The notes under the pieces: model-generated
The model's database searches: none
What the model saw: only the letters and a program-made list of their open reading frames with translations
What the model was told of the DNA's origin: nothing
Made by a program: the position numbers and the translations under genes
Origin: Escherichia coli
Lineage (GTDB): Bacteria; Pseudomonadota; Gammaproteobacteria; Enterobacterales; Enterobacteriaceae
Strand: one strand, 5' to 3'
Assembly (NCBI RefSeq): GCF_024700885.2
Contig: NZ_CP117016.1
DNA length: 64,000 nucleotides
Shown: piece by piece, positions 1 through 64,000 of the stretch
How the letters are laid out: each line of letters begins with the position of its first letter
Numbering within the stretch: position 1 is the first letter of the stretch

Positions 1-8869: not shown

Positions 8870-11344
8870 TTATTGCGGAGTGACATCCTGAGGTCGCCAC
8901 CAGTATGTCTGGTTAAACTCTTTCTTCGAACGTTGCTCCATTTTACGCAAATAGCCTGGTGAAAAATACTCCTGCATCTGGTTAAAGATCATGTGATCGA
9001 GAGCCGCCTTCAAGTACCAGAGATTCGCACCAGGCATCAAACCTTTCCCCAGCTTCACCAGATCACCACCAGTCTGCTCACTCTTCCCTTCCACAGCATT
9101 TAACGGTATGCCCTGAGCAATCTTCACTACGTCATCAACCAGACCAGCTACCGGGCCAAGCATCGACGCCAGCGCGCCGCTTCCGTACCTAGTGTGATCT
9201 GACAATAAAAAGTCACCGTACAGGCCAAGACCACCACCTTTCAGTAGAGCACCAAGCCAGAATTTTGCGGCATCTTCTCCTGTCATCTCTCGAGGATTAC
9301 GACCAGACGCAAGGTCGTTAAGTTGCTGCGACAAAGCGCCAAGAATGGTCGTACTGGCAATAAACGTCGCAATATATGCCGCACGCCCACCAGCAGACGG
9401 CATACCCATAGCGCGTGACCAGTGACGCATAACAACCGAGATAGGGAACGATTTAAACAGGAAAACACTTCTCGTTAATTCACCTTTCCATGTTCCACGC
9501 TGAATACCAGAACCGGTTATCAGTTGCTCACGTGCTCCCGGTGTAATAACAGCCATATCAACTTCTTCAGTTACGGCACCGAGCAGTTTACGCATTGCCT
9601 CAAATTTCACGCGTTCAGGCTCACCAAGATGTTTAACTGCTGAATCAGGGATACGCATAATGCTTTCCGGCGTCAGCATCGTATTATTACCGTTCCCCCA
9701 GTCCTCCTGTTGCGCCAACTTCCATACGCTCCAGTCTGTGTCAGTAATCCCTTTGCTTTTCAGGATACGAAAATCAGAGTCATCAAGGCTACGAAGGTCT
9801 GGTGTCCGTGACACTACTTCTCCCAGGCTTCCCATCATGGTTACGCCATAGGCGCGCTTGTGCGCATCTGACCATGCTGTAAGCCCACTGGCACGCATTA
9901 CCGCCGTTGCCGCCCAACGAGACACTGACGGCCCCATATTATCCATCGCCCAGCGGTTAACGCTGCCAAGTAGAGATTCCATCGCCAGACCAGCGCGGCG
10001 CGCCCGCACAAGTTCTGTACGGTTCGTTGGGTCCATAGCTTCAAGCTGGTTGCGGAATAACTGGTTCATTGGAAGGTTGGTAACCTTCGCAGACAGATAC
10101 ATGGTTCCAAGATCAGAGAACGATGACAGCAACGCGGATCCGAGCCTGCTGGCAACCAGCCAGTTGCGGATATTGTCAGACCATCGCGCGATGTGCGGAT
10201 TCGCTACAGGCTGTGTCTTTCCGGAAATAAAGTTGTACAGATTCTCTGTGTTGTTCGCCAGCCGCTCGACTTTACCGGTTTTACTCGGGTTAGCTGTTGC
10301 CGTTTCTGCCTTAACCTGATCAAGAAGGGAGCGGAAAACATGATCGGGGTTTGGACCATATGTTTCCACCAGAGCAATATCTTTACTGATACCTTCCAGG
10401 TGACCGACCATGATTTCCCATAGAGAGCGATCGCCATAAAGTTGTTGATATTGGAGATAGGAATCTGCATCTTTGAAATGTATCTGTCGTGATGCATTAC
10501 CACGGTTAGCACGTGCGCCGGAAATTCGCATTCCGGTATCAGTAAGCTTATTCAGCCCACCAGTAGCGATCGTGTTATAAGCCTCTCCAAGAAATGCAGA
10601 CAACTCGGCATCGTTCATCAGTTGTCCATCGGCTCTGGTATAATATTTGCGATCCAGCTTACCTATAACATCGCTAACCCACTTATCCTTTGATACCGCC
10701 CCAACCTTTTCCATAGAATGATGTTGAGGGATCCCCCAGTTTTCGAGATAGCCAATGTCCCCACCAGCATCATTAAACCGGCGGCGCAGCAGCTCTGCAA
10801 CTTCTCTCCACGCTTTAGCACCTTTTCTTGCTTTAGCATTGCCAGTATTTTGCCCCCGCATTTCATATACCAGGTCACGTACGCCCGCTTCATCTTCAAA
10901 CAGGCCAAAAAAGCGAGGATCAACTGCTTCAAATGCCTCCTGCAATTGACTCAATGCATAATCACGAGTGGCTTTTGTTCTGGATTCAACAGAGAGGAAA
11001 TTCGATTTACCGTCTGCATTAAAAGCAATAGTACGGTTAAGAGCGCCAAGTTTCCCATCAGCCCCTTGATAGCTATTGATAAATTTATCCAATCTCTGAC
11101 GTGCGGCTATAGTGAGAGCCACACGACGTTTCTTTAATGCCGCTTCTCGCTGTAATTCTTCAGATGCCAATTGTGCTGCACGATACAACCGTTCTGATTC
11201 GGAAAGTTGTCGCCACGACATCGGGTCATCACGAGCAATGGAGCGCATATTTCGATAAATGCGGTCTTCAATGTTCTGTATTTCTCGCGCCGTTAACGTG
11301 CGCTGCGCCGCCTGCTGGACCGCTTGTATACATTCCTGTCTCAT
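8870..11344 (-). CDS. internal virion / DNA-ejection protein (824 aa)
   Basis: Large protein in the gp15/gp16 position of a T7-like virion operon. Confidence 0.55.
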   Translation of the reverse strand: MRQECIQAVQQAAQRTLTAREIQNIEDRIYRNMRSIARDDPMSWRQLSESERLYRAAQLASEELQREAALKKRRVALTIAARQRLDKFINSYQGADGKLGALNRTIAFNADGKSNFLSVESRTKATRDYALSQLQEAFEAVDPRFFGLFEDEAGVRDLVYEMRGQNTGNAKARKGAKAWREVAELLRRRFNDAGGDIGYLENWGIPQHHSMEKVGAVSKDKWVSDVIGKLDRKYYTRADGQLMNDAELSAFLGEAYNTIATGGLNKLTDTGMRISGARANRGNASRQIHFKDADSYLQYQQLYGDRSLWEIMVGHLEGISKDIALVETYGPNPDHVFRSLLDQVKAETATANPSKTGKVERLANNTENLYNFISGKTQPVANPHIARWSDNIRNWLVASRLGSALLSSFSDLGTMYLSAKVTNLPMNQLFRNQLEAMDPTNRTELVRARRAGLAMESLLGSVNRWAMDNMGPSVSRWAATAVMRASGLTAWSDAHKRAYGVTMMGSLGEVVSRTPDLRSLDDSDFRILKSKGITDTDWSVWKLAQQEDWGNGNNTMLTPESIMRIPDSAVKHLGEPERVKFEAMRKLLGAVTEEVDMAVITPGAREQLITGSGIQRGTWKGELTRSVFLFKSFPISVVMRHWSRAMGMPSAGGRAAYIATFIASTTILGALSQQLNDLASGRNPREMTGEDAAKFWLGALLKGGGLGLYGDFLLSDHTRYGSGALASMLGPVAGLVDDVVKIAQGIPLNAVEGKSEQTGGDLVKLGKGLMPGANLWYLKAALDHMIFNQMQEYFSPGYLRKMEQRSKKEFNQTYWWRPQDVTPQ

Positions 11345-11349
11345 TTAAT

Positions 11350-13152
11350 TTAACCTCTCAAGAAACACGCCACAGCAACATCAAACAGGCTGGAATCCTG
11401 TATTGCCTGCTCACTTTCCCTGTTCGCTTCATCCAGTACTTCTCGCGCGCTGCGCGATTGTGGATTACCATCATCATCCAGCACGGTGATTATCATGTCA
11501 GGTGATTCAAGCAGCGAGTCTTCAGCTATGCGAAGATCAATACCTCCCGCCTGATCCGCCATCATTTTTTGTTCTGCCTGTTGCAATATTTTACCAGGCT
11601 CAAAAGGAGCTACTTCGTCTGGCGTCCTGACCTCTGCTGTTTTATAGAATGAAACAGCCTGAGCATTAAGTTCACTTTCTGCCTGCTGTCTCCGAGCCAG
11701 TTCTGCTCGAGCTTCAAAAAACTGACCGCCAGGCTCGTGCGGTGCCAACGCGTTACGGGAAAATTCCAGGCGTTCTTGTGCCTGCCGGATTCGTTGATCA
11801 ATATCGCGAAGTCTGGCCTGTTTATCTGATCGAGCACGAGACAAAGCTTTACCGCTACCGGTTGGCTCTTCTGCAAGAATTTGTGCCCGCTGTTCAGTGA
11901 GATTTTCAATAATTCGTTGGCTATTAGCGATTTCAGACTGGTAAACCTGTCTATCGCCACGCGGCAAAAGCTGCGCGGCCTGTTCTTCAAGCAACCGATT
12001 TTCTATAGCGCGCGCCGTTACTCCATCATCTACAGATGACAGAGCCTCATTAACTGCCTGAGACAGCAGACTCTTGCGCCCAGGAATTTCACTGAAAGAT
12101 GCAGACTCAACAATGCTGGCAACGTCTACAGGTCTCCCCTGGCTAACATCAGACATAGCTTTTCGCAGAGCCTGAATGTGAGAATTGCGCGAAAGCACGT
12201 TGATCGGCACGCCGGGCGCAATATCAATTTCAGCATGATGAGCGGCATTCGCCGCCAGTGCAGCATCGATATCAACTGGTGAAAAATTTGGTGCGTTTGT
12301 AGACTCGCCGCGAGAGTTAATAAATCTGCCGACACCACCAAACGCCACCCCAAGAACAGCATCAATAGCAATTGACTGTCGATCCAACACATCATACTGG
12401 TTAGCCATTTCGCTATAGCCACCATCACGAAGCGTTTTTGCAGTAAGCCCACGCTGTGCCATACCGAACGCAATATTTGTACCTGCGGCATAGGCAATAT
12501 CTGGCGTTGCACGTACTGCTGTTGCTGCGGCGCGTCGCACTGAACTCTCACCCGTCCGCGCAAGCTGAGCCGCCACACCTTCCGCCAGCGCACCACCAGC
12601 ACGTAACCCGAGGCTCATAGGGATCAGTGTTCCGACACCAGCAGTAATGCCCTGCACTAATCCCGCTTCCTGCGCCGTCCTGAAATCAACACCCTGTGCT
12701 GTCAGCCGTTCAAACTCAGAAAAACCCTGTAGCGAAGTTACCGCCGCTGCACCTCCGACAGGACCACCGAGCGTTGTACCGACAACAGCCTGCCCGCCCA
12801 TATCGAACAACCCATAAAGAACCTGCCCGGCGGTTCCGGTTGTCGCGGCATCAGGCGTCAGCCGCTTAACCTGCTGCTCTGCTAGTTTTCTCTGCTCGGC
12901 AATGTATGAAACTGAAGTGTCATTGAGCGAGGTGTTTTCGTTAACAAACTGAGCAATCGGGGATACGATTTTATCCATCCCTGCCCAGAGCAACTGATCT
13001 GGCTTTGCCACCAGCCCGGAGTACAAACCAGACAATGCCGCTCCTACAGCATTGTCGAAAAAACCAACATCGCTGTTAAAGCCAGCTGGATTTGATGCTG
13101 CTTCGTCAAGCTGCTGATTCTGGTTTACTGGATTAAGGCCAAAGTAACTCAT
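11350..13152 (-). CDS. internal virion / ejection protein (600 aa)
   Basis: Position; Gly/Ala-rich; translationally coupled to neighbours. Confidence 0.55.
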
Positions 13153-15956
13153 TGCGGAATATCTCCGGAGAATCTCTGACGCTTCTGTGTCAGATTAAGA
13201 ACAACGGGAGAACCATCATCTTTCAGCAGATAACCAGTACCAAGTTTCACCAGGTACTGACTATCGCCGTAACTTTGCAAACCATACTGACCAGGCGGTG
13301 TTTTTATCCCGGAGCCGACAACTTGTTCATTCCAAGCCTGATTAACCTGCTTATCGAATTGCTCTGCAGACATTCCCCACGGCAAAAGGACATTCCCCAT
13401 TCCGTTATAGTCATGCACGCCACCTGTAGCTACGTTAACAGCCTGTTTCCAGATATCATTGTCAATTTCGCCTGATACCACGCCTTTTTTCGCCATCACA
13501 CCAGCGTAATAATCCTTTGCGATCTCGTATGCCATTGATGCCCCCTGAGCGTCACCAGCAAATGCATCCTTCACCATGTCAGAAAACTCAAGGCGAAGAT
13601 CAGCATCTTTAGGCATCGGAATACCTTTCGCATCATCAGTACCTTTACGAGCCGCCGCGCCAGCAAGAATTGTCTGCGCAGCGGTTTCAGGAGACACGGA
13701 AACATCCGGATTAAACCAGTTTTTTTCTGCCAAAATACCACCAGGCTTATCCATCAGTATCCCGGCAACGGCAGCAGATGGAGCGTTGGCACTGATCTGC
13801 TGTAGTGCTGACATATACACCTGCCCACCACCAGTGCTCTGCCTGATGGTATCGAGATATGCTGCCTGTTGGGAAACTGGAGCATCACGAAAGAAAACAC
13901 CGATCTGATTGGCCTCGTCTTTGGAAAAGAACGTCAGTGGAGTGCCATATGACTTAGCAAGGTCACTGACCTGAGCGGCACGCAAGGCAACGCTCTGTCC
14001 AAAGTTATCCTTATTGCTCATGTCGATAGGCTTTGCCTGTCCGGAGGCAAGAGAGAACTGCACAGGATCCGACTGCCGCTGCTTTATCACCTGATTTGCA
14101 GCCGAAACAACGTTGTCATAAAGAGCTGCTCGTGCCGCATAGCCCTCCCCTGTATCACCAGTATCCGGGCGTAATTGCTCAACATATGCTGTAATGCTGC
14201 TTGTCGGCATGTTGCGGAAAGAGCCTATATACTGTCCAGCGATCTGCGTATTCTTAAACTCGGTATATCGCAGGTTTCCTTCTCTGACTCCATAAGCTGC
14301 AATAAAATCATCCTCACCAGGTGGGTTAGGAAATTCAACGCCACGCATATATGCAGCTGTCGCATCGCGAACCTGGCTGTCAATCATCGTTTTATATTCA
14401 GCCTGCTGCTGCCGACGCAGTTGATCCGCCTGTCGCATAAAACTTGCCTGCGCCTCAGGAGATGCCGCATCGAATGCTGCATTACCGGTATAGCGTTTGG
14501 TGTTGGTTGGAATTGTTGATAAACCAAGTGCTGCACTGACACCAGCAGTTAACTGCTGATCACTGTATGGCTGGCTACCGTTCTCATGATGGATAATGGC
14601 TGCACAAAGCGCCTTCAGGGTATCAGGATTTGATGCATCGAGAGGCTCATCAGCAGAAACGCCAAGTTGTTCGCACACTGCTTTGATATATGACATAGTG
14701 TCATTTTTATCAGTAGGCGGTGCCCAGCGATTAATTATCTCGCTGACTGTATCAATACCCTGCCGCTGATACGACATCAGGTTCCGCCCTAATGCACGAA
14801 TCCCGTGTTCAGGTGTTTCGAATTTAGCAAATCGACCATCATCACCGGTCTGGCCTACCCACGGATTAGTTTTGCTGTATTCGAGATTTCCTGGGTTGTT
14901 ATTACGGATACCGCGAGCACCACCTTTTACGTAATACTGATCCTGCTGTTCGTGAAGTTTCTCAGCATAGGCGGTCGCATTCTCAGGGTTATCGAATATT
15001 CCAAGGTGTTTTCCAGTTTTTTCATACAGAGCAATAGCTTCGTCATCGGAAAGCAATTTTCCATCATCACTGACGGTGGGAATGAGAACTTCTCCAGCTT
15101 CCGTGCCTATAGAAATTGTTCGAACGGTACTGATAGTCCCATCTTCATTTTTGACAGATGGGCGGTTGAAGAGATTAATATTTCCTTGAACAACCATTCC
15201 CTTTGTGGACTTTGGCTCTCCACCATAAGGATTAACAATAGCCCGCTTTGATCCAGCAGCAGTATCGCTTAGCTCGCCATTACTTTGGATAAATGAGATC
15301 GCATTGTTTGCCGACCACTGGGACAATGCTGCATCAGCAACCTTCTCTTTAAACTCGATTTTCTTGGCCTGTATTTGCTCGTCGCTCCAGCCATGTGCAG
15401 CACCGTACTCCTCAATTTGCTGGAAAGTTTGCTTATTAGCCAATATGTATGCGGCATTGTCGCCATACAATGCTGCGGCATTTTTACCATTGTTCAGCAG
15501 CGTCGCCTGAAACTGACCTTCTTCGTAGGCATTAATTTGCCCTATCTCGTGCCGCCCGGCCTGCGTAGTGAACTGAATGCGCTGCTGCTGTGCCTGCTGC
15601 ATGAAAGCATTACGAGTCTGTTCATCCGGCAGCGACATAGCCAGTTGTTCGACCTGAGCATCAAACTGCTGCGTATACTCCTGACCTTTTCCAATAGCAT
15701 TTTTCCCTTTCAGGTTAAGCAATCCTGTTTCAGTATTATTCAGCAGATCACTGCTTATCTGACTGAGGTTAAGAGATGCCTCCTGAGCCAGAGCGATATT
15801 GGCACGCTGTTTTGCCTGCCCCAAAACATCAATTGCCTCTGTCCCTGCCCGAACAAAAGCATCACTAATACCTGGCTGAGAAAACGTCTGCAAGCCTGCT
15901 GACTGAACTCCACGACTCTCAACCTGACGTCCGGATACTGTTGGTACGACTGGCAT
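13149..15956 (-). CDS. internal virion protein with possible cell-wall hydrolase-like segment (935 aa)
   Basis: Position; start set at MPVVPTV where ATG overlaps upstream stop; segment [12 protein letters not shown] could be a muralytic motif (uncertain). Confidence 0.55.
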
Positions 15957-16501
15957 TATAATCCTCCGGGTAATCTGGTTCCTGCTGCTGCCCCGATTGG
16001 CGCAGGGGTGCTTTGAGTAAACGGACTCCACGTCCCACCAAACATCTGGTACGCACCGTATGCCTTCAGAGGCGCAGTGAGCAATGTTGTTGCTGCTCCC
16101 ACATTCCCCTGTTTACGGGCTGAACTGGCTTCTGCTTTATAGTTGGCAGCCTGAACCTGATAACCGTAAGCCTCGCGTTGCGCGTTATTCACCGTCGTCA
16201 GCGAATCAAGAGCGCCAAACTGGGCAGTGTCGCCAAATATATCCAGCGCGTTACCGGTAGATAAATCGGCGCCGGTCGCCCCCATTGTCGCCGCCTGTGT
16301 ACCAAGCCGCTGTCGGGTCTCTCTGCGCCGTTGCTCAGCTTCAGCGTTACCTCTGTTTATTGCATCATTTGCCTGAGCTGTGGCTATATCTGCGTTCGCT
16401 TCTGCAACCTTCGAGGCATACTTTCCCTGTTGGTACTGGGTGTATGCCTGAATGCCACTCATGGCGAGCATTGCGCCACCAGCAATAACCGGATCGCACA
16501 T
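15956..16501 (-). CDS. internal virion protein B-like (gp14-like)
   Basis: Size and position after tail tubular genes; Ala/Gln-rich. Confidence 0.5.
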
Positions 16502-16965
16502 TATTTTCTCTCCATGTGAAATCTGTGGAAATTAAGACCAAGAGCACCATAAGGCGCGGCTTCTTCAAGCCTGAATCCAAGCCAGTGCAGCCATGCTTTG
16601 GCAACATGGTTTCGCTCGTCGACGTAGTTTTCCAGGCGTGGATAAACTGCCAGCATCTGCTGCAATACAGGGCGGCAGTGGCGAAGAAATGTCTTCTGAT
16701 ATTTTTCAATACGGCTGGTTCCTACCAGCCAGGGCGTACCATTGCCACCGATCATTGACGCCGGAGATACGCCAAACATGGTTACCAGTTCTCCGTTCGC
16801 AAATCCTGACCAGGCCATAGTCGCAGTGCGAAGACCAACACGCAGCGCATCTTCGGTAGTCATCAGCGATACCGCATACAGTTCGTCAATATCAGCCTGA
16901 CGAACATCCGGAAAAATCATCTGAAGATGCTCTTCGGTAGCGGGAACAATTCGAACATCGATCAT
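16501..16965 (-). CDS. internal virion protein A-like (gp13-like) / hypothetical
   Basis: Size and position only. Confidence 0.4.
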   Translation of the reverse strand: MIDVRIVPATEEHLQMIFPDVRQADIDELYAVSLMTTEDALRVGLRTATMAWSGFANGELVTMFGVSPASMIGGNGTPWLVGTSRIEKYQKTFLRHCRPVLQQMLAVYPRLENYVDERNHVAKAWLHWLGFRLEEAAPYGALGLNFHRFHMERK

Positions 16966-19436
16966 CAGAATCCCCCAACAGTAAGGCGAGGAATAACGGC
17001 AAGAACAGACAGCGGCAACGGGTCAAGCTGACGGATTCTTACACGTCCGTTTTTGCCCCAGTTACTGTCCAGTTTCACTTCTACTTTTCCGGTAGCGTCA
17101 TCAACAGGATCATCGTAGAACTCGAATTCACGCTGTGGATATTCGTACCATTTACCGCCGGGCGTAGTCGCCCAGATGCCGCGGCTGGCATTCACAACCA
17201 GAGTAACGGATGGGATCACCTGTTTTTTGTCCAGCAGCGTTTCCTGTCCGTTAATGTTGATATCCAGTGTTTCGAATTCAGCAGTTATTGGCAGGCCGAT
17301 GTGCACTACAGCCCCCGGTGATTCCAGCGTGACGGCGCCTCCGGAAACTACTTTCTGTGGTTCCACGTTCGCATCAGAGAGGATGTTTACGGTCTGACCT
17401 TCAAGATGAGACAAGCCGCCAAATGCCCGGCGCGCCATCTGCCAGTTCGTGGTGGCCACATTCCTGAGGGATGGCGGGACGTTCCTGTTAGCACGAACCA
17501 CTACAGCGGTGTTGCTGGTTACAGAAATAATGTCGCAACGTAATTCTTTTGACACTTCATCGCCAGTATCAGGATCAGTTCCGGTATAAGGGAACTGTAG
17601 TTGCGCACCGACATCACTACTGGTGAAGTACGCACCGCCAGAAATACTGATTGTATATTCCGCGCGGTAATCCCATTCGCCAGAACCACCAGTGATGGTC
17701 ATCGTTCTGTCAGACGTATTTCTTCCATCATAGCTAAGGCCAGAATCAACAAAGAAAGCATCTTCATCGCTGGTAAATAAACGGCTGGACAGTCTCTCGA
17801 TGTATCTCACTGTTTGCCCGTTAACGGTTCGGTTAACGACGAAATACACCGCATCTTCATTTCCTTCGCTGATACTGCATGTGCTTTCATATTTTCCGGT
17901 ACTGGATTGTGGTGCCCATGCAAAAACCTGCTGATCACGCAAATAGGTCATCACCAGTAATTTACCGTCATCACGAATGCAGAAGGCGCTGGAGTAAGGG
18001 ACAATAGAGAAGCACCAGTCAACAATGCTGTGCTTCTGAAAAAGATGATTGGCAAGGATGGTCAGGTCGTTCCCCTGATAGCCGTCAACATCGAATGAGT
18101 AGGCCAGATCACGGACAACACTGCCTTTCTCCTGGACGAACAGAGCAATATTCGCCACGGCAATTGGTGGGACATTGCTCGAGCCATTTGATCCCTGAGA
18201 GCTGAATGCAAATGATGATGGGGTTAACACTTTGTTCTGGTCGCCGGTGATGACGTACTCACCTCCGGAAGTCAGTGCCACCAGCGAACCGACATCAATC
18301 AGGTGGCGGATCTCATTAACCTGACGCCCGGCATAGGTGTAGATAATTCTGTCGTTATCCTGCGTAGGATTGCTTTTGCCAAAATCCTTATAATCCCCAG
18401 TACGGCTGGCCCAGATAGTCTGAGGGAACGCAGTCGATGCGGCGAAGTAAAGACGTTGTTGATAATAAACAACAGTGCCAGGATAACCATTAACACTGTT
18501 CCAGGCATATTTAGCCCATTTATAGCTGGCATTATCCTCGCCAACGACCTGCGAAGGGATATAGGAAATCACCTCGGCAGTTGCAGTAGTGCCGTTTACA
18601 GCAGTGATACGGGCAATGCCAAACCCACTGTGCAGATACTCCCACTCAATGCCAGTATTATCATCACCGGATCCGCCCCAGCCATCCCATGATGTGCCTT
18701 CTGTATGCGAAGGGCGCAAAGTACCAGTTTTGCCTGCTGTAACGGCGCGATAGTAGTTACTGTCTGCACGGCGAATATCACCAATCGACGTACTCTTACT
18801 GGTTTCCCATACCGGCACTGAATCCACTGCTGGCTGTTCCAGATAGAACAATTTGCCTACCTGCTCCGCGCCAAAAATAGAGGCGCTTGCCGTTAACGTA
18901 ATTGTCCCGGTGCTGGCGCTGGCATAAACCGTCACTGACTCGTCAATATTGATATCTTCAAATGGCCCGTTCTTCGTTACCACATCAACCAGTTGCCAGT
19001 TGTCATGCGCATAGCGGCGCAACTCTTTCGGCGGGTATGCCGGATGAACCAGCGTAAGCACGTCTGCGCTTTGCGTGAATTTAATTCTGAACAGATCGGC
19101 TTCAGTATATGGCGTGGCAATTTCATAAATAACATTGCTGCTGTTCAGCACCAACGCACCATCTTTGATAACGCGCATGTACTGGTGTCCGAACTCCAGA
19201 GCATAAGTCTGAACCGTCGAGAACTGGAACGGGATCAGGCGGCATTTCCGATTTGGGTATTTGGCGGCACCGACAAAACGCGTACCAGGTCGATTCTCAA
19301 CGCCGCCATACTGCCGCACGATAAAGTTATCGCACTTGCGCAATGCCACCTGGTACTTCGCCATGTCGATACGACCGTACAACGACGGTCCAATCTCACC
19401 ACCGGCAAAGCTGGGCTGGATCCAACTGATAGCCAT
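16965..19436 (-). CDS. tail tubular protein B (T7 gp12-like)
   Basis: 823 aa, immediately after tubular A-like gene; T7-like gene order. Confidence 0.7.
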   Translation of the reverse strand: MAISWIQPSFAGGEIGPSLYGRIDMAKYQVALRKCDNFIVRQYGGVENRPGTRFVGAAKYPNRKCRLIPFQFSTVQTYALEFGHQYMRVIKDGALVLNSSNVIYEIATPYTEADLFRIKFTQSADVLTLVHPAYPPKELRRYAHDNWQLVDVVTKNGPFEDINIDESVTVYASASTGTITLTASASIFGAEQVGKLFYLEQPAVDSVPVWETSKSTSIGDIRRADSNYYRAVTAGKTGTLRPSHTEGTSWDGWGGSGDDNTGIEWEYLHSGFGIARITAVNGTTATAEVISYIPSQVVGEDNASYKWAKYAWNSVNGYPGTVVYYQQRLYFAASTAFPQTIWASRTGDYKDFGKSNPTQDNDRIIYTYAGRQVNEIRHLIDVGSLVALTSGGEYVITGDQNKVLTPSSFAFSSQGSNGSSNVPPIAVANIALFVQEKGSVVRDLAYSFDVDGYQGNDLTILANHLFQKHSIVDWCFSIVPYSSAFCIRDDGKLLVMTYLRDQQVFAWAPQSSTGKYESTCSISEGNEDAVYFVVNRTVNGQTVRYIERLSSRLFTSDEDAFFVDSGLSYDGRNTSDRTMTITGGSGEWDYRAEYTISISGGAYFTSSDVGAQLQFPYTGTDPDTGDEVSKELRCDIISVTSNTAVVVRANRNVPPSLRNVATTNWQMARRAFGGLSHLEGQTVNILSDANVEPQKVVSGGAVTLESPGAVVHIGLPITAEFETLDININGQETLLDKKQVIPSVTLVVNASRGIWATTPGGKWYEYPQREFEFYDDPVDDATGKVEVKLDSNWGKNGRVRIRQLDPLPLSVLAVIPRLTVGGF

Positions 19437-20041
19437 CAGGACAACCTCGCAATGGTAAACTCGTCAACCGGTGGCTGTGGTTCCTGTGATTCATTCTGGC
19501 TATGCGAGCCAGCACTAAGAATCACGCGATTGTACATATTGAGGGCAAACGTACCGAGGTCTGCATTCCCAGTCAGCGCCATGTTAATAGCTGCCGCAAG
19601 ACGCCAGGCCAACGCCTCCATAAAAATGGCATCAAACATGTTCACATCTGTAACACGAGAGACATACTTGAGCCATGCCTGAGGCTGGTCTGTGTAGATC
19701 AACTTTCCTGTTCCGTTGGTGTCTACACCTACTTCGTACTGAACGCGCATTGCTGCTGTTGGATTGCGTACACCAGGAAGCATAATTTCAGTAATGCGCA
19801 GACAATCGGACGGGTACTGATACGCATATTCCCAGTCAGGCGGTAGATTGCTCGTATCTGCAAGCGCCACGCGTTTGGTAGCAAAGTTCCAGTCAAAATC
19901 AGAAAGCACAGCATCACGGCAGGCCTCAAAGTGCAGCGAACATTCCCCCGCTTCCTTGCTGGCTTCCGTCAGGCTGTTAATGCTGCGGCTATTGCCAATA
20001 TTGGACAGCGCACGATTGCAGATCTCTACTACAGAGGCCAT
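19436..20041 (-). CDS. tail tubular protein A (T7 gp11-like)
   Basis: ~200 aa; N-terminus CNRALSNIGNSRSINSLTE resembles gp11 N-terminus. Confidence 0.7.
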   Translation of the reverse strand: MASVVEICNRALSNIGNSRSINSLTEASKEAGECSLHFEACRDAVLSDFDWNFATKRVALADTSNLPPDWEYAYQYPSDCLRITEIMLPGVRNPTAAMRVQYEVGVDTNGTGKLIYTDQPQAWLKYVSRVTDVNMFDAIFMEALAWRLAAAINMALTGNADLGTFALNMYNRVILSAGSHSQNESQEPQPPVDEFTIARLS

Positions 20042-20370
20042 TACTCACCCCCATTGCCGTACAGGGTTTCAGCCGCTGATTTTTCTACATCCCCGGAAAC
20101 AGGAGCGATCGCCATATCAGTGATCTGCAGATCGGCACTGCGATTAACACCATCGTCAGTTTCTCTGGCAGACAGGCCTCGAATAACAGCCTTTGCAGTT
20201 ATCATCACTTCTGTTCCGACGCCCTGAGGTTGCGCCTTCAGCTTATTCAATGTGTCGTTATTAAGAGTGATGCACAGCCCCCACGGGTATTCATCGCGAG
20301 TTCTGGTTTCTCCGCTCTCATCCTGGTAGCTGTCAGTGCCGGTTTTGAGGTTTACGAGTTCCATATACAC
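20041..20370 (-). CDS. hypothetical virion-module protein
   Basis: ORF in structural operon, overlapping stop/start. Confidence 0.45.
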   Translation of the reverse strand: MYMELVNLKTGTDSYQDESGETRTRDEYPWGLCITLNNDTLNKLKAQPQGVGTEVMITAKAVIRGLSARETDDGVNRSADLQITDMAIAPVSGDVEKSAAETLYGNGGE

Positions 20371-20414
20371 TCCTGCAATAAAGGGGCCGAAGCCCCTTGT
20401 CTGATCCGCGAGGC

Positions 20415-20759
20415 TTACACGCCCAGTTCTTTACGCTTATCTGCGATCTTCTCGCGGAGCGTTTCGGCTTTGGCGTTATGGTGTGGCTTCTCGTTAAAGA
20501 GCAATTCGTACTCTTCACGGAGCTTATCCAGTTCACCATCATCTGACACATCGTTGATGATTTTGGTGCTGGTTGCTGCCATTGACACCTTTCCTGCAAC
20601 TTTTGCTTTTGCCTGTCTGGCTGCATCGTTAACAGGTTCCAGTGCGCTACCAGGCTCACCTTCGTATTCGATTTCTGCCCCCTCCGGCCACAGTGTGTTA
20701 TGGATATGAGAGAGGCGCAGAACGCGGTATCTTGGTTTCTCACCTGACATCGATATCAC
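20415..20759 (-). CDS. hypothetical virion-module protein
   Basis: ORF in structural operon. Confidence 0.45.
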   Translation of the reverse strand: MISMSGEKPRYRVLRLSHIHNTLWPEGAEIEYEGEPGSALEPVNDAARQAKAKVAGKVSMAATSTKIINDVSDDGELDKLREEYELLFNEKPHHNAKAETLREKIADKRKELGV

Positions 20760-20760
20760 C

Positions 20761-21198
20761 TTAACCAGTTACTTTTGAGCGGATCGGGTACGGCGTATTG
20801 GCATCAACATCCAGACTGATACCAGCAGTGAATTTGCCATCCGTTAGTGGGCCAGTTGCGACGGAGTAGTTAACACGCAGATATCGCTGAACACCGGCTG
20901 GCACCTTTGCAGAAACAACTCGCTTACCTGCTGTCAGGGTGGCCTTTGCCAGTGCGCCACTATCATAAATAGTGGTCCAAGAGCTGTTATTCTCACTCGT
21001 CTGCAACTGGATGTTTACAGTTGCCTCACCACTTGCCGTGGCGGCTTCGTTAACCAGCGCCCAAAACTCAAGCGGGTAACCCACGTCGATATCGCGACGG
21101 TTTCCATCAATTGGACCGAGATCGATTACGTCAGTAGAAGCCGCGGTATCAGTTACCGCCTGTGCTTCGGAGAACATCAACAGTTTGTCGGTGATCAT
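20761..21198 (-). CDS. hypothetical head-associated protein (possible decoration protein)
   Basis: Position directly downstream of the capsid gene. Confidence 0.4.
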   Translation of the reverse strand: MITDKLLMFSEAQAVTDTAASTDVIDLGPIDGNRRDIDVGYPLEFWALVNEAATASGEATVNIQLQTSENNSSWTTIYDSGALAKATLTAGKRVVSAKVPAGVQRYLRVNYSVATGPLTDGKFTAGISLDVDANTPYPIRSKVTG

Positions 21199-21249
21199 CT
21201 TCTTTCTCCATTAGTGGGTCTGTTACGACCCACAGGTTAATAACAGGCG

Positions 21250-22242
21250 TTACACCACGCGGGCTTCTGTTTCCAGAAGCGCATCAGTTTCACGGATTGG
21301 TACACCACGGAATGACGTCCACCACTCGCCTTCTGTCTCTTTTACGCTGATAGCCAGAGATGTTTTCTCCAGAGACTGCAGATCAAGAGCCTGGCCTACA
21401 GTGCGGTTCATGTAGAACACCGGGCGGCCCATGCCACGGTTTGGAATGCGATGTAGTGCTTTAACCATCAACTTCGCAATATTTGCGGCAGAGGAAGGTT
21501 CTGAAAGATTGCTGACATCGATGTTTGCAATGCGAACAACATAACGCCAGTCACGCAGAGCAAGCCCGTTGTCCCATTTGTAATGGGTACGGTAGCCTTC
21601 GTACTTGCCGCCATTCGCATCTTCCAGTGTCACCTGGCCTTTATCTTCCATCTGGATGCCAGCCTTCTGCCCTTTCGGGAAGATGCCATGCACGGTGTTT
21701 TCACCCCACACCACTAACCAGATTGAGGTGTTATCTGTACCCGTGCCACCAGCATCAATGATGTTCTGAGCATTACCCGCAGACAGGCTGGAATAGCGGG
21801 AGGACAGTCCCATAAACTGCTGAGGGTTAACGCTGGAATCACCATAAAACAACGTCTGCGCCATCTGCTGATTCATCGCTTCAATAAATGCGCGGTCTTC
21901 AGACAGGCGGAACTCGGCGGTATTGCCGTTCAGATCAGCCAGTGACTTATCGACTTCAGCATAGGTTTCCAGCATGCCAACGGAATCGGTTACCTGCACT
22001 GTGGTTGATTTGCTTGGCTGTACGCCATAGTTCAGCAAACGCCAGGTAGCTGAAGGTAAACCAGAACGAATGGTGGTTCGGTGTCCGGTAGGAAGGTTCC
22101 CTTCGACAAAAGGCATATCCTGAAGGATCGGGTTAGTTTGACCGAGAAGCTCGATAATCTTATCGACTTTCCCGTTTGGATCGACGCGCTTACCCCAGTC
22201 AGCCAGCGTTAGCGCAGTTAAGCCTTTAACAGCCATTGTCAT
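21250..22242 (-). CDS. major capsid protein
   Basis: 330 aa, between scaffold and tail genes; strong codon usage. Confidence 0.7.
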   Translation of the reverse strand: MTMAVKGLTALTLADWGKRVDPNGKVDKIIELLGQTNPILQDMPFVEGNLPTGHRTTIRSGLPSATWRLLNYGVQPSKSTTVQVTDSVGMLETYAEVDKSLADLNGNTAEFRLSEDRAFIEAMNQQMAQTLFYGDSSVNPQQFMGLSSRYSSLSAGNAQNIIDAGGTGTDNTSIWLVVWGENTVHGIFPKGQKAGIQMEDKGQVTLEDANGGKYEGYRTHYKWDNGLALRDWRYVVRIANIDVSNLSEPSSAANIAKLMVKALHRIPNRGMGRPVFYMNRTVGQALDLQSLEKTSLAISVKETEGEWWTSFRGVPIRETDALLETEARVV

Positions 22243-22250
22243 TTCCTCTC

Positions 22251-22952
22251 TTATTTGCCATAGAGCACTTCGGCCGCACTACGCTGGCCTTCATTACCAC
22301 CGGTGACCATGCCATCTTCAGACATCGCCTTTCCGATTTTCACGAACGTTTTGACCAGATCAGGGTGATTACCCAGCCCGGTGGTGTTCAGATATTCTTT
22401 GAGTTCAGGTGTCCCGAACTGGTCAAGCGCACGCTGTGCGGCGCTAAGGTTAGAAATCAACTTGTCGCCACCGATTTCTTTGTCAGCTTTTACATCCGCA
22501 GCCCACTGCTCGGTTGTTTTCTGCCAGGCTTCTGCCTGGCGCTGCTGAACACCTGCCAGAATCTTCGGATAAGCATCAACCAGCTTTTGCGCTTGCTCGT
22601 TGGTCAGGTTAAGTTCTCGCGCCACTGGCTCGAATTCCTTCAACGCTTCTGTATCCAGCTCTACGCCTTCGGCAGCATGAAATTCGTACTTCTCCGGCGC
22701 ACCCTCTGGTTTATCGCCGTCCTTTTTTTCACCCTGCTTATCGTTTTCAGATTTTTTTTCATCATCAGGTTTATCGACATCAACAACAGGTTGTGGCTTA
22801 TCACCTTCCTGTTGTGATGGATCACCAGCTGGAGCAGGGTTATCACCTGCATGCGCTGACGGTTCTGACGCAGCCGGAGCTGCCCCACCATCGACTTGTT
22901 GCTCATTGCAAAGACGGCGATACAGCAAACGCTCAAATAAACTCATGATCAC
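22251..22952 (-). CDS. capsid scaffolding protein
   Basis: Acidic, Pro/Glu/Lys-rich low-complexity N-half, located between portal and capsid genes. Confidence 0.6.
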   Translation of the reverse strand: MIMSLFERLLYRRLCNEQQVDGGAAPAASEPSAHAGDNPAPAGDPSQQEGDKPQPVVDVDKPDDEKKSENDKQGEKKDGDKPEGAPEKYEFHAAEGVELDTEALKEFEPVARELNLTNEQAQKLVDAYPKILAGVQQRQAEAWQKTTEQWAADVKADKEIGGDKLISNLSAAQRALDQFGTPELKEYLNTTGLGNHPDLVKTFVKIGKAMSEDGMVTGGNEGQRSAAEVLYGK

Positions 22953-23245
22953 TCCTGTTCACTGGCCTCTTTGGCCATCTTCAAATACTGTTCAGGGCAA
23001 TGCGCCATAACGCGCTGAAACAGTTCCAGCGCCAGATTGCGTTGCCCCTCATTAAATGCCATTGCCATAGCATCCATCGGAGAGATAGCGGAAAACACCC
23101 GGCCTTTCTCCAGCACCGACCAGACAACGCGACGCCCCTGTTCACTGCTCATGACAAAGCGAATGTCATCAATTTCACGCTGTGCCATGTCACGTTGCTT
23201 ACGGGCGTTTTCTTCTTTCAGTTGATCGTCTTCGTAATCTGTCAT
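22949..23245 (-). CDS. hypothetical head-assembly protein
   Basis: Position between portal and scaffold; 4-nt overlaps. Confidence 0.45.
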   Translation of the reverse strand: MTDYEDDQLKEENARKQRDMAQREIDDIRFVMSSEQGRRVVWSVLEKGRVFSAISPMDAMAMAFNEGQRNLALELFQRVMAHCPEQYLKMAKEASEQE

Positions 23246-24921
23246 TGTGATTGCCCACCCTGACCACTAACTGCATTCGCCATAGCTGACAAAACACTCG
23301 GATCCGAAGTTTTAGCTTCGCTTAGCGTCTTGGCACCCTGTGCCGCCGCCATCCCCATCGCCATCATTTGTTGCTGCTGTTGTTGCTGTGCCCGTTGCTG
23401 GCGAGCCTGCTCAACCTGTTCCTGCGGAACAATGACGGTTGGAGACACTCCGGACATATCAGCGAATGCATCGATCGCCTGATCAACGTTGAGTTTGTCG
23501 AGAGCTTCTGGTTTCGCTTGCGCAAGTTGACCAATAAAGTTGACCGTGGATGCCAGACTGGACAGGCCGATAGACTTCTGCGCCTGAGCCATGACGGAAA
23601 TGTATTCGACCTTCAGGGGCATACCTTCCATCGCGTCAGGCGGTGGCGGCAGCATGTTTTTACGCACCATCATCGAGAAAGCGCGGTCAATGAGAGGATT
23701 AAGACATTCGTCGTTCAGACGCTCCAGAACCGGCCCCAACATCAGAAGTTTTTCTTCTTTCATTTCGATCACCGCTTCAACAGGCATCGAGCGGGTATTG
23801 ATGTTCTGCAACATCATGAACAGATCGACAAAGTAGGCGCTGTTAATGATTTGACGAGTGTCCTGAATGTCTGCCACCAAATCTGCTGTACTGGGGTTAA
23901 CCAGATAAGCAGGCCTGAAACCATCCTGACCAGTAATCTGATCGATATACGTGATGTCGCCAGGAAGAAGGGAGGCACGCTGATTCTTGAGGGAAATCGG
24001 AGCAACCATCGGCGGATTGGTGGCTTTATCAATCAACTGCGACTTGCGCTTCTGGAGAAGCTGCAATGCCTTAACAGGTCCAAGCGCCAGCATACCCGGG
24101 CATGATGATCCATAAACATCTTCGCCGTTAACTTCCCAGCGCGGAGCCATAATTGGAAACTCATCGAATCCGGACTCACGCAACAACTTGTCGTTATCGC
24201 CACCAACCTCGTAATAAACCGATTTGAATGGCTTGTTCTTGCTATCCAGCTTCGATGTATCGCGGTCAATGTTCGGGTAAACCGAATGCATCACTTCAAT
24301 CCACTTCTCGTAGGTGCCGCTTTCCCACATGCTTTTTACGGATTCGCTGACGTTATTTAGCCCGAACTCCTGAACAAGCTGACGAACAGTCATAGAGAAC
24401 TTGCGAAAACAGGTGTCAACACTGCCACGAGGTGAGTTAGCCAGGTAGTAACTTCCTATCGGGAATGGCATTGTACGAATGATGTCCTCGTCATCCTCCA
24501 GCACCGCCATTGCGCCAGTGCTGTATGTGCCGAGGCTTCCGTATAACTGCGGCAGCGACTGATAGAGATTCGACTTATTGAACATATCGTTCATGCGGTT
24601 CTGCACCGCCTCAAGCCACAACTTAACAGGGCCATAATCCATCATTTCAGGATCTGGCGTAGCCAGGCGAAACCACGGACGCGCTGGGCTTGTGATGCCT
24701 GACATCATGCCGCTGGCGAGAGTGCGCGCCGCCATAGTCCCGGTCGAATCAATAATGCGTGTATTGCGTCGATCGTTACGGTTGACCTCAGAAGTCAGAA
24801 AGCGGGAACCACGCGGGTTGATGTAATCACTCAACTCGCGCCAGTGCGGCTCGAACGACTGACGCTCGCTTTCAAGTTGTGCGAACTGTTTGTTCAATCG
24901 CTCTTTAGTTGTTTCCGCCAT
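23242..24921 (-). CDS. portal protein (head-to-tail connector)
   Basis: 559 aa; Gln/Ala/Met-rich C-terminal tail as in T7-like portals; first large gene of the head operon. Confidence 0.75.
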   Translation of the reverse strand: MAETTKERLNKQFAQLESERQSFEPHWRELSDYINPRGSRFLTSEVNRNDRRNTRIIDSTGTMAARTLASGMMSGITSPARPWFRLATPDPEMMDYGPVKLWLEAVQNRMNDMFNKSNLYQSLPQLYGSLGTYSTGAMAVLEDDEDIIRTMPFPIGSYYLANSPRGSVDTCFRKFSMTVRQLVQEFGLNNVSESVKSMWESGTYEKWIEVMHSVYPNIDRDTSKLDSKNKPFKSVYYEVGGDNDKLLRESGFDEFPIMAPRWEVNGEDVYGSSCPGMLALGPVKALQLLQKRKSQLIDKATNPPMVAPISLKNQRASLLPGDITYIDQITGQDGFRPAYLVNPSTADLVADIQDTRQIINSAYFVDLFMMLQNINTRSMPVEAVIEMKEEKLLMLGPVLERLNDECLNPLIDRAFSMMVRKNMLPPPPDAMEGMPLKVEYISVMAQAQKSIGLSSLASTVNFIGQLAQAKPEALDKLNVDQAIDAFADMSGVSPTVIVPQEQVEQARQQRAQQQQQQQMMAMGMAAAQGAKTLSEAKTSDPSVLSAMANAVSGQGGQSQ

Positions 24922-24935
24922 TTCAATGACTCCGG

Positions 24936-25142
24936 TTACTGACCAAGCAGCGTTTTACCGCTGGTATTAGCGGTTGATGTGTCGCCCTGAGAACCGGTAA
25001 GCAGCGTAGAACTACGACCAGCAGCAGCGCGACGGCGACGAGTTTCTTCGTCGCGGGCATCAACAACGGCGGCATCCTGCTCCTGTGGTGCTGCCTGAAC
25101 TTCTGGTGTTGCAGGCACTGATGGTGAGCTACCCATGCACAT
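24936..25142 (-). CDS. small hypothetical protein upstream of portal
   Basis: GGAG Shine-Dalgarno; low complexity; weak. Confidence 0.3.
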   Translation of the reverse strand: MCMGSSPSVPATPEVQAAPQEQDAAVVDARDEETRRRRAAAGRSSTLLTGSQGDTSTANTSGKTLLGQ

Positions 25143-25232
25143 ATCAATGACTCCGTACGCAATTAAATTATTACCAATTTAACCACATATGATTTATTTA
25201 TCGTAGATAGTTGACATTTAACGCACAAATTA

Positions 25233-25247
25233 TTACCTTTAAGGTAA
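25233..25247. promoter_or_regulatory. operator TTACC-TTTAA-GGTAA at start of head operon (with AACCACATATGA motif at 25181-25194)
   Basis: Same palindrome family as the immunity-region operators. Confidence 0.5.
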
Positions 25248-25569
25248 CTAAAGAGTTCATTCCGGTTACTAACCTGACTGGCTTGTCGTTAAATTGAACA
25301 GGTGGAGTGAGCTTTTATTTTGAGCAGTACGGCGTATGGCACATGCGCCGATAGCGGTCTGGATACGTTTAAGGGGCACCCTCCCTTGCTCGGGCAAACG
25401 AACCAGGTAGCCGGAATGTGCAAGTCGAGCGGTTTTATTCCGCGCACGGGGATTCACCATCCCGGCTATTCGGTGTGACGCCTCGGAATAGACGAGGGTA
25501 CAACGATGAGAGCATTTATGGAGCTGCGACAAAGTGTGGCGCATTAACAGGCTAAGTGCTCTCAGCGTT

Positions 25570-25646
25570 GTGGCATTAGCTCAGCTGGACAGAGCAACCG
25601 CCTTCTAAGCGGTTGGTCGCAGGTTCGAATCCTGCATGCCACGCCA
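25570..25646 (+). tRNA. tRNA-Arg (anticodon UCU), phage-encoded
   Basis: Perfect 7-bp acceptor stem GTGGCAT/ATGCCAC, D-arm GCTC..GAGC, anticodon loop CTTCTAA, T-loop GGTTCGAATCC, discriminator G and CCA. Confidence 0.9.
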
Positions 25647-25689
25647 GAATCACGCCTAAGGACCGTGATGCCAGAAGTTCCAGGTGCTT

Positions 25690-25732
25690 GGCGGTGATGG
25701 TTTCCCTTGAAGGACTATCACCGCCCTTTTTT
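25690..25732 (+). terminator. rho-independent terminator downstream of tRNA
   Basis: 9-bp stem GGCGGTGAT / ATCACCGCC followed by T-run. Confidence 0.55.
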
Positions 25733-25942
25733 ACAGCAGGACGCCATTGCGATGACTTCATGCTGTAAACCCGTACAGCCACGGAAGGCATAACTCATTG
25801 CTTCCAGTTCGCCCGGTTCGCCGGGCATTTTTTTGGCGTGATACGTCACAATTATGATATCGATGCAGATTACGACATACATGAAAAACATGTCATAGTA
25901 TCTCCTGAGGTTAATCTCGATTCAAAAAGAGGATGATTTATA

Positions 25943-26290
25943 ATGATTAAAATCAATAACGTACGTGGTGCTAACGTTAGCGTCAACGGAGAAGACTTCA
26001 CTGGTCATCATATTACGATTAACAATGGAAAAGTGATCGTTGATGGTGTCGAAAAAAATAGCAATCTTGACGGACAGATTAACGTAACAATTAATGGAAG
26101 CGTGGAAGGCGTTGAGATTGAAAATGGATCAGTGACTGTAAGCGGTGATGCACATTATGTGAAAACTATGTCTGGTGATGTCCATTGTTCCAATGTATTG
26201 GGAAATGTAAACACCATGTCTGGAGATGTAATCTGCGAAACTGTTGGTGGAAACGCCAGCACAATGTCTGGAAATATTATCAAGAAATAA
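25943..26290 (+). CDS. small repeat-rich beta-strand protein (115 aa), moron; possibly bactofilin-like beta-helix
   Basis: Strong Shine-Dalgarno AAGAGGA; internal repeats of V/I-x-G-x-V and TMSGDV motifs; opposite strand to the surrounding operon. Confidence 0.55.
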   Translation: MIKINNVRGANVSVNGEDFTGHHITINNGKVIVDGVEKNSNLDGQINVTINGSVEGVEIENGSVTVSGDAHYVKTMSGDVHCSNVLGNVNTMSGDVICETVGGNASTMSGNIIKK

Positions 26291-26375
26291 TTATTTAAAA
26301 ATAAAGCCCGCCAAATGCGCGCGCTTTGTTTTATCCTCACCAGAGGATATCAACGACATTATCCCCACCAGCGGA

Positions 26376-27851
26376 TTAAGCATAGGGATCGTAATCTGTA
26401 ATGGCCTTGCCTTGCTGGTTCTGCTGACCTGGAATTCGCAGACGCTTCGACACAGGGAACGCAAACGTCAGCAGTAGCGCATCGCCTTTACCCGGCGAAC
26501 GCCCAAGCCGCTCCTTGATATCCTCCTTCGGTTCGATAACGATTTTACCGTCCACGCGAACTTTGTACTCTGCCGCCGACAGGTCGTCTGCAGTTTCCTG
26601 GTCATCCAGCATGCCGCCCAGCCTCAGCCATGTCTTGCATGAGTTGAACATCTCCCCGCGCTTGTTGAGCATCTGAGGGTCAGTTGACGCGCCACCGAAC
26701 GGAACAAGTTGCCATGTGCGCCCCCAGCCGTCACCGATTGACTTCAGGCCAGTACCGTAACCGAAGTCGATGAACACCGCGTCGGCCTGATACTGGTCTT
26801 CAAAGTCAGCGATACGCTTCGCCATAATCAGATCGTCGGTGGTCTTGTTGCCAGTCCACAGCACCTTACTGTGCAGCCCCTGCCGCAGGTATATCACCGC
26901 GTCATCAACGCCGGAGTATGCCGGGTCAACTCCGATTATCACCGGAGCATGTGCCACCTGCGCAGCGGTTACCACCCGTTTCATTGCCTCGTCAGTAAGA
27001 CCGGTAGGGATAAACTGCAATTCAGATGCATCAGGGAATATGCCACGCACACGGATTTTAACGAAGTCGCTGTCTTCCCCGTAGTCATCAACCCATTTCT
27101 GCAACTGCTGTTTGTTAGTGCCTTCCACCGTCCGGCTGTCAATCTGCGCAGTTTTCCAGCGGTGTTTATATTTGCGGAAACATTCTCGGAAACGTCCGGT
27201 ATTACGCGTCGGGTTTCCGAACGCCACCCAGATAATCTCAGTGTCTTCGTCCGTAAGCGCACCCTCGGCAACTTCCCACACCAGATCCGCAATGTTCGAC
27301 GCTTCATCGAATACCACGATGATACGTTTGCGCTCGTTGTGTAGTCCGGCGAACGCCTCAGTATTGTGCTCAGACCAGGGGATTGCGTCAGCTCGCCACC
27401 GCTTGTCGTGCCCAGGATCATTGCTGTACATCGCGGTAGCGGTACAGGTGAACCAGTCTTTCGTGATAGCAAGGTTCGACCACTTGATAATTTCCGGCCA
27501 GGTCTTCGTTCGTAGCTGGTTGTCGGTGTTGGCGGTCACCACGATCTTACAATCCTCGCAAGTGGACATGCCCCAGTTGATCAGCATTGAGATGAATGCG
27601 GATTTACCAATACCGTGACCAGAAGCGCGTGCCAGCATAAGCGGCTGATAGCGCGTCTCTGGATTCTGCAGGTGATCACGTATCTCTCGGAACGCATCAG
27701 CCTGCCACTGACGTGGGCCGGTGGCATGTGCCAGTTCAGTCCCCTCTTCCCCCCACGGGAACGCATAGAGGGCATAGCCAAGCGGATCGTGAGTGAACCC
27801 TGCAATATCCTCGATCAACTGCTCTTCAGGAGATAACGCTGTATCTGTCAC
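26376..27851 (-). CDS. terminase large subunit
   Basis: Walker A-like SGHGIGKS; ~490 aa; followed by the portal gene. Confidence 0.85.
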   Translation of the reverse strand: MTDTALSPEEQLIEDIAGFTHDPLGYALYAFPWGEEGTELAHATGPRQWQADAFREIRDHLQNPETRYQPLMLARASGHGIGKSAFISMLINWGMSTCEDCKIVVTANTDNQLRTKTWPEIIKWSNLAITKDWFTCTATAMYSNDPGHDKRWRADAIPWSEHNTEAFAGLHNERKRIIVVFDEASNIADLVWEVAEGALTDEDTEIIWVAFGNPTRNTGRFRECFRKYKHRWKTAQIDSRTVEGTNKQQLQKWVDDYGEDSDFVKIRVRGIFPDASELQFIPTGLTDEAMKRVVTAAQVAHAPVIIGVDPAYSGVDDAVIYLRQGLHSKVLWTGNKTTDDLIMAKRIADFEDQYQADAVFIDFGYGTGLKSIGDGWGRTWQLVPFGGASTDPQMLNKRGEMFNSCKTWLRLGGMLDDQETADDLSAAEYKVRVDGKIVIEPKEDIKERLGRSPGKGDALLLTFAFPVSKRLRIPGQQNQQGKAITDYDPYA

Positions 27852-28522
27852 TGATTACCATCCTGACGTTCTTTGAGTCGCTTCCTGGCTGCTGCTATGC
27901 GATCAGCAATTGTCACATTCACATTAACATCCAGACGTTCTTTGAACGCGTTGACATCAACATGCTTACCAATCAGCTCAAGGTTCTTCACCTTGTCAGG
28001 CCATTTAATTTTTTTGAGGATTGTCTCTATCGAATCCTCGTTCATGTTCATGATGGTCGATGACAGATCAAAGCCACTAAGCGTAGTGCGCCAGATTTTC
28101 GGCCACTCGCGGATTGGCTTAAGGCTCCCATCGTCGTTGAGGATGTCGATCACATCCATCTGGTCGATCTCCACCAGGCGCATAAGAACGTAATCGGCAC
28201 TGACGCGCATTCGTTTGTTGCGCTCCTCCATCAGCTCGGCAATCCGTTTTTGAATGCGTTCATCGCGCATCATGACACTGGCTTTAACTGCCGCTGTATT
28301 TGGGGAGAATCCTGCGTTAATCGCTGCCTGAGTCTGGTTTTCAGGCGTTTTGATGTATGACTGGCAATAAGCCTCCTGCATTGCTGTTAGTGGCTTAAAT
28401 TGCGTTGATTTGCGTTTATAGGTTTTAGGTTCAGCAGGCATCATAACCACCGTGGTAATAGTTACCGTTTTGGTAATAGTACCATGCAAAACAAAGCCGC
28501 CATAGTTGGCGGCAGTATTCAA
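27848..28522 (-). CDS. terminase small subunit
   Basis: Overlaps terminase large start by 4 nt; start may instead be the MMPAEPK Met at 28444. Confidence 0.6.
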   Translation of the reverse strand: MNTAANYGGFVLHGTITKTVTITTVVMMPAEPKTYKRKSTQFKPLTAMQEAYCQSYIKTPENQTQAAINAGFSPNTAAVKASVMMRDERIQKRIAELMEERNKRMRVSADYVLMRLVEIDQMDVIDILNDDGSLKPIREWPKIWRTTLSGFDLSSTIMNMNEDSIETILKKIKWPDKVKNLELIGKHVDVNAFKERLDVNVNVTIADRIAAARKRLKERQDGNQ

Positions 28523-28554
28523 AACCCATCAAATTCATCATGCATAATCTACTC

Positions 28555-28566
28555 GTGACATGTCAC
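28555..28566. repeat. 12-bp perfect palindrome GTGACATGTCAC (copy 2)
   Basis: Identical to 8370-8381; sits immediately upstream of the terminase small subunit gene. Confidence 0.8.
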
Positions 28567-28904
28567 ACTATTAATTTCGTTTCATGCCAGCCTTTAGTCA
28601 CCCAGCATTGCGAGTCACCATTACACGGGCATGAATTAACTGGAACTCTCCCGCCGCACTTACCGCAACGTTTTCTGCTGATCGATTTTATACGCCCGCG
28701 CACGCGTGCATCATCCTGGCGGATCAGTAACGCTATATACTCACCAAATTCGTAAGGCGCACGCCCGGGGCGACGCGTGGCACAGTTACGCTCCAGCATT
28801 TCAATTTCCTGAGCATCAAGCACAATTTCCAGCTTACGCACACCAGATGCAGCTTGTCTGGCTCTCTGAGCGGCTTTGCGCTCTGCTGCTGATTTAGCCA
28901 TCAA
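28563..28904 (-). CDS. basic protein with C-terminal Cys cluster (putative zinc ribbon); candidate late-gene regulator
   Basis: RCGKCGG...CPCNG motif; located just upstream of the terminase genes. Confidence 0.45.
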   Translation of the reverse strand: MMAKSAAERKAAQRARQAASGVRKLEIVLDAQEIEMLERNCATRRPGRAPYEFGEYIALLIRQDDARVRGRIKSISRKRCGKCGGRVPVNSCPCNGDSQCWVTKGWHETKLIV

Positions 28905-28936
28905 TATTTACCTTTATCGCGAACACCTTTACCGGT

Positions 28937-29179
28937 TTATCTCCTTTGCATGGCACGTAATTTTTTCAGATGGTTCTCCTGTTCTGTTTCAGCCAGGATC
29001 TGGTGATATTCTCTGTGATCAATGTGTTCGAATAAATTATTGAATTTTCTGATGCACACCCTTCCAGGATAGCCATCCATCCTCTTGAAGAACACTGAGT
29101 GATCAGTACTACGAATGATTTTTACTGGATAGCCGGCGCTATCGGTGTATATCTGACCACGTTGAATCAGAGAGAACAT
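28937..29179 (-). CDS. hypothetical protein
   Basis: ORF in early-right operon. Confidence 0.4.
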   Translation of the reverse strand: MFSLIQRGQIYTDSAGYPVKIIRSTDHSVFFKRMDGYPGRVCIRKFNNLFEHIDHREYHQILAETEQENHLKKLRAMQRR

Positions 29180-29240
29180 TCGCTTATCCCCAGATAAAAA
29201 TATAGCAATACCAATTACATAAAATACTTCAGGCCAAGCA

Positions 29241-30026
29241 TCATTTCACCTCCTGCGGCGGTTCTGGTAGAGGCATCCAGTGTGACGGTTTCCACGACGC
29301 ACCAGGAATTATCCACCCATCATTAGCGTCAGGATGCCCGGGGATGTAAGTAGCCCATTTCATTCGCCAGTCACCTTTCCTGTCAAACTCCACGGCAACA
29401 AGAACGGCTGTTTTGGTATTCGGCATTCGCTCACTACAGCTTATCCAACCATCCGGAGTTACCGGAGAGTTGACAGCCAGTCTGCGCAAAACAGCCTTAA
29501 CAGCCTCAATACGGTCATCATCGCAATTTTCCAGCGTATCTATGCGGTCGAGCATGATGATGGCGTTATCAATATCAGGATTGCCAGTCCACTCATTACT
29601 GCGATTGGATTCGGCAGCCTGGTTGCCAGATGCTGGTTGATTGTCGGCTTGGCTATAGCTAACAGCACGGCAGGCATCCTCTACGCCTTTAACTGCATCT
29701 GCGCAGTAGTTATAGCGATTGCATTCCACTAACTTCTGCTTGAGGTTTTCAATTGCTTGCGCGACATTAGCCTGTGTTACCGGCACAGGTGGAGCGGCGA
29801 ATAGATATCCTCCAAAGTCAGGAAGCTCTCCAATGGCCTGTACGAACTTTTGTTTGCCTACGTCAATTCCTAATGGGTAGTGAGCTATAATTTTTGCCAC
29901 TGGCTCTGCCTCCAGCGATGCCAGAGCAATTTCATAAGCACGGCGCTCAATATTGTCTCGCACGTCCAGGCTGCCGATTCGCTCTTTGATTTCTTTAATC
30001 AGTTCTTTGTCGGTTAAAGTGGTCAT
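29241..30026 (-). CDS. DUF551-domain phage protein
   Basis: C-terminal WISCSERMP...WMPLPEPP motif characteristic of DUF551. Confidence 0.6.
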   Translation of the reverse strand: MTTLTDKELIKEIKERIGSLDVRDNIERRAYEIALASLEAEPVAKIIAHYPLGIDVGKQKFVQAIGELPDFGGYLFAAPPVPVTQANVAQAIENLKQKLVECNRYNYCADAVKGVEDACRAVSYSQADNQPASGNQAAESNRSNEWTGNPDIDNAIIMLDRIDTLENCDDDRIEAVKAVLRRLAVNSPVTPDGWISCSERMPNTKTAVLVAVEFDRKGDWRMKWATYIPGHPDANDGWIIPGASWKPSHWMPLPEPPQEVK

Positions 30027-30232
30027 TTGTTAATCCTCAAAACTTTATGCCCGGGCGCAAAAGCACGCGTTTTGTCTTTGCTTATTCGCCACCCGTCTTT
30101 ACGGGCCTCTTTTGCACAACCAGACCATGACGTACCGATATACTCACCGAAGTTTGGCACTGGATATACACCTTCCGTACACTGGCGACAATCACAATAG
30201 AGATGCATGGTGTAACTTGCGGCAATAGCCAT
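30023..30232 (-). CDS. small Cys-containing hypothetical protein (69 aa)
   Basis: Start set at internal Met with strong AAAGGAGAG Shine-Dalgarno. Confidence 0.5.
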   Translation of the reverse strand: MAIAASYTMHLYCDCRQCTEGVYPVPNFGEYIGTSWSGCAKEARKDGWRISKDKTRAFAPGHKVLRINK

Positions 30233-30233
30233 A

Positions 30234-30422
30234 TCACTCTCCTTTAGTACGCAAGTGGTTTTTCCAGCGGTTTTGCGCCGCGCTGGGCTTTTTGCAAAAA
30301 CCACAATCCATCATCCCGTAATGTTTCATTAACCCCATCCGTCGGTTGCTGAGTCTCACCCACTGCCAGACGCCAGGACCGTTTCTGCGAACTAATAGGA
30401 TTTTTGCTTTACGGTTTTTCAT
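30234..30422 (-). CDS. small basic hypothetical protein (62 aa)
   Basis: Fills the gap between neighbouring genes; weak ribosome-binding site. Confidence 0.3.
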   Translation of the reverse strand: MKNRKAKILLVRRNGPGVWQWVRLSNRRMGLMKHYGMMDCGFCKKPSAAQNRWKNHLRTKGE

Positions 30423-30426
30423 CGCT

Positions 30427-31158
30427 TTACTCTTCTTCCTCACGCCCAAGATATGAAAGAGATGTGACTGCTGTTGCATGGAAACAACAAACCTTGCTAA
30501 GTGCGCTTTTAAACTCTTCAAGGTCGGATTGCGATTTGATTCTGAAAGGTGACTGCGCAATCCCGGACATGGTAATGCCGCTAACATTGCTCACTGCGCT
30601 GTAGTGATATACGTGCCTATTAGCTGATTGAGCCACGTGTTCCTGTTGGCTGTTTATATTGGCGTCCTGTCTTGTGTTGGCCTGCTCCAACTCTTCGATA
30701 CGTTCAGCCATCGCAGCACACTCTTCAAAGTTGCTTAATGCTTTTCGCTCCGATTCAGCGCATTGTTTTTCCAGTTCTGCTATGCGCTTACCTCCATCCA
30801 CGATTACTCCCTCGTAATGCTCGCGCTGCTCGTTGAGTTTTGATTTTGCCGACTCCAGTTGTTTTGTTAGTTCCGCAATACGGCAAACATCGTTGATACG
30901 CGTTTCCTCTAATGCGTTGATCTCATCCAGTAGTGCCAGCGCAACTTTTGGTGGGATAGCCGCGATATAACGGGCATTAGCACCAGCATTCCTTTGCCCA
31001 TCAATGCCAGGCCAGTCAATAAAGTATCCGCAATGCCTACCCTCAGACGTGCGCGCAGGATAAATGCCGTTATGACCCGGCAAAATATATGCTACCCATT
31101 CATCTTGCGTTGCCTGTTCCGCCGCCTCGCGCAGTGCCTGATAATTAATCTTGCTCAC
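30427..31158 (-). CDS. Ead/Ea22-like protein
   Basis: N-terminus MSKINYQALREAAEQATQDEW typical of Ea22-like proteins; central coiled-coil. Confidence 0.6.
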   Translation of the reverse strand: MSKINYQALREAAEQATQDEWVAYILPGHNGIYPARTSEGRHCGYFIDWPGIDGQRNAGANARYIAAIPPKVALALLDEINALEETRINDVCRIAELTKQLESAKSKLNEQREHYEGVIVDGGKRIAELEKQCAESERKALSNFEECAAMAERIEELEQANTRQDANINSQQEHVAQSANRHVYHYSAVSNVSGITMSGIAQSPFRIKSQSDLEEFKSALSKVCCFHATAVTSLSYLGREEEE

Positions 31159-31808
31159 TGGCTGCCTCCTTTGCGAAGCTGTTCAGCGATATCTTCGAGA
31201 ACGCCATCAGAGAATGAGCGGTCAAAATCGCCTTCCCGCGCATTAGCCATAAACTCAGTAGAGGTAAGAATCATCCGGGCAATATCCGCGGCGTTCTTCG
31301 CAGTATCATCAATAAAACCAGCTTCCCAAGCAGCCAGCATTCTGTTCGCCACAAAGTAAGCGCCCTCCTTGCGTGCTTCAGTCTTCACTTCATCCAGGAA
31401 AGTGTCGGTCGCAGGAGTGGTTTTTTGTGGTGATAGGGCGATACGAATTGTTTCAAGAGCTGGATCTATTTCCACTGTTGGCACTTTGATAAAACCAAGC
31501 TGCACGCCATTCATAATGAACGTGCGGCGATCCTCACATATCGCCTTCAGCGCCGCATTCTCCGCTGCCAGCGCCGAAAACTTCTCATGTGCCAACTTAA
31601 CAGCCGAATCAGCCTGCTTAATTGACTCAATCGCTCTCTGGTGGTCTTCGGCCAGCGCATTAGCACGCACCAGTTGCACTTCAAGTTGCGTTGCCAAATC
31701 GCTGATCAGCTTTGCCACACTGCGCATATCAACGGCACCACATTCTGCTTTCAGTTCCGAAGCCATCTCATGCCCGGTGGAAACTAACCCTTTGATATTA
31801 CTTTCCAT
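31155..31808 (-). CDS. hypothetical coiled-coil protein
   Basis: ORF with 4-nt overlap to the downstream gene. Confidence 0.45.
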   Translation of the reverse strand: MESNIKGLVSTGHEMASELKAECGAVDMRSVAKLISDLATQLEVQLVRANALAEDHQRAIESIKQADSAVKLAHEKFSALAAENAALKAICEDRRTFIMNGVQLGFIKVPTVEIDPALETIRIALSPQKTTPATDTFLDEVKTEARKEGAYFVANRMLAAWEAGFIDDTAKNAADIARMILTSTEFMANAREGDFDRSFSDGVLEDIAEQLRKGGSQ

Positions 31809-31869
31809 CTTTACCCTCGCTTATCCACATAACTTATTGATAACATTGATAACTAAAAAGATCGTCGAT

Positions 31870-32214
31870 TCAGAACTCTTCGATTTTCCATCCGCCACCT
31901 GCTTTCTTTGGCTTAACCGTTACCCCGATGATTCGGAACGGATACTGATCTGCGGCGATTTTGGTTTTCACCCTGGCGTCGTCTGTCCAGAAACCTTTCA
32001 CTTCGTGCAGTTCCATCTCTCCGGTGGCGAGCATCACAGCAAAATCTGGCGTATAGAACGTGTTGTCAGCTAACCGCAGCTTGATACCCTCGAATCGATA
32101 CCAGGCGATTTCCCCTGCACGTTTACGCTGCTCAAGGTGCTGGCAATACGCAGATTCTGTTTTGTTCATCTGGCCTGTTTTGAGTCGACCAAGAGCCTGC
32201 ATCTGTTTTCTCAT
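31870..32214 (-). CDS. DUF1064-like phage protein (putative nuclease)
   Basis: ~114 aa with YTPDF...HEVKG motif; nin-region position after P. Confidence 0.45.
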   Translation of the reverse strand: MRKQMQALGRLKTGQMNKTESAYCQHLEQRKRAGEIAWYRFEGIKLRLADNTFYTPDFAVMLATGEMELHEVKGFWTDDARVKTKIAADQYPFRIIGVTVKPKKAGGGWKIEEF

Positions 32215-32217
32215 GAT

Positions 32218-32294
32218 TTACCTCTGAGGTAATTAAAAACCACATAAGACACGAAATCAATAGAGTTTAGAATATTTTATTACCTGATGGGTAA
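32218..32294. promoter_or_regulatory. two operators TTACC-TCTGA-GGTAA (32218-32232) and TTACC-TGATG-GGTAA (32280-32294) flanking an AACCACATAAG motif
   Basis: Palindrome family shared with the immunity region; directly upstream of the gene starting at 32214. Confidence 0.5.
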
Positions 32295-32331
32295 TTATTT
32301 GAGCGTAAAAAAATGCGCTATCGCGCTGGTA

Positions 32332-33132
32332 TTACTTGATAAATCCTGCCGCCTTTCCCCGCCTGTATTCCTCCATCAGCCACTGCGCCGGTGTTATTCC
32401 CCCAAGGGTGGCGGCGTTAGGCATGCATCCGAAACTTCGCCCTGGTGGATGGTAAACGTCTCTCCCTGTGTCCGGAGGTGTACTCATGGGCTCTGGCTTT
32501 GCCTGTATGCTGATCACCGGATCGGGTATCTGCTGTCCGGAAGCCACCTTTTTCGCCCAATCATCGAGCAGCCTGCGCGCGTGTTTCTCAACCTCAATCT
32601 CGCTAAGCTGGCGCTGATACATTGCACGGCGGGTATCACATACGACCCAGTACATAACCGGATGTCGCCACGGGAATCTTTCGGGACCACCAGGATATAA
32701 ACTTTTTTCCTTGCTGTACCGGTGAAACTCCGCCATCACATCGTCAATGGTGACGCCAAGAACCATCTTGCTGTCTTTACACCACTTGATGAATTGCCCA
32801 GGCGACGGCCAGAACGGAGATTCACTGGCGCGGGCGTGGCGCATACCAGCAGAAACCTGTTCACGGGTTCGGATCCCCCCTTCGGCAAACGCAGCAATCC
32901 ACTGCTGTTTTGCAGCTACTTCCTGCCCTGGCGTCTTCAGGTTGGTTACCACTGCCGCCGGAAACAGTTGTTTCAGCTGTTTGAAAAGGGCATCAACAAG
33001 CCTCTCTGCTGACATGTTAACCACATTGTCATTGTTGACGTACTGATGCTCATAACCTGACATGCGAGAAAGGGCTTCTCCGTCACGGTTTTGTATCGCG
33101 GTAAAAACGTTGTTCACAAGAAATCCTCCCAT
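32332..33132 (-). CDS. replication protein P (DnaB helicase loader)
   Basis: GGIRTREQVSAGMRHARASESPFWPSPGQFIKWC closely parallels lambda P. Confidence 0.8.
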   Translation of the reverse strand: MGGFLVNNVFTAIQNRDGEALSRMSGYEHQYVNNDNVVNMSAERLVDALFKQLKQLFPAAVVTNLKTPGQEVAAKQQWIAAFAEGGIRTREQVSAGMRHARASESPFWPSPGQFIKWCKDSKMVLGVTIDDVMAEFHRYSKEKSLYPGGPERFPWRHPVMYWVVCDTRRAMYQRQLSEIEVEKHARRLLDDWAKKVASGQQIPDPVISIQAKPEPMSTPPDTGRDVYHPPGRSFGCMPNAATLGGITPAQWLMEEYRRGKAAGFIK

Positions 33133-33929
33133 GCTTCAGGGCTGTTCCAGTGCGGAACGTTGTTATCAGGTAATGTTGATTGCTTCTGTCTGCTAATCTG
33201 CAGCCGCCTTGCCAGCTTCTGCTCCCACTGTGCCTGATGGTATGCCTTACCCTCAGCCATCCAGTAAATTCTGAACTCTGCAAGTTCCTGTGCCGTTGGC
33301 AGACTGTCCAGGTAGATCCCCTGCAATGAGCTTTTCCGAAGAAAGTCATCTGATGGCTGCCATTGTTCATGCATGACAAATTTTCCTAATTGCCCTGGTC
33401 CACCAGGAGGAACAAAGTTATTCATCACGGCGTTGTTTGCTCCGGGGTCATGAGGCACAGAATCCCCGCTTTTTGTCCTGCTCTCCCTCTCTTGGTTAAA
33501 TGACTGGTTATATGACTGGTTCTGGATCCCGTTTTTGGGATCATTCAACATCCCGTTTTTGGGATCATTCAACATCCCGTTTTTGGGTATATTCCCGTTT
33601 TCGGGAACATTACCGTTTTCGGGTTCATTACGTCCTTCTAGGTTGCCTTTAATGTTCCCTTTTTTGGTTATATTAAGAGAGAAAACCCGCACTCTTTTCG
33701 TCGCTCCCTTTCTCTCTCCGGTATCTGAAATAAGCCCCATTTTCATGAGCGATATAAGCCCGGCCTGCACGGTTTTTTTATTCAGGCAAGTGTCTTTAAC
33801 GAGGCGTTCTATGCTGGGGTAGCAGAGGTTATATTCATCGGCTCTGTCAGCCATCGAGAGCAGTATGAGCTTTAATGACGAGCTACCTGGATCTGTCTCC
33901 CAGGCCCAATCTGTTGCATGTCTGCTCAT
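33114..33929 (-). CDS. replication initiator O-like protein
   Basis: Precedes P; N-terminal HTH-like region; central Asn/Pro/Gly-rich repeats encoded by the iterons. Confidence 0.7.
   Translation of the reverse strand: MSRHATDWAWETDPGSSSLKLILLSMADRADEYNLCYPSIERLVKDTCLNKKTVQAGLISLMKMGLISDTGERKGATKRVRVFSLNITKKGNIKGNLEGRNEPENGNVPENGNIPKNGMLNDPKNGMLNDPKNGIQNQSYNQSFNQERESRTKSGDSVPHDPGANNAVMNNFVPPGGPGQLGKFVMHEQWQPSDDFLRKSSLQGIYLDSLPTAQELAEFRIYWMAEGKAYHQAQWEQKLARRLQISRQKQSTLPDNNVPHWNSPEAWEDFL
33527..33640. repeat. origin-of-replication iterons inside the O gene
   Basis: About five direct repeats of ~23 bp (ATCCCGTTTTTGGGATCATTCAAC and CCGTTTTCGGG variants) followed by an AT-rich tract. Confidence 0.7.
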
Positions 33930-33944
33930 GATTAATCTCCGCTA

Positions 33945-34145
33945 TCAGCTTGAATGTTGTGGGGAGGAATTAATCATGATCTGCTTAATCTCAGCCCTGA
34001 TGCGACGGTTTGATTCCATGGTGCACTCAACACAGTGTCCGTTGTAAACCCAGCGTTCACTGTCATGTCCGTGCTTACATGGTTTTCCGGTGTAGTAGCG
34101 TTTAAGTCCGCGCTTTGCGGCATCAATACGTGTAATGATTTCCAT
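33945..34145 (-). CDS. small zinc-ribbon-like protein (CxHxH...CxxC)
   Basis: Start set at internal Met MEIITRIDAAK; occupies the cII-like position between cro and O. Confidence 0.4.
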   Translation of the reverse strand: MEIITRIDAAKRGLKRYYTGKPCKHGHDSERWVYNGHCVECTMESNRRIRAEIKQIMINSSPQHSS

Positions 34146-34225
34146 GGTAAGCCCTGTTATTAGTATTGGGATTACGGTCATTTTGTGCTGACACAAAAAA
34201 AAGATCAACCACATTTGGTTTTTTA

Positions 34226-34240
34226 TTACCCTTAAGGTGC
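34226..34240. promoter_or_regulatory. operator-like site TTACC-CTTAA-GGTGC plus palindrome AACCACATTTGGTT (34207-34220), downstream of a tR1-like hairpin
   Basis: Hairpin AGACCGCC/GGCGGTCT at 34265-34282. Confidence 0.4.
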
Positions 34241-34295
34241 GAATAGATATGAAAAGACCGCCGGATGGCGGTCTACAGAGGGTTGTGGCTGGATA

Positions 34296-34526
34296 TCATG
34301 AGTAGAAGAAGTATGCCAATTCTGCTTTTGAGCGCAGCCATTGTCTTGTTTTACAGGCTTTAAAAAGCCCATTCATCAATACCTTACCTGGCATTTTGCG
34401 CTTACCTGTTAAGTGAGTCTGGATATAGTGACTCGTCGTTCCGGCTTCCTGTGCGAAGGCTTCACGCTCATCCGGAGTAAGTGCAAGCCAGTGCTTTTTG
34501 AAATCGAAATGTCCGTTATCGCTCAT
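34296..34526 (-). CDS. Cro-like HTH regulator
   Basis: 76 aa; divergent from the repressor gene; HTH-like segment EAFAQEAGTTSHYIQTHLTG. Confidence 0.55.
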   Translation of the reverse strand: MSDNGHFDFKKHWLALTPDEREAFAQEAGTTSHYIQTHLTGKRKMPGKVLMNGLFKACKTRQWLRSKAELAYFFYS

Positions 34527-34562
34527 AGCTATTGCCTGATATTTATTTCAGATAATAAATAT

Positions 34563-34625
34563 TCACCCATAAGGTAACAAAAATCAAGGATAGTTACCCA
34601 TGAGGTGCATTTACCTGTTGGGTAA
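34563..34625. promoter_or_regulatory. tripartite operator in the repressor/cro intergenic region
   Basis: TCACC-CATAA-GGTAA (34563-34577), TTACC-CATGA-GGTGC (34594-34608), TTACC-TGTTG-GGTAA (34611-34625). Confidence 0.6.
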
Positions 34626-34680
34626 TATTGCTTTAAATTGAATCATCTTCTGATTCATATATGAGGCGATTTTCCAGAAA

Positions 34681-35265
34681 ATGAAAAGTATCCAAGACGT
34701 CCGCAGGCAAAATCTCAACGACTTGATCGACCGTGAATTCAATGGTGTTCAGACGCGGATGGCTGAAAAACTTGGAACTCAGGCAAATCTGGTAAACCGC
34801 TGGGCTCTTGGCAAGAAGGTTATCGGCGACCAGGTTGCGCGAAAAATTGAAGCTGCCGCCAATAAACCACGTAACTGGCTTGATATCGATCGCTCGCTTT
34901 CTCAGGAGGGTTTTCAGCCTGTCGGACCAAGCGACATTGGTCAGCTGGCGGCTCACAACCTGGAACGCTGGATGAGCGAAAGCCGCGACCTTTCAACACA
35001 GGGAAAACTTCACCGCGCATCCGGCGTCGCCCAAGTGACAATCAGCCGCCTGTTAAACAATGAGGTCAGCGTTTCCATTTCCACCCTGGAGAATGTTGCA
35101 TCTGCATTCGGACGTCACGGATATGAACTACTGATTCACCCGCACGACCCTGCAACTATCAACTATGACCGCTCGCGCTACGCATTGTTACCTGAAACCG
35201 AGAAAGCAAAGATCGAAAGTTACATTGAATTTGTCATCAACCAGAACGAAAAAAACAAACAATAA
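34681..35265 (+). CDS. prophage repressor (CI-like), two HTH domains, no S24 peptidase domain
   Basis: HTH-like segments near residues 20-60 and 110-150; no Ala-Gly / Ser-Lys autocleavage motifs seen; divergent from the cro-like gene. Confidence 0.65.
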   Translation: MKSIQDVRRQNLNDLIDREFNGVQTRMAEKLGTQANLVNRWALGKKVIGDQVARKIEAAANKPRNWLDIDRSLSQEGFQPVGPSDIGQLAAHNLERWMSESRDLSTQGKLHRASGVAQVTISRLLNNEVSVSISTLENVASAFGRHGYELLIHPHDPATINYDRSRYALLPETEKAKIESYIEFVINQNEKNKQ

Positions 35266-35286
35266 AATCATATTTTTCAGTAAGTA

Positions 35287-35311
35287 AGCCGCCAAATGGC
35301 GGCTTTTTTAT
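35287..35311 (+). terminator. rho-independent terminator after repressor gene
   Basis: AGCCGCC-aaat-GGCGGCT followed by T6. Confidence 0.65.
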
Positions 35312-35322
35312 TGTCTATTTAA

Positions 35323-35399
35323 TTACCTTGCAGGTAATTTTTTCAACTCATACCTATTGACATCAAACCAAATACGCATAATCATTACCTCAACGGTAA
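35323..35399. promoter_or_regulatory. two operators TTACC-TTGCA-GGTAA (35323-35337) and TTACC-TCAAC-GGTAA (35385-35399), OL-like
   Basis: Same palindrome family; upstream of the early-left operon. Confidence 0.55.
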
Positions 35400-35418
35400 C
35401 AAGCTGAGGTAACAAGTT

Positions 35419-35571
35419 ATGCAGTGGAAAATCATCAACGGTTGGTACTGCGTTACTGCATGCGGATTCATGAGCTGGAAGTTCCGCACCTTACAGGAAG
35501 GCATTAAGTGGGCTTTCGTCAGCAAAGAAGCTCGCGATGTGGCCAACGATAACGAGATATGGGAGGGCTGA
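35419..35571 (+). CDS. small hypothetical protein (50 aa)
   Basis: GAGGT Shine-Dalgarno; first ORF after the OL-like operators; not in the supplied ORF track (under 60 aa). Confidence 0.3.
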   Translation: MQWKIINGWYCVTACGFMSWKFRTLQEGIKWAFVSKEARDVANDNEIWEG

Positions 35572-35573
35572 TA

Positions 35574-35873
35574 ATGAACGTTAATCAGCAGCAAAATCTT
35601 CAAAAAATCATGCTGGCATTCGACAAGGACTACCGCCTGTCAGAACAGCTATATGACCGACAAGTTGAACTGATCGAAAGCATCCGGCTTCATCAACTAG
35701 CCTCAACTTTCGACGCTGTAACAGGTAAAGGCGTTCGCCAGGAAGTACTGGAGGCCGCTAAAGACAGTCCAGAGTTCGAAGAACTGATGGATTCCTACCG
35801 GCGCGAGGCAATGGCAATTATCGCCCGCTGGGATCTGGCTGATCAGCTTGATGGGCAGAGGGACGCGGCATGA
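35574..35873 (+). CDS. hypothetical early protein (99 aa)
   Basis: GGGAGGG Shine-Dalgarno; start at MNVNQQQ. Confidence 0.5.
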   Translation: MNVNQQQNLQKIMLAFDKDYRLSEQLYDRQVELIESIRLHQLASTFDAVTGKGVRQEVLEAAKDSPEFEELMDSYRREAMAIIARWDLADQLDGQRDAA

Positions 35874-36691
35874 AGCCGGGAATTTATTTCGACATCAGCA
35901 ACGAAGACTACCACGCCGGGGACGGCGTGAGTAAGTCGCAACTGGACATGGTTGCCAAGAATCCGGCGCTTCTTAAATGGGTTCAGGCAGCACCAGAAGA
36001 CGAAGAGAAAAAGTCTGCACTGGATATGGGAACCGCATTGCACTGTCTGCTTCTGGAGCCTGGAGAATTCAACAAACGCTTCATTGTTTCACCGAAATTC
36101 GATCGTCGGACGAAACAAGGTAAAGCTGACGAAGAAGCATTTCTTCGTGATGTAGCGGATATGGGGATTACGGTACTTGATGCCGAGCAGTGGCGGAAAC
36201 TGGAGCTGATGCGTGATAGCGCAATGGCTCACCCGGCGGCACGCTGGATGCTGGAAGCACCTGGTTACTGCGAAGCATCAATGTACTGGAATGATGAAGA
36301 GACTGGTGAGTTGTGCCGCATTCGTCCAGACAAATGGCTGAACGAGCACAACGTGATCGTCGACGTGAAAAAGGTTGCAGATATGGACCGTTTTGCACGC
36401 CACATCGAGGAATTCCGCTACCACGTGCAGGACGCAATGTACCGCGAAGGAGCGATGAGGGTTACTGGTCAGTCGCATGGTTTTTTCTTTCTTGCCGTGA
36501 GCGAAAGCATTGATTGTGGTCGGTATCCGGTACGCGTGTTCGAGCTGGATGCGCCGGATGTCGATGCCGGGCACGCTCTGTTCCGCCGGGATCTGAATAC
36601 CTATCACGAATGCCGCATCAATGATGAATGGGGCGGCGTGGAAATTATTAAACGCCCTGACTGGGCACGTAAACAGGATATGTACGTATGA
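35870..36691 (+). CDS. phage exonuclease (YqaJ/RecE-like PD-(D/E)xK recombination nuclease)
   Basis: Precedes a RecT-like gene with 4-nt overlap; conserved acidic and Lys residues (DVKK) of PD-(D/E)xK nucleases. Confidence 0.6.
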   Translation: MKPGIYFDISNEDYHAGDGVSKSQLDMVAKNPALLKWVQAAPEDEEKKSALDMGTALHCLLLEPGEFNKRFIVSPKFDRRTKQGKADEEAFLRDVADMGITVLDAEQWRKLELMRDSAMAHPAARWMLEAPGYCEASMYWNDEETGELCRIRPDKWLNEHNVIVDVKKVADMDRFARHIEEFRYHVQDAMYREGAMRVTGQSHGFFFLAVSESIDCGRYPVRVFELDAPDVDAGHALFRRDLNTYHECRINDEWGGVEIIKRPDWARKQDMYV

Positions 36692-37569
36692 GCAATGATA
36701 TCGCAATCACATCACAACCAGGCGCAACTGTAGGTACTGCTGCGGCAATCTTCAGCCCGGAGGGCATGAATCAACTGGTGCGTTTCGCGGAGTTGATGTC
36801 ACAAAGCAAAGCGACTGTACCGAAACATCTTGAAGGCAAACCTGCCGATTGTCTGGCGGTGACCATGCAGGCGGCACAGTGGGGAATGAACCCTTTCGCC
36901 GTGGCGCAGAAAACGCATGTGGTAAACGGAACGTTAGGCTACGAAGCACAGTTGGTAAACGCGGTCGTATCCTCTTCCAGCCTGCTAGCGACACGCCTGA
37001 ATTATCGCTGGAGCGGTGACTGGTCGAATGTTAACGGCAAAACAGATAAATCACCGAATCTGACGGTAACTGTGTCAGCAGTTCTTAAAGGAGAAGCAGA
37101 ACCCCGTGAGCTTACCATCAGTATGGCGCAAGCCGGAGTGCGTAACTCTCCATTGTGGGAACAGGATCCGCGCCAGCAGCTTGCCTATCTTTGCACGAAA
37201 CGATGGGCTCGCCTGCACGCTCCTGATGTACTTCTCGGTGTTTACACCCCTGACGAATTACAGGAAACGGCACCGCGCGTTGAGCGAGACATTACTCCGC
37301 AAACGACTACTGCTGCGGGAATGAACAGTCTGATCAACGCTAAACCAGTGAAAAAGCCTGATGAGCAAACGCGTAAAGCGGATAGCCGTGATCCAGAAGA
37401 AATGCTGATGGCCTTTACCAGCGCAGCGATGAATTACAGCACTGTCTCCGAACTGGATAAGGCTTACAAATACATTGCACAAAAACTTTCAGATGATGAC
37501 GAACTGCTGGCAAAAGCCACCGACGTTTACAGCGTTCGTCGGGAAGAATTAAACGAAACATCTATGTAA
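36688..37569 (+). CDS. recT: RecT-like single-strand annealing protein
   Basis: Family-typical N-terminal region; paired with the exonuclease gene. Confidence 0.7.
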   Translation: MSNDIAITSQPGATVGTAAAIFSPEGMNQLVRFAELMSQSKATVPKHLEGKPADCLAVTMQAAQWGMNPFAVAQKTHVVNGTLGYEAQLVNAVVSSSSLLATRLNYRWSGDWSNVNGKTDKSPNLTVTVSAVLKGEAEPRELTISMAQAGVRNSPLWEQDPRQQLAYLCTKRWARLHAPDVLLGVYTPDELQETAPRVERDITPQTTTAAGMNSLINAKPVKKPDEQTRKADSRDPEEMLMAFTSAAMNYSTVSELDKAYKYIAQKLSDDDELLAKATDVYSVRREELNETSM

Positions 37570-37618
37570 CCACCACCGCGGCGCCACGCGCGCCGCACTG
37601 CAACCAAGAGAGGTATTT

Positions 37619-37867
37619 ATGAAAGGTGCATTAGGTAAGAAGGAACTCCTGGCGGTGGTGCCACTGTCATGGAGCACTATCGACCGTATGGAGCGCGCAG
37701 GGGAATTTCCTAAACGCTGGTATATCACCGATAAACGCTGCGCATGGAACCGTGATGAAGTTGAGCGTTGGCTTGATGAACGTCAGGCAGCAAGCCCGGC
37801 AGAGTTCCAGGGTAAAAAACCTCCTGTTCAGCAACGTGTATATCGTCCTGTGAGCAACGCGGCATGA
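37619..37867 (+). CDS. AlpA-like HTH regulator / excisionase-like protein
   Basis: LSWSTIDRMERAGEFPKRWYITDKRCAWNRDEVERWL matches the AlpA/Xis winged-helix pattern. Confidence 0.6.
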   Translation: MKGALGKKELLAVVPLSWSTIDRMERAGEFPKRWYITDKRCAWNRDEVERWLDERQAASPAEFQGKKPPVQQRVYRPVSNAA

Positions 37868-37976
37868 GTGTGCTGCTAAGGCACTGGAGCAAATGGTCAG
37901 GATGGTACTTATTCCTGGCCTCTGTTTCAGCATGGCTTTATCTGCTGGCATTAATTTTCAGAGAGGGTTGGATTAA

Positions 37977-38276
37977 GTGAGAAAGTTAAGCCGACTTGAA
38001 AAATATCACATGAACAAGGTTTCAATGCGCAGCCCTTCAAAGGTTGTTGCCGTTACTCCTGCGGCGATAGAGATCGAAAAACGCGCGATTGAAAGAGAGA
38101 AAAAAGGGCAGTTCCGCATTGCCGCCCACCTTTGGCTTCAGTGTATGGATGTTGCTTCTGGTGATGTTGAACGTGCAAGGATCGCGGTTCGCAGGGACCA
38201 ATGTATCACAAAAGGTAACGGCCTTCGCCGTGGCGACTATAGCGGCATAGGATGTTGTGGGGTGGTTTATGACTAA
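37977..38276 (+). CDS. hypothetical protein
   Basis: ORF between alpA-like and methyltransferase genes. Confidence 0.4.
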   Translation: MRKLSRLEKYHMNKVSMRSPSKVVAVTPAAIEIEKRAIEREKKGQFRIAAHLWLQCMDVASGDVERARIAVRRDQCITKGNGLRRGDYSGIGCCGVVYD

Positions 38277-38919
38277 GAAATACACACTAATCTATGCAGA
38301 TCCACCCTGGGCATACCGGGACAAAGCCACAGATGGTAATCGCGGTGCCGGTTTTAAATATCCGGTTATGAGTGTGCTGGATATCTGCCGCCTTCCTGTG
38401 TGGGATTTGGCCGGTGAAAACTGTCTGTTGGCCATGTGGTGGGTGCCAACACAACCACTCGAAGCACTAAAAGTTGTTGAAGCCTGGGGATTCCGTCTGA
38501 TGACCATGAAGGGCTTCACGTGGATAAAATGTGGTAGTCGACAACCAGATAAACTGGTTATGGGGATGGGACACATGACTCGCGCCAACAGTGAAGATTG
38601 CCTGTTTGCGGTAAAGGGAAAACTACCTCCGCGCATTAATGCAGGTATCGTTCAGTCATTTACCGCACCGCGGCTTGAGCATTCAAGAAAACCAGATGTC
38701 GTTCGTGAAAAACTTGTGCAATTGTTAGGCGATGTTTCTCGCATTGAACTGTTCGCCCGCCAGTCGTCTCATGGCTTCGATGTTTGGGGTAATCAGTGCG
38801 AAGACCCGGCAGTGCAACTACACCCAGGATACGCGTTGGATATTGCCGGATTAACAAATGCATTCAGCAATGCTCCGCTGTCACCAACAGACAACCAGGG
38901 GCGGGAGCGTGCAGCATGA
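38269..38919 (+). CDS. MT-A70-family N6-adenine DNA methyltransferase (orphan)
   Basis: Catalytic motif IYADPPWAY; no adjacent restriction gene. Confidence 0.8.
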   Translation: MTKKYTLIYADPPWAYRDKATDGNRGAGFKYPVMSVLDICRLPVWDLAGENCLLAMWWVPTQPLEALKVVEAWGFRLMTMKGFTWIKCGSRQPDKLVMGMGHMTRANSEDCLFAVKGKLPPRINAGIVQSFTAPRLEHSRKPDVVREKLVQLLGDVSRIELFARQSSHGFDVWGNQCEDPAVQLHPGYALDIAGLTNAFSNAPLSPTDNQGRERAA

Positions 38920-39110
38920 ACAGGGCATCACCAGCAGATTTAAGGAAATGCCTTGAAACTGCAAACATGCTTGCACACAGCGGGATCAGGTTTGTTCCAA
39001 TTCCCGCTGTCACTGATGCTGAATTTGCAACACTGTCAGCAATATTCACAGATAAAATTGAATCACTGGCAGCAGAAGCCGAGATGGAAGAAAATCAGCA
39101 GAACTATTAA
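38916..39110 (+). CDS. small hypothetical protein (64 aa)
   Basis: ATG overlaps methyltransferase stop (ATGA). Confidence 0.4.
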   Translation: MNRASPADLRKCLETANMLAHSGIRFVPIPAVTDAEFATLSAIFTDKIESLAAEAEMEENQQNY

Positions 39111-39113
39111 ACG

Positions 39114-40364
39114 TTATTCCCCCGCCATCCACTTCTCAAACTTCGACGGGGAGAACGGAATCAGATCCGTATGCTCCCCGTTAATCCAGGAATCAATCAT
39201 ATCGGCCCACTGCTGCAACATGTAGGCGCGCTGTCTGGCGTATTCCGCTTTGTTATATACGGCGCGCACACCTTTCTGCTCATGTGCCAGAGCCTTTTCA
39301 ATCCAGTCTGAAGGATAACCAGCCTCATGCAACAACGTACTGGCTGTACGGCGCATATCGTGTACGGTGAAGTCCTGAATATGCTCACCATCTTCATTTA
39401 TTATTTTCACCGTTCTGTCGATCAGAGAGTTCAGCGCGGCATTAGATAATGGCTTCCGGAAATTGTAACGACCAGGAACCAGATATTCACTTCCACCAGC
39501 GCACATCTGCAACCCGACCAATATATCCTGAACCTGTTTAGGCAGGTAAATAACATGCGCCCGGCTTCCCTTCATGCGGTCTGAAGGAATTGTCCATGTC
39601 CATTTTTTAAAATCTATTTCATCCCACGTTGCATTGGTGAATTCGCCCTTACGAACCATAGTGATAAGCACCAGTTTTAAAGCCATTTTCATAGTGCCCA
39701 TAGCACCAATGGCATCCAACGTGCGGAAGAACAGGCCAATTTCTTCTGGTGTCAGTGTTCGCTCTCGTGGTTTAAATATGGCGATAGACGAAGGTTTAAT
39801 GTCAGCCGCAGGATTAAACAAACCATGACCACGGTCATTGGCGTGACGGTATACGCTGCTGATGATCTCCCTGGCCTGTACTGCTGTTGCCCGACCACCG
39901 CGTTCGACAATCCGGTCACACAAATCACGAACCATCGATGTGGTAATTTCAGCCATCATTTTGTTGCCAAGAACCGGAAGTATGTCACGGTCGATCACCG
40001 CCTGCTTCATTGCGCGGGTACTGTCAGCCAGGATGACGTGTTTCATATAACTGTCGGTATGTACCGCAAACGTCTCGGCACCACGAATTTTTTTGATACC
40101 GTCACGTTTAGCCGCAGCCGGCGACTGGCCTGCTTTAAGCAGCTTCTTTGCAGCAATCAGTTCTTCTCGCGCTTCTGCCAGGCTGATACCGTCACGCCCA
40201 TACTGCCCGATTACCAGTGTTTCGCGGCGACCGTTGATACGGTAGTCATAGCGAAACGAGACCGTGCCTGACGTAAGCACAGCTACATACAGCCCGTCAC
40301 GATCGGAGACCTTGTACAGTTTGTCCTGCGGCTTGAGGTTTTTTAATTTTGTATCGGTAAGCAC
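39114..40364 (-). CDS. int: tyrosine integrase (P4-like, N-terminal DUF4102-type arm-binding domain)
   Basis: 416 aa; C-terminal catalytic region with HDMRRT and terminal Tyr-containing segment; adjacent to attR. Confidence 0.9.
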   Translation of the reverse strand: MLTDTKLKNLKPQDKLYKVSDRDGLYVAVLTSGTVSFRYDYRINGRRETLVIGQYGRDGISLAEAREELIAAKKLLKAGQSPAAAKRDGIKKIRGAETFAVHTDSYMKHVILADSTRAMKQAVIDRDILPVLGNKMMAEITTSMVRDLCDRIVERGGRATAVQAREIISSVYRHANDRGHGLFNPAADIKPSSIAIFKPRERTLTPEEIGLFFRTLDAIGAMGTMKMALKLVLITMVRKGEFTNATWDEIDFKKWTWTIPSDRMKGSRAHVIYLPKQVQDILVGLQMCAGGSEYLVPGRYNFRKPLSNAALNSLIDRTVKIINEDGEHIQDFTVHDMRRTASTLLHEAGYPSDWIEKALAHEQKGVRAVYNKAEYARQRAYMLQQWADMIDSWINGEHTDLIPFSPSKFEKWMAGE

Positions 40365-40406
40365 AATTCACCCGTATAGAAACCATTTTCATGACGGTAT
40401 GAGAGT

Positions 40407-40431
40407 ATACCTTTAAGGTAATACCGTCACC
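40407..40431. promoter_or_regulatory. integrase upstream region: ATACC-TTTAA-GGTAA palindrome overlapping putative arm-type site ATACCGTCACC
   Basis: 11-mer ATACCGTCACC also present at 1627-1637 near attL. Confidence 0.4.
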
Positions 40432-40553
40432 TGTACCGCCGAAAAATATGGTGTAGAGTGAATAGAAATGAATACATAAAAACAAAAACCCCCTGCAAAA
40501 ACAGAGGGTTGAGTTGGCATCTGAATAGGAATGATTTGCTATGAGTTAGCTGT

Positions 40554-40571
40554 TAATCATTCCCACTCAAT
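40554..40571. repeat. attR core direct repeat (AATCATTCCCACTCAAT) overlapping guaA stop codon
   Basis: Matches 1538-1555 with one mismatch. Confidence 0.6.
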
Positions 40572-42134
40572 GGTAGCTGGCGGCTTGCCGCTGATGTCAT
40601 ACACCACGCGGGAAATACCGTTCACTTCATTGATAATGCGGTTGGAAACGCGACCGAGGAAATCGTACGGCAGATGCGCCCAGTGTGCGGTCATAAAGTC
40701 GATGGTTTCGACAGCACGCAGAGAAACAACCCAGTCATACTTACGACCATCGCCCATTACACCAACGGAACGTACCGGCAGGAAGACGGTGAACGCCTGG
40801 CTGACTTTGTCGTACAGGTCCGCTTTACGCAGTTCTTCAATAAAGATGGCGTCAGCACGGCGCAGCAGGTCGCAGTACTCTTTCTTCACTTCGCCCAGTA
40901 CACGAACGCCGAGGCCTGGTCCCGGGAACGGGTGACGGTACAGCATGTCGTACGGCAGGCCCAGCTCCAGACCAATCTTACGCACTTCGTCTTTGAACAG
41001 CTCTTTCAGCGGTTCAACCAGCCCCATCTTCATCTCTTTCGGCAGGCCGCCCACGTTGTGGTGAGATTTGATGACGTGTGCTTTACCGGTTGCAGACGCC
41101 GCAGATTCGATAACGTCAGGGTAGATAGTACCCTGCGCCAGCCACTTCACGTCTTCCAGTTTCAGCGCTTCTTCATCGAATACTTCAACGAAAACGCGCC
41201 CGATGATTTTACGTTTTGCTTCCGGATCGTTTTCGCCGGCCAACGCTGACAGGAAGCGATCTTCTGCCGGAACGTGAACAATGTTCAGACCAAAGTGATC
41301 GCCAAACATATCCAGAACCTGCTCTGCTTCGTTGAGACGCAGCAGGCCGTTGTCGACGAATACGCAAGTCAGGTTTTTACCGATAGCGCGGTGCAGCAGC
41401 ATTGCGGTTACGGAGGAATCCACACCACCAGAGAGGCCGAGGATGACTTTATCGTCGCCTACCTGCTCGCGGATGCGAGCTACAGCATCGTCGATAATTT
41501 TCGCTGGCGTCCACAGGGCTTCACACTGGCAGATATCTCGCACAAAGCGCTCCAGCATGCGCATACCCTGGCGGGTGTGAGTCACTTCCGGGTGGAACTG
41601 TACGCCATAGAAGCGTTTTTCTTCGTTAGCCATAATGGCAAACGGGCAGCTTTCGGTGCTGGCTACGGTGACGAAGTCGGACGGGATAGCGGTAACTTTA
41701 TCGCCGTGGCTCATCCAGACATCGAGCAGAGGTTTACCGTCTGCGGTCAGAGCATCTTCAATACCGCGAACCAGTGCGCTGTCGTTTACGACTTCAACCT
41801 GCGCGTAGCCAAATTCACGTTCGTTAGAGGCTTCAACGTGACCGCCCAACTGCATTGCCATGGTCTGCATGCCATAGCAAACGCCGAATACCGGTACGCC
41901 TGCTTCAAAAACATACTGCGGCGCACGCGGGCTGTTTTCTTCGGTGGTGCTTTCCGGGCCGCCGGAAAGAATAATGCCGCTTGGGTTGAAGTCACGAATT
42001 TGTGCTTCTGTCACATCCCACGCCCACAGTTCGCAGTAAACGCCCAGCTCACGCACGCGGCGCGCAACCAGTTGAGTATACTGGGAACCGAAGTCCAGAA
42101 TGAGGATGCGATGCTTATGAATGTTTTCCGTCAT
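40557..42134 (-). CDS. guaA: GMP synthase (glutamine-hydrolysing)
   Basis: 525 aa; class I glutamine amidotransferase N-domain and ATP-pyrophosphatase motif SGGVDSS. Confidence 0.97.
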
Positions 42135-42202
42135 TGACGCTTATTCCGAGGCAAGTGAAACAGATAATATAAATCGCCCGACATGAAGTCGGGCGAAGAG
42201 AA

Positions 42203-43669
42203 TCAGGAGCCCAGACGGTAGTTCGGGGACTCTTTAGTAATGGTCACGTCGTGAACGTGGCTTTCCTGAATGCCCGCACCGCTGATACGTACAAACTCCG
42301 CTTTAGTACGCAGTTCGTCGATAGTACCACAGCCGGTCAGGCCCATACAGGAGCGCAGGCCGCCCATCTGCTGGTGAATGATCTCTTTCAGGCGACCTTT
42401 ATAAGCTACGCGACCTTCGATACCTTCCGGCACCAGTTTGTCGGCAGCGTTATCGCTCTGGAAATAACGGTCAGAAGAACCTTTGGACATCGCGCCCAGG
42501 GAACCCATACCACGGTAAGATTTGTAAGAACGGCCCTGGTAGAGTTCAATTTCTCCCGGAGATTCTTCAGTACCTGCCAGCATGGAACCCACCATTACCG
42601 CGCTTGCGCCAGCGGCGATAGCTTTGGCGATATCGCCTGAGAAACGGATACCACCGTCAGCGATAACCGGAATACCGGTGCCTTCCAGGGCTTCTACTGC
42701 ATCAGCAACGGCGGTGATCTGCGGAACACCTACGCCAGTCACGATACGAGTCGTACAGATAGAGCCAGGGCCGATACCGACTTTAACCGCGCTGCAACCA
42801 GCTTCTGCCAGAGCGCGTGCCCCCGCAGCTGTTGCCACGTTGCCGCCGATGATTTGCAGATCCGGATATTTAGCACGAGTTTCACGGATACGCTGCAGAA
42901 CGCCTTCAGAGTGACCGTGAGAGGAGTCGATCAGCAGAACGTCAACGCCTGCGGCAACCAGCGCATCAACACGTTCTTCGTTACCCGCACCTGCGCCAAC
43001 CGCTGCACCAACACGCAGACGACCTTGTTCGTCTTTACAGGCGTTCGGTTTACGTTCTGCTTTCTGGAAATCTTTCACGGTGATCATGCCGATCAGGTGG
43101 AATTCGTCATCAACCACCAGCGCCTTTTCAACGCGTTTTTCGTGCATTTTTGCCAGCACCACTTCACGGGCTTCGCCTTCACGCACGGTGACCAGACGCT
43201 CTTTCGGCGTCATGTAAACGCTAACCGGTTGATTCAGATCGGTCACAAAACGCACGTCACGACCGGTGATGATGCCGACCAGTTCGTTTTCTTCGGTAAC
43301 GACCGGGTAACCCGCAAAGCCGTTACGTTCAGTCAGTTCTTTCACTTCGCGCAGCGTCGTGGTTGGCAAAACAGTCTGCGGGTCAGTTACCACGCCAGAT
43401 TCGTGTTTTTTCACACGGCGAACTTCTTCTGCCTGGCGTTCAATGGACATGTTTTTGTGGATAAAGCCGATACCGCCTTCCTGAGCCAGAGCAATAGCCA
43501 GGCGCGCTTCCGTTACGGTATCCATTGCTGCGGAAAGCATAGGGATATTCAGACGAATAGTTTTCGTCAGCTGGGTGCTGAGGTCAGCAGTATTCGGCAG
43601 AACGGTAGAATGAGCAGGAACGAGGAGAACGTCGTCAAACGTCAGAGCTTCTTTAGCGATACGTAGCAT
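42203..43669 (-). CDS. guaB: IMP dehydrogenase
   Basis: 488 aa from [21 protein letters not shown] pair; catalytic [11 protein letters not shown]. Confidence 0.95.
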
Positions 43670-43800
43670 GGGCAATATCTCGACCAGAGTGGTTAATAAA
43701 TATTGCCGCGGCATTATACAGAGCGTAACCGATTGCATCTACCCCTTTTTGCAAAAAATGCTTGCTATCCCCGGAGGGCGGGTTACTATCGACTGAATAA

Positions 43801-45413
<1,613 letters not shown>

Positions 45414-45482
45414 ATGAATTCCTCCGGTAGCCATTCCCTCTACATTTATAGAGGGAATGGCAGATAAAATACTTACGGATAA

Positions 45483-46955
45483 TTATTTATTTTTCTTGAT
45501 ATGCTTCATCAGGCGCTTACGCTTGCGCATCTGGGTTGGCGTCAGGGTATTACGCTTGTTCGCATACGGGTTTTCCCCTTCTTTGAACTGAATACGAATC
45601 GGCGATCCCATTACGTCCAGCGATTTGCGGAAGTAGTTCATCAGGTAACGCTTGTAGGAATCAGGCAGGTCTTTCACCTGGTTACCGTGAATCACCACAA
45701 TCGGCGGGTTATAACCACCGGCGTGGGCATATTTCAGCTTCACACGACGACCGCGTACCAGCGGCGGTTGGTGATCTTCAACAGCCATCGTCATGATGCG
45801 CGTCAGCATAGAGGTCCCCACACGACGGGTGGAGCTGTCATACGCTTCACGTACTGATTCAAACAGGTTACCAACACCACTGCCGTGCAAGGCTGAGATA
45901 AAATGCACACGAGCAAAATCGATAAAGCCCAGACGGAAGTCCAGCGTTTCTTTCACCTGCTCTTTCACTTCCTGGCTCAGGCCATCCCACTTATTCACCA
46001 CAATGACAAGTGAGCGCCCACTATTGAGAATAAAGCCCAGCAGGGAGAGATCCTGATCGGAAATACCTTCGCGCGCATCAATCACCAACATCACCACGTT
46101 GGCATCTTCAATGGCCTGCAACGTTTTGATTACCGAGAATTTCTCTACAGCATCGGTGATTTTGCCGCGTTTACGTACGCCTGCGGTGTCAATGAGCACA
46201 TACTCACGTCCATCGCGCTCCATTGGAATGTAGATACTGTCACGCGTCGTGCCAGGCATGTCGTAAACAACAACGCGCTCTTCACCAAGAATACGGTTAG
46301 TGAGTGTAGACTTACCTACGTTCGGACGACCCACAATCGCCAGTTTGATCGGCAGACTTTGCGGGTCGAAGTCATCTTCCTCTTCTTCTTCGCCGTTTTC
46401 TTCTGCTTCAAATTGCGCCCAGTATTCAGCATCTTCGTCGACTTCTTCTTGCGGTGCGAGATCTTCCATCCACGGCAGCAGCACGTGCTCCAGCAGACTT
46501 AATACGCCACGACCGTGAGACGCGGCGATCGGGTAGATTTCCCCTAAACCAAGCGAGTAGAAATCAACCACTGCCTGATCGGGATCCAGACCGTCAGTTT
46601 TGTTTGCCACCAGGAAGGTCGGTTTTTCACGGGAGCGCAGATGTTTAGCAATCGCTTCATCCGCCGGCATCAGGCCCGCGCGCGCATCCACCATAAACAG
46701 TACGACGTCCGCTTCTTCAATCGCCAGCAGCGACTGTTCCGCCATGCGGGTTTCTACACCGTCTTCTGTGCCATCAATCCCGCCGGTATCAATGCAGATA
46801 AACTCACGGCCTTCAATTTCTGCACGACCGTACTTACGGTCACGAGTCAGACCCGGGAAATCCGCAACCAGCGCATCTCGGGTGCGAGTTAGACGGTTAA
46901 ATAACGTGGATTTTCCTACGTTAGGGCGCCCGACAAGCGCGACCACAGGTACCAT
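45483..46955 (-). CDS. der: ribosome-associated GTPase Der (EngA)
   Basis: Two tandem GTPase domains each with GRPNVGKS; start at MVPVVALVG. Confidence 0.95.
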
Positions 46956-47072
46956 GTTTAAAGCCTCATTTTTATAAATCATCAGACAACGCACGCTATA
47001 TTCGTGTCGTTGTTAAAAACAGGAAAACGGCCCCTGTCCAGGAGCCGTTTTCAAAGTGAACGACAGAGACGA

Positions 47073-48251
47073 TTAACGTGTAATAGAGTACACGGTTCCG
47101 TCTTTTGCCTGGATCAGCAGTTTGCCGTCAGCGGCAACCGGTTCAGTCTGGAAACCGGAACTATCAACTTTTTGCTGGGCAACGAAACGACCATCTTCGA
47201 CGTTAATCCAGTGCAGATAACCTTCACTGTCACCTACCACCAGGTTGCCATTATACAGCACCGGAGAAGTCAGCAGGCGATGCAACAGATCGCTTTGTGT
47301 CCACAGCGTAACGCCGCCATCAATGGTCAACGCCATCACCCGGTCATTTTGATCGACCAGATAGATGCGATTGCCGTCGACGATGAAATCATTCACCGAA
47401 CCCAGTTCGCGTTTCCACATAATCTGACCACTGCGCAGATCAAGCGCCGTCAGGTTACCATTATAGGCCAGCGCGAAAACAACGCCGTTAACAACGACGG
47501 GAGTCGTGTCAACATCGCTCAGACGGTCAATTTCGGTAGAACCGGTCGCCTGGGAAATACGCTGCTGCCAAATCATCTGGCCCTGTTCCATCAGCACTGC
47601 GCTGACGCGACCATTATCGCCACCCACGACAGCCGCACCAAAAGCCGTTGCCGGCGCAGACTCGCCACGCAAAGAGAGCGAAGGCATATCGAGGTTAACT
47701 GTCCATTTGACAGCGCCGTCAGCTTCGTTCAGCGCTTGTAACTGACCGTTACTGGTGTGGATTAACACCAGACCGTCGCTGACCACCGGGCGAGAAAGAG
47801 CTTCACCCGCGACTTTAGTTTGCCATGCCACAGTACCATCGCTGGTATTCAGCGCGTAAACCTGCGCCTTTTCACTGCCAATGTAGACATGCCCGCCAGA
47901 CACGGTCACGCCGCCAGAAAGTAATGCAGGCTCTTTAGAGAACCAGCCATCTTTCTCGGCCAGGCTGACAGACCAGATTTCTTTGCCATCATCCGCATTC
48001 AGCGCTTTTACTAAACCAGCGCGGTCCGCTGCATAGACAACGTTGTCCGCCAGTGCCGGATGAAGATTGGAATAGAAGTTGCCAATGCCGCTACCAACGG
48101 AAGTACTCCACGCCGTGGTCGGCGTAAACTGGTTTTCAACGGTCGGCAATGGGGACATCTTTACCACATCTTCTTCGCTGTTAAACAGCGAACAGCCGCT
48201 TAAAAGGGTAACGGAAAGCAGTCCTGGCAGCAGTAATTTACGCAATTGCAT
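47073..48251 (-). CDS. bamB: outer membrane protein assembly factor BamB
   Basis: Lipobox LLSGCS; PQQ-like beta-propeller repeats. Confidence 0.95.
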   Translation of the reverse strand: MQLRKLLLPGLLSVTLLSGCSLFNSEEDVVKMSPLPTVENQFTPTTAWSTSVGSGIGNFYSNLHPALADNVVYAADRAGLVKALNADDGKEIWSVSLAEKDGWFSKEPALLSGGVTVSGGHVYIGSEKAQVYALNTSDGTVAWQTKVAGEALSRPVVSDGLVLIHTSNGQLQALNEADGAVKWTVNLDMPSLSLRGESAPATAFGAAVVGGDNGRVSAVLMEQGQMIWQQRISQATGSTEIDRLSDVDTTPVVVNGVVFALAYNGNLTALDLRSGQIMWKRELGSVNDFIVDGNRIYLVDQNDRVMALTIDGGVTLWTQSDLLHRLLTSPVLYNGNLVVGDSEGYLHWINVEDGRFVAQQKVDSSGFQTEPVAADGKLLIQAKDGTVYSITR

Positions 48252-48261
48252 CGGGTCCCTC

Positions 48262-48882
48262 TCAGATGGACAAATTATTAATTTTCATCTGCATCATTTC
48301 GCTCAGTGCCGGGGTAACATCGCTTTTCACGCCTGCTTCCCATGCACTACGCGCACCTTGCTTATCACCTTTGCTCAGCAATGCTTCACCACGCAGGTCG
48401 GCAACAATGGCAGCCCACCCTTCACCTTTGATGGTATCAAGGGTTTTCAGCGCGGCATCAGCCTGCTTGAGCTGAACCTGAACGCGAGCAAGACGCAGAT
48501 TTATCACGGCTTTGAGATTTTCATCGCTCGTGTCTGCCAGCCCCTGTTGTAACTGGGCGGCAGCTTTCTCTAGTTCATTTTTGTCAACAAATTGCTGCGC
48601 AAGTTCCAAAGAAGCCAGCGCACCATAAGTATTTTTATTTTCAGCAGCAAATTTTTCCGCCGCCGGGATGCTATCCGGTTTGCCTTCGCTCACTGCGGTA
48701 ACCGCATTTTGATAGGCAAGAGAAGCGGAGCGTGCAGAATCAACCTGATGGCTGTTCCAGTAGCGCCAGCCAATTAGTGCGCCAACGCCCAAAATCACCC
48801 CAACAGCCAGTGCTTTGCCATTTTCAGCAAAAAAGCGTTTAACCGCTTCTACCTGGTCGTTTTCGTTCTCGTAAATTTCCAC
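48262..48882 (-). CDS. yfgM: TPR-like membrane-anchored protein YfgM
   Basis: 206 aa; single N-terminal TM helix; synteny. Confidence 0.9.
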   Translation of the reverse strand: MEIYENENDQVEAVKRFFAENGKALAVGVILGVGALIGWRYWNSHQVDSARSASLAYQNAVTAVSEGKPDSIPAAEKFAAENKNTYGALASLELAQQFVDKNELEKAAAQLQQGLADTSDENLKAVINLRLARVQVQLKQADAALKTLDTIKGEGWAAIVADLRGEALLSKGDKQGARSAWEAGVKSDVTPALSEMMQMKINNLSI

Positions 48883-48899
48883 GCTGTCCTTCTCCTTCC

Positions 48900-50174
48900 T
48901 TAACCCAGTAACGTGCGCAAATGCGCGGCTACGCTATCCTGCGCAACTGCTGTTTGCTCACCAGAGCGCAAATCCTTCACTACTGCTGTGCCGTTAGCCA
49001 CTTCAGACTCACCCAGCACCACAGCAACGCGGGCACCCCATTTATCAGCACGGGCAAACTGTTTCTTAAAGTTGCCGCCGCCGTGGTTGGTCATCAATTT
49101 CACGCCCGGTAATTCATCACGCAGACGCTCAGCTAATGCCATAGCCGCAGATTGTGTATCAGCACCTGAAGCCACCAGGTATATATCGACAACAGGATCG
49201 GCTTTAAATTCCGGATTAACGGCCTGTACTAACAATACAAGACGTTCGAGGCCCATCGCAAAACCGACAGCCGGTGTTGCACGACCGCCCAGTTGTTCCA
49301 CCAGACCGTCATAACGACCGCCTGCACACACGGTGCCCTGGGAGCCGAGACTGTTAGTCACCCACTCGAAAACGGTACGGTTATAGTAATCCAGACCACG
49401 CACCAGACGCTGGTTTACGGTGTAAGCGATCCCCGCGCTCTCCAGCAGTTTGCACAGACCGGCAAAATGCTCACGAGATTCCTCGTCCAGATAATCGCCT
49501 AATGCCGGAGCGTCGTTGAGAAGCGCCTGCACTTCCGGATTTTTTGAATCCAGCACGCGCAGCGGGTTAGTGTACATGCGGCGTTTGCAGTCTTCGTCCA
49601 GCTTTTCTTTATGCTGCTCAAGGAATGCCACCAGCGCATCGCGGTAATTGGCTCGTGCTTCCAGCGAACCGATAGAGTTCAGCTCAAGAGTTACGTGCTC
49701 GGAGATACCCAGCGCGCGCCACCAGCGGGCGGTGAGCATAATCAGTTCAGCGTCGATATCCGGACCTTGCAGACCGAAAACTTCGCAGCCCAACTGATGG
49801 AACTGACGATAACGCCCTTTCTGCGGACGCTCGTGACGGAACATCGGCCCGATATACCACAGACGCTGTTCCTGATTGTACAGAAGACCATGCTCGATGC
49901 CGGCGCGTACACAGCCCGCCGTCCCTTCAGGGCGCAGAGTCAGGCTGTCGCCATTGCGATCCTCAAAGGTGTACATCTCTTTTTCAACCACGTCGGTGAC
50001 TTCACCAATCGCACGTTTGAATAGCGGGGTCTGCTCTACAATCGGCAAGCGGATTTCACTGTAACCGTAGCTGCCGAGCACGTTTTTCAGTGTGCCTTCA
50101 ATGCGCTGCCAGATGGCCGTTTCGCCAGGCAGGTAATCGTTCATGCCGCGAATGGCTTGAATGTTTTTTGCCAC
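48900..50174 (-). CDS. hisS: histidine--tRNA ligase
   Basis: 424 aa; class II aaRS motifs; N-terminus [18 protein letters not shown]. Confidence 0.97.
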
Positions 50175-50284
50175 GTTTATTCTCTTTCTGAATATAAAAA
50201 TGAACCCTCAACGCTTCCCTCAATGTTTCGGGAGCCATGCGGGTTCAATCATACACGGGAAGCGAGGCGCTTCCCATCACGTTA

Positions 50285-51403
50285 TTATTTTTCAACCTGC
50301 TGAACGTCAATTCGACGCGCTTCGTCCAGCTGACTGGCTTTCGCACGAATGCGCGCTTCCAGCTGGTCGATCATATCGTTGTTGTCCAGACGGTCTTTGC
50401 GCACGCCATCTTCATAGAGGCCGCTTTTCTTGTTACCGCCGGTGACGCCGAGTGTAGAAACCAGCGCCTCACCTGGGCCATTCACCACACAGCCGATAAT
50501 CGAAACGTCCATCGGAGTGATGATATCTTCCAGGCGTTGCTCCAGCGCGTTAACCGTACCGATAACATCAAACTCCTGACGCGAACAGGTTGGACAGGCG
50601 ATGAAGTTGATCCCGCGCGAACGGATACGCAGCGATTTCAAAATATCGAAACCGACTTTGATCTCTTCGACCGGATCAGCCGCCAGCGATACGCGCAGCG
50701 TGTCGCCGATGCCTTCAGACAGCAGCAGACCTAAACCAATGGAGGATTTAACCGCCCCGCTGCGCGCACCACCCGCTTCGGTGATCCCCAGATGCAGCGG
50801 CTGATCGATCTGTTTTGCCAGCAAACGATAAGACTCAACAGCGAGGAATACGTCTGACGCTTTCACGCTGACTTTGAACTGATCGAAGTTCAGGCGATCG
50901 AGATGATCAACATGACGCATGGCGGATTCCAGCAACGCCTGCGGCGTCGGTTCGCCATACTTTTCTTGCAGATCTTTTTCCAGCGATCCGGCGTTAACGC
51001 CAATACGGATCGGAATGTTTTTATCGCGCGCACAGTCAACCACCATGCGAATACGCTCTTCATTACCGATATTGCCAGGGTTAATACGCAGACAATCGAC
51101 GCCGTATTCCGCTACTTTCAGCGCAATGCGATAGTCGAAATGGATGTCAGCCACCAGCGGCACGTTAACCTGCTGTTTGATGAGTTTGAACGCTTCTGCC
51201 GCGTCCATCGTCGGTACTGAGACACGAACGATATCAGCGCCAACGCGTTCCAGCGCCTTGATTTGATTGACCGTTGCTTCGACATCTGTCGTGCGCGTAT
51301 TGGTCATGGACTGTACGGCGATGGGAGCACCATCGCCAATCGGCACATTCCCAACGTAAATACGTGTTGATTTTCTACGTTGAATTGGAGCCTGGTTATG
51401 CAT
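50285..51403 (-). CDS. ispG: 4-hydroxy-3-methylbut-2-en-1-yl diphosphate synthase (flavodoxin)
   Basis: 372 aa; C-terminal Fe-S ligands ACPTCSR. Confidence 0.97.
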
Positions 51404-51429
51404 GAAAAATCTCCCGCGTTACCCGTCTG

Positions 51430-52443
51430 TTACTGCGCCGGTGATTGTTCGGCATTGAGGGTCAGACGCGCAACCTGGTTAGTTCTGATAAAACGACTCA
51501 GATCGACAGGTTTCCCTTGATACTGGATCTGTACTGCGGCTGGCGCACCAATTTTCAGTTTGTACGGTGCCTGGCCGGTTAAGTTCAAATTACCGTCTTT
51601 ACGTTGCATACCGCTAAACAATTTTTTACCGGTAGCATCAGTGACCTCCAGCCAGCAATCGGCAGTAAAGTTCATCACCAGCGCATTCGGATCAGCCGCC
51701 GGCGTAGTCACGCCTGCCTGATCGGTTGGCAACGGCGCAGCGCCATCTGGCGTTGTTGTTGCCGTTGGTGCCGGGGTCGCGGCGGTATCCACATTTGCCT
51801 GCGAAGGCGAAACAACCGCATTCTGTTGCGGATCAACAGCTGGTGCTGGCGCAGTTACGGCAGGTGTTTGCGTGTTGGTTGCGGTAGTATCCACAGACGC
51901 TGGCGGCGTGGACGTTGTAGCCGGGTCTGTAGTTGTCGACGTATTTAACGGAACACTCTGCCCCTGCTCACTATTACTGCTTAGTTCCGCCGAAGATTGA
52001 TCGGCCATAGTGGTGATCTCTTCCTGCTGAGCCTTGTGGTCTTGCCACCACCAGGCACCGCTCAGGCCAATGACAACAAACAACACCAGCCAGGTGAAGG
52101 TCATCAGCCAGCCGTCGCGTTTTTTGCGGCGTTTACCGAGGGAAAAACTCTGCATCGGCGCAACTTTTGCAGCCCGTAGTGGAGCCTGCTTTTCCAGCCC
52201 TGGCAGCAGTTCTTCTTCTGGAATATGTACCAGACGCGCATAAGAGCGGATATATCCGCGCAGGAATGTTGAAGCAAGATCGGCGGGGGCCTTATCTTCT
52301 TCAATGTCGCGTACCGTGGAAACCTTCAGGCAAAGTCGCTCGGCAACGGCCTGCTGACTAAGTCCTAGTTGTTCGCGAGCATTACGCAGGCGAGCGCCGG
52401 TAGTAAGTGCTTCATTTTGGTCGTGCGTGGCTTCAGTATTCAT
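51430..52443 (-). CDS. rodZ: cytoskeleton protein RodZ
   Basis: N-terminal HTH, single TM helix, Pro/Thr/Ala-rich linker. Confidence 0.9.
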
Positions 52444-52727
52444 TCGCTGCAGGTACGTTTAAATGAGAATTGAGATGCCGGTGAACCATCATGCTCACCC
52501 ACACCGCGAAACATCCGTTAAGTTAACCGTTATCATACAGTATAAGACCGTCTGTGTGCTCGTGACAAAGCCCACATTCACTAAGGCTAACTTACTGTTG
52601 CATCGTTACATACTGCCTTAAAGTCAGCAAAAACGCACCGTTAATATTGACCAGACAATTGCAACTTAATACTTCATTCATAAAAGATTACGCCACGGTA
52701 CATAAAGTAACCGTGGCGTAATGGCTA

Positions 52728-53882
52728 TCAGACCGCTTTAATGTCGATGGCTTCACCCTGCATCCGTTTACGCAGAGTACGTTTCGTACGGTCGATAACA
52801 TCGCCCGCCAACTGTCCACAGGCAGCATCGATATCATCACCACGAGTTTTACGCACAATAGTGGTGAAACCGTAGCTCATCAGCACTTTTGAGAAACGGT
52901 CGATACGGCTGTTCGAACTGCGTCCATACGGCGCGCCAGGGAACGGGTTCCACGGGATCAGGTTGATCTTACACGGCGTATCTTTCAGTAGCTCCGCCAG
53001 TTGGTGCGCGTGTTCAGTGCCGTCGTTAACGTGGTCAAGCATCACGTATTCAATAGTGACTCGGCCCTGATTGGCGTTGGATTTCTCCAGATAACGGCGC
53101 ACCGCAGCAAGGAACGTTTCGATATTGTACTTTTTGTTGATCGGCACAATTTCGTCACGAATTTCATCGTTCGGCGCGTGCAGGGAAATTGCCAGTGCAA
53201 CGTCGATCATATCGCCCAGTTTATCCAGCGCCGGAACTACACCGGAAGTGGAAAGCGTCACGCGACGTTTAGACAGACCAAAGCCAAAGTCATCCAACAT
53301 GATTTCCATCGCCGGAACGACGTTGTTCAGGTTGAGCAGCGGCTCGCCCATGCCCATCATCACTACGTTAGTGATTGGGCGCTGACCGGTGACTTTTGCT
53401 GCGCCGACAATTTTCGCCGCACGCCACACCTGGCCGATAATTTCCGATACCCGCAGGTTGCGGTTAAAGCCCTGCTGGGCGGTGGAACAGAATTTACACT
53501 CCAGCGCACACCCTACCTGCGAAGAGACGCAGAGCGTGGCACGGTCGTCTTCCGGGATATACACCGTTTCAACGCGCTGATCGCCAACGGCGATCGCCCA
53601 TTTAATGGTGCCGTCAGATGAACGCTGTTCTTCAACCACTTCCGGTGCACGGATTTCCGCCACCTCTTTCAGTTTGCCGCGCAACACTTTATTGATGTCG
53701 GTCATCTCATCAAAGTTGTCGCAGCAATAGTGATACATCCACTTCATCACCTGATCGGCGCGGAAGGGTTTTTCACCTAAATCTTTAAAAAACTCCCGCA
53801 TCTGCTGACGGTTGAGATCCAGCAGGTTGATTTTTCCATCTTTCGTGGTGACGTTTTCAGGTGTGACTAATTGTTCAGACAT
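52728..53882 (-). CDS. rlmN: 23S rRNA/tRNA m2A methyltransferase (radical SAM) RlmN
   Basis: CxxxCxxC radical-SAM motif CALECKFCS; 384 aa. Confidence 0.95.
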
Positions 53883-54031
53883 ATGCTATTCCGGCCTCGT
53901 TATTACACGTTATGGCCCCTGGAGGGTTGAAAAAAGAAACGCCCCGGTGAGCGGCTGCTCGTCCGGGGGCGCTGCATTGTACAAATTCTGGCGCATGGAT
54001 GCCACGTTTGCACGCGGCATTTACGAAATTA

Positions 54032-54463
54032 TTAACGGGTGCGCGGGCACACTTCGCCTTCGCCGAAGAAATAAGCGATTTCGCGAGCGGCAGATTCGAC
54101 GGAATCAGAACCGTGGGTACCGTTTTCGGTCAGGCTGTCAGCGTAATCAGCGCGCAGAGTACCGGCCAGTGCATTTGCCGGATTGGTCGCGCCCAGCAGA
54201 TCGCGGTGACGCTGAACGGCGTTTTCACCTTCCAGCACGGAAACCACGATCGGGCCAGAGGTCATGAATTCAACCAGACCATCAAAGAACGGTTTTCCAT
54301 CGTGTTCAGCATAAAAGCCACGAGCCTGTTCAACGGTCAGGTGCAGCATTTTGGTGCCGACAATTTTGAACCCTGCAGCTTCAAAGCGCGCAAAGATATT
54401 ACCAATGACGTTTTTTGCTACCGCGTTCGGTTTGATGATGGAAAAAGTACGTTCAATAGCCAT
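54032..54463 (-). CDS. ndk: nucleoside diphosphate kinase
   Basis: 143 aa; [15 protein letters not shown] and active-site NGTHGSDS. Confidence 0.97.
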
Positions 54464-54611
54464 TTTTACCTCTGTAAATTGTTCTGTTGTTGTCTGTACC
54501 AGCGTACGAGATGGCGCGGATTATAATGAGCAACAGGGCCGTTGACTATTGATGAAGGTAACATTTTTTTAAAATAAACCTAGTTTAAGCAACAATCAGG
54601 GACAAAACAGA

Positions 54612-56924
54612 CTATTGCATGACAAATTTCACTGTCGCGATTTGCCCCACCTCATCCATCACCAGCAATTGATAATCGCCTTTATCCATCAAATGCAGGG
54701 TCACGTTGCGCCCGCGTTCAGTTAACGGTTCGCCATTCAGAAACCACCAGCGTTCACCTGCCCCTCCACTTGATTGCAACGGCAAAGTCGCTTCCGCTGC
54801 GCCCGGTAAACGTTTAATAATCGCGCCATCGCGAACACCTGTCAGCTGCAGTGGGAGTTGTGCATCGTGACCGTATGGCGGGCAAATTGTCGAGGCCGGT
54901 GGTAAGCGCACAGCGCGGCGTTCTGATGCGGGCAACCAGGGTTCCAGCGGTAGCGGCCAGACATTTATCATTTCTTGTCGCGCTTGCGGGCAATCAGCGG
55001 CAACACGTTTGCCATTTTCATCCAGCCAGATGGGGAAACGAATGCCATTAATGCCTTCCTGCTCCGGCAGTAATAGAGTTGGCGGCTGGCTCCCGTCCAG
55101 CAGCCAGGTTGCCAGGCGGCGGCGACAGTTACCGTCACCTTCCGGCAAAGACTGTCCGCCCGGCCAGCAGATAACACCACGACTTACAGAGTCAGGACGT
55201 GGGTCTTCCGGCAGATTCGCACTGCGCGACAGTAAGATATTATTAACCTGATTCAACAATGGTACGGCGCTGGCAAAGCCAAACTGACCAACAACGGGCG
55301 TGCCGTCCGGTCTGCCAGTCCAGATCCCAATAACATAGCGAGCGTTAACCCCAATCGCCCAGGCGTCACGATAGCCATAGCTGGTGCCCGTTTTCCATGC
55401 CAGTGGGGCGACGCGCGGCAAGGCACTATCCGGCAAGGGTTGCGCTTCATCAGCCATAATCCGGCGGATGATCCACGCAGCCCCCGACGACATTAAAGGC
55501 CGTTCAAGCAGCGGATCGTCAGGCTGTAAGCGCAATTTACCTGCCTTGCCGTGGCGAGCAAACGCGGTATACGCTGCCGCCATATCTTCCAGTTTTGCAC
55601 CAGCGCCGCCGAGAATGAGCGAAAGATTCGGTGCAGCACCGTTGGGCAAATATAGCGGCAATCCAACATTGCGTAACTTTGCCGCAAACCGTTTCGGTCC
55701 ATAGGCTTCCAGCACCTGCACAGCAGGTAAGTTCAGCGAGCGCACCAGCGCCTCACTCATGCTGATCGGGCCATGAAAACCGCTGTCAAAGTTGCCAGGT
55801 CGGTAATCACCGGTGCGCCGGGGTACGTCTTGCAACAGCGATGCCGGGTGGATCAAGCCTTCATCCAGCGCCAGACCATAAACAAACGGTTTGAGCACCG
55901 ATCCTGGCGATCGGATCGCATTGACCATATCAACATGACCAAAGCGTGAATCATCGTTGAGATCAACCGATCCCACCCAGCCGCGAACACGCATATCGGT
56001 ATGATCAACAACGATCATCGCCAGTGAGCTGCGCGGTGGTAATCGTCCTTTCCAGTTTTGCGCCAGTTCTTCCAGACGTCGTTGAAGACCGGCATCCAGC
56101 GTCGTAACGATTTTGTCGCTTTTGCTTTTACCGAGCATCATGCGCGAAAACAGCGGTGCCAGTTGCGGCATTTGTCGGGGTGCCAGCCAGATGGGTTCTT
56201 CCCTTGACTCTTTTACCTGCTCACGGGACCACACACCTTGCACGGCCATCCGTTCGAGCACTTTATTACGCGCGGCTTCGGCACGCTCCGGCCAACGATC
56301 CGGGCGTAGTCGGCTGGGTGCTTGCGGCAAAACCGCCAGCATTGCCGCCTCGGAATAGCTTAAATTCGCAGGCGACTTTCCGAGATAAGCCCAACTTGCC
56401 GCACCGATCCCCTGCAACGTACCGCCAAACGGAGCGCGGTTAAGATACAAGGTCAGAATTTCACGCTTAGGCAGATGCCATTCCAGTTGCAACGCGCGCC
56501 AGAGCTGGCGAATTTTGCCGCCAAATGTTTTGGGGTGAGGATCAAGCAGACGAGCAACCTGCATAGTGAGCGTGCTGCCACCGGAAATAACCCGTCCCGA
56601 AGTGAGATCTTGCCATGCTGCGCGCGCCACCGAGAATGGATTCACCCCCGGATGCTTCCAGAACCAGCGATCTTCATAATTGATCAGCGCTTCAAGGTAA
56701 CGTGGAGAAACATCTTCGATTGTTACCGGATAACGCCAGATGCCGTCAGCATCGGCGAAGCGCCAGAGCGGCGTCCCATCCTGAGCCACAACCACTCGTG
56801 CGGGATTGACTTCATGCAGCGGTAGAGGCCAGAGTTTATCTGCTCCCCACGCTGCAAGAAAAAGGAGAAAGGGCGCGGCTGCCAGCGTTATCCAGCAGCC
56901 GCGTTTGGTTAACAGGCGAGGCAT
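54612..56924 (-). CDS. pbpC: penicillin-binding protein 1C (peptidoglycan glycosyltransferase)
   Basis: 770 aa; glycosyltransferase and transpeptidase-like domains; synteny with yfhM. Confidence 0.95.
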   Translation of the reverse strand: MPRLLTKRGCWITLAAAPFLLFLAAWGADKLWPLPLHEVNPARVVVAQDGTPLWRFADADGIWRYPVTIEDVSPRYLEALINYEDRWFWKHPGVNPFSVARAAWQDLTSGRVISGGSTLTMQVARLLDPHPKTFGGKIRQLWRALQLEWHLPKREILTLYLNRAPFGGTLQGIGAASWAYLGKSPANLSYSEAAMLAVLPQAPSRLRPDRWPERAEAARNKVLERMAVQGVWSREQVKESREEPIWLAPRQMPQLAPLFSRMMLGKSKSDKIVTTLDAGLQRRLEELAQNWKGRLPPRSSLAMIVVDHTDMRVRGWVGSVDLNDDSRFGHVDMVNAIRSPGSVLKPFVYGLALDEGLIHPASLLQDVPRRTGDYRPGNFDSGFHGPISMSEALVRSLNLPAVQVLEAYGPKRFAAKLRNVGLPLYLPNGAAPNLSLILGGAGAKLEDMAAAYTAFARHGKAGKLRLQPDDPLLERPLMSSGAAWIIRRIMADEAQPLPDSALPRVAPLAWKTGTSYGYRDAWAIGVNARYVIGIWTGRPDGTPVVGQFGFASAVPLLNQVNNILLSRSANLPEDPRPDSVSRGVICWPGGQSLPEGDGNCRRRLATWLLDGSQPPTLLLPEQEGINGIRFPIWLDENGKRVAADCPQARQEMINVWPLPLEPWLPASERRAVRLPPASTICPPYGHDAQLPLQLTGVRDGAIIKRLPGAAEATLPLQSSGGAGERWWFLNGEPLTERGRNVTLHLMDKGDYQLLVMDEVGQIATVKFVMQ

Positions 56925-59900
56925 TTACGGTCTGACAATCAGCAAATCTTCAGCCGCGCCGGTCGCCCGCCATTGGGGAACATACATTGATTCCACCATC
57001 GGTTGCGGTACCTGATACGTTCCCGGCGTCACCGCCCGCGCCAGATACACCAGCGTTACCGGTTGGTATTCATCAACGGCAACCGCCGCCACAAAGCGAT
57101 CGTCACGGAACTCAATGTGCTTAATGCTCGCCTGCTGCATCTGGTTCAGTAAGTTTTGCACTTCGCCACCACTTTGCTCCAGGCTGGCGCTACCGTTCGC
57201 CAGATTCTGGTTTTCCAGTTCCAGACCCGCAGGCAGCAGATCCACGACTAACGCATCCGGCACGCTGTTACTGGCTTTAACCTGCAACCAGACCAGCACC
57301 AGATCGCCGCTACGTAACGAGTCCAGCGATTTGCTCTTACCATCAGTACCAAGAATATGACGCTCGATTTGCAGCACATTGTTCGCCGGTAAAGGTGCGG
57401 ATTGCGGATAACCGTTGGCATCCACACGCAGCCATAACGGCTGATCGCCACTGTTGGTCACCTGCAAGGTGGCAAGTTGATCGCTATTCAGATTGCTGTT
57501 TTGCGCTTTCTCGCCTGTCAGCGGCTCAGCTGAGAAAGAGGTTTGCGCCTGCCATTTACCCGGTAAATCCTGGATCGTACGGGCAGCCATGAACAACGCG
57601 TTGCTTTCCTGCGTCGATAGCCAGCGTTCACCAAACGCCTGCTGCGAAAGCGTGTTCAGCAAAGTGTTTTGCTCATCGGGTAGCAGTTTATTTTCTTCCA
57701 GCAAGGAGAGCATTAACGCGTTGTCGCGCAGTGGGCTACCGTAATCACCCAGCCATTTCCGCTCATCATTACGCGGCGTTTTCAGCGCCAGCGCAATCGC
57801 TTCTTCACTACGCGTCGCATCCCCCATGGTTTTCAGCGCAACGCCAAGTTGCAGCAGCGGTAATCCAGACGCAGCATCTGCACGATGCTCCCAGATTTCA
57901 CGCAGCGCACCCAGTGGTGCTTTTTGCTGACGGGCCAGCACCAGCGCAGCGTAAGACTGTACGGCGAATTTACTGGCTTTGAGATTATCCGCGTACGGGA
58001 TCGACATCATGCCCGGATCTTGTAAATAGCGCAGCAGACGCTCATTTCCCCGGTTAATGACGTCTGTCGGCACGCTGTAACCCTGCTCACCTGCGCGGAC
58101 CAGGAAATCCATCACGTAAGCCGTCAGCCAGTACTCTTCGTCACCGTTTTTATCCCACAGCGCAAAGCCGCCGTTATCACGTTGCATTTGCAGCAAACGG
58201 GAAATGCCGATATCGACCGATGCACGGCGCTTCTCATCACTGTCGCCTTTGATGCCCAACGCCTGCAGTTGGGCTGCGTTGGTATAAAGTGACGGGAACA
58301 GGCCGCTGGCGGTTTGCTCAAGACAGCCGTACGGATACGCTTTTAACTCTTTGATATAACGTGCGATGTTCAGCGGTGGTTTGCCGCTCAACAACAATTG
58401 CCCTTCCAGTGTAACAGGCGAGAAGTTTTGCAATCCATCCGCCGGAATCGCCCATGTCTCACCAGGCTGCAACGCCGTACCGTAATTAACCGTTTGTGCC
58501 GGGAACGCCGGACGGACGCCGATTTTCCACTGCTTATGCTGATCGGCAACGGTTTCACCCGGTAACGCTAACCCGCTAATGGTGGCCTGAATTTCTCCAT
58601 CGCCATAACCCGGCAATGCTCGCACCGGGATAAACAGCGTAGTACGCACACCTGGCGCTAATTCAACGGCTGCGGGTGAAACGCTGACCAGTTCAAGCAA
58701 ACCACTGGCGGTCAGGGCAACGTTCAGTTTTTGCGGTTTATCGGTAAGATTAGTGATATCCAGCGTCAGACGCGAGGTATCGCCACTCGCCATAAAGCGC
58801 GGCATGTTCAGTTCAGCAATCACCGGTGCGGCAACTATCACTTTGCTTTCGTTGCTACCGAAGTCATCTGCCGTCCAGGCTTGCGCCATGACGCGTAGTT
58901 CACCGTTAAAATCGCCAATCGGCAGTGTAACCGAGCCTTCGCCCTGTTCGTTGAGCGTTACCGGCAGCGCCTGCTGCGCGACAATATTGACGTGATTGAC
59001 CGGCGGTTTACCACCACGTTTCAGCTCATCACCATCGCCACCAAAACGCAGAGCTGCCAGACGCCCCTGACCTTCAATGACCTGACCGTAAATATCGTAA
59101 ATGTCTGCACCATAGCGTTTCTGACCAAAGAACGCCTGCCACGGATCGGGGGTAACGTAATCAGTAATATTCAGCACACCGCTATCAACGGCAGACACCA
59201 GCACATTCACCTGTTTTGGCATCTCACCATTTTTATTGCTGGCTTTAATTTTCACGGTTAATGGCTGATTGGGGCGCATTTTGGTGGGGGTTTCCAGCGC
59301 CAGATCGAGACGACGGTTTTCATCGCCAAGCGGCAGATGCAACACCCCAACTGCGCGTTTTGGCGTCGCAGAGCGAGATTTATCGCCAGGACGTACCACC
59401 AGCGTACTTAAATACAAATCATGACGATTCCAGGTTTTATCGACCGGAATCGTCAGATCCAGCCCTTGAGCCGGAACATCAATCTCTTGCCACCACAGCG
59501 GCCCTTCACTGGACTCGACCATCGCATAACCTTTACCCGCCGTTGGCGCGGCGATATGCAACTTAATGGTGTCGCCAGGGCGATAACTGGCTTTATCCAG
59601 TTTCAGCGTGACACGGTCCGGACGCACTGCGCCGCTCCCGTCGCTGTTGTCCTGCCAGCTATAGCCAGCCCAGAAACGCACACTACTGACCGCTTCATTC
59701 GGCGCTTTGACTTCCAGACGATAAGCGCCCCACTCTACCGGGAAACTGACCTTGCCGGTTTCGTCCGCTTTCAGATCCAGAGTTTGTTCATTTTCAATCA
59801 GATCTTTTTGATCAAACTGTGATTGCCAGCCTTCATCTTCTGACCAGTTCCAGTAGTAATCGCGGCGTTCGCGAATCAGGCGCACCTGCAAGCCCGACAC

Positions 59901-61883
59901 GGCTTTTTTCACGCCTTGCGCATCGCTATAAACGATGTCAAAAGCGGCGTTACTGCCTTCATCAACAATGGGCTGTTTCACCGTGCTGTCAGTGCGATAA
60001 TCGTAAACCGATTTCGAGGCGAACTGCGGACGGATCCCCGGCAATGCATCGGCAGGCCAGATAGCCTGCTCAGCGCGGCGCGTCACCGGGCGACCGCCCG
60101 ATTCCAACAAACTACCCTGGAAAATAACCTGTAATGGGGAATGCGTTTCCTTCCACTGGCTTTCTGTAGAAACTTCGCCACGCCCTTTATCATCCAGCGT
60201 CAACTGAACTTCATCCAGCGTGCGGGAAAGATTTTCGGCAGCTATATCGCCGAATTCGAAACCAGGTAAGGCTGACACAGCTTCACGCAGTGGGCGCAGG
60301 AAAAGTTGCCCTTGCAAAGTATTACCATTAGCAGGCGCACCATACAGGTAGTACCCCACCACGGAAAATCTCACTTCATCTTTCGGCGTTAGCGGGGTTT
60401 TCTCACCAGTCAGATTCAGCGCCATGCGCTCTGGCATAAAATCTTCGACGTGGAAATCCCACATCCGGTACTGGTTATCGCCCGTGTTAGCGCGAATATG
60501 CCACATACCGGTTGCCGCATTGCTATCGAGTGGCCAGGTAAAGTGGTAGAGGCCATTCTCCGGCTGACTAACGACGCTCCTGAGTACCTGCCCGTCGGGT
60601 TTAATCACGTCTAACTTGATGGGTTGATCGGGCAATGCTTTACCATCTGCATCACGCAATAAACCATTGAGGATAACTGTTTCACCAGGGCGATAAAGAT
60701 CGCGCGGGCCAAACATGAAAAACTGTTTGCTATAGCCTGGCGCGCCAGCAATGATAAATTCTGCTAAGTCCAGCGCCGGAAGTTTTAAATCGAGTAGCGT
60801 TGTCTGACCGTCTTTACGCGCCAGCAGTAATGCCGCGTTTTTATCATTTTCCAGCTGCACATGCCCCTGAGCATCACTGGTTGCCTGAGTCAGAGTCTGC
60901 CCTTTCTCATTTAATAAAGAGACTTCTATTCCTTGCTGGGCCGCGCCGTTTTCCAGACTTTGGGTAAAGATATCCAGACGATTGTGATAACGGTGAGCTG
61001 AAACGCCGATATCACTTAACGTAAACAGCGTCGCGGGATTACTGTAATCGTAACGTCCAGCCTGATTCATCACAGCCAGGTACACGCCTGCCTGCTGAAG
61101 CGGTTTGATATCGCCCAACGGCAGCAATAATTTTTCACGGGTGTTACGCGCAGGATTGAGATCAAACCGTCCGGTGTAGACCAGATCCGCCATCTGCAGC
61201 AGTTTGTCAGACTGCCAGTTCGCCAGCGAATTGCGGTATTCCCATTGGCTAATGAATGCTGGCAGAGATTCTGGCTTAACACGGAAGAAGTTAACATCGA
61301 CATTATTAACATTGAGCGCCATTACCGGCAGCCCTTCAATAACTTTACCAGGTAACAACGAGCCACGGCTGGCAAAACCGACGCTGGGTTGGATATCGCG
61401 GGTAGTTATAGTTTTTTCGTAATCTTTACTGAAGGTTGCGTTGTTGAGTGCTTTGACCTCCTTGCCAATAGTGACGATCAAATCACGTTTCGGTTCGAGG
61501 TGGCGTAAACGCAACTCTTTAAGATTATCTGACAGCTCCCAGGCACCATCCACTTTGCCGCTTTTCTTATCGACGACATGGATAACGCGTGAGAAATCCT
61601 GATCCGGGTCGAGAGGGATGGAGAACGTCAGCACCAGCGTGGCTGCGCCATCAAGTTGAACTTCAGAGAGATCCAGCAATGTCAGCGCCTTACCGGCACT
61701 CTGTTGTGCCAGTTTTTGTCGCTCCGGCACGGAGAGTTTTGCTGAACTCGCGTTTTCTGAAGAGACCGCTTTAGTAACTTCAGAAGGCGCATCTTTTTTC
61801 ACCGCTGTTGGCGCGTTATCGTTGTTGTCGCACCCTGCCAGCGCCAGCATTAGCATGCAGGCGGCTACGCGTAACTTTTTCAT
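56925..61883 (-). CDS. yfhM: alpha-2-macroglobulin family lipoprotein YfhM
   Basis: 1652 aa; lipobox LAGC; thioester motif CLEQ. Confidence 0.95.
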   Translation of the reverse strand: MKKLRVAACMLMLALAGCDNNDNAPTAVKKDAPSEVTKAVSSENASSAKLSVPERQKLAQQSAGKALTLLDLSEVQLDGAATLVLTFSIPLDPDQDFSRVIHVVDKKSGKVDGAWELSDNLKELRLRHLEPKRDLIVTIGKEVKALNNATFSKDYEKTITTRDIQPSVGFASRGSLLPGKVIEGLPVMALNVNNVDVNFFRVKPESLPAFISQWEYRNSLANWQSDKLLQMADLVYTGRFDLNPARNTREKLLLPLGDIKPLQQAGVYLAVMNQAGRYDYSNPATLFTLSDIGVSAHRYHNRLDIFTQSLENGAAQQGIEVSLLNEKGQTLTQATSDAQGHVQLENDKNAALLLARKDGQTTLLDLKLPALDLAEFIIAGAPGYSKQFFMFGPRDLYRPGETVILNGLLRDADGKALPDQPIKLDVIKPDGQVLRSVVSQPENGLYHFTWPLDSNAATGMWHIRANTGDNQYRMWDFHVEDFMPERMALNLTGEKTPLTPKDEVRFSVVGYYLYGAPANGNTLQGQLFLRPLREAVSALPGFEFGDIAAENLSRTLDEVQLTLDDKGRGEVSTESQWKETHSPLQVIFQGSLLESGGRPVTRRAEQAIWPADALPGIRPQFASKSVYDYRTDSTVKQPIVDEGSNAAFDIVYSDAQGVKKAVSGLQVRLIRERRDYYWNWSEDEGWQSQFDQKDLIENEQTLDLKADETGKVSFPVEWGAYRLEVKAPNEAVSSVRFWAGYSWQDNSDGSGAVRPDRVTLKLDKASYRPGDTIKLHIAAPTAGKGYAMVESSEGPLWWQEIDVPAQGLDLTIPVDKTWNRHDLYLSTLVVRPGDKSRSATPKRAVGVLHLPLGDENRRLDLALETPTKMRPNQPLTVKIKASNKNGEMPKQVNVLVSAVDSGVLNITDYVTPDPWQAFFGQKRYGADIYDIYGQVIEGQGRLAALRFGGDGDELKRGGKPPVNHVNIVAQQALPVTLNEQGEGSVTLPIGDFNGELRVMAQAWTADDFGSNESKVIVAAPVIAELNMPRFMASGDTSRLTLDITNLTDKPQKLNVALTASGLLELVSVSPAAVELAPGVRTTLFIPVRALPGYGDGEIQATISGLALPGETVADQHKQWKIGVRPAFPAQTVNYGTALQPGETWAIPADGLQNFSPVTLEGQLLLSGKPPLNIARYIKELKAYPYGCLEQTASGLFPSLYTNAAQLQALGIKGDSDEKRRASVDIGISRLLQMQRDNGGFALWDKNGDEEYWLTAYVMDFLVRAGEQGYSVPTDVINRGNERLLRYLQDPGMMSIPYADNLKASKFAVQSYAALVLARQQKAPLGALREIWEHRADAASGLPLLQLGVALKTMGDATRSEEAIALALKTPRNDERKWLGDYGSPLRDNALMLSLLEENKLLPDEQNTLLNTLSQQAFGERWLSTQESNALFMAARTIQDLPGKWQAQTSFSAEPLTGEKAQNSNLNSDQLATLQVTNSGDQPLWLRVDANGYPQSAPLPANNVLQIERHILGTDGKSKSLDSLRSGDLVLVWLQVKASNSVPDALVVDLLPAGLELENQNLANGSASLEQSGGEVQNLLNQMQQASIKHIEFRDDRFVAAVAVDEYQPVTLVYLARAVTPGTYQVPQPMVESMYVPQWRATGAAEDLLIVRP

Positions 61884-62089
61884 TTTTCATCCCTGCCACA
61901 ATGGCCCGTTAGCAACGTCGAATAATTATTATGCGTGAGAATTTACGTTATGTAATTCAGTATCACGCCCATACAATCCGAATTTTAGTGAGAATTGTGG
62001 CTCAGACAGCCAAATCAGCCTCTTTTGCTTGTCGCTTTTCACTAAACATCCGACAATTTAGCCTAACCCCGGCAAAAATGGAGATGCCT

Positions 62090-62935
62090 ATGTCCACGAC
62101 ATGGTTTGTAGGAGCCGACTGGCTCGCCGAACATATTGATGACCCGGAAATTCAGATTATCGATGCCCGCATGGCGTCGCCTGGACAGGAAGATCGTAAC
62201 GTTGCTCAGGAGTATCTGAATGGACATATTCCCGGCGCAGTGTTTTTTGATATAGAAGCGCTTTCTGATCACACTTCCCCGCTTCCGCACATGCTGCCGC
62301 GCCCGGAAACGTTCGCCGTGGCGATGCGTGAATTAGGCGTTAACCAGGACAAGCACCTGATTGTCTATGACGAAGGTAATCTTTTCTCAGCCCCACGAGC
62401 ATGGTGGATGCTGCGCACCTTTGGTGTAGAGAAAGTGTCGATTCTGGGTGGTGGACTTGCAGGCTGGCAGCGCGATGATCTGCTGTTAGAAGAAGGTGCA
62501 GTAGAGCTGCCGGAAGGAGAGTTTAACGCCACGTTTAATCCTGAAGCCGTGGTGAAAGTCACCGATGTGTTATTGGCAAGCCATGAAAATACGGCGCAAA
62601 TTATTGATGCCCGCCCGGCTGCACGTTTTAACGCAGAAGTTGATGAACCTCGCCCAGGTTTACGTCGCGGACATATTCCCGGTGCATTGAACGTTCCGTG
62701 GACGGAACTGGTGCGCGAAGGCGAACTAAAAACGACCGATGAACTGGATGCTATATTTTTTGGTCGCGGCGTCAGCTATGACAAACCGATTATCGTCAGC
62801 TGCGGCTCTGGTGTAACGGCAGCCGTGGTTTTGTTGGCACTCGCGACGCTGGATGTGCCAAACGTGAAAATGTACGACGGCGCATGGAGTGAATGGGGCG
62901 CACGGGCAGATTTACCGGTTGAGCCAGTGAAATAA
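62090..62935 (+). CDS. sseA: 3-mercaptopyruvate sulfurtransferase
   Basis: Tandem rhodanese domains, active-site CGSGVTA; start at MSTTWFVGADW (281 aa). Confidence 0.9.
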   Translation: MSTTWFVGADWLAEHIDDPEIQIIDARMASPGQEDRNVAQEYLNGHIPGAVFFDIEALSDHTSPLPHMLPRPETFAVAMRELGVNQDKHLIVYDEGNLFSAPRAWWMLRTFGVEKVSILGGGLAGWQRDDLLLEEGAVELPEGEFNATFNPEAVVKVTDVLLASHENTAQIIDARPAARFNAEVDEPRPGLRRGHIPGALNVPWTELVREGELKTTDELDAIFFGRGVSYDKPIIVSCGSGVTAAVVLLALATLDVPNVKMYDGAWSEWGARADLPVEPVK

Positions 62936-62954
62936 GCTTTTTACAGGCAATAAA

Positions 62955-62982
62955 AAACCGCCGAATTTGGCGGTTTTTTATT
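62955..62982 (+). terminator. rho-independent terminator after sseA
   Basis: ACCGCC-gaattt-GGCGGT followed by T-run. Confidence 0.6.
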
Positions 62983-63694
62983 GTGCACAGAAAACCCCCA
63001 GCTAGGCTGGGGGTTCCGGAAAGCTTTCAGCTTTGAGCCAGTTATTAAAACCCCTTTTGATTTGTTAAAACACCTTGCGGTCTGGCAACTGCAAGTGTCA
63101 AACAAGAAATCAAAAGGGGGTCCCAATGGGGGACGAAAAGAGCTTAGCGTACACCCGCTGGAACTGTAAATATCACATAGTTTTTGCGCCGAAATACCGA
63201 AGACTGGCGTTTTACGGAGAGAAGCGTAGGGCGATAGGCAGTATTTTGAGAAAGCTGTGTGAGTGGAAAAGCGTACGGATTCTGGAAGCAGAGTGCTGCG
63301 CAGATCATATCCATATGCTTGTGGAAATCCCACCCAAAATGAGCGTATCCGGCGTTATGGGATATCTGAAAGGGAAAAGCAGTCTGATGCTTTACGAGCA
63401 GTTTGGGGATTTGAAATTCAAATACAGAAACAGGGAGTTCTGGTGCCGAGGGTACTATGTCGATACGGTGGGTAAGAACACGGCGAAGATACAGGACTAC
63501 ATAAAGCACCAGCTTGAAGAGGATAAAATGGGGGAGCAGTTATCGATTCCATATCCGGGCAGCCCGTTTACGGGCCGTAAGTAACGAAGTTGAATGCAAA
63601 TGTCAGATCGTATGCGCCTGTTAGGGCGCGGCTGGTAACAGAGCCTTACAGGCGCATTTGAAAAACCTCCGGCTATGCCGGAGGATATTTATTT
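62983..63694 (+). mobile_element. IS200 insertion sequence (boundaries approximate)
   Basis: Left-end hairpin AAACCCCCAGC/GCTGGGGGTT, tnpA ORF, right-end hairpin CCTCCGGC/GCCGGAGG; ~710 bp. Confidence 0.7.
63126..63584 (+). CDS. tnpA: IS200 transposase TnpA (Y1 HUH family)
   Basis: MGDEKSLAYTRWNCKYHIVFAPKYRR and HIHMLVEIPPK motifs, ~152 aa. Confidence 0.9.
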   Translation: MGDEKSLAYTRWNCKYHIVFAPKYRRLAFYGEKRRAIGSILRKLCEWKSVRILEAECCADHIHMLVEIPPKMSVSGVMGYLKGKSSLMLYEQFGDLKFKYRNREFWCRGYYVDTVGKNTAKIQDYIKHQLEEDKMGEQLSIPYPGSPFTGRK

Positions 63695-63726
63695 GCTGGT
63701 CTGGTTCGCGGCCTTTCCAGCAGGTT
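63695..63726. repeat. 32-bp repeat GCTGGTCTGGTTCGCGGCCTTTCCAGCAGGTT (copy 1)
   Basis: 31/32 identical to 63962-63993; both preceded by a hairpin. Confidence 0.6.
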
Positions 63727-63961
63727 GTATTACTGCAAGTGTATCTCGTCTACTCAATACTCGCTTTATGCATCAACGATGTCAAGTAGATAAAAAAGGA
63801 TAGATTTTGAATTCATTTGGCTTATCAGTCCGAATTCAGACAAATATAAACAAATCCCGCTTAATATTAAAATATACTAACTGGTAAAAGATATTACTTA
63901 AACGTGTAATTTCACTTTCTTTAAACAACAAAAAACCGCCAAAATCAGGCGGTTTTTTGTT

Positions 63962-63993
63962 GCTGGTTTGGTTCGCGGCCTTTCCAGCAGGTT
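63962..63993. repeat. 32-bp repeat (copy 2), preceded by hairpin AACCGCC-aaaatca-GGCGGTT
   Basis: Second copy of the hairpin plus 32-bp unit; window ends shortly after. Confidence 0.6.
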
Positions 63994-64000
63994 CACTTGT

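Follow-up and report, generated by a model that had tools for sequence, protein, structure and literature searches.

A phiV10-like prophage at guaA of Escherichia coli with a virion-gene block of the described epsilon15 type and tail and ejection genes in T7-type order

The interval 8870-28522 of the window, i.e. the whole 64,000-nt stretch of E. coli DNA that was analysed (contig NZ_CP117016.1), is almost certainly, as judged from its sequence, the virion-gene block of an ordinary phiV10-like (Uetakevirus, epsilon15-like) temperate short-tailed prophage, the architecture of which has already been described. It forms the structural operon within a 39-kb prophage that extends from about 1539 to 40571 and is inserted at the 3' end of guaA. 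The interval exhibited 97.8-98% nucleotide identity at 96-97% coverage to phages phiV10, PAS61, ZX5 and phiv142-3 and to O157 typing phages 9 and 10, and 17 of 17 structural proteins shared 95-100% identity with phiV10 p01-p20. Because isolated phages cover the interval to this extent at about 98% identity, the structural gene series is far beyond chance. Furthermore, 503 of 5,426 complete E. coli genomes carried the portal-to-nozzle block. The initial annotation had left the novelty of the region to database comparison. The phiV10/epsilon15 lineage is well described. Hardies et al. (2016; PMC4819975) published the homology of its tubular tail and internal virion proteins to those of T7, the RefSeq notes of epsilon15 already carry this homology, and it is established that temperate phages of the epsilon15 type have a T7-like tail architecture. 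The value of the present analysis lies mainly in correct annotation, in that the apparent 'mosaic' is a common, named prophage type.

The ICTV delimits a genus by the nucleotide identity to a member, which must reach 70% over the length of the genome. The whole 39-kb prophage showed about 77.6% to phiV10 (coverage times identity, summed blastn segments), which lies above this limit, and it belongs to the genus of phiV10, probably as a different species. The PAS61 paper gives 78.7% for PAS61 against phiV10, a range like that of the prophage. The guaA insertion site and the att core also agreed with those published for phiV10, epsilon15 and ZX5. The published attP core is attgagtgggaatgatt, with integration at the guaA 3' end (PMC9782041); the core at the guaA-side end, AATCATTCCCACTCAAT (40555-40571), is its exact reverse complement and overlaps the guaA stop codon, and the core at the yfgI-side end, AATCACTCCCACTCAAT (1539-1555), has one mismatch to it. 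This mismatch would suit a defective remnant that no longer makes particles, which we consider improbable, since no structural ORF is shortened and each shares 95-100% identity with its counterpart in phiV10, a viable phage, the genes for lysis, replication, the integrase and the repressor are in place together with both att cores, and the size of about 39 kb compares with 39.1 kb in phiV10. ZX5 and PAS61, with about 98% identity to the prophage in the structural operon, are temperate by experiment, and ZX5 is reported to be short-tailed. A tRNA-Arg(TCT) gene on the plus strand (25570-25646) lies in the same place in phiV10-type phages. No evidence contradicting the Uetakevirus identification was found. 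A P22-like (Lederbergvirus) identity was rejected, as the portal and capsid family matches never pointed there.

The structural genes form an uninterrupted minus-strand series of TerS, TerL, portal, scaffold-position protein, capsid, adaptor, nozzle, and two small and three large virion proteins; all operon genes given below lie on this strand. TerS (terminase small subunit, 27848-28522; PF03592, 1.4e-29) and TerL (terminase large subunit, 26376-27851; phrog_2, 99.4% identity to phiV10 p02) directly precede the portal gene, as had been noted in the initial annotation. TerL had no match among T7 proteins by BLASTP or phmmer and is not gp19-like; the RefSeq note on epsilon15 gp2 (TerL) gives it as Sf6-type. 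The portal protein (23242-24921; PF12236, 9.8e-187) matched the Carin-1 portal 8ck0_A (1.5e-178). T7 gp8 belongs to the same Pfam family (2.8e-113), the PHROG matches were reciprocal, and hhalign aligned the two proteins over the full length (E = 8.2e-10), so that the portal of a T7-type tail and ejection ensemble, one of the gp8 family, is present. A Bbp19-like small protein (22949-23245; PF25181) follows, and then the scaffold-position protein (22251-22946; phrog_458), which is acidic, of low complexity and 231 aa long. Databases label the latter 'protease' or 'peptidase'; a relaxed Pfam scan (E up to 10) assigned it to no family, no protease domain was found, and its position and composition suggest a scaffold. 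It had no similarity to T7 gp9 (hhalign E = 0.36). The major capsid protein (21250-22236; PF20911, 2e-149) belongs to the epsilon15 gp7/BPP-1 Bbp17 family, with PDB matches to BPP-1 3j4u (9.5e-129, 432 bits) and epsilon15 3j40 (2e-85, 290 bits), whereas T7 gp10A belongs to PF21703 (hhalign E = 0.32). A T7-type head, with a gp10A-family capsid protein and a gp9-family scaffold, was thus not found. Two decoration proteins complete the head genes, a BPP-1 Bbp16-type capsid cement protein (20761-21198; PF21190, 1.5e-45) and an epsilon15 gp10-type capsid staple protein (20041-20364; PF21628, 1.2e-51).

Pairwise comparisons of 19 virion proteins with T7 gp6.7-gp19 by BLASTP and phmmer gave nothing significant, and all links to T7 therefore rest on profiles or folds. 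The best pairwise match, between the portal and T7 gp16 (E = 0.002), was rejected as spurious. The adaptor (tubular tail protein A, gatekeeper; 201 aa, 19436-20041) required a fold comparison, because a 38-sequence profile against the single T7 gp11 sequence yielded an hhalign probability of 0.1. Foldseek with the AF2 model (pLDDT 85) matched Carin-1 8ck1_E (1.8e-16), T7 gp11 7box_N (5.8e-6, TM 0.58-0.60) and KP32 TTPA 5mu4, and the T7-type ensemble thus includes, by its fold, a gp11-type adaptor. At the sequence level, the profile-profile alignment with T7 gp11 was collinear and weak (hhalign E = 0.006), PF17212 (Tube) was not recovered by the relaxed Pfam scan (E up to 10), and the Carin-1 chain was matched at 1.6e-25; the RefSeq note on epsilon15 gp11 supports the assignment. 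The tail nozzle (tubular tail protein B; 823 aa, 16965-19436), for which a homologue search returned 18,281 cluster representatives at E <= 1e-3, matched the Carin-1 'Tail Nozzle' 8ck1_A over its full length (1.5e-216) and the T7 gp12 group over 498 columns (hhalign probability 95%, E = 1.9e-8), and is thus a T7 gp12 homologue, though PF25675 (Phage_nozzle) was not recovered by the relaxed Pfam scan (E up to 10). Tape-measure, tube and sheath genes were absent and all tail matches were to podovirus adaptors and nozzles, in agreement with the proposal of a podovirus rather than a siphovirus or myovirus.

Homologues of T7 gp13 and gp14 lie directly 3' of the nozzle gene, as in a T7-type ensemble. 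The gp13-like protein (internal virion protein A; 154 aa, 16501-16965) shares phrog_308 with T7 gp13 (hhalign E = 2.1e-4; PF11090 sub-threshold, E = 0.089) and has an acetyltransferase-like fold according to the literature. The 181-aa protein (15956-16501) scored 31.2 bits against a cut-off of 27 in PF24072, which includes T7 gp14 itself, and is named 'virion core protein, T7 gp14 family' in RefSeq; its direct alignment with T7 gp14 was weak (hhalign E = 0.055). The 935-aa virion protein (13149-15956; phrog_992 and phrog_7182, 'tail injection transglycosylase') is an epsilon15 gp15 homologue with a central muralytic domain (residues ~347-496; E1004 Gp29 N-terminus 4.5e-38, endolysin 7q47 4.9e-17), outside which no similarity to T7 gp15 or gp16 was detected (hhalign E >= 0.3). 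The 600-aa protein (11350-13152; phrog_1145) is an epsilon15 gp16 homologue (32% identity; 97.5% to phiV10 p19) without a detectable T7 counterpart by hhalign against gp15 and gp16 (E >= 0.5), and a T7 gp15 (internal virion protein C) homologue was thus found in neither protein (E >= 0.3). The last gene of the interval (8870-11344; phrog_684), which the initial annotation had taken for the tail fibre, encodes instead an 824-aa homologue of epsilon15 gp17 (27% identity, E = 2e-107) and probably of the T7 ejection protein gp16 (internal virion protein D), 99% identical to phiV10 p20, a 'virion structural protein'. Its residues 306-686 aligned to T7 gp16 794-1165 (hhalign E = 4.8e-5, 339 columns, probability 68%), and it had no sequence match in PDB. 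Among the matches listed, its relatives were at least 88% identical and useless for a profile, and small epsilon15 and BcepC6B profiles were used instead; BPP-1 sequences entered the profiles of other proteins. No NCBIfam model matched the tail and ejection proteins.

The three large proteins could alternatively be external parts of a tail tube or plug below the portal and not a T7-style ejected internal core. The genetic model of epsilon15, as summarised in PMC12391199, places gp15 and gp17/16 in the packaging/injection device, and the 935-aa and 600-aa proteins resemble neither T7 gp15 nor gp16 detectably. However, the 824-aa protein aligns with T7 gp16 and its counterpart epsilon15 gp17 is classed as IVP-D in Table 2 of Hardies et al. 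(2016; PMC4819975), the external tail is already explained by the gp11-fold adaptor and the gp12-type nozzle, which are separate proteins, and the only PDB match of the 935-aa and 824-aa proteins by sequence is that of the muralytic domain (E1004 Gp29). We thus regard an external location as unlikely, and ejected internal proteins as the preferred reading. The T7 layout put forward for the interval is real in its order, with the portal, adaptor, nozzle and gp13-, gp14- and gp16-like proteins linked to T7 by families, profiles or fold, but the interval contains no fibre gene. Likewise, the designation as a T7-like virion module applies to the tail and ejection genes but not, at the sequence level, to the capsid, scaffold and terminase; no sequence link to T7 was found for the terminase, scaffold, capsid, two decoration proteins, and 935-aa and 600-aa proteins. 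Many genes of the operon are named 'hypothetical protein' in RefSeq, yet roles can be assigned to the adaptor, nozzle, gp13-like and gp16-like proteins.

The operon ends, outside the interval, with a gene for a 98-aa hydrophobic protein (8378-8674; phrog_3075, unknown function), which replaces phiV10 p21-p23, and with a terminator-like GC-rich hairpin and T-run (8352-8369, minus strand), at a place equivalent to that of an annotated terminator in phiV10. Beyond this hairpin, a separate transcription unit encodes a 1024-aa tailspike (4819-7893, minus strand). The gp17-like N-terminal anchor named in the initial annotation does exist, but on this tailspike, 1 kb outside the interval. The N-terminal ~165 aa, folded like the T7 gp17 N-terminus, constitute the Uetakevirus anchor, and similarity to phiV10 p25 (68% identity) is confined to residues 1-165. 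The anchor shares phrog_1640, 27277, 2710 and 8460 with the T7 gp17 N-terminus at the same profile positions and matched the Carin-1 fibre 8ck1 (1.4e-32); its alignment to the T7 gp17 N-terminus was collinear and weak (hhalign E = 0.013), with PF03906 sub-threshold (E = 0.012). Foldseek matched the T7 gp17 N-terminus 7boz_a (6.9e-4) and 7ey9_b (rmsd 2.1 A over 84 columns), in a model with a mean pLDDT of only 69 and an N-domain near 90. The T7-type ensemble thus has its gp17 N-terminal tail-binding domain in a gene outside the interval. In Uetakevirus tailspikes, an exchangeable receptor-binding domain is joined to a conserved N-terminal anchor, which in phiV10 YP_512279 comprises the first ~205 aa (PMC10408124), and the present tailspike has this anchor. 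Its receptor-binding domain (about residues 200-1024) shared at most 32% identity with any of 50,697 phage records, and its C-terminus is a Peptidase_S74 intramolecular chaperone (PF13884). At the phiV10 Oac position, a plus-strand gene (3644-4768) encodes a 374-aa hexapeptide-repeat sugar O-acetyltransferase-like protein, an 'acyltransferase' in RefSeq, with weak NeuD/WcaF/WbbJ-type matches, all under curated cut-offs, and no match to phiV10 DNA. This gene is a candidate O-antigen-modifying (superinfection immunity) gene. In these sequence comparisons, only the receptor domain of the tailspike and the acetyltransferase next to it were without close phage relatives. The two may, tentatively, form a cassette, as yet uncharacterised, by which one O-antigen is recognised and, in the lysogen, modified; the serogroup would be one of E. 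coli that characterised Uetakevirus tailspikes do not yet cover. Serogroup specificity is best sought in this variable cassette.

By homology, TerS and TerL package DNA through a portal of the T7 gp8 family, and the capsid that receives it has the HK97 fold, is of the epsilon15 gp7/BPP-1 type and is reinforced by the Bbp16-type cement and gp10-type staple proteins. The short tail consists of the gp11-fold adaptor, a dodecamer, and the gp12-type nozzle, a hexamer. By analogy with T7 and epsilon15, the gp13-like, gp14-like, 935-aa, 600-aa and 824-aa proteins may be packaged or assembly proteins, and at infection these five may be ejected, digesting peptidoglycan and building a trans-envelope channel. 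The tailspike would dock on the adaptor-nozzle junction via its gp17-like N-terminal domain, and its exchangeable C-terminal domain may recognise, and probably cleave, O-antigen. The acetyltransferase, in turn, probably modifies the O-antigen of the lysogen, by which superinfection would be blocked.

In the early region, a tyrosine integrase (416 aa, 39114-40364, minus strand; Arm-DNA-bind_3 and catalytic domain) and an HTH_3 repressor (34681-35265, plus strand) were found in the same prophage, as had been reported. The repressor gene diverges from a 76-aa cro-position ORF (34296-34526, minus strand) without a family match, and phiV10 p40 and p41 are the counterparts of the two. The replication genes (32332-33929, minus strand) bear out the lambdoid O/P module of the initial annotation only in part: the loader (32332-33132) is of the lambda P family (PF06992, 8e-56), but the initiator (33114-33929) carries HTH_36 and DnaT domains in place of lambda O. 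Early-region DNA matched 502 phage records, many Stx-converting phages among them, at 90-99% identity. The core idea of a T7-type tail and ejection order in a temperate phage with early genes that probably come from the lambdoid pool holds. A phage of the T7 family proper (Autographiviridae) turned temperate might also show the portal, adaptor, nozzle, gp13, gp14, gp16-like protein and fibre anchor in T7-type order. The lack of the RNA polymerase that defines this family refutes such a reading and leaves it practically no probability. No phage RNA or DNA polymerase was found; the RefSeq annotation of the prophage contains no single-subunit RNA polymerase, and the longest ORF outside the virion and spike genes, and the largest non-structural one, is that of the 416-aa integrase. 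Furthermore, the terminase genes lie ahead of the portal and not at the right end after fibre and holin, the capsid and scaffold are of other families, and the 98%-identical phages are classified by NCBI in Uetakevirus and not in Autographiviridae.

T7 (NC_001604) resembles the phiV10-like prophage in the order portal, scaffold position, capsid, adaptor, nozzle, gp13, gp14, large ejection proteins and anchored fibre, with homology or a shared fold in the portal, adaptor, nozzle, gp13, gp14, gp16 and gp17 N-terminus. In contrast to T7, the prophage is temperate, lacks both polymerases, has the terminase genes at the opposite end and differs in capsid and scaffold families; it has two decoration proteins absent in T7, an extra 600-aa protein and a fibre gene apart from the operon, and its muralytic domain is in the gp15-position protein and not at the gp16 N-terminus. 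The closest systems, Escherichia phage phiV10 (NC_007804), vB_EcoP_PAS61, vB_EcoP_ZX5, phiv142-3 and O157 typing phages 9/10, have the same gene order, and phiV10 and near-identical phages also share the guaA att site, integrase, repressor, P-family replication gene and tRNA-Arg. Relative to phiV10, 3440-7458 is replaced (tailspike receptor domain and downstream acyltransferase), the Bro-N antirepressor region has given way, over 8347-8866, to the 98-aa ORF, the 935-aa protein has a 98-aa insertion (window 14921-15251), another moron lies between TerL and portal, and several early-region swaps occur. The type member, Salmonella phage epsilon15 (NC_004775; cryo-EM capsid 3J40), has an identical gp1-gp20 order, with 94%, 81%, 85% and 88% identity in TerL, portal, adaptor and nozzle, respectively, but only 35-43% in head genes and 27-52% in ejection proteins, and its seroconversion genes are of the O-antigen ligase/polymerase type. 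The temperate Bordetella phage BPP-1 and Burkholderia phage BcepC6B, of the epsilon15 structural homology group, have the same order of TerS, TerL, portal, scaffold, MCP, cement, adaptor, nozzle and ejection genes, and the capsid protein scored closer to BPP-1 than to epsilon15; they differ in having their own DNA polymerase, primase and helicase and other fibres, and BPP-1 has a diversity-generating retroelement. The solved tails closest to that of the prophage are those of Cobetia marina phage Carin-1 (8CJZ/8CK0/8CK1) and Legionella phage LME-1 (9EFK), both described as T7-like in the LME-1 paper. These two differ in hosts and non-structural genes, and Carin-1 has the depolymerase fibres Dpo31/36.

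In the E. coli chromosome, yfgI (908-1447) and guaA (40557-42134) flank a prophage of approximately 39 kb, whose long late operon, on the minus strand, is the interval 8870-28522. Both prophage ends carry a 17-bp core, AATCA[C/T]TCCCACTCAAT (1539-1555 and 40555-40571). On the guaA side, the core shares bases with that gene's stop codon. Reverse-complemented, this right-hand copy is identical to attgagtgggaatgatt, the attP core published for phiV10, epsilon15 and vB_EcoP_ZX5, the last of which is described as a temperate short-tailed phage that integrates at guaA (PMC9782041). The window matched strain MLI114 NZ_CP117013.1 at a rounded 100.0%, with 20,000 versus 20,008 bases across the first 20 kb; small indels relative to this record were present, and the acyltransferase comprises 374 aa in the window and 375 aa in RefSeq. 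The window may therefore represent a sister strain or a different version of the assembly.

Megablast comparison of the interval with 50,697 phage records gave a best group consisting of vB_EcoP_PAS61, phiv142-3, vB_EcoP_ZX5, phiV10, and O157 typing phages 9 and 10 (97.8-98.0% identity, 96-97% coverage). Enterobacter phage Tyrion matched at 82% identity and 85% coverage, and Salmonella phage epsilon15 gave partial matches at 77%. All 17 proteins from TerS through the 824-aa protein (8870-11344) were 95-100% identical to phiV10 p01-p20, and the flanks also matched phages of the phiV10 type, both in the lysis genes and in the early region, which encodes integrase, RecET, repressor and replication functions. 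[quoted passage not shown] Over the whole prophage, coverage times identity against phiV10 summed to ~77.6%, which indicates membership of the same genus, probably as another species. The initial annotation left open whether its mosaic was novel; it is already known from Uetakevirus, the phiV10/epsilon15 lineage. Nothing in the interval is novel, and the flagged combination is a hallmark of the genus, on record from the time the epsilon15 and phiV10 genomes were published (references 58 and 59 of PMC9782041). The portal-to-nozzle block was present in 503 of 5,426 complete E. coli genomes, mostly at 95-99% identity.

Window proteins and T7 proteins were scanned against the same libraries, small profiles were built for both groups, and two window proteins, the adaptor and the tailspike, were structure-modelled. 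The portal (23242-24921), with PF12236 in both the window and T7 proteins and reciprocal PHROG hits, aligned over its full length with its T7 counterpart (hhalign E=8.2e-10). The nozzle (16965-19436) aligned over 498 columns with a T7/T3/SP6/phiKMV gp12 profile (hhalign probability 95%, E=1.9e-8), and its nearest solved structure was the Carin-1 'Tail Nozzle' (1.5e-216). The AF2 model of the adaptor (19436-20041; pLDDT 85) matched the Carin-1 connector (1.8e-16), T7 gp11 (5.8e-6, TM ~0.6) and KP32 tubular protein A in Foldseek. Among the putative ejection proteins, the gp13-like 154-aa protein (16501-16965) shared phrog_308 with T7 gp13 (hhalign 2.1e-4), the gp14-family 181-aa protein (15956-16501) scored above the PF24072 cut-off, and residues 306-686 of the 824-aa protein aligned with gp16 794-1165 (hhalign against the gp16 group, E=4.8e-5). 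The nozzle belongs to a very large family, with 18,281 cluster representatives (50% identity) at E<=1e-3 and 9,133 at E<=1e-30 among 1.84 billion proteins. In many of the listed relatives, additional sequence precedes the conserved C-terminal region of ~520 residues.

Sequence comparison with T7 proteins revealed no link for the terminase, whose TerL is noted as Sf6-type in the epsilon15 record, and hhalign revealed none for the scaffold-position protein (22251-22946), the 935-aa protein (13149-15956) or the 600-aa protein (11350-13152). The capsid (21250-22236) carries PF20911 versus PF21703 for T7 (hhalign E=0.32), and the prophage has Bbp16-type cement and gp10-type staple proteins, both lacking in T7. 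Because links were found for the portal, tail and ejection proteins and none for head and packaging, the T7-like portion is the portal-tail-ejection ensemble, excluding the head and packaging genes. The 2016 study by Hardies et al. came to this conclusion too, identifying epsilon15 gp12 as tubular tail B, gp13 and gp14 as IVP-A and IVP-B, and gp17 as IVP-D (PMC4819975); for gp11, a reference to T7 tubular protein A already stands in the RefSeq entry of epsilon15. In terms of homology, the initially proposed T7-like virion module holds for the portal, nozzle, adaptor, gp13-like, gp14 and gp16-like proteins, but not for the scaffold-position protein and capsid.

Within the operon, the head genes (20041-22236) form a mosaic with the remaining genes. 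Compared with epsilon15, the capsid, cement, a 111-aa ORF and staple were only 35-43% identical, whereas TerL, portal, adaptor and nozzle were 81-94% identical, and the BPP-1 capsid (3j4u) was a better-scoring match to the capsid than was epsilon15 gp7 (3j40). Databases (phrog_458, RefSeq) name the acidic, low-complexity scaffold-position protein 'protease' or 'peptidase'; scans detected no protease domain in it, and the name probably survives from older annotation. Between TerL and the portal, the segment 25570-26304 contains a tRNA-Arg(TCT) and a repetitive 115-aa ORF (25943-26290) on the plus strand, opposite to the operon. The ORF segment (25835-26304) had no DNA-level similarity to phiV10 and so is a swapped moron.

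By homology, the late operon would build a podovirus particle with terminase, portal, HK97-fold capsid and two decoration proteins, and a tail predicted to consist of a dodecameric adaptor and a hexameric nozzle. Considering work on T7 and epsilon15, we propose that the gp14-like and gp16-like proteins, along with the lineage-specific 935- and 600-aa proteins, may be packaged and then ejected for envelope crossing. The literature also offers a view in which epsilon15 gp15, gp16 and gp17, whose homologues are the 935-, 600- and 824-aa proteins, form an external tube (PMC12391199), though we consider this unlikely here. Under the preferred packaging and ejection, the 935-aa protein may hydrolyse peptidoglycan during ejection; its muralytic domain (residues ~347-496) is the functional counterpart of the T7 gp16 N-terminal transglycosylase. 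Six trimeric tailspikes may attach via the gp17-like anchor and recognise O-antigen. Compared with phiV10 p18 (837 aa), the 935-aa protein has an insertion of ~98 aa (14921-15251) just upstream of the muralytic domain; of the 3-4% of the interval to which phiV10 does not align, this insertion makes up the greater part.

The tail fibre initially placed within the interval is not there; its last ORF (8870-11344) encodes the gp16-like protein. Downstream of 8870 follow a hydrophobic 98-aa ORF (8378-8674, minus; phrog_3075, function not known in the database), which is the final operon gene, a strong, terminator-like GC-rich hairpin (8352-8369, minus), a small plus-strand ORF, and the 1024-aa tailspike (4819-7893, minus), separated from the operon. 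The phiV10 Bro-N antirepressor region is missing from the prophage (8347-8866), with the 98-aa ORF there instead. Tailspike residues 1-165 shared 68% identity with the anchor of the phiV10 tailspike, with no similarity beyond. In phrog_1640, 27277, 2710 and 8460, this anchor and the T7 gp17 N-terminus matched at identical N-terminal positions, and one-to-one hhalign was collinear (E=0.013). The anchor also matched the Carin-1 fibre chain of a solved tail complex (1.4e-32), and the tailspike model (mean pLDDT 69, N-domain ~90) matched T7 gp17 N-terminal chains in Foldseek (7boz_a, 6.9e-4; 7ey9_b, rmsd 2.1 A over 84 columns). These four lines of evidence, PHROG, hhalign, Carin-1 and Foldseek, argue for a T7 gp17-like anchor, bearing out the initial remark on it, though the gene lies outside the interval.

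Judged from database matches, the only segments without close phage relatives lie outside the interval, namely the tailspike receptor domain and an acetyltransferase. The receptor-binding domain (~residues 200-1024; 4819-7296, minus) had <=32% identity to any phage record, with the best matches, at 32%, in vB_EcoP-683R2 and Gally, and a Peptidase_S74 intramolecular chaperone domain closes the C-terminal end. The tailspike gene was also present in E. coli EC0026B genomes. The 374-aa hexapeptide-repeat acetyltransferase-like protein (3644-4768, plus) gave weak NeuD/WcaF/WbbJ-type matches, all far below curated cut-offs. It occupies the slot of the membrane O-acetyltransferase Oac in phiV10 and is a candidate seroconversion gene of an enzyme class unlike Oac. 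Exchange of such segments is documented among Uetakeviruses (PMC10408124).

The early region contains, as initially annotated, a tyrosine integrase, which has an arm-binding domain, and an HTH_3 repressor, which is divergent from a 76-aa ORF; a RecT and PD-(D/E)XK nuclease pair and an MT-A70 methylase are also encoded. The proposed lambdoid O/P replication module was half right, since a lambda-P-family protein is present but the initiator combines HTH_36 and DnaT domains. The early-region DNA is common to hundreds of lambdoid and Stx-converting phages. 'Lambdoid' is fair as a loose label.

Follow-up and report, generated by a model that had tools for sequence, protein, structure and literature searches.

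A predicted pseudoknotted RNA family in the early leaders of Uetakevirus-type prophages and N-less lambda-like phages

In an epsilon15/phiV10-type (Uetakevirus) prophage of Escherichia coli (assembly GCF_024700885.2, contig NZ_CP117016.1), a plus-strand island is inserted into the minus-strand packaging and head region, which raises the question of whether its elements are a loose collection of morons or parts of a single unit, and what role is played by the structured region at its centre. The window examined here is the whole stretch of 64,000 nucleotides, to which all coordinates refer. The minus-strand neighbours of the island are the gene for the portal protein (Pfam Head-tail_con, E 1e-186) and the gene for the terminase large subunit, the latter named via the annotation of phiV10 and TL-2011b, in agreement with an earlier note on this DNA, in which the island was said to interrupt the packaging/head operon.

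The earlier note described the island as a moron island. This description fits the variable gene slot and the AT-rich ORF within it, but not the other elements, which together form one transcription unit. As judged from the sequence, 25211-26332 is a single repressor-controlled early transcription unit, with the elements in the order promoter/operator, core RNA, hairpin P7, tRNA, conserved hairpin, terminator T1, conserved segment, terminator T2 and gene. The RNA part of the unit is found again, one module after another, in the early-left leader of lambdoid phages that lack N. With respect to the features of a moron, the gene slot is exchangeable among relatives and is followed by a terminator, whereas a separate promoter is weakly suggested here and excluded by the spacing in relatives.

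The unit begins with a candidate early promoter on the plus strand (TTGACA at 25211-25216, a spacer of 17 nt and TACCTT at 25234-25239), which is overlapped by a candidate operator palindrome, TTACCTTTAAGGTAA, at 25233-25247 on the same strand, both read from the sequence. An equivalent promoter and palindrome are located 5' of the element in the related loci L009, L034, L077, L114 and L121, and the epsilon15 site homologous to the TTACCTTTAAGGTAA region is annotated as a repressor binding site. We infer that 25211-25247 acts as a repressor-controlled early promoter, with a predicted transcription start at about 25246. A second, weak candidate promoter on the plus strand (TTGAAC-16 nt-TATTTT, 25294-25321), the -35 hexamer of which is not conserved in all close relatives, would start transcription at about 25328, at helix P1 of the core RNA; in L130, L043, L104 and L013, a strong promoter places the start 7 to 14 nt before this helix.

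Structure and distribution of the core RNA

The approximately 300 nt upstream of the tRNA had been mentioned previously as GC-rich and structured, without being a second canonical tRNA. These properties were borne out, in that the G+C content of the region is 59.5% as compared to 33% in the promoter region preceding it, its pairing goes beyond that of shuffled sequences, and neither ARAGORN nor Rfam identified a second tRNA or a tmRNA 5' of the tRNA-Arg. However, what had been a mere side remark is the main feature of the island, which is a structured RNA of about 170 nt, here called the core, located at 25330-25497 on the plus strand and defined from alignments (A1 to A3), pair counts and a covariance model.

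The core has a predicted architecture of six helices (P1, P2 with an inner hairpin, P3, P4, a closing helix and P6) and two pseudoknots, all on the plus strand and placed from the alignments. Helix P1 is a hairpin at 25330-25350 and P6 a hairpin at 25481-25497, while P4 pairs 25449-25452 with 25460-25463 around the loop TTCACCA. An invariant hub, GGTAGCCGGAATGTGCAAG, is located at 25406-25424. Pseudoknot 1 pairs GCACAT (25339-25344) with ATGTGC (25416-25421), and pseudoknot 2 pairs CACC (25455-25458) with GGTG (25472-25475).

Among 49 sequences that were less than 90% alike, 96.8% of the cells were paired and 15 pairs had changed on both sides, and none of 500 shuffles was as good as the core pairing (slid controls, 27% to 46%). 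Many of the G-U pairs in the core would be A-C on the opposite strand, and the RNA was assigned to the plus strand because the G-U pairs fit that strand alone. An alternative structure from RNAalifold, in which the P1 stem pairs long-range with the flanks of the hub, was ruled out because it leaves the G-C to A-U and G-C to C-G swaps in P1 unexplained; from this structure, the GCACAU:AUGUGC part alone was retained, as pseudoknot 1, which is without covariation support and has two wobble-compatible variants and one A-C mismatch. The hub CCGGAATGTGCAAG was kept in 101 of the 104 unique members retrieved through an independent anchor, and its 14 nt were invariant from Escherichia to Stenotrophomonas phages. 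Covariance model R1 gave a sole match in the window, to 25328-25509 (138 bits, E 3e-43), and an nhmmer search of the window with the core also yielded a single match. On this comparative evidence, 25330-25497 is a genuine and constrained structured RNA on the plus strand.

The core RNA was identified in 1,830 of 5,426 complete E. coli genomes, as well as in phages of Klebsiella, Salmonella, Enterobacter and Stenotrophomonas and in phages P1 and P7. No RefSeq annotation was found over the 2,458 E. coli copies of the core. A scan of 24800-26600 in the window against the 4,227 models of Rfam 15 at E<=1 returned only the tRNA and two sub-threshold chance matches elsewhere, and at gathering scores 14 related loci yielded only tRNAs, C4 and IsrK elsewhere in the loci. 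An assignment to known RNA families (C4, IsrK, put, riboswitches, ribozymes, HEARO, ROOL, GOLLD, YrlA and others) was rejected, as there was no Rfam match either in the window at E<=1 or in the 14 loci at gathering score. A text search of 8 million papers with the hub sequence gave no match, and no description of the core element was found in the literature on phage P1 ban/trnI, N-less lambdoids and phage structured RNAs. Of 46 matches to a 17-mer in genomes from outside the Enterobacterales (Bacteroidales, Chloroflexi, an archaeon and others), 22 failed the HMM and were dismissed as chance matches, roughly as many as a 17-mer should give by chance in 298 Gb. All these comparisons indicate that the core is a widespread family of phage RNAs with a predicted pseudoknotted fold, so far unannotated and absent from Rfam.

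One copy of the core was present per phage region examined. In phages P1 and P7, it is located 15 nt 3' of tRNA-Ile and directly 5' of ban, and obvious terminators are absent. In epsilon15, only a remnant of helix P1 is left, yet T2 and the gene have been retained, and the core is therefore dispensable in this phage.

Elements downstream of the core RNA

The core is followed on the plus strand by a long hairpin, P7 (25501-25569), seen in the MFE fold, in which the 5' arm CAACGATGAGAGCA (25501-25514) pairs with the 3' arm TGCTCTCAGCGTT (25557-25569) and a variable insert lies in between. Matched variants of the two arms occur across the family, such as CAACCAAAAGAGCGCT with AGTGCTCTTTTTGTTG and TAACAGGTAAGAGCA with TGCTCTTTCCGTTG. 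The 3' arm runs up to the first base of the tRNA, both in the window and in other loci, and elsewhere P7 ends at tRNA-like modules that consist of an acceptor-like stem and D-arm-like and T-arm-like hairpins; these modules received no call from ARAGORN or Rfam, and their fold is no better than that of shuffles.

The tRNA at 25570-25646 on the plus strand is a tRNA-Arg with anticodon UCU, which reads AGA. ARAGORN (tct) placed it at exactly the coordinates assigned previously, the Rfam tRNA model RF00005 matched with 71.7 bits (E 3e-15, gathering score 29), and relatives are annotated with a tRNA-Arg at this site. A comparison of AGA codons between phage and host, which had been proposed as a check, gave about 5 times more AGA in the prophage genes than in the flanking host genes. 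It is well supported that the tRNA supplies a rare AGA decoder for the AGA-rich tail and early genes, independently of the role of the core. Compared to other phage-borne tRNA-Arg(UCU) genes (argU-like, in Stx and other temperate phages), the tRNA in the window is an ordinary member, and the new feature is its constant upstream partner. A canonical tRNA is located 3' of the core in 20 of 108 unique loci, every one of which is Arg(UCU), while the remaining 88 are without a canonical tRNA.

The tRNA is in turn followed by a hairpin on the plus strand, ATCACG-CCTAAGGAC-CGTGAT (25649-25669), which was identified in the alignment of relatives and is invariant in the uetakeviruses of E. coli, Klebsiella, Salmonella and Enterobacter. 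A related motif, AATCACG...CGTGRTA, is present in the leaders of lambdoid and Stenotrophomonas phages.

The hairpin scan identified two terminators on the plus strand. T1 (25690-25732) has a 14-bp stem, GGCGGTGATGGTTT/AGGACTATCACCGCC, followed by CTTTTTT, and T2 (25811-25834) consists of GCCCGG-TTCG-CCGGGC followed by ATTTTTTT. The hairpins, at 25690-25725 and 25811-25826 and each with a U-run behind it, match the two terminators proposed earlier, and both are conserved in related phages, in which the stems continue to pair through compensatory changes; T2 is present in 18 of 19 uetakevirus-type loci. Both have the G+C-rich hairpin and the subsequent U-run of an intrinsic terminator and are predicted to work as such.

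The earlier note had also suggested a small RNA between the terminators, with an ACAGCA...TGCTGT hairpin. The segment itself (25733-25810, plus strand; alignment A5) is conserved, has a fold z-score of -2.06 and contains an invariant block, CGCCATTGCGATGAC, at 25742-25756. The hairpin, however, is not conserved: the inverted repeat at 25733-25766, with 6 bp and a loop of 22 nt, does not form the MFE structure, and a G to C change disrupts it in Tyrion and PAT1. Nor did the consensus scan find a promoter of the segment's own.

The plus-strand ORF at 25943-26290 codes for a protein of 115 amino acids with three TMSGDVxC repeats. The ORF had been noted before, and it is a real and conserved gene, with a match to phrog_3163 (E 9e-37) and 1,101 homologues in diverse bacteria. 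No Pfam family was found for the protein at E<=0.1. The AlphaFold2 model (pLDDT 86.8) predicts an all-beta solenoid, and the protein is predicted to belong to a widespread beta-solenoid family; the best Foldseek match in the PDB had an E-value of 0.74. An identity as a bactofilin/polymer-forming beta-helix (PF04519) or an adhesin was rejected, given that there was no Pfam match and that the bactofilin 6ria gave an E-value of 5.1 and a TM-score of 0.24. The G+C content of the ORF is 38.8% as compared to 51% to 55% in its neighbours, and the gene in the slot after the terminators varies among relatives, being a DUF2829 gene, an Sf6 gp66-like gene or others.

A weak promoter-like site on the plus strand, TTACGA-18 nt-CATAGT (25870-25899), was read from the sequence 5' of the ORF and was not reported by the consensus promoter scan. 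It is situated in an AT-rich insert of about 105 nt (35% G+C) that is absent from phiV10 and other relatives. The gap between the ORF and terL contains a hairpin with an A-run before it and a T-run after it (AAAAATAAAGCCCGCC...GCGCGCTTTGTTTT, 26298-26332, fold z-score -4.3). The annotation of phiV10 names its counterpart a rho-independent terminator, relatives have an equivalent AGCCCGCC...GCGGGCT-TTTT hairpin, and the hairpin in the window is probably a two-way terminator.

Possible functions of the core RNA

Many lambda-like phages, including the Shiga-toxin-converting phages, are without an N protein, and to our knowledge the put RNA of HK022 is the sole characterised alternative to N. We suggest the core as the strongest candidate for the antitermination device that has been missing in N-less lambda-like phages and propose, tentatively, that it is a cis-acting leader RNA that would let RNA polymerase read through the downstream terminators. 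The core would fold on the nascent transcript while this is being made, and the folded RNA would engage the transcribing RNA polymerase, possibly together with host elongation factors, and make it resistant to T1 and T2. The genes beyond the terminators would be reached solely by transcripts from the core's own promoter, namely the whole early-left operon in the lambda-like relatives, and the tRNA-distal segment and the accessory gene here.

Several observations on the position of the core speak in favor of cis antitermination. Family members have strong sigma-70 promoters with operator palindromes 0 to 97 nt 5' of helix P1. In the lambdoids, the core is on the same strand as the cI-type gene and divergent from cro, which is the place of nutL/N or putL; it lies 110 to 170 nt after the CI-type repressor gene in mEp460, cdtI, Stx2c phages, Stx2a_WGPS2, 1720a-02 and Stenotrophomonas phage BUCT708 (repressor genes phrog_4, E 1e-52 to 1e-61). 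None of 9 neighbouring proteins could be assigned to an N-like family; the early genes 3' of the core that were tested code for ParB-like, YfdQ, 5'-nucleotidase and unknown proteins. Of the uetakevirus-type loci, 18 of 19 have a predicted terminator in the stretch from the core to the first downstream gene, as do 32 of 45 loci of the lambdoid type, as compared to 2 of 19 and 12 of 45, respectively, in the reverse-strand control; these counts are from an energy-based scan, since a scan for perfect stems only misses most lambdoid terminators. A homologue of T1, GGCGGTACCAG...CTGGTACCGCTC-TTTTTACA, is present in lambdoid leaders. Furthermore, AAGGTGA and the ATG of the accessory gene come only a few bases after the U-run of T2 in phiV10, a Klebsiella phage, Tyrion and PAT1. 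The U-run thus abuts the ribosome binding site and start codon in these phages, and no room is left for a separate promoter. In Stx2a_WGPS2, a search for a further plus-strand promoter in the interval from the core to the early genes gave none. The upstream promoter would then be the sole one for the downstream genes.

Other observations weigh against cis antitermination. The core is more than twice the size of the put RNAs of HK022 and HK639, and there is a single core per phage region, whereas each early operon of HK022 has a put site. No intrinsic terminator was predicted in 13 of the 45 lambdoid-type leaders. An RNase P cut would sever the tether between RNA and polymerase, because a tRNA or tRNA-like module follows the core. 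In the uetakevirus island, where the terminators can be reached solely from the promoter of the core, a constitutive antiterminator seems to serve no purpose. It was also noted that the dispensability of the core in epsilon15 and its setting without obvious terminators in phages P1 and P7 both count against this function.

The put RNAs suppress termination in cis, in a manner dependent on the zinc-binding domain of the beta-prime subunit of RNA polymerase. Like put, the core lies in the leader of an early operon in N-less lambda-like phages, 3' of a repressor-controlled promoter and 5' of terminators, and by analogy it may act in cis on RNA polymerase. The lambdoid members share this setting, and the podovirus in the window has an analogous operator-controlled promoter followed by T1 and T2. 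The putL and putR RNAs of HK022 and the putL RNA of HK639 are antiterminators (work of King, Weisberg and colleagues), and a structure is presented in PMC9378689. With about 170 nt, six helices and two pseudoknots, the core differs from the HK022 put RNAs, which have about 65 to 75 nt and two stem-loops, and from the HK639 putL, which has 126 nt as annotated. Unlike put, it is also found in podoviruses (Uetakevirus) and in phage P1, near tRNAs. A homology to put was rejected, as BLAST gave no match at the HK639 putL, the core HMM gave none in HK022 or HK639 at E<=10, and covariance model R1 gave none in HK639 and a 5-bit noise match in a tail gene of HK022.

The core also resembles lambda N/nut and the boxA-Nus leaders of the rRNA operons in its early-left leader position and in heading a long, untranslated leader, which, like those leaders, would need protection from Rho. 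A subset of members has boxA-like strings, such as GCTCTTTAACAA directly after the core in L031 and L120 and TGCTCTTT in the 3' arm of hairpin P7. As a general feature of this arm, boxA was rejected because it is not conserved, with GCGCTCCC in Stenotrophomonas phages and GTCATCTTC in L116. Unlike nut, which combines a single-stranded boxA (consensus GCUCUUUA) with boxB and N, the boxA-like strings are paired in P7 and there is no boxB.

As the main rival reading, it is possible, though we think it doubtful, that the core acts in trans instead. Together with P7, it would form a stable non-coding RNA of about 245 nt, with a 5' end at the transcription start at helix P1 and a P7-protected 3' end made by an RNase P cut at the tRNA or tRNA-like module, and the terminators would merely close the RNA operon. 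Such a new class of free phage RNA, excised by the tRNA-processing machinery, may reprogram the host at the onset of the lytic cycle. It would bind a factor of the host or the phage early in infection, most strikingly a conserved host machine, and might thereby serve host take-over, the evasion of tRNA-targeting defences or a tRNA-related function; candidate targets are RNA polymerase, the translation/tRNA apparatus and a tRNA-targeting defence nuclease. The 3' arm of P7 ends exactly at the +1 position of the tRNA and elsewhere at tRNA-like modules, each canonical tRNA that follows is an Arg(UCU), and in phages P1 and P7 the core comes 15 nt after a tRNA, all of which fits this reading, as do the strong terminators that close the RNA array in uetakeviruses and the fold of the core, which in its compactness, its two pseudoknots and its invariant hub resembles RNAs with a defined partner. 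ROOL and GOLLD are ornate phage RNAs that are likewise often located near tRNAs, and the core is similar to them in being an elaborately folded phage-borne RNA found by comparative analysis. It differs from them in its size (170 nt versus about 580 and 800 nt), in its lack of an Rfam match to either, in its occurrence in the Enterobacterales rather than in Firmicutes or rumen and lake organisms, and in its fixed location at the start of the early transcript. The T4 species 1 and 2 RNAs are stable RNAs in a phage tRNA cluster, and MALAT1 is freed by the tRNA-like mascRNA. Like these, the core is a structured non-tRNA RNA that would be co-transcribed with a tRNA and have its 3' end at an RNase P site, although we know of no homology to either. 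On the other hand, any partner or target is hypothetical, the tRNA-like modules have no ARAGORN or Rfam call and fold no better than shuffles, and a role in trans leaves unexplained why the core is consistently first in the early-left transcript of N-less lambdoids and why a terminator precedes the genes. The first position could, under such a role, be a coincidence of early expression.

The remaining readings are less probable. The 5' leader position, the complex conserved fold and the terminators located 3' of it would suit a sensor, riboswitch-like or responsive to a protein or tRNA, that decides on termination at T1 and T2 according to the state of the cell, and conditional termination would account for the retention of terminators behind an element that is tied to its promoter. 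We consider it unlikely, since the terminators lie 190 to 330 nt past the core with the tRNA intervening, no alternative pairing of the core with the terminator stems was seen, there is no Rfam riboswitch match, and the gene context suggests no ligand and differs among the uetakevirus, lambdoid and P1 settings. It is similarly improbable that the core has no function of its own and is merely a processing or stability leader that guides RNase E, P or III or protects the precursor of the tRNA and adjacent RNAs. Its co-transcription with the tRNA, the long duplex of P7 next to the tRNA and the RNase III site annotated in the homologous epsilon15 region fit such a leader, but a canonical tRNA is absent 3' of the core in 88 of the 108 unique members, and two pseudoknots and a 14-nt hub invariant between Escherichia and Stenotrophomonas would be needless for protection. 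It is very improbable that a protein-coding gene or a DNA site (operator array, origin, recombination or packaging site) lies behind the conservation. In some records, short hypothetical ORFs are annotated over the core, such as mEp460 gp37 and an ORF in Tyrion, and the uetakevirus location between the terminase and portal genes might suggest a DNA site. However, these ORFs are short, vary in strand and have no Pfam matches at E<=0.1, the position of the core differs completely among phage types, and the compensatory substitutions in the helices and the many G-U pairs that fit one strand argue for an RNA.

The definition of the core family would fill an annotation gap in very heavily studied genomes. 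If cis antitermination is the correct reading, a sharply defined RNA is placed exactly where N-less phages need a device against early terminators, and both its structure and the terminators are amenable to testing. If instead the core is a free-standing RNA, it would represent a new kind of phage effector RNA tied to tRNA processing, and an RNA counterpart of the small early take-over proteins, present in one third of the E. coli genomes.

A conserved pseudoknotted RNA upstream of the tRNA gene

The prophage in the window is of the epsilon15/phiV10 type (genus Uetakevirus), and its segment 25100-26400 matched E. coli strain MLI114 at 100% identity, phage TL-2011b at 98.2%, and phiV10 at about 97.5% across the shared parts. 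The island studied here is located on the plus strand and is flanked by minus-strand genes for the small (27848-28522) and large (terL, 26376-27851) terminase subunits and for the portal (23242-24921; Pfam Head-tail_con, E 1e-186) and gp3-like proteins. The latter, an Ala/Gln/Arg-rich ORF of 68 amino acids (24936-25142, minus strand) just upstream of the portal gene, is a homolog of epsilon15 gp3 without a Pfam family, yet it was kept in every uetakevirus locus examined.

The earlier note placed a tRNA-Arg with anticodon UCU, two terminator-like hairpins, and an ORF of 115 amino acids in this island. All were recovered: the tRNA at exactly 25570-25646, plus-strand hairpins at 25690-25725 (T1) and 25811-25826 (T2), each followed by a U-run, and the ORF at 25943-26290. 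The stretch upstream of the tRNA, described as G+C-rich and structured, had a G+C content of 59.5%, versus 33% immediately before; in agreement with the earlier note, it is not a second tRNA. Its structure is a conserved RNA fold, the core, with standard pairs in 96.8% of the cells of an alignment of 49 sequences, all less than 90% alike.

A BLAST search for distant relatives with 25260-25570 matched 84 phage records, almost all of which lacked annotation over the matched region. They included phiV10-like phages, phages P1 and P7 and their relatives, phages of Klebsiella, Salmonella, and Enterobacter, two Stenotrophomonas phages, and the lambda-like phages cdtI, mEp460, 2H10, 1720a-02, and Stx2c- and Stx2a-converting phages. 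A first alignment of ten phages contained long invariant blocks with variable hairpins and obvious compensatory changes between them, and a scan of IMG/VR for the 19-nt block GGTAGCCGGAATGTGCAAG identified at least 120 loci with at least 106 distinct cores.

The structure drawn on the 49 sequences comprises the P1 hairpin CGGCGTATGGCACATGCGCCG (25330-25350, plus strand), the P2 helix around a variable hairpin with a YUCCYUU loop, a hub (25406-25424, plus strand), the variable hairpin P3 and the 4-bp stem P4 with loop YUCACCA, both closed by a 3-bp helix, and the P6 hairpin (25481-25497, plus strand). Pseudoknot 1 joins GCACAU in the P1 loop to AUGUGC in the hub, and pseudoknot 2 joins CACC in the P4 loop to GGUG downstream. 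Two-sided changes were observed at 15 of the 35 pairs (100 cells in total), none of 500 shuffled alignments matched the real one on any measure, and pairing was only 27% to 46% when the structure was slid by 1 to 3 columns. The covariation included G-C to A-U in P1 (19 versus 28 sequences), C-G to U-A in P2, swaps at all 5 pairs of P6, and AACC:GGUU instead of CACC:GGUG at pseudoknot 2 in the mEp460 group. G-U pairs were frequent, with 17 at one P1 position; the opposite strand would have A-C in their place, so that the plus strand is the one that carries the RNA. Pseudoknot 1 is a candidate pairing, unproven because it is invariant; two of its three natural variants had wobble pairs and one a mismatch.

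Because the invariance of the hub was partly forced by the search pattern, members were refetched through an independent anchor in the P6 region, and CCGGAATGTGCAAG was kept in 101 of these 104 unique sequences. Searched with a covariance model of this alignment, the window yielded one copy (25328-25509, 138 bits, E 3e-43). Natural deletion variants were also noted: in the related locus L196 (2408-2478) an internal deletion fused TAGCGGT to ACGGTGTGAC, and in epsilon15 (L004 1549-1660) only P1 and the beginning of P2 are left, and T2 and the accessory gene come next. At least some uetakeviruses can therefore do without the core and remain viable.

Elements downstream of the core

In nearly all members P6 is followed by the long hairpin P7, in which a variable insert of 40 to 130 nt separates a 5' arm of YAAC, 3 to 5 nt, and RAGAGCR (25501-25514, plus strand) from a 3' arm of GYGCTCT...GTTG (25557-25569, plus strand), with matched changes mid-arm. 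Some inserts contained canonical-looking T-arms (GGTTCGATTCC). In the window, and in 19 further unique loci of which some are lambda-like, base 1 of tRNA-Arg(UCU) is exactly where the 3' arm ends, and every canonical tRNA in this position was Arg(UCU). Elsewhere, the arm ends at modules starting with GTGGTGAATGCGC and ending with CCACCACAAC, which can be drawn as a cloverleaf with a long replacement of the anticodon arm. The module in Stx2a_WGPS2 (L180 3299-3431) begins with GTGGTGAATGCGCAGGCTGATGCGC and ends with GCCGGAGATCAGCACCGG..CCACAAC, and similar ones with acceptor-, D-, and T-like arms were seen in mEp460 (L005), L073, L116, and other related loci. Since neither ARAGORN nor Rfam called a tRNA in these modules, and their fold energy was unremarkable, we use "tRNA-like" as a description only. 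In four related loci (L031, L071, L083, and L120), a hairpin AGCGCCC...GGACGCT replaces P7 about 20 to 60 nt after P6, followed by GCTCTTTAACAA, an exact match to the boxA consensus of ribosomal operons. Its presence in some lambda-like members hints at a use of Nus factors by part of the family.

The tRNA-Arg(UCU) of the window is ordinary. Phage tRNAs are usually viewed as supplying a decoder for a rare codon, and an ORF-based count fits this view, with AGA making up about 77 of about 11,900 codons in the prophage versus about 10 of about 8,000 in the flanking host genes, the comparison that the earlier note had in mind. The spread was uneven: tail/injection and some early genes (4819-20743) contained 7 to 36 per 1000 codons, with tail and some early genes reaching up to 29 to 36, versus none in the head, portal, and terminase/packaging genes (20761-28450). 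This suggests that modules of the prophage differ in origin or in expression needs.

Uetakeviruses have in common, downstream of the tRNA, a hairpin ATCACG-N9-CGTGAT (25649-25669), T1, a segment with the block CGCCATTGCGATGAC (25742-25756), and T2. The hairpin and the block were invariant in uetakeviruses of E. coli, Klebsiella, Salmonella, and Enterobacter, and conserved above their surroundings. Stenotrophomonas and other lambda-like leaders have a related AATCACG...CGTGGTA hairpin and a TGCTGTGTGTAGTCTTGG motif before the terminator. A small RNA had been proposed between T1 and T2; the segment may matter, because its sequence is conserved, but no promoter of its own and no conserved hairpin were found in it. 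The ACAGCA...TGCTGT repeat is present in the sequence, but a different fold is preferred over its 6-bp stem with a 22-nt loop, and the stem is disrupted in 2 of 5 related phages. The observations of the earlier note were confirmed and its interpretation partly supported.

A separate promoter would find no space in phiV10, the Klebsiella phage, Tyrion, and PAT1, where AAGGTGA and the ATG of the variable gene come within a few bases of the U-run of T2. The window differs in that an AT-rich insert of 105 nt, which includes a weak promoter-like site, precedes the 115-amino-acid ORF. The encoded protein is real and is one of a large family of proteins of about 115 amino acids (1101 hits, spread over many bacteria) with three TMSGDVxC repeats but no Pfam family. 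Its AlphaFold2 model is an all-beta solenoid (pLDDT 86.8) with no significant neighbor in the PDB. Two nearly invariant cysteines lie inside the repeats (homologs P0004-P0120), and the family extends well beyond phages, to Shewanella, Acinetobacter, Fusobacterium, and many metagenomes.

Genomic settings and distribution

Two settings predominate. In type A (uetakeviruses), the minus-strand portal and gp3 genes are followed by a promoter/operator region, the core, further RNA modules, terminators, a single variable plus-strand gene, a hairpin, and minus-strand terL. The window contains a candidate plus-strand promoter (TTGACA-17-TACCTT, 25211-25239) overlapped by TTACCTTTAAGGTAA, the epsilon15 counterpart of which is an annotated repressor site, and a weaker one (TTGAAC-16-TATTTT, 25294-25321, plus strand) with a predicted start at about 25328. 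In type B (lambda-like phages and Stenotrophomonas phage BUCT708), a CI-type repressor gene on the strand opposite the cro and cII-like genes (phrog_4, E 5e-52 and 1e-60 for two S24-type repressors) is followed by a short terminator, an operator-bearing promoter, and the core, 110 to 170 nt after the repressor gene. Then come 400 to 780 gene-free nt and the early-left genes (ParB-like, YfdQ, 5'-nucleotidase, and unknowns). In phages P1 and P7, the core is located 15 nt after a tRNA-Ile and just before ban, within the C1-controlled ban operon. Good sigma-70 promoters were predicted 0 to 97 nt upstream of helix P1, often with overlapping palindromes, and in several phages the predicted start was within a few bases of this helix. 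On the minus strand of mEp460, C4 antisense RNA (206-293, 83.6 bits) adjoins IsrK (318-394, 67 bits) in the rightward operon, beside an antirepressor gene; the pair is an immI-like module of the phage P1 type, in the same phages that have the core at the leftward promoter.

By an energy-based scan, 18 of 19 loci of type A and 32 of 45 of type B have a predicted plus-strand terminator in the stretch from the core to the first downstream gene; the reverse-strand control gave 2 of 19 and 12 of 45. The terminator of the mEp460/Stx group of type B (GGCGGTACCAG...CTGGTACCGCTC-TTTTTACA, -21 kcal/mol) is homologous to T1.

A core-only search of 5426 complete E. coli genomes identified 2458 places, distributed over 1830 genomes; 550 of these places are on plasmids (P1-type). 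None of the chromosomal copies among the matches listed overlapped a RefSeq feature. A set with one genome per species contained 24 true copies, all in Enterobacterales except for two short metagenome contigs that are probably mis-binned; the remaining 22 exact 17-mer matches were ascribed to chance. A single genome can have three or four copies of the core on different contigs or prophages, as noted for Phytobacter ursingii (L175, L176, and L177) and for E. coli genomes with up to 4 places.

Possible roles of the core

The constrained fold would be the first thing transcribed from a repressor-controlled early promoter, usually with a strong terminator between it and the genes. No N-like protein was found among the neighboring proteins tested, and no other promoter was found before the genes in Stx2a_WGPS2. 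From this arrangement, we tentatively infer that the core is a cis-acting antiterminator of the nascent-RNA type, the best explanation at slightly under even odds, which would make transcription processively terminator-resistant. Processive antitermination by nascent RNA has been shown for HK022 put. The core is not a put RNA, since it had no similarity to those of HK022 and HK639 by BLAST, HMM, or covariance model, differs in architecture, and occurs as one copy per region.

Several points speak against antitermination. If RNase P cut at the tRNA that follows, the tether would be severed; no terminator was predicted in 13 of 45 lambda-like leaders; and epsilon15 retains T2 and the gene although its core is reduced to a P1 remnant. 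Furthermore, a constitutive antiterminator before terminators reachable only from its own promoter, as in the uetakevirus island, is hard to rationalize. The main rival takes the link to the tRNA at face value: the core and P7 would make up a stable RNA of about 245 nt that RNase P releases, whose 3' end is tucked into P7 and which acts in trans on some partner. We consider this rather unlikely, though less so than a conditional sensor or a mere processing or stability leader, both of which appear improbable to the same degree. A coding or DNA-level element is contradicted by the covariation and seems very improbable.

Rfam 15 gave no match to the core in the window at E<=1, or in 14 related loci at gathering scores, and a full-text literature search with the hub sequence and relevant topics found no description of it. 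Above all, the core is a new, widespread, and unannotated family of structured RNAs, with a proposed role that is specific and testable.

Follow-up and report, generated by a model that had tools for sequence, protein, structure and literature searches.

The question raised by this locus is what function is served by a small cysteine-rich gene at the early/late junction of an epsilon15/phiV10-like prophage of Escherichia coli, where it is the final gene ahead of terS. It was addressed in a window of 64,000 nucleotides (contig NZ_CP117016.1), to which all the coordinates refer. A sequence-only reading had described there a basic protein of 113 amino acids with a C-terminal CxxC...CxC cluster, encoded just upstream of terS and overlapping a 12-bp palindrome at its stop, and had considered plausible a role as late-gene activator in a prophage with no recognisable Q-type antiterminator. 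The description of the gene was borne out. The open reading frame runs from 28563 to 28904 when an alternative TTG start at 28904 is used (113 amino acids), and occupies 28563..28901 on the minus strand when the adjacent ATG at 28901 is used (112 amino acids), the latter form being the one annotated by RefSeq in TL-2011b, phiV10 and epsilon15. The 112-aa protein has a pI of 9.9 (23 Lys plus Arg versus 12 Asp plus Glu) and cysteines at positions 40, 79, 82, 91, 93 and 99, disposed as CxxC...CxC...C. The gene and its flank were present in 636 of 5,426 complete E. coli genomes, and terS, a Terminase_2 gene, is indeed the next one.

The product belongs to the family of epsilon15 gp49, phiV10 gp55 and N15 gp46, i.e. 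PHROG 536, whose profile was matched along the full length of the protein (residues 1–111 of 112; E 4.6e-54). A Pseudomonas-type member matched the same profile with E 2.5e-25, and the family was found in Alteromonadales phages as well. The label 'transcriptional regulator' carried by PHROG 536 is an annotation only. Searches of Pfam, NCBIfam and PDB with the single protein gave no significant match (E 0.05 for the YbfE model of NCBIfam), and the sole match in a BFVD structure search was a fragment of the same protein. Concerning known late regulators, none of the 26 prophage ORFs submitted to a Pfam scan matched the Ogr/Delta family or the Q antiterminator families Antiterm (PF03589), Phage_antitermQ (PF06530) and Phage_antiter_Q (PF06323); the earlier statement on the lack of a recognisable Q holds to that extent. 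The protein showed neither sequence nor fold match to the Q-lambda, Q21 and Q82 types, and an Ogr_Delta Pfam match was found in 0 of 56 family members at E <= 0.1; the homology check proposed in the earlier reading placed the protein in neither of these two groups. The Ogr/Delta late activators of P2 and P4 are small zinc-binding transcription factors that recognise partially dyad-symmetric DNA; the protein resembles them in being of the small zinc-binding type, but its predicted fold is not the Ogr-type zinc finger. The same check against TraR/DksA gave borderline similarity only. TraR (6n57_M, E 0.035) and YbiI (E 0.037) were the top matches of a PDB-sequence profile search, over residues 48–111, and hhalign against TraR gave a borderline probability of 46% over 58 columns.

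As to the fold, the 112-aa protein is made up, in this order, of an N-terminal basic helix, conserved in the family as AERKxxQRxR, a predicted ribbon-helix-helix (RHH) domain and a C-terminal zinc knuckle. In an AF2 model of a tethered dimer (pTM 0.70), residues 22–28 and 159–165 were both beta-strands, and the N-terminal strands of the predicted homodimer were paired as an antiparallel ribbon, giving the beta-alpha-alpha arrangement of the Arc/MetJ/CopG superfamily; the AF2 model of the monomer contained zero beta-strands. Of the curated RHH models, RHH_5, RHH_1 or RepB-RCR_reg were touched by one or two of the 56 members, with E 0.013–0.07, none of them significant. Cys79 and Cys82 were invariant across the 56 diverse homologues; Cys99 occurred in at least 90% of them and was invariant within the 31-sequence tethered alignment, and the fourth cysteine of the family consensus fell in the 'GC' loop column. 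An HNH nuclease, which would be located beside terS in the style of HK97, was discarded because there was no HNH Pfam match and the zinc region has no conserved His or Asn, its conserved residues being only Cys, Pro and Gly. On the strength of the modelled RHH fold, the zinc knuckle and the assignment to PHROG 536, the gene product is very probably a DNA-binding regulator. With RHH regulators such as P22 Arc, Mnt, CopG and the RHH antitoxins, it shares the predicted beta-alpha-alpha dimer with its antiparallel ribbon, the small size and basic character, and a short dyad-symmetric DNA site linked to the gene. It differs from them in the additional conserved basic helix and zinc knuckle, and in that the presumed operator lies on the stop codon of the gene and not at a promoter.

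The overlap of gene and palindrome is as it had been described: the TGA stop (28563–28565) is inside a perfect 12-bp palindrome, GTGACATGTCAC (28555–28566), which is the core of site 1, cGTGACATGTCACa (28554..28567). A second exact copy of the core was found at 8370–8381, with 0.004 expected per 64 kb. It forms the core of site 3, tGTGACATGTCACg (8369..8382). There the overlapped TGA stop belongs to a 98-aa membrane ORF with which the long structural operon closes, and the site is directly abutted by an intrinsic terminator of the minus strand, AGGCCGCTTTCGCGGCCT followed by TTTCTTT (8345..8369). Syntenic copies of site 3 are present in phiV10 (19493), epsilon15 (19517) and Tyrion (20377). A degenerate palindrome, GTGATACGTCAC (25838..25849), with one half-site mismatch, is located in an insert between terL and a gp3-like gene, just past a plus-strand terminator; in synteny it corresponds roughly to site 2 in epsilon15, phiV10 and Tyrion. 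The second exact copy, together with conservation in phages both related and unrelated, shows that the palindrome did not arise by chance. It carries TGA in both orientations, so that it naturally closes reading frames. Three other roles for the palindrome were considered and rejected: an RNA hairpin or part of a terminator, since a stem of 5 bp cannot close on a loop of 2 nt and terminators are missing from the vicinity in most lineages; a SopB-type centromere, since the centromere palindromes of N15 are a different motif; and a tyrosine-recombinase core site, for which a 2-bp spacer is too short. A text search of the relevant literature did not find the palindrome strings; the paper on vB_EcoP_ZX5 covers Rep, Ant and Int only.

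The association between gene and site was surveyed with 96 protein variants and 660,657 bp (661 kb) of DNA. The consensus site was the 14-bp YGTGAC-NN-GTCACR, which started at position -1 of the gene's own stop in 82 of the 96 variants, an arrangement that spans podo-, myo-, sipho- and P2-like phages. There were 108 sites in all, versus 0–1 for each of four control palindromes of the same composition, and the flanks were Y...R at every one of the 108. Spacers of 1, 3 or 4 bp were found at 0–1 sites in the same DNA. Whole genomes contained 1–3 exact copies (about 0.03–0.06 expected), some of them having one site only. The site was on or abutting the stop of the family gene in epsilon15-like phages including Tyrion, in ZF40, Pantoea AH07, Yersinia P2-like phage, N15 and phiKO2, in Vibrio and Enterovibrio phages and, with one mismatch, in a Pseudomonas phage. 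In lineages L090, L091, L094 and L102 it was off the stop yet within a few kb, L090 having a second palindrome 11 nt ahead of terS, and in L093 and L101 no exact site was found. The half-sites were invariant, the central dinucleotide being specific to each lineage and uniform across the copies within a genome (AT three times in epsilon15, Tyrion and ZF40; TG/CA three times in N15; GC twice in L094). Constant half-sites with a varying centre fit a variable beta-ribbon placed on the dyad, with the conserved R8, K9 and R13 at the outer bases. By these observations, the family gene and the stop-codon palindrome constitute a gene-site module of many unrelated temperate phages, in which the protein would be paired with the site. 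By the same comparison, YGTGAC-NN-GTCACR is most probably the cognate site of the protein, and the 112-aa product the presumable binder of the palindrome at its own stop.

The palindrome keeps its place at the stop of the gene irrespective of what comes next. The downstream neighbour of the own-stop palindrome may be terS, xis, ninB-Q or the ATG of the next gene. In N15 the next ATG is about 15 nt past the palindrome (21-nt intergenic gap), leaving no room for an activated promoter. In the epsilon15-like genomes every copy is at the 3' end of a gene and adjoins an intrinsic terminator; in ZF40 and N15 some copies are within coding regions with no obvious boundary. In this prophage, a strong intrinsic terminator of the minus strand, GCCGCCAACTATGGCGGC followed by TTTGTTTT (28488..28513), lies between site 1 and terS, 41 nt downstream of the palindrome. 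It is conserved in phiV10, epsilon15 and Tyrion, and is an annotated terminator in the epsilon15 and phiV10 records. It is followed, immediately upstream of the terS ATG, by two tandem repressor-type operators, ATTACC-N5-GGTAAT with one mismatch each (28443..28477), which are conserved and whose homologous site in epsilon15 is annotated as a 'repressor' protein_bind. The terS gene (27848..28441, minus strand; Pfam Terminase_2, 1.4e-29; start taken from the RefSeq annotation of TL-2011b) opens the late packaging operon, and its ATG lies 121 nt past the stop of the small gene. Operators of the same type are found upstream of the other late units. An exact one, ATTACCTTTCAGGTAAT (7997..8013), precedes the tailspike gene (ATG at 7893) and a divergent gp19-like gene, its counterpart in epsilon15 being 19895–19911, and one with a single mismatch (25232..25248; 2931–2947 in epsilon15) precedes the gp3-like gene, the first of the structural operon. 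The late-unit starts are marked by repressor-type operators, not by palindromes. No sigma-70 consensus promoter was found ahead of terS, the gp3-like gene or the tailspike gene, so a positive factor or a read-through mechanism may still be needed for these units. A late promoter with its -35 element supplied by the palindrome (GTGACA-18 nt-CATGAT) was also considered and discarded as a general feature, as epsilon15, Tyrion and ZF40 do not keep the spacing between the hexamers; the equivalent promoter-like match at site 3 is in the antisense direction.

The interpretation that we tentatively prefer from these sequence comparisons, and consider possible rather than probable, is that this small dimeric RHH-zinc protein is a regulator of the boundary or roadblock type that feeds back on itself. 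The protein would be made last from the early-right operon and would bind to the site on its own stop and, in epsilon15-like phages, to one or two further copies beside the terminators that close other units. Sitting on the 3' end of its gene, it would restrict the read-through from the early operon into the DNA beyond, which in this prophage holds terS behind the terminator and the repressor operators. A polymerase halted ahead of the site cannot copy the stop codon, and through the resulting non-stop mRNA there would be feedback on synthesis of the protein itself; a gene without its own promoter would in this way be autoregulated in a gene-specific manner. There is a parallel in LacI, which, when bound at O3, reportedly truncates the lacI mRNA before the stop, with tmRNA tagging producing feedback. 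What the two cases would share is a DNA-binding protein with a site placed over the 3' end of the gene that encodes it; they differ in that the folds are unrelated, in that the promoter-proximal operators are the main targets in lac, and in that the phage case is a proposal. The direction of the regulatory effect and the feedback mechanism are speculative. Against a roadblock, a site immediately ahead of a good intrinsic terminator looks redundant, some copies in ZF40 and N15 are away from any obvious boundary, L093 and L101 have no exact site, and the order of gene, palindrome, terminator and late genes in several Q-less phages is the one expected of a positive late switch.

It is this positive switch that the sequence-only reading had in mind, and part of its argument stands: the product is very probably (from fold prediction and sequence) a DNA-binding regulator at the early/late junction of a phage without Q. 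As a functional analogue of Q, the last early product would bind the palindrome and either carry polymerase past the terminator or terminators or activate a promoter there, turning on the terminase, structural and lysis genes. The layout is like that of lambda-type Q, a last early gene with a DNA site just beyond, then an intrinsic terminator and then the late genes, and Q-lambda also uses a zinc finger; unlike the element of lambda-type Q, which is embedded in a late promoter and followed by a sigma-dependent pause site and a terminator, the palindrome does not appear to lie within a recognisable promoter. No protein of the Q or Ogr families was detected among the 26 prophage ORFs scanned. 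At least two unrelated groups of Q-less phages have a member of the family where lambda has Q, followed by palindrome, intrinsic terminator and late genes; in Q-less HK97-like phages (Vibrio, Enterovibrio, Salinivibrio, Pseudomonas) it closes the early genes and is followed by holin, lysis genes, HNH and terS. Of 81 variants, 18 have a terminator no more than 200 nt past the own-stop palindrome (background, 3.75%). The second palindrome of L090, the terminators abutting the other epsilon15-like copies, the lack of consensus promoters in front of the late units and the weak likeness of the zinc finger to TraR/DksA, proteins that bind RNA polymerase, go in the same direction.

Against it, N15, phiKO2 and ZF40 carry a homologue alongside a Q-like antiterminator, and the P2-like Yersinia phage carries one alongside a separate regulator gene that takes the place of ogr; in these four the homologues do not adjoin late genes, and neither terminator nor late genes follow. 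At site 2 of phiV10 the terminator comes before the palindrome in the late direction. The distance from palindrome to terminator goes from 0 to 177 nt, and that to terS changes by 18 nt among close relatives. The promoter-like hexamers of site 1 are not conserved, N15 leaves no space for a promoter, and the repressor-type operators at the late-unit starts, two of them standing with a strong terminator between site 1 and terS, do not favour activation from the palindrome. RHH proteins are for the most part repressors, and we know of none acting as an antiterminator. All this considered, the late switch seems unlikely. Somewhat more doubtful is the wider proposal that temperate phages without Q have in family and palindrome a late-switch or boundary system not described before, whose RHH-zinc protein, tethered to the matS-like 14-bp site at the end of its own gene, would act on elongating RNA polymerase at adjacent terminators, as an antiterminator or a terminator-gating factor. 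If true, that system would stand in for Q both in the epsilon15-like podoviruses and in HK97-like phages of Vibrio and Pseudomonas.

The half-sites of the palindrome are those of E. coli matS (13 bp, GTGACRNYGTCAC), the spacer being 2 bp instead of 3 bp. This brings in an architectural, MatP-like role, with dimers on the two or three palindromes bridged through the zinc or C-terminal domain, looping or condensing the phage genome and, for example, isolating the terS-terL segment or disturbing the host matS/MatP system. We regard it as improbable. The protein had no sequence similarity to MatP (BLASTP E 14, hhalign E 0.22, with the MatP query verified against PDB 4d8j), the four-helix bundle of MatP is absent from its model, and it differs from MatP in having a zinc knuckle, in having no coiled coil, and in being encoded by phages with its sites on the phage. 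The spacer is strictly of 2 bp, the 3-bp length of matS occurring once in 661 kb as against 108 sites; neither the window nor the examined phage genomes contained a 13-mer of the matS type. Only one site occurs in some genomes, and the family is found in phages of Pseudomonas and Alteromonadales, hosts that to our knowledge have no MatP.

Even less credit is given to the palindrome being bound by another phage or host factor, or being an RNA or terminator-associated element, with its place on the stop codon due to tight packing or hitch-hiking. Two of the three copies in epsilon15-like phages are indeed at the 3' ends of other genes, abutting terminators, and the TGA in both orientations makes the palindrome a natural frame closer. 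However, site and gene family occur together on at least 10 unrelated phage backbones, with varied neighbours and down to 28% protein identity, the control palindromes are absent (0–1) from the same 661 kb, and the non-coding half of the palindrome, past the stop, is conserved as well as the coding half. In addition, an RHH dimer is the right type of reader for a short dyad, and the stem and loop cannot form as RNA. Finally, a TraR/DksA-type regulator, binding the secondary channel of RNA polymerase through its C-terminal helix and zinc finger and acting globally and independently of any DNA site, would explain the borderline matches and the helix followed by CxxCGxx(I/L)P-x-G-x3-C with the first three cysteines spaced alike, but is very improbable. 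A loop cysteine replaces the fourth one of the CxxC-x17-CxxC finger, and the family gave no TraR/DksA match in Pfam or in structure. In TraR/DksA proteins an N-terminal helix or coiled coil stands free and reaches with its acidic tip into the secondary channel; here the corresponding helix, 52–74, is preceded by 50 residues and is helix B of the predicted RHH core.

Epsilon15/phiV10-like phages are common prophages of E. coli and Salmonella, without Q and with late units devoid of consensus promoters. For them, the outcome is a concrete candidate protein-DNA pair, with a defined 14-bp site, exact genome copies, and comparative rules (invariant half-sites, strict 2-bp spacer, lineage-specific centre and stop-codon overlap). 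A regulator with its site on its own stop codon would represent an unusual autoregulation of a promoter-less operon gene. The identity of the half-sites with those of matS raises the question of convergence or of interference with the Ter-organising system of the host. The module is conserved in podo-, myo-, sipho- and P2-like temperate phages of Enterobacterales, Vibrionales, Aeromonas and Pseudomonas, and its conservation over these phage types and hosts indicates that its function is probably general.

The open reading frame 28563-28904 (-) is real, and its description in the sequence-only reading was accurate. It lies in an epsilon15/phiV10/TL-2011b-like prophage (Uetakevirus), whose genes in this neighbourhood are on the minus strand. 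The ATG at 28901 gives a 112-aa product, as annotated by RefSeq in TL-2011b, phiV10 and epsilon15 (gp49). The basic character and the cysteine cluster attributed to the protein were borne out (pI 9.9; K+R 23 versus D+E 12; cysteines at residues 40, 79, 82, 91, 93 and 99), as was the overlap of its TGA stop (28563-28565) with a perfect 12-bp palindrome (GTGACATGTCAC, 28555-28566). The next gene downstream is indeed terS (27848-28441, minus strand, Pfam Terminase_2), followed by terL. The claim that no Q-type antiterminator is recognisable also held, since a Pfam scan of 26 prophage ORFs found no member of the Q or Ogr/Delta families. The remaining regulator-like products among these ORFs were only a Rep-type HTH repressor, an AlpA-like protein and a PerC-like protein. 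The PerC-like 'transcriptional activator' gene, at 37977-38276 (+) in the early-left operon (Pfam PerC, E 6e-07), is a further candidate positive regulator of the prophage.

The 112-aa protein matched PHROG 536 ('transcriptional regulator') from end to end (E 4.6e-54), with no significant sequence match in Pfam, NCBIfam or PDB. The family comprises 724 clusters (E <= 1e-3, 90% clustered database), or 150 representatives at 50% identity, and reaches phages of Pseudomonas and Alteromonadales. An alignment of 56 diverse full-length members displays a basic motif at the N-terminus, AERKxxQRxR, in which R8 and R13 are nearly invariant, a helix PY..EYI..LI, and a C-terminal motif CxKCGxxLPxGC..GDxxCW, in which C79 and C82 are invariant and C99 nearly so, the fourth cysteine occupying a loop column. 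The AlphaFold2 monomer model obtained with the family alignment was confident (pLDDT 91.3) and predicts a helix at 5-19, an extended segment at 22-28, helices at 30-42 and 52-74, a zinc knuckle at 79-99 and a helix at 100-108. When a dimer was modelled, with a flexible linker between the two copies and a paired alignment, residues 22-28 turned into beta-strands in both copies, which is the expectation for the ribbon of a ribbon-helix-helix (RHH) dimer.

Concerning the families proposed earlier for comparison, Q and Ogr/Delta received no backing from Pfam, and the TraR/DksA likeness of the zinc region was borderline. TraR and YbiI were the top hits of a PDB-sequence profile search (E 0.035-0.04), and hhalign against TraR gave a 46% probability with a shared CxxCGxx(I/L)P...G...C spacing. 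However, the fourth cysteine of TraR/DksA is absent in the family, the Pfam TraR/DksA model matched none of its members, and structural searches with the model found neither TraR nor DksA. Moreover, the helix expected to reach into the polymerase channel is, in the predicted structure, buried in the RHH core.

A second exact copy of the palindrome occurs in the window at 8370-8381, where 0.004 would be expected by chance in 64 kb. It, too, overlaps a TGA stop, here that of the 98-aa membrane ORF with which the long structural operon ends, and an intrinsic terminator adjoins it directly. Epsilon15, phiV10 and Tyrion have three syntenic copies each, in surrounding DNA that is only about 80% identical: at the stop of the gp49-type gene; next to the terL terminator, just past the stop of p03/p50/gp53, a gene in reverse orientation; and where the structural operon ends, next to its terminator. 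The junction copy of phiV10 carries one mismatch.

Some neighbours of these sites deserve description. The reverse-oriented ORF 7966-8346 (+), a homologue of epsilon15 gp19 (PHROG 450; start probably Met42) weakly similar to the C-termini of anti-repressors, is convergent with the end of the structural operon; the palindrome and terminator lie in between. Between terL and the structural operon there is an insert in reverse orientation; it contains a tRNA-Arg(TCT) gene (25570-25646, +), followed by intrinsic terminators at 25690-25725 and 25811-25826 and then by a degenerate palindrome at 25838-25849. The place that the p03/p50/gp53 gene has in phiV10, epsilon15 and Tyrion is taken by a 115-aa ORF (25943-26290, +), which contains internal 'TMSGDV/NV' repeats and matched nothing in Pfam.

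The same association was found on unrelated phage backbones. The palindrome lies on the TGA of the family gene in Pantoea AH07 (GTGACCTGTCAC), in the P2-like Yersinia vB_YenM_201.16 (TTGTGACGCGTCACAA) and in the linear plasmid prophages N15 and phiKO2 (CGTGACTGGTCACG), and 2 nt past the TAA in the myovirus ZF40 (TGTGACATGTCACA). It is on the TGA too in Vibrio- and Enterovibrio-type phages (28-35% protein identity), while the own-stop copy has one mismatch in a Pseudomonas-type phage and two in an Aeromonas phage. At four distant loci it is off the stop yet near: 138 nt downstream of the family gene, with a second copy 11 nt before terS (L090); overlapping the stop codon of the gene before it, 4 nt ahead of the family start codon (L091); or as pairs 23 and 33 bp apart, a few kb off (L094 and L102).

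A survey of 205 loci, holding 96 distinct protein variants from only about a dozen independent lineages, located the start of the palindrome at -1 of the gene's own stop codon in 82/96 variants and elsewhere in the locus in nine; five had none, two truncated genes included. There were 108 sites in the 660,657 bp surveyed, against 0, 1, 0 and 0 for four control palindromes of identical composition and 0, 1 and 0 for half-sites with spacers of 1, 3 and 4 bp. Since all 108 sites have a 5' pyrimidine and a 3' purine flank, the element was extended to YGTGAC-NN-GTCACR. Whole genomes contain 1-3 exact copies (0.03-0.06 expected). The central dinucleotide varies by lineage (AT, GC, TG, AG, CT) and is the same among copies of one genome, a pattern that would fit a variable beta-ribbon on the dyad and an invariant basic helix reading the invariant outer bases.

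Individual loci showed further peculiarities. The Pseudomonas-type locus L209 has three GTGAC-N1-GTCAC copies (2282, 6925 and 12297; about 0.02 expected), a form absent from 661 kb of other loci, while its own-stop site retains the 2-bp spacer with one mismatch. Of the three N15 palindromes, one (28550-28561) is situated between gene 33 and a terminator (28413-28435) found ahead of the anti-repressor operon (genes 32-30), and another (33237) is inside repA. In HK97-like Vibrio and Pseudomonas phages without Q, the early operon contains a 412-426-aa tyrosine-recombinase-like gene that has the same orientation as the family gene and adjoins it or lies just upstream (L090, 1193-2431; L099, 3688-4968; L100, 3689-4945; L206, 919-2184; L209, 8039-9319), an unusual place for an integrase.

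The half-sites are of the type found in matS, the E. coli MatP site. However, no sequence homology to MatP (sequence verified against PDB 4d8j) was found, and the phage palindrome has a centre of strictly 2 bp versus 3 bp in matS. The resemblance is treated as analogy, possibly convergence, and not as family membership. The family itself was already catalogued, though uncharacterised, under PHROG 536 and the RefSeq name 'transcriptional regulator'; the gene and its flank occur in 636 of 5,426 complete E. coli genomes, annotated as 'hypothetical protein'. The palindrome strings were not found in a relevant context in the literature searched, and, as far as that literature shows, three features are new: the predicted RHH-plus-zinc-knuckle architecture, the defined 14-bp putative cognate palindrome with matS-type half-sites, and its conserved placement on the gene's own stop codon. 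Protein and palindrome may be rated a variant of the known RHH regulators with dyad operators.

At the early/late junction, reading along the minus strand, the stop codon and palindrome (28566-28555) are followed, after a spacer of 41 nt, by a strong intrinsic terminator whose stem (28513-28496) leads into TTTGTTTT. Next come two tandem copies of ATTACC-N5-GGTAAT (28477-28461 and 28459-28443) and the terS ATG (28441). When the window was aligned with phiV10, epsilon15 and Tyrion, palindrome and terminator proved to be kept in all four sequences, and the operators in the three that reach them, the epsilon15 row stopping at the terminator and its operator being seen separately. Because of an 18-nt indel in the spacer, the distance from palindrome to terS is 120 or 102 nt. 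A long form of terS, the mechanical ORF with its start at TTG 28522, is annotated in phiV10; TL-2011b, epsilon15 and Tyrion use the ATG, which is the more plausible start because the extra 28444-28522 would contain the terminator and operators.

ATTACC-N5-GGTAAT is the annotated repressor operator in the epsilon15 record and is also present in the immunity region; outside the late units it occurs in the window at 32217-32295, 34610-34626 and 35322-35400. It precedes late units in the window, epsilon15 and Tyrion, for instance the gp3-like gene (25232-25248) and the tailspike gene (7997-8013) of the window, and in Tyrion the lysis cassette as well. This position directly upstream points to direct control of late units by the prophage repressor or some other reader of the motif. 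No sigma-70 consensus promoter was found ahead of terS, the gp3-like gene or the tailspike gene. A promoter-like match using GTGACA as -35 element was discarded, not being conserved in the relatives compared.

Taken as a whole, the fold and the survey argue well for an RHH dimer that binds YGTGAC-NN-GTCACR. More tentatively, the protein might be a boundary or roadblock-type regulator, the dimer occupying its site at the 3' ends of transcription units. Speculatively, a site on the stop codon could provide negative feedback specific to this gene, which has no promoter of its own: polymerase would halt ahead of the occupied site and leave non-stop mRNA, as Abo and colleagues reportedly described in 2000 for LacI at O3. 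This reading would explain the conservation of the stop-codon overlap whatever lies downstream, the tendency of the family gene to close its operon, and the location of the copies in epsilon15-like phages at the 3' ends of genes.

The chief alternative is a positive switch of the Q type, which would act at the adjacent terminators, akin to the late-gene activator suggested by the sequence-only reading. That role is unproven: gene position partly supports it, but as a general family function it is contradicted by comparison. In its favour, the prophage has no Q, and its early genes end with this one. Q-less HK97-like phages (Vibrio, Enterovibrio, Salinivibrio, Pseudomonas) show the same succession of palindrome, terminator and late genes; in them the family gene stands directly ahead of holin, lysis genes, HNH and terS, and the early operon has no other detectable regulator besides a Cro-like protein. 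In 18/81 variants there is a terminator no more than 200 nt past the own-stop palindrome (background 3.75%). However, the family gene coexists with a Q-like gene in N15, phiKO2 and ZF40, and with a regulator gene at the ogr position in the Yersinia P2-like phage; in all four it is away from the late genes, with no terminator after it, and in N15 the next ATG comes about 15 nt past the palindrome (intergenic gap 21 nt). At phiV10 site 2, read in the direction of late transcription, the terminator comes before the palindrome, distances from palindrome to terminator or terS are not conserved, and starts of late units are marked by operators, not palindromes. RHH proteins, besides, are typically repressors. 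Boundary regulation is preferred; a Q-like switch is less probable and, if true, would be the more interesting outcome.

Follow-up and report, generated by a model that had tools for sequence, protein, structure and literature searches.

The window analysed here is a stretch of 64,000 nucleotides from Escherichia coli (contig NZ_CP117016.1), whose phage-like part reaches approximately position 40572. With phiV10, PAS61, phiv142-3 and related Uetakevirus phages the region shares 96-98.5% identity; the element is a phiV10-like (Uetakevirus) prophage. A divergent gene for a CI-like repressor (34681-35265, plus strand) and a small gene on the cro side are found upstream of a replication region made of an array of direct repeats and of an initiator gene and a helicase-loader gene of the lambda P family, both genes being on the minus strand (Table 1). 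The loader gene directly follows the initiator gene, as in lambda-type origins, and its product and lambda P share 31% identity over 201 residues.

Table 1. Positions, in the window, of the genes, protein domains and DNA elements of the replication region
Feature	Position	Strand	Basis or remark
Helicase-loader gene, lambda P family	32332-33132	-	Pfam PF06992, E=8e-56; overlaps the end of the initiator gene
Initiator gene, 271 residues	33114-33929	-	ORF and Pfam; O-like in architecture only
DnaT-like C-domain, residues 180-265	33135-33392	-	phmmer and Foldseek
Disordered linker, residues 89-179	33393-33665	-	pLDDT 44-52; carries the putative origin elements
Winged-helix N-domain, residues 1-88	33666-33929	-	AlphaFold2; presumed iteron-binding
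12-bp tandem repeat, 2.4 copies	33493-33522		TRF
12-bp repeat, partial copy	33493-33499		
12-bp repeat, copy ATGACTGGTTA	33500-33510		
12-bp repeat, copy ATGACTGGTTC	33512-33522		
12-bp repeats in gene direction	33522 down to 33500		GAACCAGTCAT and, 12 bp on, TAACCAGTCAT
Five iterons in gene direction	33623 down to 33528		CCC[A/G]AAAACGG[G/T]
Iteron 5 core, CCCGTTTTTGGG	33528-33539		last in gene direction
Iteron 4 core, CCCGTTTTTGGG	33552-33563		within a perfect 24-bp unit
Iteron 3 core, CCCGTTTTTGGG	33576-33587		
Iteron 2 core, CCCGTTTTCGGG	33594-33605		dyad CCCG/CGGG around TTTT
Iteron 1 core, ACCGTTTTCGGG	33612-33623		
Degenerate distal iteron core, CCCTTTTTTGGT	33657-33668		ACCAAAAAAGGG in gene direction; 45 bp from the array
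AT-rich patch, candidate unwinding element	33647-33686		AT 0.72-0.77; N-terminal side of the array

The initiator gene

The initiator gene is 96-98.5% identical in nucleotides to the phiV10 and PAS61 gene named "replication initiation / primosomal protein I". Pfam recognizes two domains in its product, HTH_36 (residues 18-67) and the DnaT DNA-binding domain (residues 184-252). The AlphaFold2 model, calculated from an alignment of 82 sequences, has high confidence for residues 1-89 (pLDDT 88-98), which adopt the H-H-H-H-E-E topology of a winged helix, and for residues 180-250 (pLDDT 85-97), with low values between (pLDDT 44-52, residues 90-178). Searched with phmmer against the PDB, the C-domain matches residues 85-170 of E. 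coli DnaT (E=6e-21), and Foldseek superimposes it on the complex of DnaT(84-153) with single-stranded DNA (4ou6), with a target-normalised TM score of 0.89-0.92 and 51-54% identity. For the N-domain, Foldseek returns generic MarR-type winged helices only, with weak matches that include 4pql and 5kbj (E about 0.05-0.09). When solved structures were searched by sequence, neither the N-domain profile nor lambda O gave anything usable, and sequence comparison did not link the N-domain to lambda O or to any solved initiator.

Two existing labels have to be considered for this protein. The original prediction placed the repeats in an O-like gene. They do lie inside an initiator gene, but no test applied identifies the gene as a lambda O homologue: Pfam finds HTH_36 and DnaT without the Phage_rep_O family (PF04492) given by lambda O itself, and hhalign against the N-terminus of lambda O yields a probability of 7.5%. 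The second label is that of a full-length DnaT (HAMAP MF_01061, as assigned to phiV10 gp43), in which case only residues 180-265 match DnaT, over its residues 85-170. Because the N-terminus is an unrelated winged helix, the record labels "primosomal protein I" and "DnaT" are partial.

Iterons, 12-bp repeats and the AT-rich patch

Between positions 33528 and 33668, TCCCGTTTTYGGG occurs six times, five of the copies being good and one degenerate. Searched over the 64-kb window, TCCCGTTTTYGGGWWCATT matches on the plus strand at 33527, 33551, 33575, 33593 and 33611 with at most one mismatch and at 33656 with three mismatches, and nowhere else; these six matches compare with 0.11 expected, and six were reached in none of 100 shuffles. 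In each of about 200 loci retrieved, the exact core is confined to this cluster. About five direct repeats of some 23 bp had been predicted. The five copies are real, with a sixth, degenerate one in addition, but the period is 18 or 24 bp: the successive spacings are 24, 24, 18 and 18 bp, with a mean of 21, so that the value of 23 bp was merely an average. Read in the direction of the gene and including the distal copy, the spacings are 45, 18, 18, 24 and 24 bp. Each unit is a dyad, ATCCC-N6-GGGAT or CCCG-TTTT-CGGG, built around a T/A tract. The array thus consists, as a lambda-type origin does, of at least three to four direct repeats combining dyad symmetry with an A-tract, the consensus being CCC-RAAAAY-GGG. 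A scan of 32200-34800 for promoters and terminators gave counts not above those of shuffled sequences, and the two called "terminators", at 33536 and 33560, are the iteron dyads themselves.

The repeats had also been proposed to encode the linker of the protein, and this is borne out by the model. The iterons encode residues 99-146, NEPENGNVPENGNIPKNGMLNDPKNGMLNDPKNGIQNQSYNQSFNQ, of the minus-strand reading frame 33114-33929, within the segment predicted by AlphaFold2 to be disordered. The five-iteron array proper (33528-33623) corresponds to residues 99-135, between the codons of the winged-helix domain and those of the DnaT-like domain.

Two further elements flank the array. After the last iteron in gene direction comes the 12-bp tandem repeat, to which the previously noticed duplication of TGACTGGTT (copies at 33501-33509 and 33513-33521) indeed belongs. 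Its GAACCAGTCAT-like 11-mers start 17 and 29 bp from the start of the last iteron. The block is 63% AT and lies at the 82nd percentile of local instability. On the other side, the predicted AT-rich stretch is real as well: the GC content is 0.325 over 33640-33699 and, in a nearest-neighbour stability scan of 32300-34300, the least stable 30- and 40-mers fall at 33647-33686. The same scan applied to lambda as a control picked the known AT-rich region (39131-39160).

Conservation of the DNA elements

Relatives sharing the N-domain were taken from GenBank phages (Edwardsiella GF-2, Vibrio Her, Acinetobacter AP22) and from a profile search of 1.84 billion representatives. The search with the N-domain profile returned 19,570 clusters at E<=1e-3, of which roughly 2,500 reached E<=1e-10 and 98 reached E<=1e-30, and DNA was recovered for six diverse members. 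Ten diverse loci were compared, the window and nine others, from Escherichia, Edwardsiella, Vibrio and Acinetobacter phages and from metagenomes. The N-domain of the window is 41-52% identical to those of GF-2, Vibrio Her, AP22 and PPompW; it is the first member of the N-domain family alignment (A1) and carries its signature, MSRxATDWAW...DTGERKG.T.RV.

Three to six iterons with a common core occur in 10/10 loci, with a proximal spacing of 24 bp and a distal spacing of 18 bp, and a distal copy at a similar offset to that of the window is also found in relatives. In a motif scan, eight of the ten loci show GAACCAGTCAT-like 11-mers, the first of which begins exactly 17 bp past the start of the last iteron; AP22 and P0041 have diverged versions of the 11-mer at this offset. 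The window shows the complete arrangement, 18/24-bp iterons directly after the N-domain and GAACCAGTCAT at +17. From these comparisons, the 12-bp repeat would be the second conserved element of an origin family, and it occupies the position that the AT-rich region has in lambda.

As the repeats are part of a coding sequence, their conservation has to be examined at both the DNA and the peptide levels. An ungapped 84-nt block has a mean identity of 74% between loci, against 49-63% for the DNA of the N-domain. Where amino acids are identical, the same codon is used at 19/22 positions of the origin block against 18/47 in the N-domain for GF-2 (Fisher p = 2e-4), at 23/27 against 11/45 for Vibrio Her (p = 5e-7) and at 17/22 against 10/38 for AP22 (p = 2e-4). 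Synonymous codon retention is therefore 77-86% in the region of the iterons and 12-mers, against 24-38% in the N-domain. Moreover, the iteron DNA is read in three frames, giving PKNG, xQKRx or PKTG. The distal iterons are in frame +1 in GF-2, P0006 and P0041 (T/S-Q-K-R-D/N) and in frame +2 in Vibrio Her (P-K-T-E). Among 130 representatives (full-length proteins with mutual identity of at most 50%), the frame-0 motif P[KE][NI]G is present in 96, the frame+1 motif xQKRx in 58 and the frame+2 motif P[KE]T[GE] in 23; at least two frames are used in 57 of the proteins, and none of the three motifs is found outside residues 81-200. The 11-mers behave similarly. In seven of the ten loci two copies of GAACCAGTCAT are 13 bp apart and thus in different frames, so that identical DNA is read as NQS and then as EPV, giving the common peptide QNQSLEPVIEP. 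In the window the 11-mers are 12 bp apart and encode NQSY and NQSF.

These data bear on an explanation of the repeats according to which they would be slippage-prone, low-complexity coding sequence for a flexible Asn/Pro/Gly linker, with no function as DNA. The region is indeed predicted to be disordered, and the number of iterons varies by in-frame steps: it ranges from four to seven good copies among 80 IMG/VR prophages whose N-domains are 97-100% identical. In addition, phiV10 has a third 12-mer. Since the changes in array length are always steps of 18 or 24 bp, the frame is kept. (The IMG/VR scans, made with the N-domain profile and with the double 11-mer pattern, matched almost only near-identical phiV10-like prophages.) Against this explanation, one DNA motif is kept in three frames although the resulting peptides are unrelated, synonymous positions are much more strongly conserved than in the folded domain, and the 11-mers are read in two frames at a fixed 17-bp offset. 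Frame independence, synonymous constraint and fixed geometry together make an explanation at the peptide level fail, and a purely coding role is therefore extremely improbable. The comparison places the constraint on the DNA rather than on the peptide, and such conservation in distant relatives argues for a function as DNA.

The DNA elements are also conserved across exchanges of the replication machinery. The N-domain, the iterons and the 11-mers are associated with a DnaT-like domain and a P-family protein in the window and in PPompW, with the C-domain of lambda O and lambda P in GF-2, with a primase-helicase in loci L209 and L210, with DnaB in AP22, with a DnaC/IstB-like loader in L212 and with P in L213. 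Conversely, SPN1S has a DnaT-like C-domain behind a different N-domain; its iterons are absent, and no repeat family of three or more copies was found there. Thus, the iterons and 12/13-mers are inherited together with the N-domain, independently of the C-domain or of the helicase partner.

Which function would the DNA fulfil? The array is found within its own initiator gene, next to a gene of the lambda P family, and is conserved as DNA. Hence, it is very probable that the repeats are the vegetative replication origin of phiV10-like (Uetakevirus) prophages, located in the linker-coding middle of their initiator gene. The proposal of an origin embedded in the gene is upheld in this respect, the lambda O label and the lambda layout being what has to be given up. 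Another conceivable function would be regulatory. Plasmid iteron arrays also act in copy control and handcuffing, and the iterons could by analogy be sites at which the initiator mediates autoregulation, copy control or titration, with the true start of replication elsewhere in the prophage. Yet the prophage part of the window contains no second multi-copy repeat cluster. In addition, the array lies exactly where lambda and the Stx phages have their proven origin, and it travels with the N-domain across different helicase partners. We therefore regard a solely regulatory array as improbable, albeit less so than a purely coding one.

Proposed opening of the duplex and comparison with known origins

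The origin of lambda, too, is found within its initiator gene, in the middle part that encodes the linker. Lambda and the window share four to six dyad iterons following a CCC...A-tract...GGG theme (TCCCTCAAAACGAGGGA in lambda, TCCCAAAAACGGGA in the window, the sense strand carrying the A-tract in each case), an N-domain associated with the iterons, a C-domain associated with the loader, and a loader gene of the P family as the next gene. In each lambda iteron the outer G residues are the contacts, and the A-tracts are bent (PMC7466680). On the other hand, the initiator N-domain is of the Phage_rep_O type in lambda and HTH_36 in the window, and the C-domain is of the lambda O type in the former and DnaT-like in the latter. 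The iteron arms of the window are shorter than those of lambda, with a regular spacing of 18 or 24 bp. The last iteron is followed in lambda by a 40-bp stretch of about 80% AT, whereas in the window it is followed by the conserved pair of 12-bp repeats at 63% AT. No strong AT-rich region of the lambda type lies directly after the last iteron in gene direction; the one strongly AT-rich patch flanks the array on the side opposite to that of lambda. The likeness to lambdoid origins drawn in the original prediction therefore applies to the in-gene iterons between domain codons and to the P-family loader, but not to the layout, as the AT-rich stretch precedes the iterons here and follows them in lambda.

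The question of where the duplex opens depends on the weight given to these two flanks. One possibility follows the predicted layout: the patch next to the degenerate iteron would unwind, and the 12-bp repeats would be accessory or play no role in opening. The patch is situated between the degenerate iteron and the main array, and no 30-40 bp stretch within 2 kb is less stable, the patch being about 3 SD from the mean and at the 95th percentile of instability. It is, however, not kept as a stability minimum in relatives having the same N-domain and iterons, and it overlaps the codons with which the folded N-domain ends. In the family as a whole, duplex stability is not consistently extreme on either side of the array, both flanks ranging from the 43rd to the 98th percentile, as compared with the 99th for the downstream flank in lambda. 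Edwardsiella GF-2, a natural chimera, gives a further indication. Its nucleotide homology to lambda O starts at CGTC-GAGAATTCTG-CGAATCCTC, that is directly to the right of the lambda AT-rich region and directly after the 12/13-mer block of GF-2. This junction makes the 12/13-mer block the positional equivalent of the lambda AT-rich region, as if GF-2 had exchanged the one for the other. Because of its conservation, of its fixed offset and of the chimera junction, the 12-mer block is the more likely opening site. Opening at the patch is a live alternative, though a clearly less likely one. It could also be that the 12/13-mers are a protein-binding site without any link to unwinding.

The binding of the initiator to the iterons, the opening of the duplex, the choice of the opening site and the role of the DnaT-like domain, as we infer them, may be pictured as follows. 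Dimers formed by the winged-helix N-domain of the initiator would bind the five or six dyad, A-tract iterons (CCC-RAAAAY-GGG, every 18/24 bp) to give an O-some-like complex, which would strain an adjacent segment open. The opened segment would more likely be the conserved 12-bp repeats (33493-33522) and less likely the AT-rich patch (33647-33686). The DnaT-like C-domains, carried on a disordered tether of about 90 residues, would then coat the exposed single strand, as the C-domain of DnaT does in the restart preprimosome, and the lambda-P-like protein would bring the host DnaB. In this regard, on lagging-strand single-stranded DNA the C-terminal domain of E. coli DnaT was described to assemble into a helical filament, which "marks the helicase-loading site" (PMC13377028). 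The C-domain of the window is about 50-55% identical to this part of DnaT. DnaT itself has an oligomerising N-domain of its own and reaches abandoned forks through recruitment by PriA/PriB, whereas the domain of the window is fused to a putatively sequence-specific winged helix.

A bolder view may be put forward tentatively, and we consider it rather doubtful at this stage. The loci would represent a very large, undescribed family of Proteobacteria phage origins in which two or three conserved GAACCAGTCAT repeats placed exactly 17 bp from the last iteron, and not an AT-rich tract, specify unwinding or helicase loading, maybe by being read as single-stranded DNA by the initiator. The phiV10 branch would then be an "origin-targeted DnaT", whose filament bypasses PriA/PriB to present the strand to P-DnaB.

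As regards its affiliation, the origin of the window would work in the lambda style while lying outside the lambda O/ori family. The Stx-phage origins (933W, P27), with six iterons against four in lambda and 13 extra linker residues (PMC7466680), offer a useful comparison. In Stx phages and in the window type alike, the iteron number varies between close relatives and extra iterons lengthen the linker of the initiator. The Stx-phage origins are true relatives of lambda O/ori, whereas the window has another initiator family. Nevertheless, the iteron cores are alike (TCCC-TC-AAAAC-GA-GGGA in lambda, TCCC-A-AAAAC-GGGA in the window) and HTH_36 was detected in lambda O by HHpred (Brezellec et al., PMC5509034), so that a distant common ancestry of the two is possible.

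The closest described architecture is that of DopC/DopE in Cellvibrionales and Oceanospirillales, where a protein combining HTH_36 with the DnaT C-terminal motif is followed by a protein of the lambda P family, as it is in the window. DopCE was interpreted as a phage gene pair domesticated in the chromosome, in which the authors could detect no iterons (Brezellec et al. 2017, PMC5509034). The window carries the phage form of this architecture, with an intact iteron array.

Finally, the layout of the window recalls the RepA_N iteron plasmids (e.g. pSK41). In these theta plasmids of Gram-positive bacteria, the iterons are located centrally in the initiator gene and are bound by the winged-helix N-domain of its product, and the C-domain differs from host to host. 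The likeness seen is one of layout and of weak fold matches (4pql and 5kbj), not of sequence, and the window element is part of a phage early operon.

Annotation and significance

The RefSeq record of phiV10 lists the gene as "replication initiation protein (DnaT family)" without annotating an origin; origin annotation is also absent from the records of GF-2, Vibrio phage Her, AP22, PPompW and SPN1S. Of 5,426 complete E. coli genomes, 420 (about 8%) contain the 261-bp origin segment, and the only annotation there is a CDS for a "DnaT-like ssDNA-binding domain-containing protein". A literature search on phiV10/epsilon15 origins and on the iteron, 11-mer and peptide strings, covering openly accessible publications, gave no relevant paper. 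As a phage origin the element is of an ordinary type, in a widespread variant of well-defined anatomy that appears not to have been described previously.

Several consequences may be drawn. The origin of phiV10-type prophages, which about 8% of complete E. coli genomes carry, would now be located, and the label "DnaT / primosomal protein I" would be corrected to "origin-binding initiator with a DnaT-like C-domain". The domesticated DopCE pair would gain an iteron-bearing phage counterpart. The peptide signatures PKNG, xQKRx, PKTG and QNQSLEP would flag origins in thousands of phage initiator genes. Lastly, the same N-domain, iterons and 12/13-mers occur with at least five helicase-recruitment solutions, and this would constitute a natural experiment on the role of repeats that are not AT-rich in the opening of an origin.

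Iteron number and local sequence features

The number of iterons in the putative origin is polymorphic. Among the initiator genes of 80 phiV10-like prophages from IMG/VR, the array comprises 4-7 good copies, varying by in-frame steps of 18 or 24 bp; in one of these loci (L020), the initiator gene is truncated to 549 nt. The conserved 12-mers beyond the last iteron also vary, with three in phiV10 versus two.

At the proximal iterons, three Dam sites (GATC) are clustered in a 42-bp stretch, compared with a window-wide density of 4.2 per kb. GATC is also found in the iterons of Edwardsiella phage GF-2, but not in those of the Vibrio and Acinetobacter relatives. A link of the iteron GATC sites with SeqA or with methylation may be envisaged. 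Beyond the 12-mers, ~63 bp past the last iteron, a weak iteron-like sequence is observed, with 3 mismatches in the window and 2 in ~17 close relatives.

A terminator scan returned two "intrinsic terminators", which are merely iteron dyads followed by a T-tract. Such an arrangement is a predictable source of false-positive terminators for annotation pipelines.

Positions of the features discussed (window coordinates unless a phage is named)
Feature	Sequence	Position	Strand
Acyltransferase-like ORF		3644-4768	+
Perfect 8-bp tandem array, 42.8 copies	GCACAGCA	4419-4760	+
Segments identical to E. coli MLI114		3644-4420; 33440-33700	
Weak iteron-like site	CCCCGCTTTTTGTCC	33464-33478	
Dam sites	GATC	33525; 33539; 33563	
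Rejected terminators		33536-33579	+
Initiator gene, GF-2 (L002)		2001-2843	
Initiator gene, SPN1S (L006)		1548-2363	

An octamer array in an acyltransferase-like gene

The 3′-terminal part of an acyltransferase-like gene is made up of the GCACAGCA array, which encodes the peptide (AAQQHSST)n. The gene is rare: a copy was found in 10 of 5,426 complete E. coli genomes, and none in the phage collection. Because the unit of 8 bp is not a multiple of 3, gain or loss of copies would shift the reading frame. Phase variation of the gene through copy number is possible. In E. coli MLI114 (NZ_CP117013.1), a segment of this gene and one spanning the iterons both have 100% identical counterparts, ~29 kb apart on the chromosome.

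Modular initiators in related phages

The initiator gene of GF-2 is a natural chimera. Its product has the N-domain of the window's initiator family, with CCCAAAATTGGG iterons and 12/13-mers in the gene, fused to the C-terminal domain of lambda O; lambda P follows. The DNA homology to lambda begins exactly at the end of lambda's AT-rich region.

In Salmonella phage SPN1S (Uetakevirus), an unrelated N-domain stands in front of the DnaT-like C-domain. The locus, downstream region included, has neither an iteron array nor a P gene ahead of the DUF1064 gene. Within a single genus, the entire origin and initiator front end have been swapped, together with the helicase loader.

What the first reader, a model, noticed from the sequence alone, without database searches (positions are those of the whole stretch)
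34527..35420. Immunity region with tripartite operator and a two-HTH repressor lacking a peptidase domain
Divergent repressor (+) and Cro-like (-) genes flank three 15-bp palindromes of form TTACC-N5-GGTAA (34563-34577, 34594-34608, 34611-34625). Two more lie downstream of the repressor terminator (35323-35337, 35385-35399), giving an OR/OL-like layout. The repressor is 194 aa with two apparent HTH segments and no recognisable LexA-like cleavage site or Ser/Lys dyad, which implies a different induction route.
Basis: partly seen in the sequence, partly recalled or inferred. Interest (0 to 1): 0.5.

Follow-up and report, generated by a model that had tools for sequence, protein, structure and literature searches.

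The report
Known phiV10-type Rep/Ant prophage immunity switch
This is the lysogeny switch of a phiV10/epsilon15-like prophage in E. coli, whose non-cleavable repressor is switched off by a small SOS-controlled antirepressor encoded 26 kb away; the system has already been described and crystallised in the related Salmonella phage SPC32H, so it is correct but ordinary.

Summary
At the stated coordinates a 194-aa repressor (+) and a 76-aa Cro-like gene (-) diverge from three TTACC-N5-GGTAA palindromes (0, 1 and 2 mismatches). Two perfect copies flank a near-consensus promoter just past the repressor terminator. The window has 8 perfect copies against 0.04 expected. Pfam finds only HTH families in the repressor and no Peptidase_S24.

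The interpretation also holds, but nothing here is new. The window is a 39-kb phiV10-like (Uetakevirus) prophage at guaA. The repressor is 100% identical to phiV10 gp40, already annotated as having two HTH motifs, and to ZX5 ORF21, which was tested by overexpression. It is a full-length homologue of SPC32H Rep (PDB 5D50/5D4Z).

The "different induction route" is in the window. An 85-aa gene at 8089-8346 is 87% identical to SPC32H Ant (5D50 chain E) and sits behind a near-consensus LexA box at 8050-8069.

The "second HTH" lies in the part of Rep that dimerises, tetramerises and binds Ant, not in the DNA-binding domain.

Beyond the finding, the palindrome marks at least seven loci of the prophage. 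Its positions and spacings (17+30/31; 62 bp) are conserved in four Rep lineages that are only 42-45% identical.

The parts
34681..35265 (+). Rep, the prophage maintenance repressor (194 aa). N-terminal HTH DNA-binding domain (~1-70, recognition helix NLVNRW at 36-41), HTH-like middle domain (~90-150), C-terminal beta-strand/helix module (~155-190). No peptidase domain.
   Evidence: ORF. Pfam HTH only, no S24. 100% identical to phiV10 gp40 and ZX5 ORF21. E=4e-42 and 42% identity over the full length to SPC32H Rep, PDB 5D50_A; residues 89-190 align to 5D4Z. Domain names from PMC9986798.
34296..34526 (-). Cro-like small HTH protein (76 aa), first gene of the rightward early operon (followed by a 66-aa gene, a DnaT-like protein and a P-like replication protein).
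   Evidence: ORF. PHROG 35 'transcriptional repressor' E=5.6e-13. No Pfam or NCBIfam hit. The role is inferred from position only.
34563..34577 (.). OR operator nearest cro (TCACCCATAAGGTAA, 1 mismatch). It overlaps the spacer and -10 of the inferred PR.
   Evidence: Conserved in four lineages (alignment A3). The invariant AAAAATCAA at 34580-34588 is TTGATT on the - strand, the likely -35 of PR.
34594..34608 (.). Middle OR operator (TTACCCATGAGGTGC, 2 mismatches), 17 bp centre-to-centre from the next one.
34611..34625 (.). OR operator nearest rep (perfect). It overlaps the inferred rep promoter; the conserved GGTAATAT and TTAAATT follow it.
   Evidence: The promoter assignment is inferred, not mapped.
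35286..35305 (+). Intrinsic terminator after rep.
   Evidence: Annotated in phiV10.
35323..35337 (.). Upstream OL operator (perfect), ending 19 bp before the PL -35.
35357..35385 (+). PL-like early-left promoter, TTGACA-17-AATCAT, driving the 50-aa and 104-aa genes, the PD-(D/E)XK exonuclease, RecT, an Xis/AlpA-like gene, PerC and a methylase.
   Evidence: 10 of 12 consensus match. CTATTGAC is invariant in four lineages. Gene content.
35385..35399 (.). Downstream OL operator (perfect). It starts on the last base of the -10 and covers the expected start site. It is 62 bp centre-to-centre from the upstream one.
8089..8346 (+). ant, a small antirepressor (85 aa).
   Evidence: 87% identical to SPC32H Ant; E=3.3e-47 to PDB 5D50 chain E 'Anti-repressor protein'. 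PHROG 450, and the C-terminal part of PHROG 1760 'anti-repressor'.
8050..8069 (+). LexA box TACTGTATAAATATACAGTT (18 of 20 to consensus, CTGT-N8-ACAG intact). It overlaps the inferred ant promoter (TGGATA 8027-8032, 17 nt spacer, TACTGT 8050-8055).
   Evidence: It is the only match in the window; 0 expected. Conserved in SPC32H and BUCT711. SPC32N differs from SPC32H here by CAG to AAG.
7998..8012 (.). Perfect Rep-type palindrome in the divergent ant / tail-fibre intergenic region.
   Evidence: Conserved in SPC32H (20013), Tyrion (21776) and BUCT711.
32218..32294 (-). Pair of perfect palindromes (32218-32232, 32280-32294), 62 bp apart. They follow the terminator after the P-like gene and flank a conserved TTGATT-17-TTTAAT element upstream of the DUF1064 gene.
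   Evidence: Alignment A4. Same pair and spacing in SPC32H (35972/36034) and Tyrion (37265/37327).
28444..28476 (.). Two palindromes (28444-28458 with 1 mismatch, 28462-28476 perfect), 18 bp apart, immediately upstream of the probable terS start at 28441.
   Evidence: Syntenic sites in SPC32H (12) and Tyrion (67/85).
25233..25247 (.). Perfect palindrome in the divergent region between the tRNA-Arg moron and the portal/head operon, preceded by TTGACA.
   Evidence: Syntenic in SPC32H (3175) and Tyrion (3969).
40407..40421 (.). One-mismatch palindrome (ATACCTTTAAGGTAA) 43 bp upstream of the int start codon, inside a longer inverted repeat (GACGGTAT...ATACCGTC).
   Evidence: Syntenic one-mismatch sites upstream of int in SPC32H (26960) and Tyrion (28568).
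34226..34240 (.). Degenerate palindrome (2 mismatches) just past the cro terminator (34255-34274, - strand).
   Evidence: A counterpart is present in Tyrion (35365), BUCT711 (L007 746) and SPC32H.

Best explanation
This is the lysis-lysogeny switch of an apparently complete phiV10-like (genus Uetakevirus) prophage inserted at the 3' end of guaA. Rep (34681-35265) recognises the ATTACC-N5-GGTAAT palindromes through its N-terminal HTH. Rep assembles into tetramers through its HTH-like middle domain and its C-terminal beta/helix module. Three operators between rep and cro control the divergent PR and rep promoters. Two operators 62 bp apart bracket PL. Further copies sit at the promoter region after the replication genes, in front of terS, at the tRNA/head divergent region, at the ant/tail-fibre divergent region and upstream of int. 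One protein can therefore plausibly silence every transcription unit. Rep has no autocleavage domain. Induction instead works like this: in the lysogen, host LexA sits on the box at 8050-8069 and blocks the ant promoter. DNA damage leads to RecA-stimulated LexA cleavage, so the 85-aa Ant is made. Ant binds the C-terminal part of Rep, breaks the DNA-binding-competent tetramer and releases Rep from the operators. PR and PL then fire. What is shown here: the sequence features, the homologies and their conservation. What was shown by others in relatives: this exact Rep sequence blocks lytic gene expression when overexpressed, and the Rep/Ant complex and tetramer exist. What is inferred: Rep binding to each named site, the promoter positions, and LexA control in this strain.
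For: Identity of the element: 100% DNA match to E. coli MLI114 and ~97% to phiV10, with the same gene order. The att cores given for phiV10/ZX5 lie at 1539 and 40555. Rep is 100% identical to phiV10 gp40 and ZX5 ORF21. Overexpression of ZX5 ORF21 cut endolysin and holin transcripts by more than 99.9% and abolished free phage (PMC9782041). Rep matches PDB 5D50_A over its full length at E=4e-42 and 42% identity. Pfam finds no S24. Ant matches 5D50_E at E=3.3e-47, and its homologue is annotated 'ant' in SPC32H. The LexA box is unique in the window with 0 expected. It is conserved upstream of ant in SPC32H and a Klebsiella relative, and the SPC32H/SPC32N pair differ by CAG to AAG in it. Operators: 8 perfect against 0.04 expected. 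All lie in intergenic DNA of the prophage. They occur at syntenic places with the same spacings in SPC32H, Tyrion and BUCT711. They stand out as conserved islands in otherwise diverged intergenic DNA. The helix NLVNRW is invariant across Reps that are only 42-45% identical. A Pseudomonas phage cI with a homologous N-terminal domain has TTACC-N4-GGTAA repeats upstream of its gene. Published description of SPC32H: Rep binds palindromic sites as a tetramer and an Ant tetramer binds two Rep dimers (PMC9638917). The DBD / middle dimerisation domain / C-terminal tetramerisation and Ant-binding architecture is from PMC9986798.
Against: There is no binding, transcript or induction data for this prophage. 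The two primary SPC32H papers (PMC3807360, PMC4983836) were not readable here, so LexA control of ant and non-cleavage of Rep rest on my memory of their abstracts plus the sequence evidence above. Rep is only 42% identical to the crystallised protein. The ZX5 paper assigned the antirepressor role to a different, Bro-N-domain protein (ORF4) and left the small Ant homologue as 'hypothetical'; that Bro-N gene is absent from the syntenic place here. Apart from PL, promoter assignments are weak consensus matches. The Cro-like protein may share the same sites, so conservation does not prove that Rep is the only ligand.
Confidence: 0.88

Rival explanations
1. A lambda-type switch: Rep is inactivated by RecA-stimulated self-cleavage despite lacking a recognisable peptidase domain.
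For: The layout is lambda-like: divergent rep/cro, tripartite OR, and OL/PL next to recombination genes. A distant relative of the N-terminal domain is fused to an S24 peptidase in Pseudomonas phage PseuP_224.
Against: Pfam finds no S24 match even at E<=10. The whole C-terminal half aligns instead to the oligomerisation/Ant-binding fragment of SPC32H Rep (5D4Z). A cognate LexA-controlled Ant gene is present.
Confidence: 0.03
2. The palindromes, or the distal ones at least, are mainly sites for another protein rather than Rep operators. Candidates are the Cro-like protein, the PerC-like or AlpA-like regulators, or a late-gene activator.
For: Sites precede late genes (terS, head operon, tail fibre), which classical repressors do not usually control directly. 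Cro proteins normally share operators with their repressor. No binding data were obtained here.
Against: The same 15-17 bp motif makes up OR and OL, where a maintenance repressor must act. The Rep recognition helix is invariant wherever the motif is conserved. A homologous DNA-binding domain in an unrelated Pseudomonas phage sits next to TTACC-N4-GGTAA sites. SPC32H Rep is reported to bind palindromic sites.
Confidence: 0.12
3. Both HTH-like segments bind DNA, so each Rep monomer reads two DNA elements.
For: Pfam scores the second segment (106-147) better than the first as HTH_3/HTH_26/LacI. The phiV10 annotation also counts two HTH motifs.
Against: The equivalent fragment of SPC32H Rep (92-198) crystallised as the homotetramer. 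It is described as a dimerisation domain plus a tetramerisation/Ant-binding domain, with the DBD at the N-terminus. Only one conserved DNA motif class is seen at the operators.
Confidence: 0.07

Closest known systems
Rep/Ant antirepression switch of Salmonella podophage SPC32H (Kim & Ryu 2013, J Virol 87:11775; Kim et al. 2016, PNAS 113:E2480; PDB 5D50, 5D4Z)
   Same: Same genus and same gene order. Rep is homologous over its full length (42% identity, E=4e-42) and Ant is 87% identical. The LexA box lies at the same place upstream of ant. The same TTACC-N5-GGTAA palindromes occur at the same loci with the same spacings.
   Different: The host is E. coli and the Rep allele is diverged: the immunity-region DNA is not alignable by megablast. 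There are two rather than three sites at OL, and the central 5 bp of the operators are less A/T-rich. No experiment has been done on this allele's interaction with Ant.
Escherichia phage phiV10 gp40 / vB_EcoP_ZX5 ORF21 (Uetakevirus phiV10; PMC9782041)
   Same: Identical repressor protein, with ~97% identical immunity-region DNA. Repressor function was shown by overexpression in ZX5. Integration is at guaA with the same att core.
   Different: phiV10, ZX5 and Tyrion carry an additional Bro-N-domain 'antirepressor' next to the small ant. This prophage has only the small ant and a 98-aa membrane protein there.
LexA-controlled antirepressors of Gifsy-1/Gifsy-3/Fels-2 (PMC3121763) and Tum of coliphage 186
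   Same: Same logic: a non-cleavable repressor, and a small antirepressor gene repressed by host LexA and located away from the immunity region.
   Different: No sequence relationship was detected. Ant matched only PHROGs 450, 15539 and 1760. The repressor architecture also differs. By my recollection of Kim & Ryu 2013, Ant was described as structurally distinct from those antirepressors.
Lambda CI / P22 C2 (HTH + Peptidase_S24 repressors)
   Same: Divergent repressor/cro genes, a tripartite OR, a second operator set at PL, and multimerisation of repressor dimers.
   Different: There is no S24 domain, so inactivation is by a protein partner rather than cleavage. Operators also occur outside OR/OL.

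Membership tests
SPC32H-type Rep (epsilon15-like podophage repressor: DBD + middle dimerisation domain + C-terminal tetramerisation/Ant-binding domain) | Full-length sequence homology to the crystallised Rep, including the 92-198 fragment | tested here: met
   phmmer E=4e-42 over residues 1-190 against 5D50_A, and E=4e-20 over residues 89-190 against 5D4Z_A. BLASTP 42% identity, E=2e-53.
SPC32H-type Rep | N-terminal HTH DNA-binding domain with a conserved recognition helix | tested here: met
   Weak Pfam YdaS/HTH_3 match at residues 21-67. PHROG 5736 and 12107 repressor matches at 1-76. NLVNRW is invariant in four lineages.
SPC32H-type Rep | No autocleavage (S24) domain; not cleaved on SOS induction | tested here: inconclusive
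   Absence of S24 was shown. Non-cleavage itself is an experiment and cannot be tested here.
SPC32H-type Rep | Cognate small Ant protein encoded in the same genome next to the tail-spike/fibre gene | tested here: met
   ORF 8089-8346, E=3.3e-47 to 5D50_E. It is adjacent to and divergent from the tail-fibre gene 4819-7893, as in SPC32H.
SPC32H-type Rep | ant promoter overlapped by a LexA box | tested here: met
   TACTGTATAAATATACAGTT at 8050-8069, 20 bp before the ant ATG, with 0 expected by chance. It aligns with the SPC32H box, which is mutated in SPC32N. LexA binding itself was not tested.
SPC32H-type Rep | Binds palindromic operators as a tetramer | not testable with these tools
   Palindromes are present, non-random and conserved. 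Binding and stoichiometry need EMSA, footprinting or SEC-MALS.
Lambda CI / LexA-like cleavable repressors | C-terminal Peptidase_S24 domain with a Ser/Lys dyad and an Ala-Gly cleavage site | tested here: not met
   No S24 hit in Pfam at E<=10, nor in NCBIfam or PHROGs. The C-terminal half is homologous to a different, solved domain.
Uetakevirus (epsilon15/phiV10-like) prophage | Genome synteny and nucleotide similarity to phiV10; integration at guaA | tested here: met

The most novel reading that the evidence does not exclude
Rep may be a genome-wide silencer rather than an OR/OL repressor. ATTACC-N5-GGTAAT sites sit at every transcription unit of the phage: PR/Prep, PL, the post-replication promoter, terS, the head/tRNA region, the ant/tail-fibre region and int. 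At two promoters a pair of sites with an invariant 62-bp (about six-turn) spacing brackets the -35/-10. This suggests that a single Rep tetramer clamps the promoter in a micro-loop through its two trans-paired DNA-binding-domain dimers. The half-site and recognition helix are invariant across Rep lineages of 42-45% identity and Ant is 63-87% conserved. E. coli, Salmonella, Enterobacter and Klebsiella members may therefore be cross-immune and cross-inducible. I could not establish whether the primary SPC32H or epsilon15 papers already describe this site distribution.
Probability: 0.3. Interest if true: 0.4.

Novelty: already known. Interest (0 to 1): 0.15.

Why it matters
The value is mainly in annotation. 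About 10% of complete E. coli genomes (560 of 5,426) carry this immunity region labelled only 'helix-turn-helix domain-containing protein' and 'hypothetical protein'. The small ant gene is also unlabelled in phiV10, ZX5 and RefSeq. Naming them Rep, Cro-like and LexA-controlled Ant predicts that these prophages are SOS-inducible through an antirepressor, not through repressor cleavage. That is relevant to antibiotic-triggered induction and to the O-antigen-modifying phiV10 group in O157:H7. It also suggests that the ZX5 study attributed the antirepressor role to the Bro-N protein while overlooking the SPC32H-type Ant. The conserved 62-bp operator pairs give a concrete, testable geometry for how the tetrameric Rep represses, which one review-level source says is 'not extensively characterized'.

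Tried and rejected
1. I tried to read the primary papers: the epsilon15 genome paper by DOI and by PMC2698709, Kim & Ryu 2013 (PMC3807360) and Kim et al. 2016 (PMC4983836). None is held, so statements about them rest on secondary citations, GenBank and PDB labels, and my memory.

2. NCBIfam gave nothing above cut-off for Rep, Cro-like or Ant. The only hits were sub-threshold RstR, HigA and TreR HTH matches for Rep.

3. Pfam on the Cro-like protein gave nothing meaningful.

4. I looked for a second Ant-like or Bro-N antirepressor copy in the window by tblastn and found none.

5. I looked for a palindrome in the lysis/acyltransferase divergent region (3456-3635), where SPC32H and Tyrion have 1-mismatch sites, and saw none.

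6. Generic promoter scans around 7998 and 32218-32294 gave only weak or oddly oriented hits, so I did not rely on them. The tool's PR candidate (TTGTTA-17-TATTAT) is not conserved in the other lineages. The invariant TTGATT is a better -35 candidate.

7. A PRE-like promoter at the degenerate 34226 site was considered and dropped for lack of a -35.

8. Large loci were not available to Python, so whole-genome site scans of the relatives were done with the DNA search instead.

9. Structure prediction, fold search and the large protein-database searches were not run. The PDB sequence match already settles the fold and family.
Full report
**1. What is in the sequence**

The region reads as the first-stage reader described. 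A 194-aa ORF lies on the + strand (34681-35265). A 76-aa ORF lies on the - strand (34296-34526). They are separated by 154 bp.

That spacer holds three 15-bp inverted repeats:
- TCACCCATAAGGTAA (34563-34577), 1 mismatch to TTACC-N5-GGTAA.
- TTACCCATGAGGTGC (34594-34608), 2 mismatches.
- TTACCTGTTGGGTAA (34611-34625), perfect.

A G+C-rich hairpin with a T-run (35286-35305) follows the 194-aa gene. After it come two perfect copies at 35323-35337 and 35385-35399. These two bracket the best promoter match in the region, TTGACA-17-AATCAT at 35357-35385 (10 of 12).

The motif is not a chance feature. The window holds 8 perfect copies against 0.04 expected. The 17-bp form ATTACC-N5-GGTAAT, allowing one mismatch, occurs 9 times against 0.08 expected.

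Pfam finds only helix-turn-helix families in the 194-aa protein. HTH_3, HTH_26 and LacI match at residues 104-148, and a weaker YdaS/HTH_3 match covers 21-67. There is no Peptidase_S24 match.

**2. Where the window comes from**

The immunity region is 100% identical to the chromosome of E. coli MLI114. It is 96-97% identical to Escherichia phage phiV10 and a dozen sibling phages of the genus Uetakevirus, the epsilon15-like podophages.

RefSeq and GenBank annotation plus the att core quoted for phiV10/ZX5 place a 39-kb prophage between 1539 and 40571, at the 3' end of guaA.

The layout is lambda-like. On the - strand the order is cro-like gene, a 66-aa gene, a DnaT-like gene, a P-like gene, accessory genes, terminase, head, tail and lysis. 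On the + strand the order is rep, two small genes, a PD-(D/E)XK exonuclease, RecT, an AlpA/Xis-like gene, PerC and a methylase. The integrase is at the end.

About 560 of 5,426 complete E. coli genomes carry this immunity region.

**3. The repressor is already known**

The 194-aa protein is 100% identical to phiV10 gp40 and to ORF21 of phage vB_EcoP_ZX5.
- The phiV10 GenBank record already calls it 'putative transcriptional repressor; two helix-turn-helix motifs'.
- In ZX5, overexpressing this exact protein removed free phage and reduced endolysin and holin transcripts by more than 99.9% (PMC9782041).

The protein is also a full-length homologue of the repressor Rep of Salmonella phage SPC32H (42% identity; E=4e-42 to PDB 5D50 chain A). 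Residues 89-190 align to the crystallised fragment Rep 92-198 (PDB 5D4Z).

Open-access papers summarise that work as follows:
- Rep has an N-terminal DNA-binding domain, a middle dimerisation domain and a C-terminal tetramerisation domain that also binds the antirepressor Ant (PMC9986798).
- Rep binds palindromic DNA as a tetramer, with DNA-binding-domain pairs contributed by different dimers.
- Ant, itself a tetramer, binds two Rep dimers and breaks the tetramer (PMC9638917).

**4. The 'different induction route' is visible in the window**

Scanning for LexA boxes gave one hit, TACTGTATAAATATACAGTT at 8050-8069. It matches the consensus at 18 of 20 positions with none expected by chance. It lies 20 bp upstream of an 85-aa ORF (8089-8346, +) that diverges from the tail-fibre gene.

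That ORF is 87% identical to the SPC32H gene annotated 'ant' and matches PDB 5D50 chain E, 'Anti-repressor protein', at E=3.3e-47.

An alignment of the ant upstream regions from the window, SPC32H, SPC32N and a Klebsiella relative shows three conserved elements:
- the LexA box,
- a CTGGATA element 17 nt upstream of it, the likely -35 (the box's own TACTGT would serve as the -10),
- a Rep-type palindrome.

SPC32N differs from SPC32H in this stretch by a CAG to AAG change inside the LexA box. This matches my recollection of Kim & Ryu 2013 that a single LexA-box mutation makes Ant constitutive. I could not read that paper or the 2016 structure paper.

The most likely mechanism is therefore: LexA represses ant. 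SOS induction removes LexA. Ant is made and disassembles the Rep tetramer. Rep leaves the operators.

This logic is shared with Gifsy-1, Gifsy-3, Fels-2 and coliphage 186 (PMC3121763), but the proteins are unrelated.

**5. Evidence linking the palindrome to Rep**

Three other Rep lineages were examined:
- Enterobacter phage Tyrion, 78% identical.
- Klebsiella phage BUCT711, 44-45% identical.
- SPC32H, 42% identical.

All have the same TTACC-N5-GGTAA motif, enriched to the same degree (SPC32H: 18 copies at up to 1 mismatch against 0.74 expected; Tyrion: 15 against 0.63). The copies lie at the same places.

Centre-to-centre spacings are nearly invariant:

| Site group | Window | SPC32H | Tyrion | BUCT711 |
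|---|---|---|---|---|
| OR (two steps) | 17 + 31 | 17 + 30 | outer pair 48 | 17 + 30 |
| PL pair | 62 | 62 | 62 | 63 |
| Pair after the P-like gene | 62 | 62 | 62 | not examined |
| Pair before terS | 18 | single site | 18 | not examined |

In alignments of otherwise diverged intergenic DNA, only a few islands are conserved:
- the operators,
- the PL -35 (CTATTGAC),
- AAAAATCAA between the first two OR sites, which is TTGATT on the cro strand and the likely PR -35,
- GGTAATAT...TTAAATT in front of rep.

The predicted recognition helix NLVNRW (residues 36-41) is invariant in all four lineages, although the proteins are only 42-45% identical overall.

As an outgroup, the cI of Pseudomonas phage PseuP_224 has a homologous N-terminal domain (39% identity) fused to a classical S24 peptidase. 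Upstream of its gene are TTACC-N4-GGTAA-type repeats. The same half-site thus accompanies the same DNA-binding-domain family in an unrelated context.

**6. Anatomy and inferred working of the operators**

*OR.* The cro-proximal site (34563-34577) covers the spacer and -10 of the inferred PR. The rep-proximal perfect site (34611-34625) overlaps the inferred rep promoter. The weak middle site is 17 bp from it. Like lambda OR, this arrangement would allow both repression of PR and autoregulation of rep. The promoters are not mapped.

*PL.* One site ends 19 bp before the -35. The other begins on the last base of the -10. The pair sits on the same face of the helix, about six turns apart.

*After the P-like gene.* The same bracket geometry recurs after the terminator that follows this gene. 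On the - strand the order is operator, 19 nt, TTGATT, 17 nt, TTTAAT, operator, ATG of the DUF1064 gene.

A Rep tetramer carries two DNA-binding-domain pairs. One tetramer clamping both sites of a pair is therefore an attractive model, but it is an inference.

*Other sites.* Further sites lie directly upstream of the probable terS start, in the tRNA-Arg/head divergent region, in the ant/tail-fibre divergent region, and 43 bp upstream of int.

**7. Rivals**

- RecA-dependent self-cleavage is very unlikely. There is no S24 domain, the C-terminal half is homologous to a different solved domain, and a cognate Ant is present.
- The distal palindromes might serve Cro or another regulator. This cannot be excluded without binding data, though OR and OL use the identical motif.
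- DNA binding by the second HTH-like domain is contradicted by the published domain assignment but has not been tested for this allele.
- The ZX5 authors named a Bro-N-domain protein (ORF4) as the antirepressor and left the small Ant homologue unannotated. That Bro-N gene is absent here. In this prophage, then, the small LexA-controlled Ant is the only candidate.

**8. Verdict**

However, the system is the already described Rep/Ant antirepression switch of epsilon15-like podophages, carried by a common phiV10-type E. coli prophage whose repressor protein is identical to previously annotated and tested ones.

- Novelty: already known.
- Interest: low.
- Possibly undescribed: the genome-wide, position-conserved operator set with fixed 62-bp pairs, and the implied cross-immunity and cross-induction across the genus. 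I could not check this against the primary literature.

Noticed in passing
window 8050-8069 and 8089-8346: A near-consensus LexA box lies directly upstream of an unannotated ('hypothetical protein') 85-aa gene that is 87% identical to the SPC32H antirepressor Ant. The same gene is also labelled 'hypothetical' in phiV10, ZX5, TL-2011b and epsilon15.
   Followed up: yes
window 7998, 25233, 28444/28462, 32218/32280, 40407 (plus degenerate 34226): The operator palindrome occurs well outside the immunity region, in front of most transcription units of the prophage. The positions are syntenic in SPC32H, Tyrion and BUCT711. Paired sites are exactly 62 bp apart at two promoters.
   Followed up: yes
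window 27848-28522 (- strand): The RefSeq terS start (28522) is probably over-extended. The SPC32H-equivalent start MPAEPK... is at 28441, which places the two palindromes just upstream of the gene rather than inside it.
   Followed up: partly
L009 (Pseudomonas phage PseuP_224, OP795451.1 10629-12641), cI at locus 895-1632: This cI has an N-terminal domain homologous to Rep (39% identity) fused to a classical S24 peptidase. TTACC-N4-GGTAA-type repeats lie upstream of the gene. The same DNA-binding-domain family is thus coupled to either induction mechanism, with a 4-bp instead of a 5-bp spacer.
   Followed up: partly
L006 (Tyrion) 20417-21121 and 21393-21407; phiV10 and ZX5 likewise: Relatives carry a second, Bro-N-domain 'antirepressor' next to the small ant. 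Its C-terminal part resembles Ant (PHROG 1760 positions 178-225). In Tyrion it has its own Rep-type palindrome upstream. The gene is absent from this prophage, where a 98-aa membrane protein (8378-8674, -) occupies the place.
   Followed up: partly
window 7948-7975, 32233-32250, 34205-34226: A recurring A-rich element (AAAAACCACATATGG / AAAACCACATAAG / CCACATTTGGTTTTTT) lies next to an ATTACC half-site or palindrome. It is conserved in SPC32H, Tyrion and BUCT711 at the tail-fibre and post-P promoters. Its function is unknown; it may be part of the -10/spacer of Rep-controlled promoters.
   Followed up: no
window 40394-40428: The int-upstream palindrome is nested in a longer inverted repeat, GACGGTAT-N-ATACCTTTAAGGTAAT-ACCGTC, about 130 bp from the attR core. 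It may be an Int/Xis arm site or an int promoter operator.
   Followed up: no
window 35870-37569: The PD-(D/E)XK exonuclease and RecT are separate genes here, as in SPC32H and Tyrion. The phiV10 record annotates a single fused 'recET' ORF.
   Followed up: no
window 25570-25646 and 3636-4763: The prophage carries a tRNA-Arg and an acyltransferase gene (probable O-antigen modification moron) between the tail-fibre and lysis genes.
   Followed up: no
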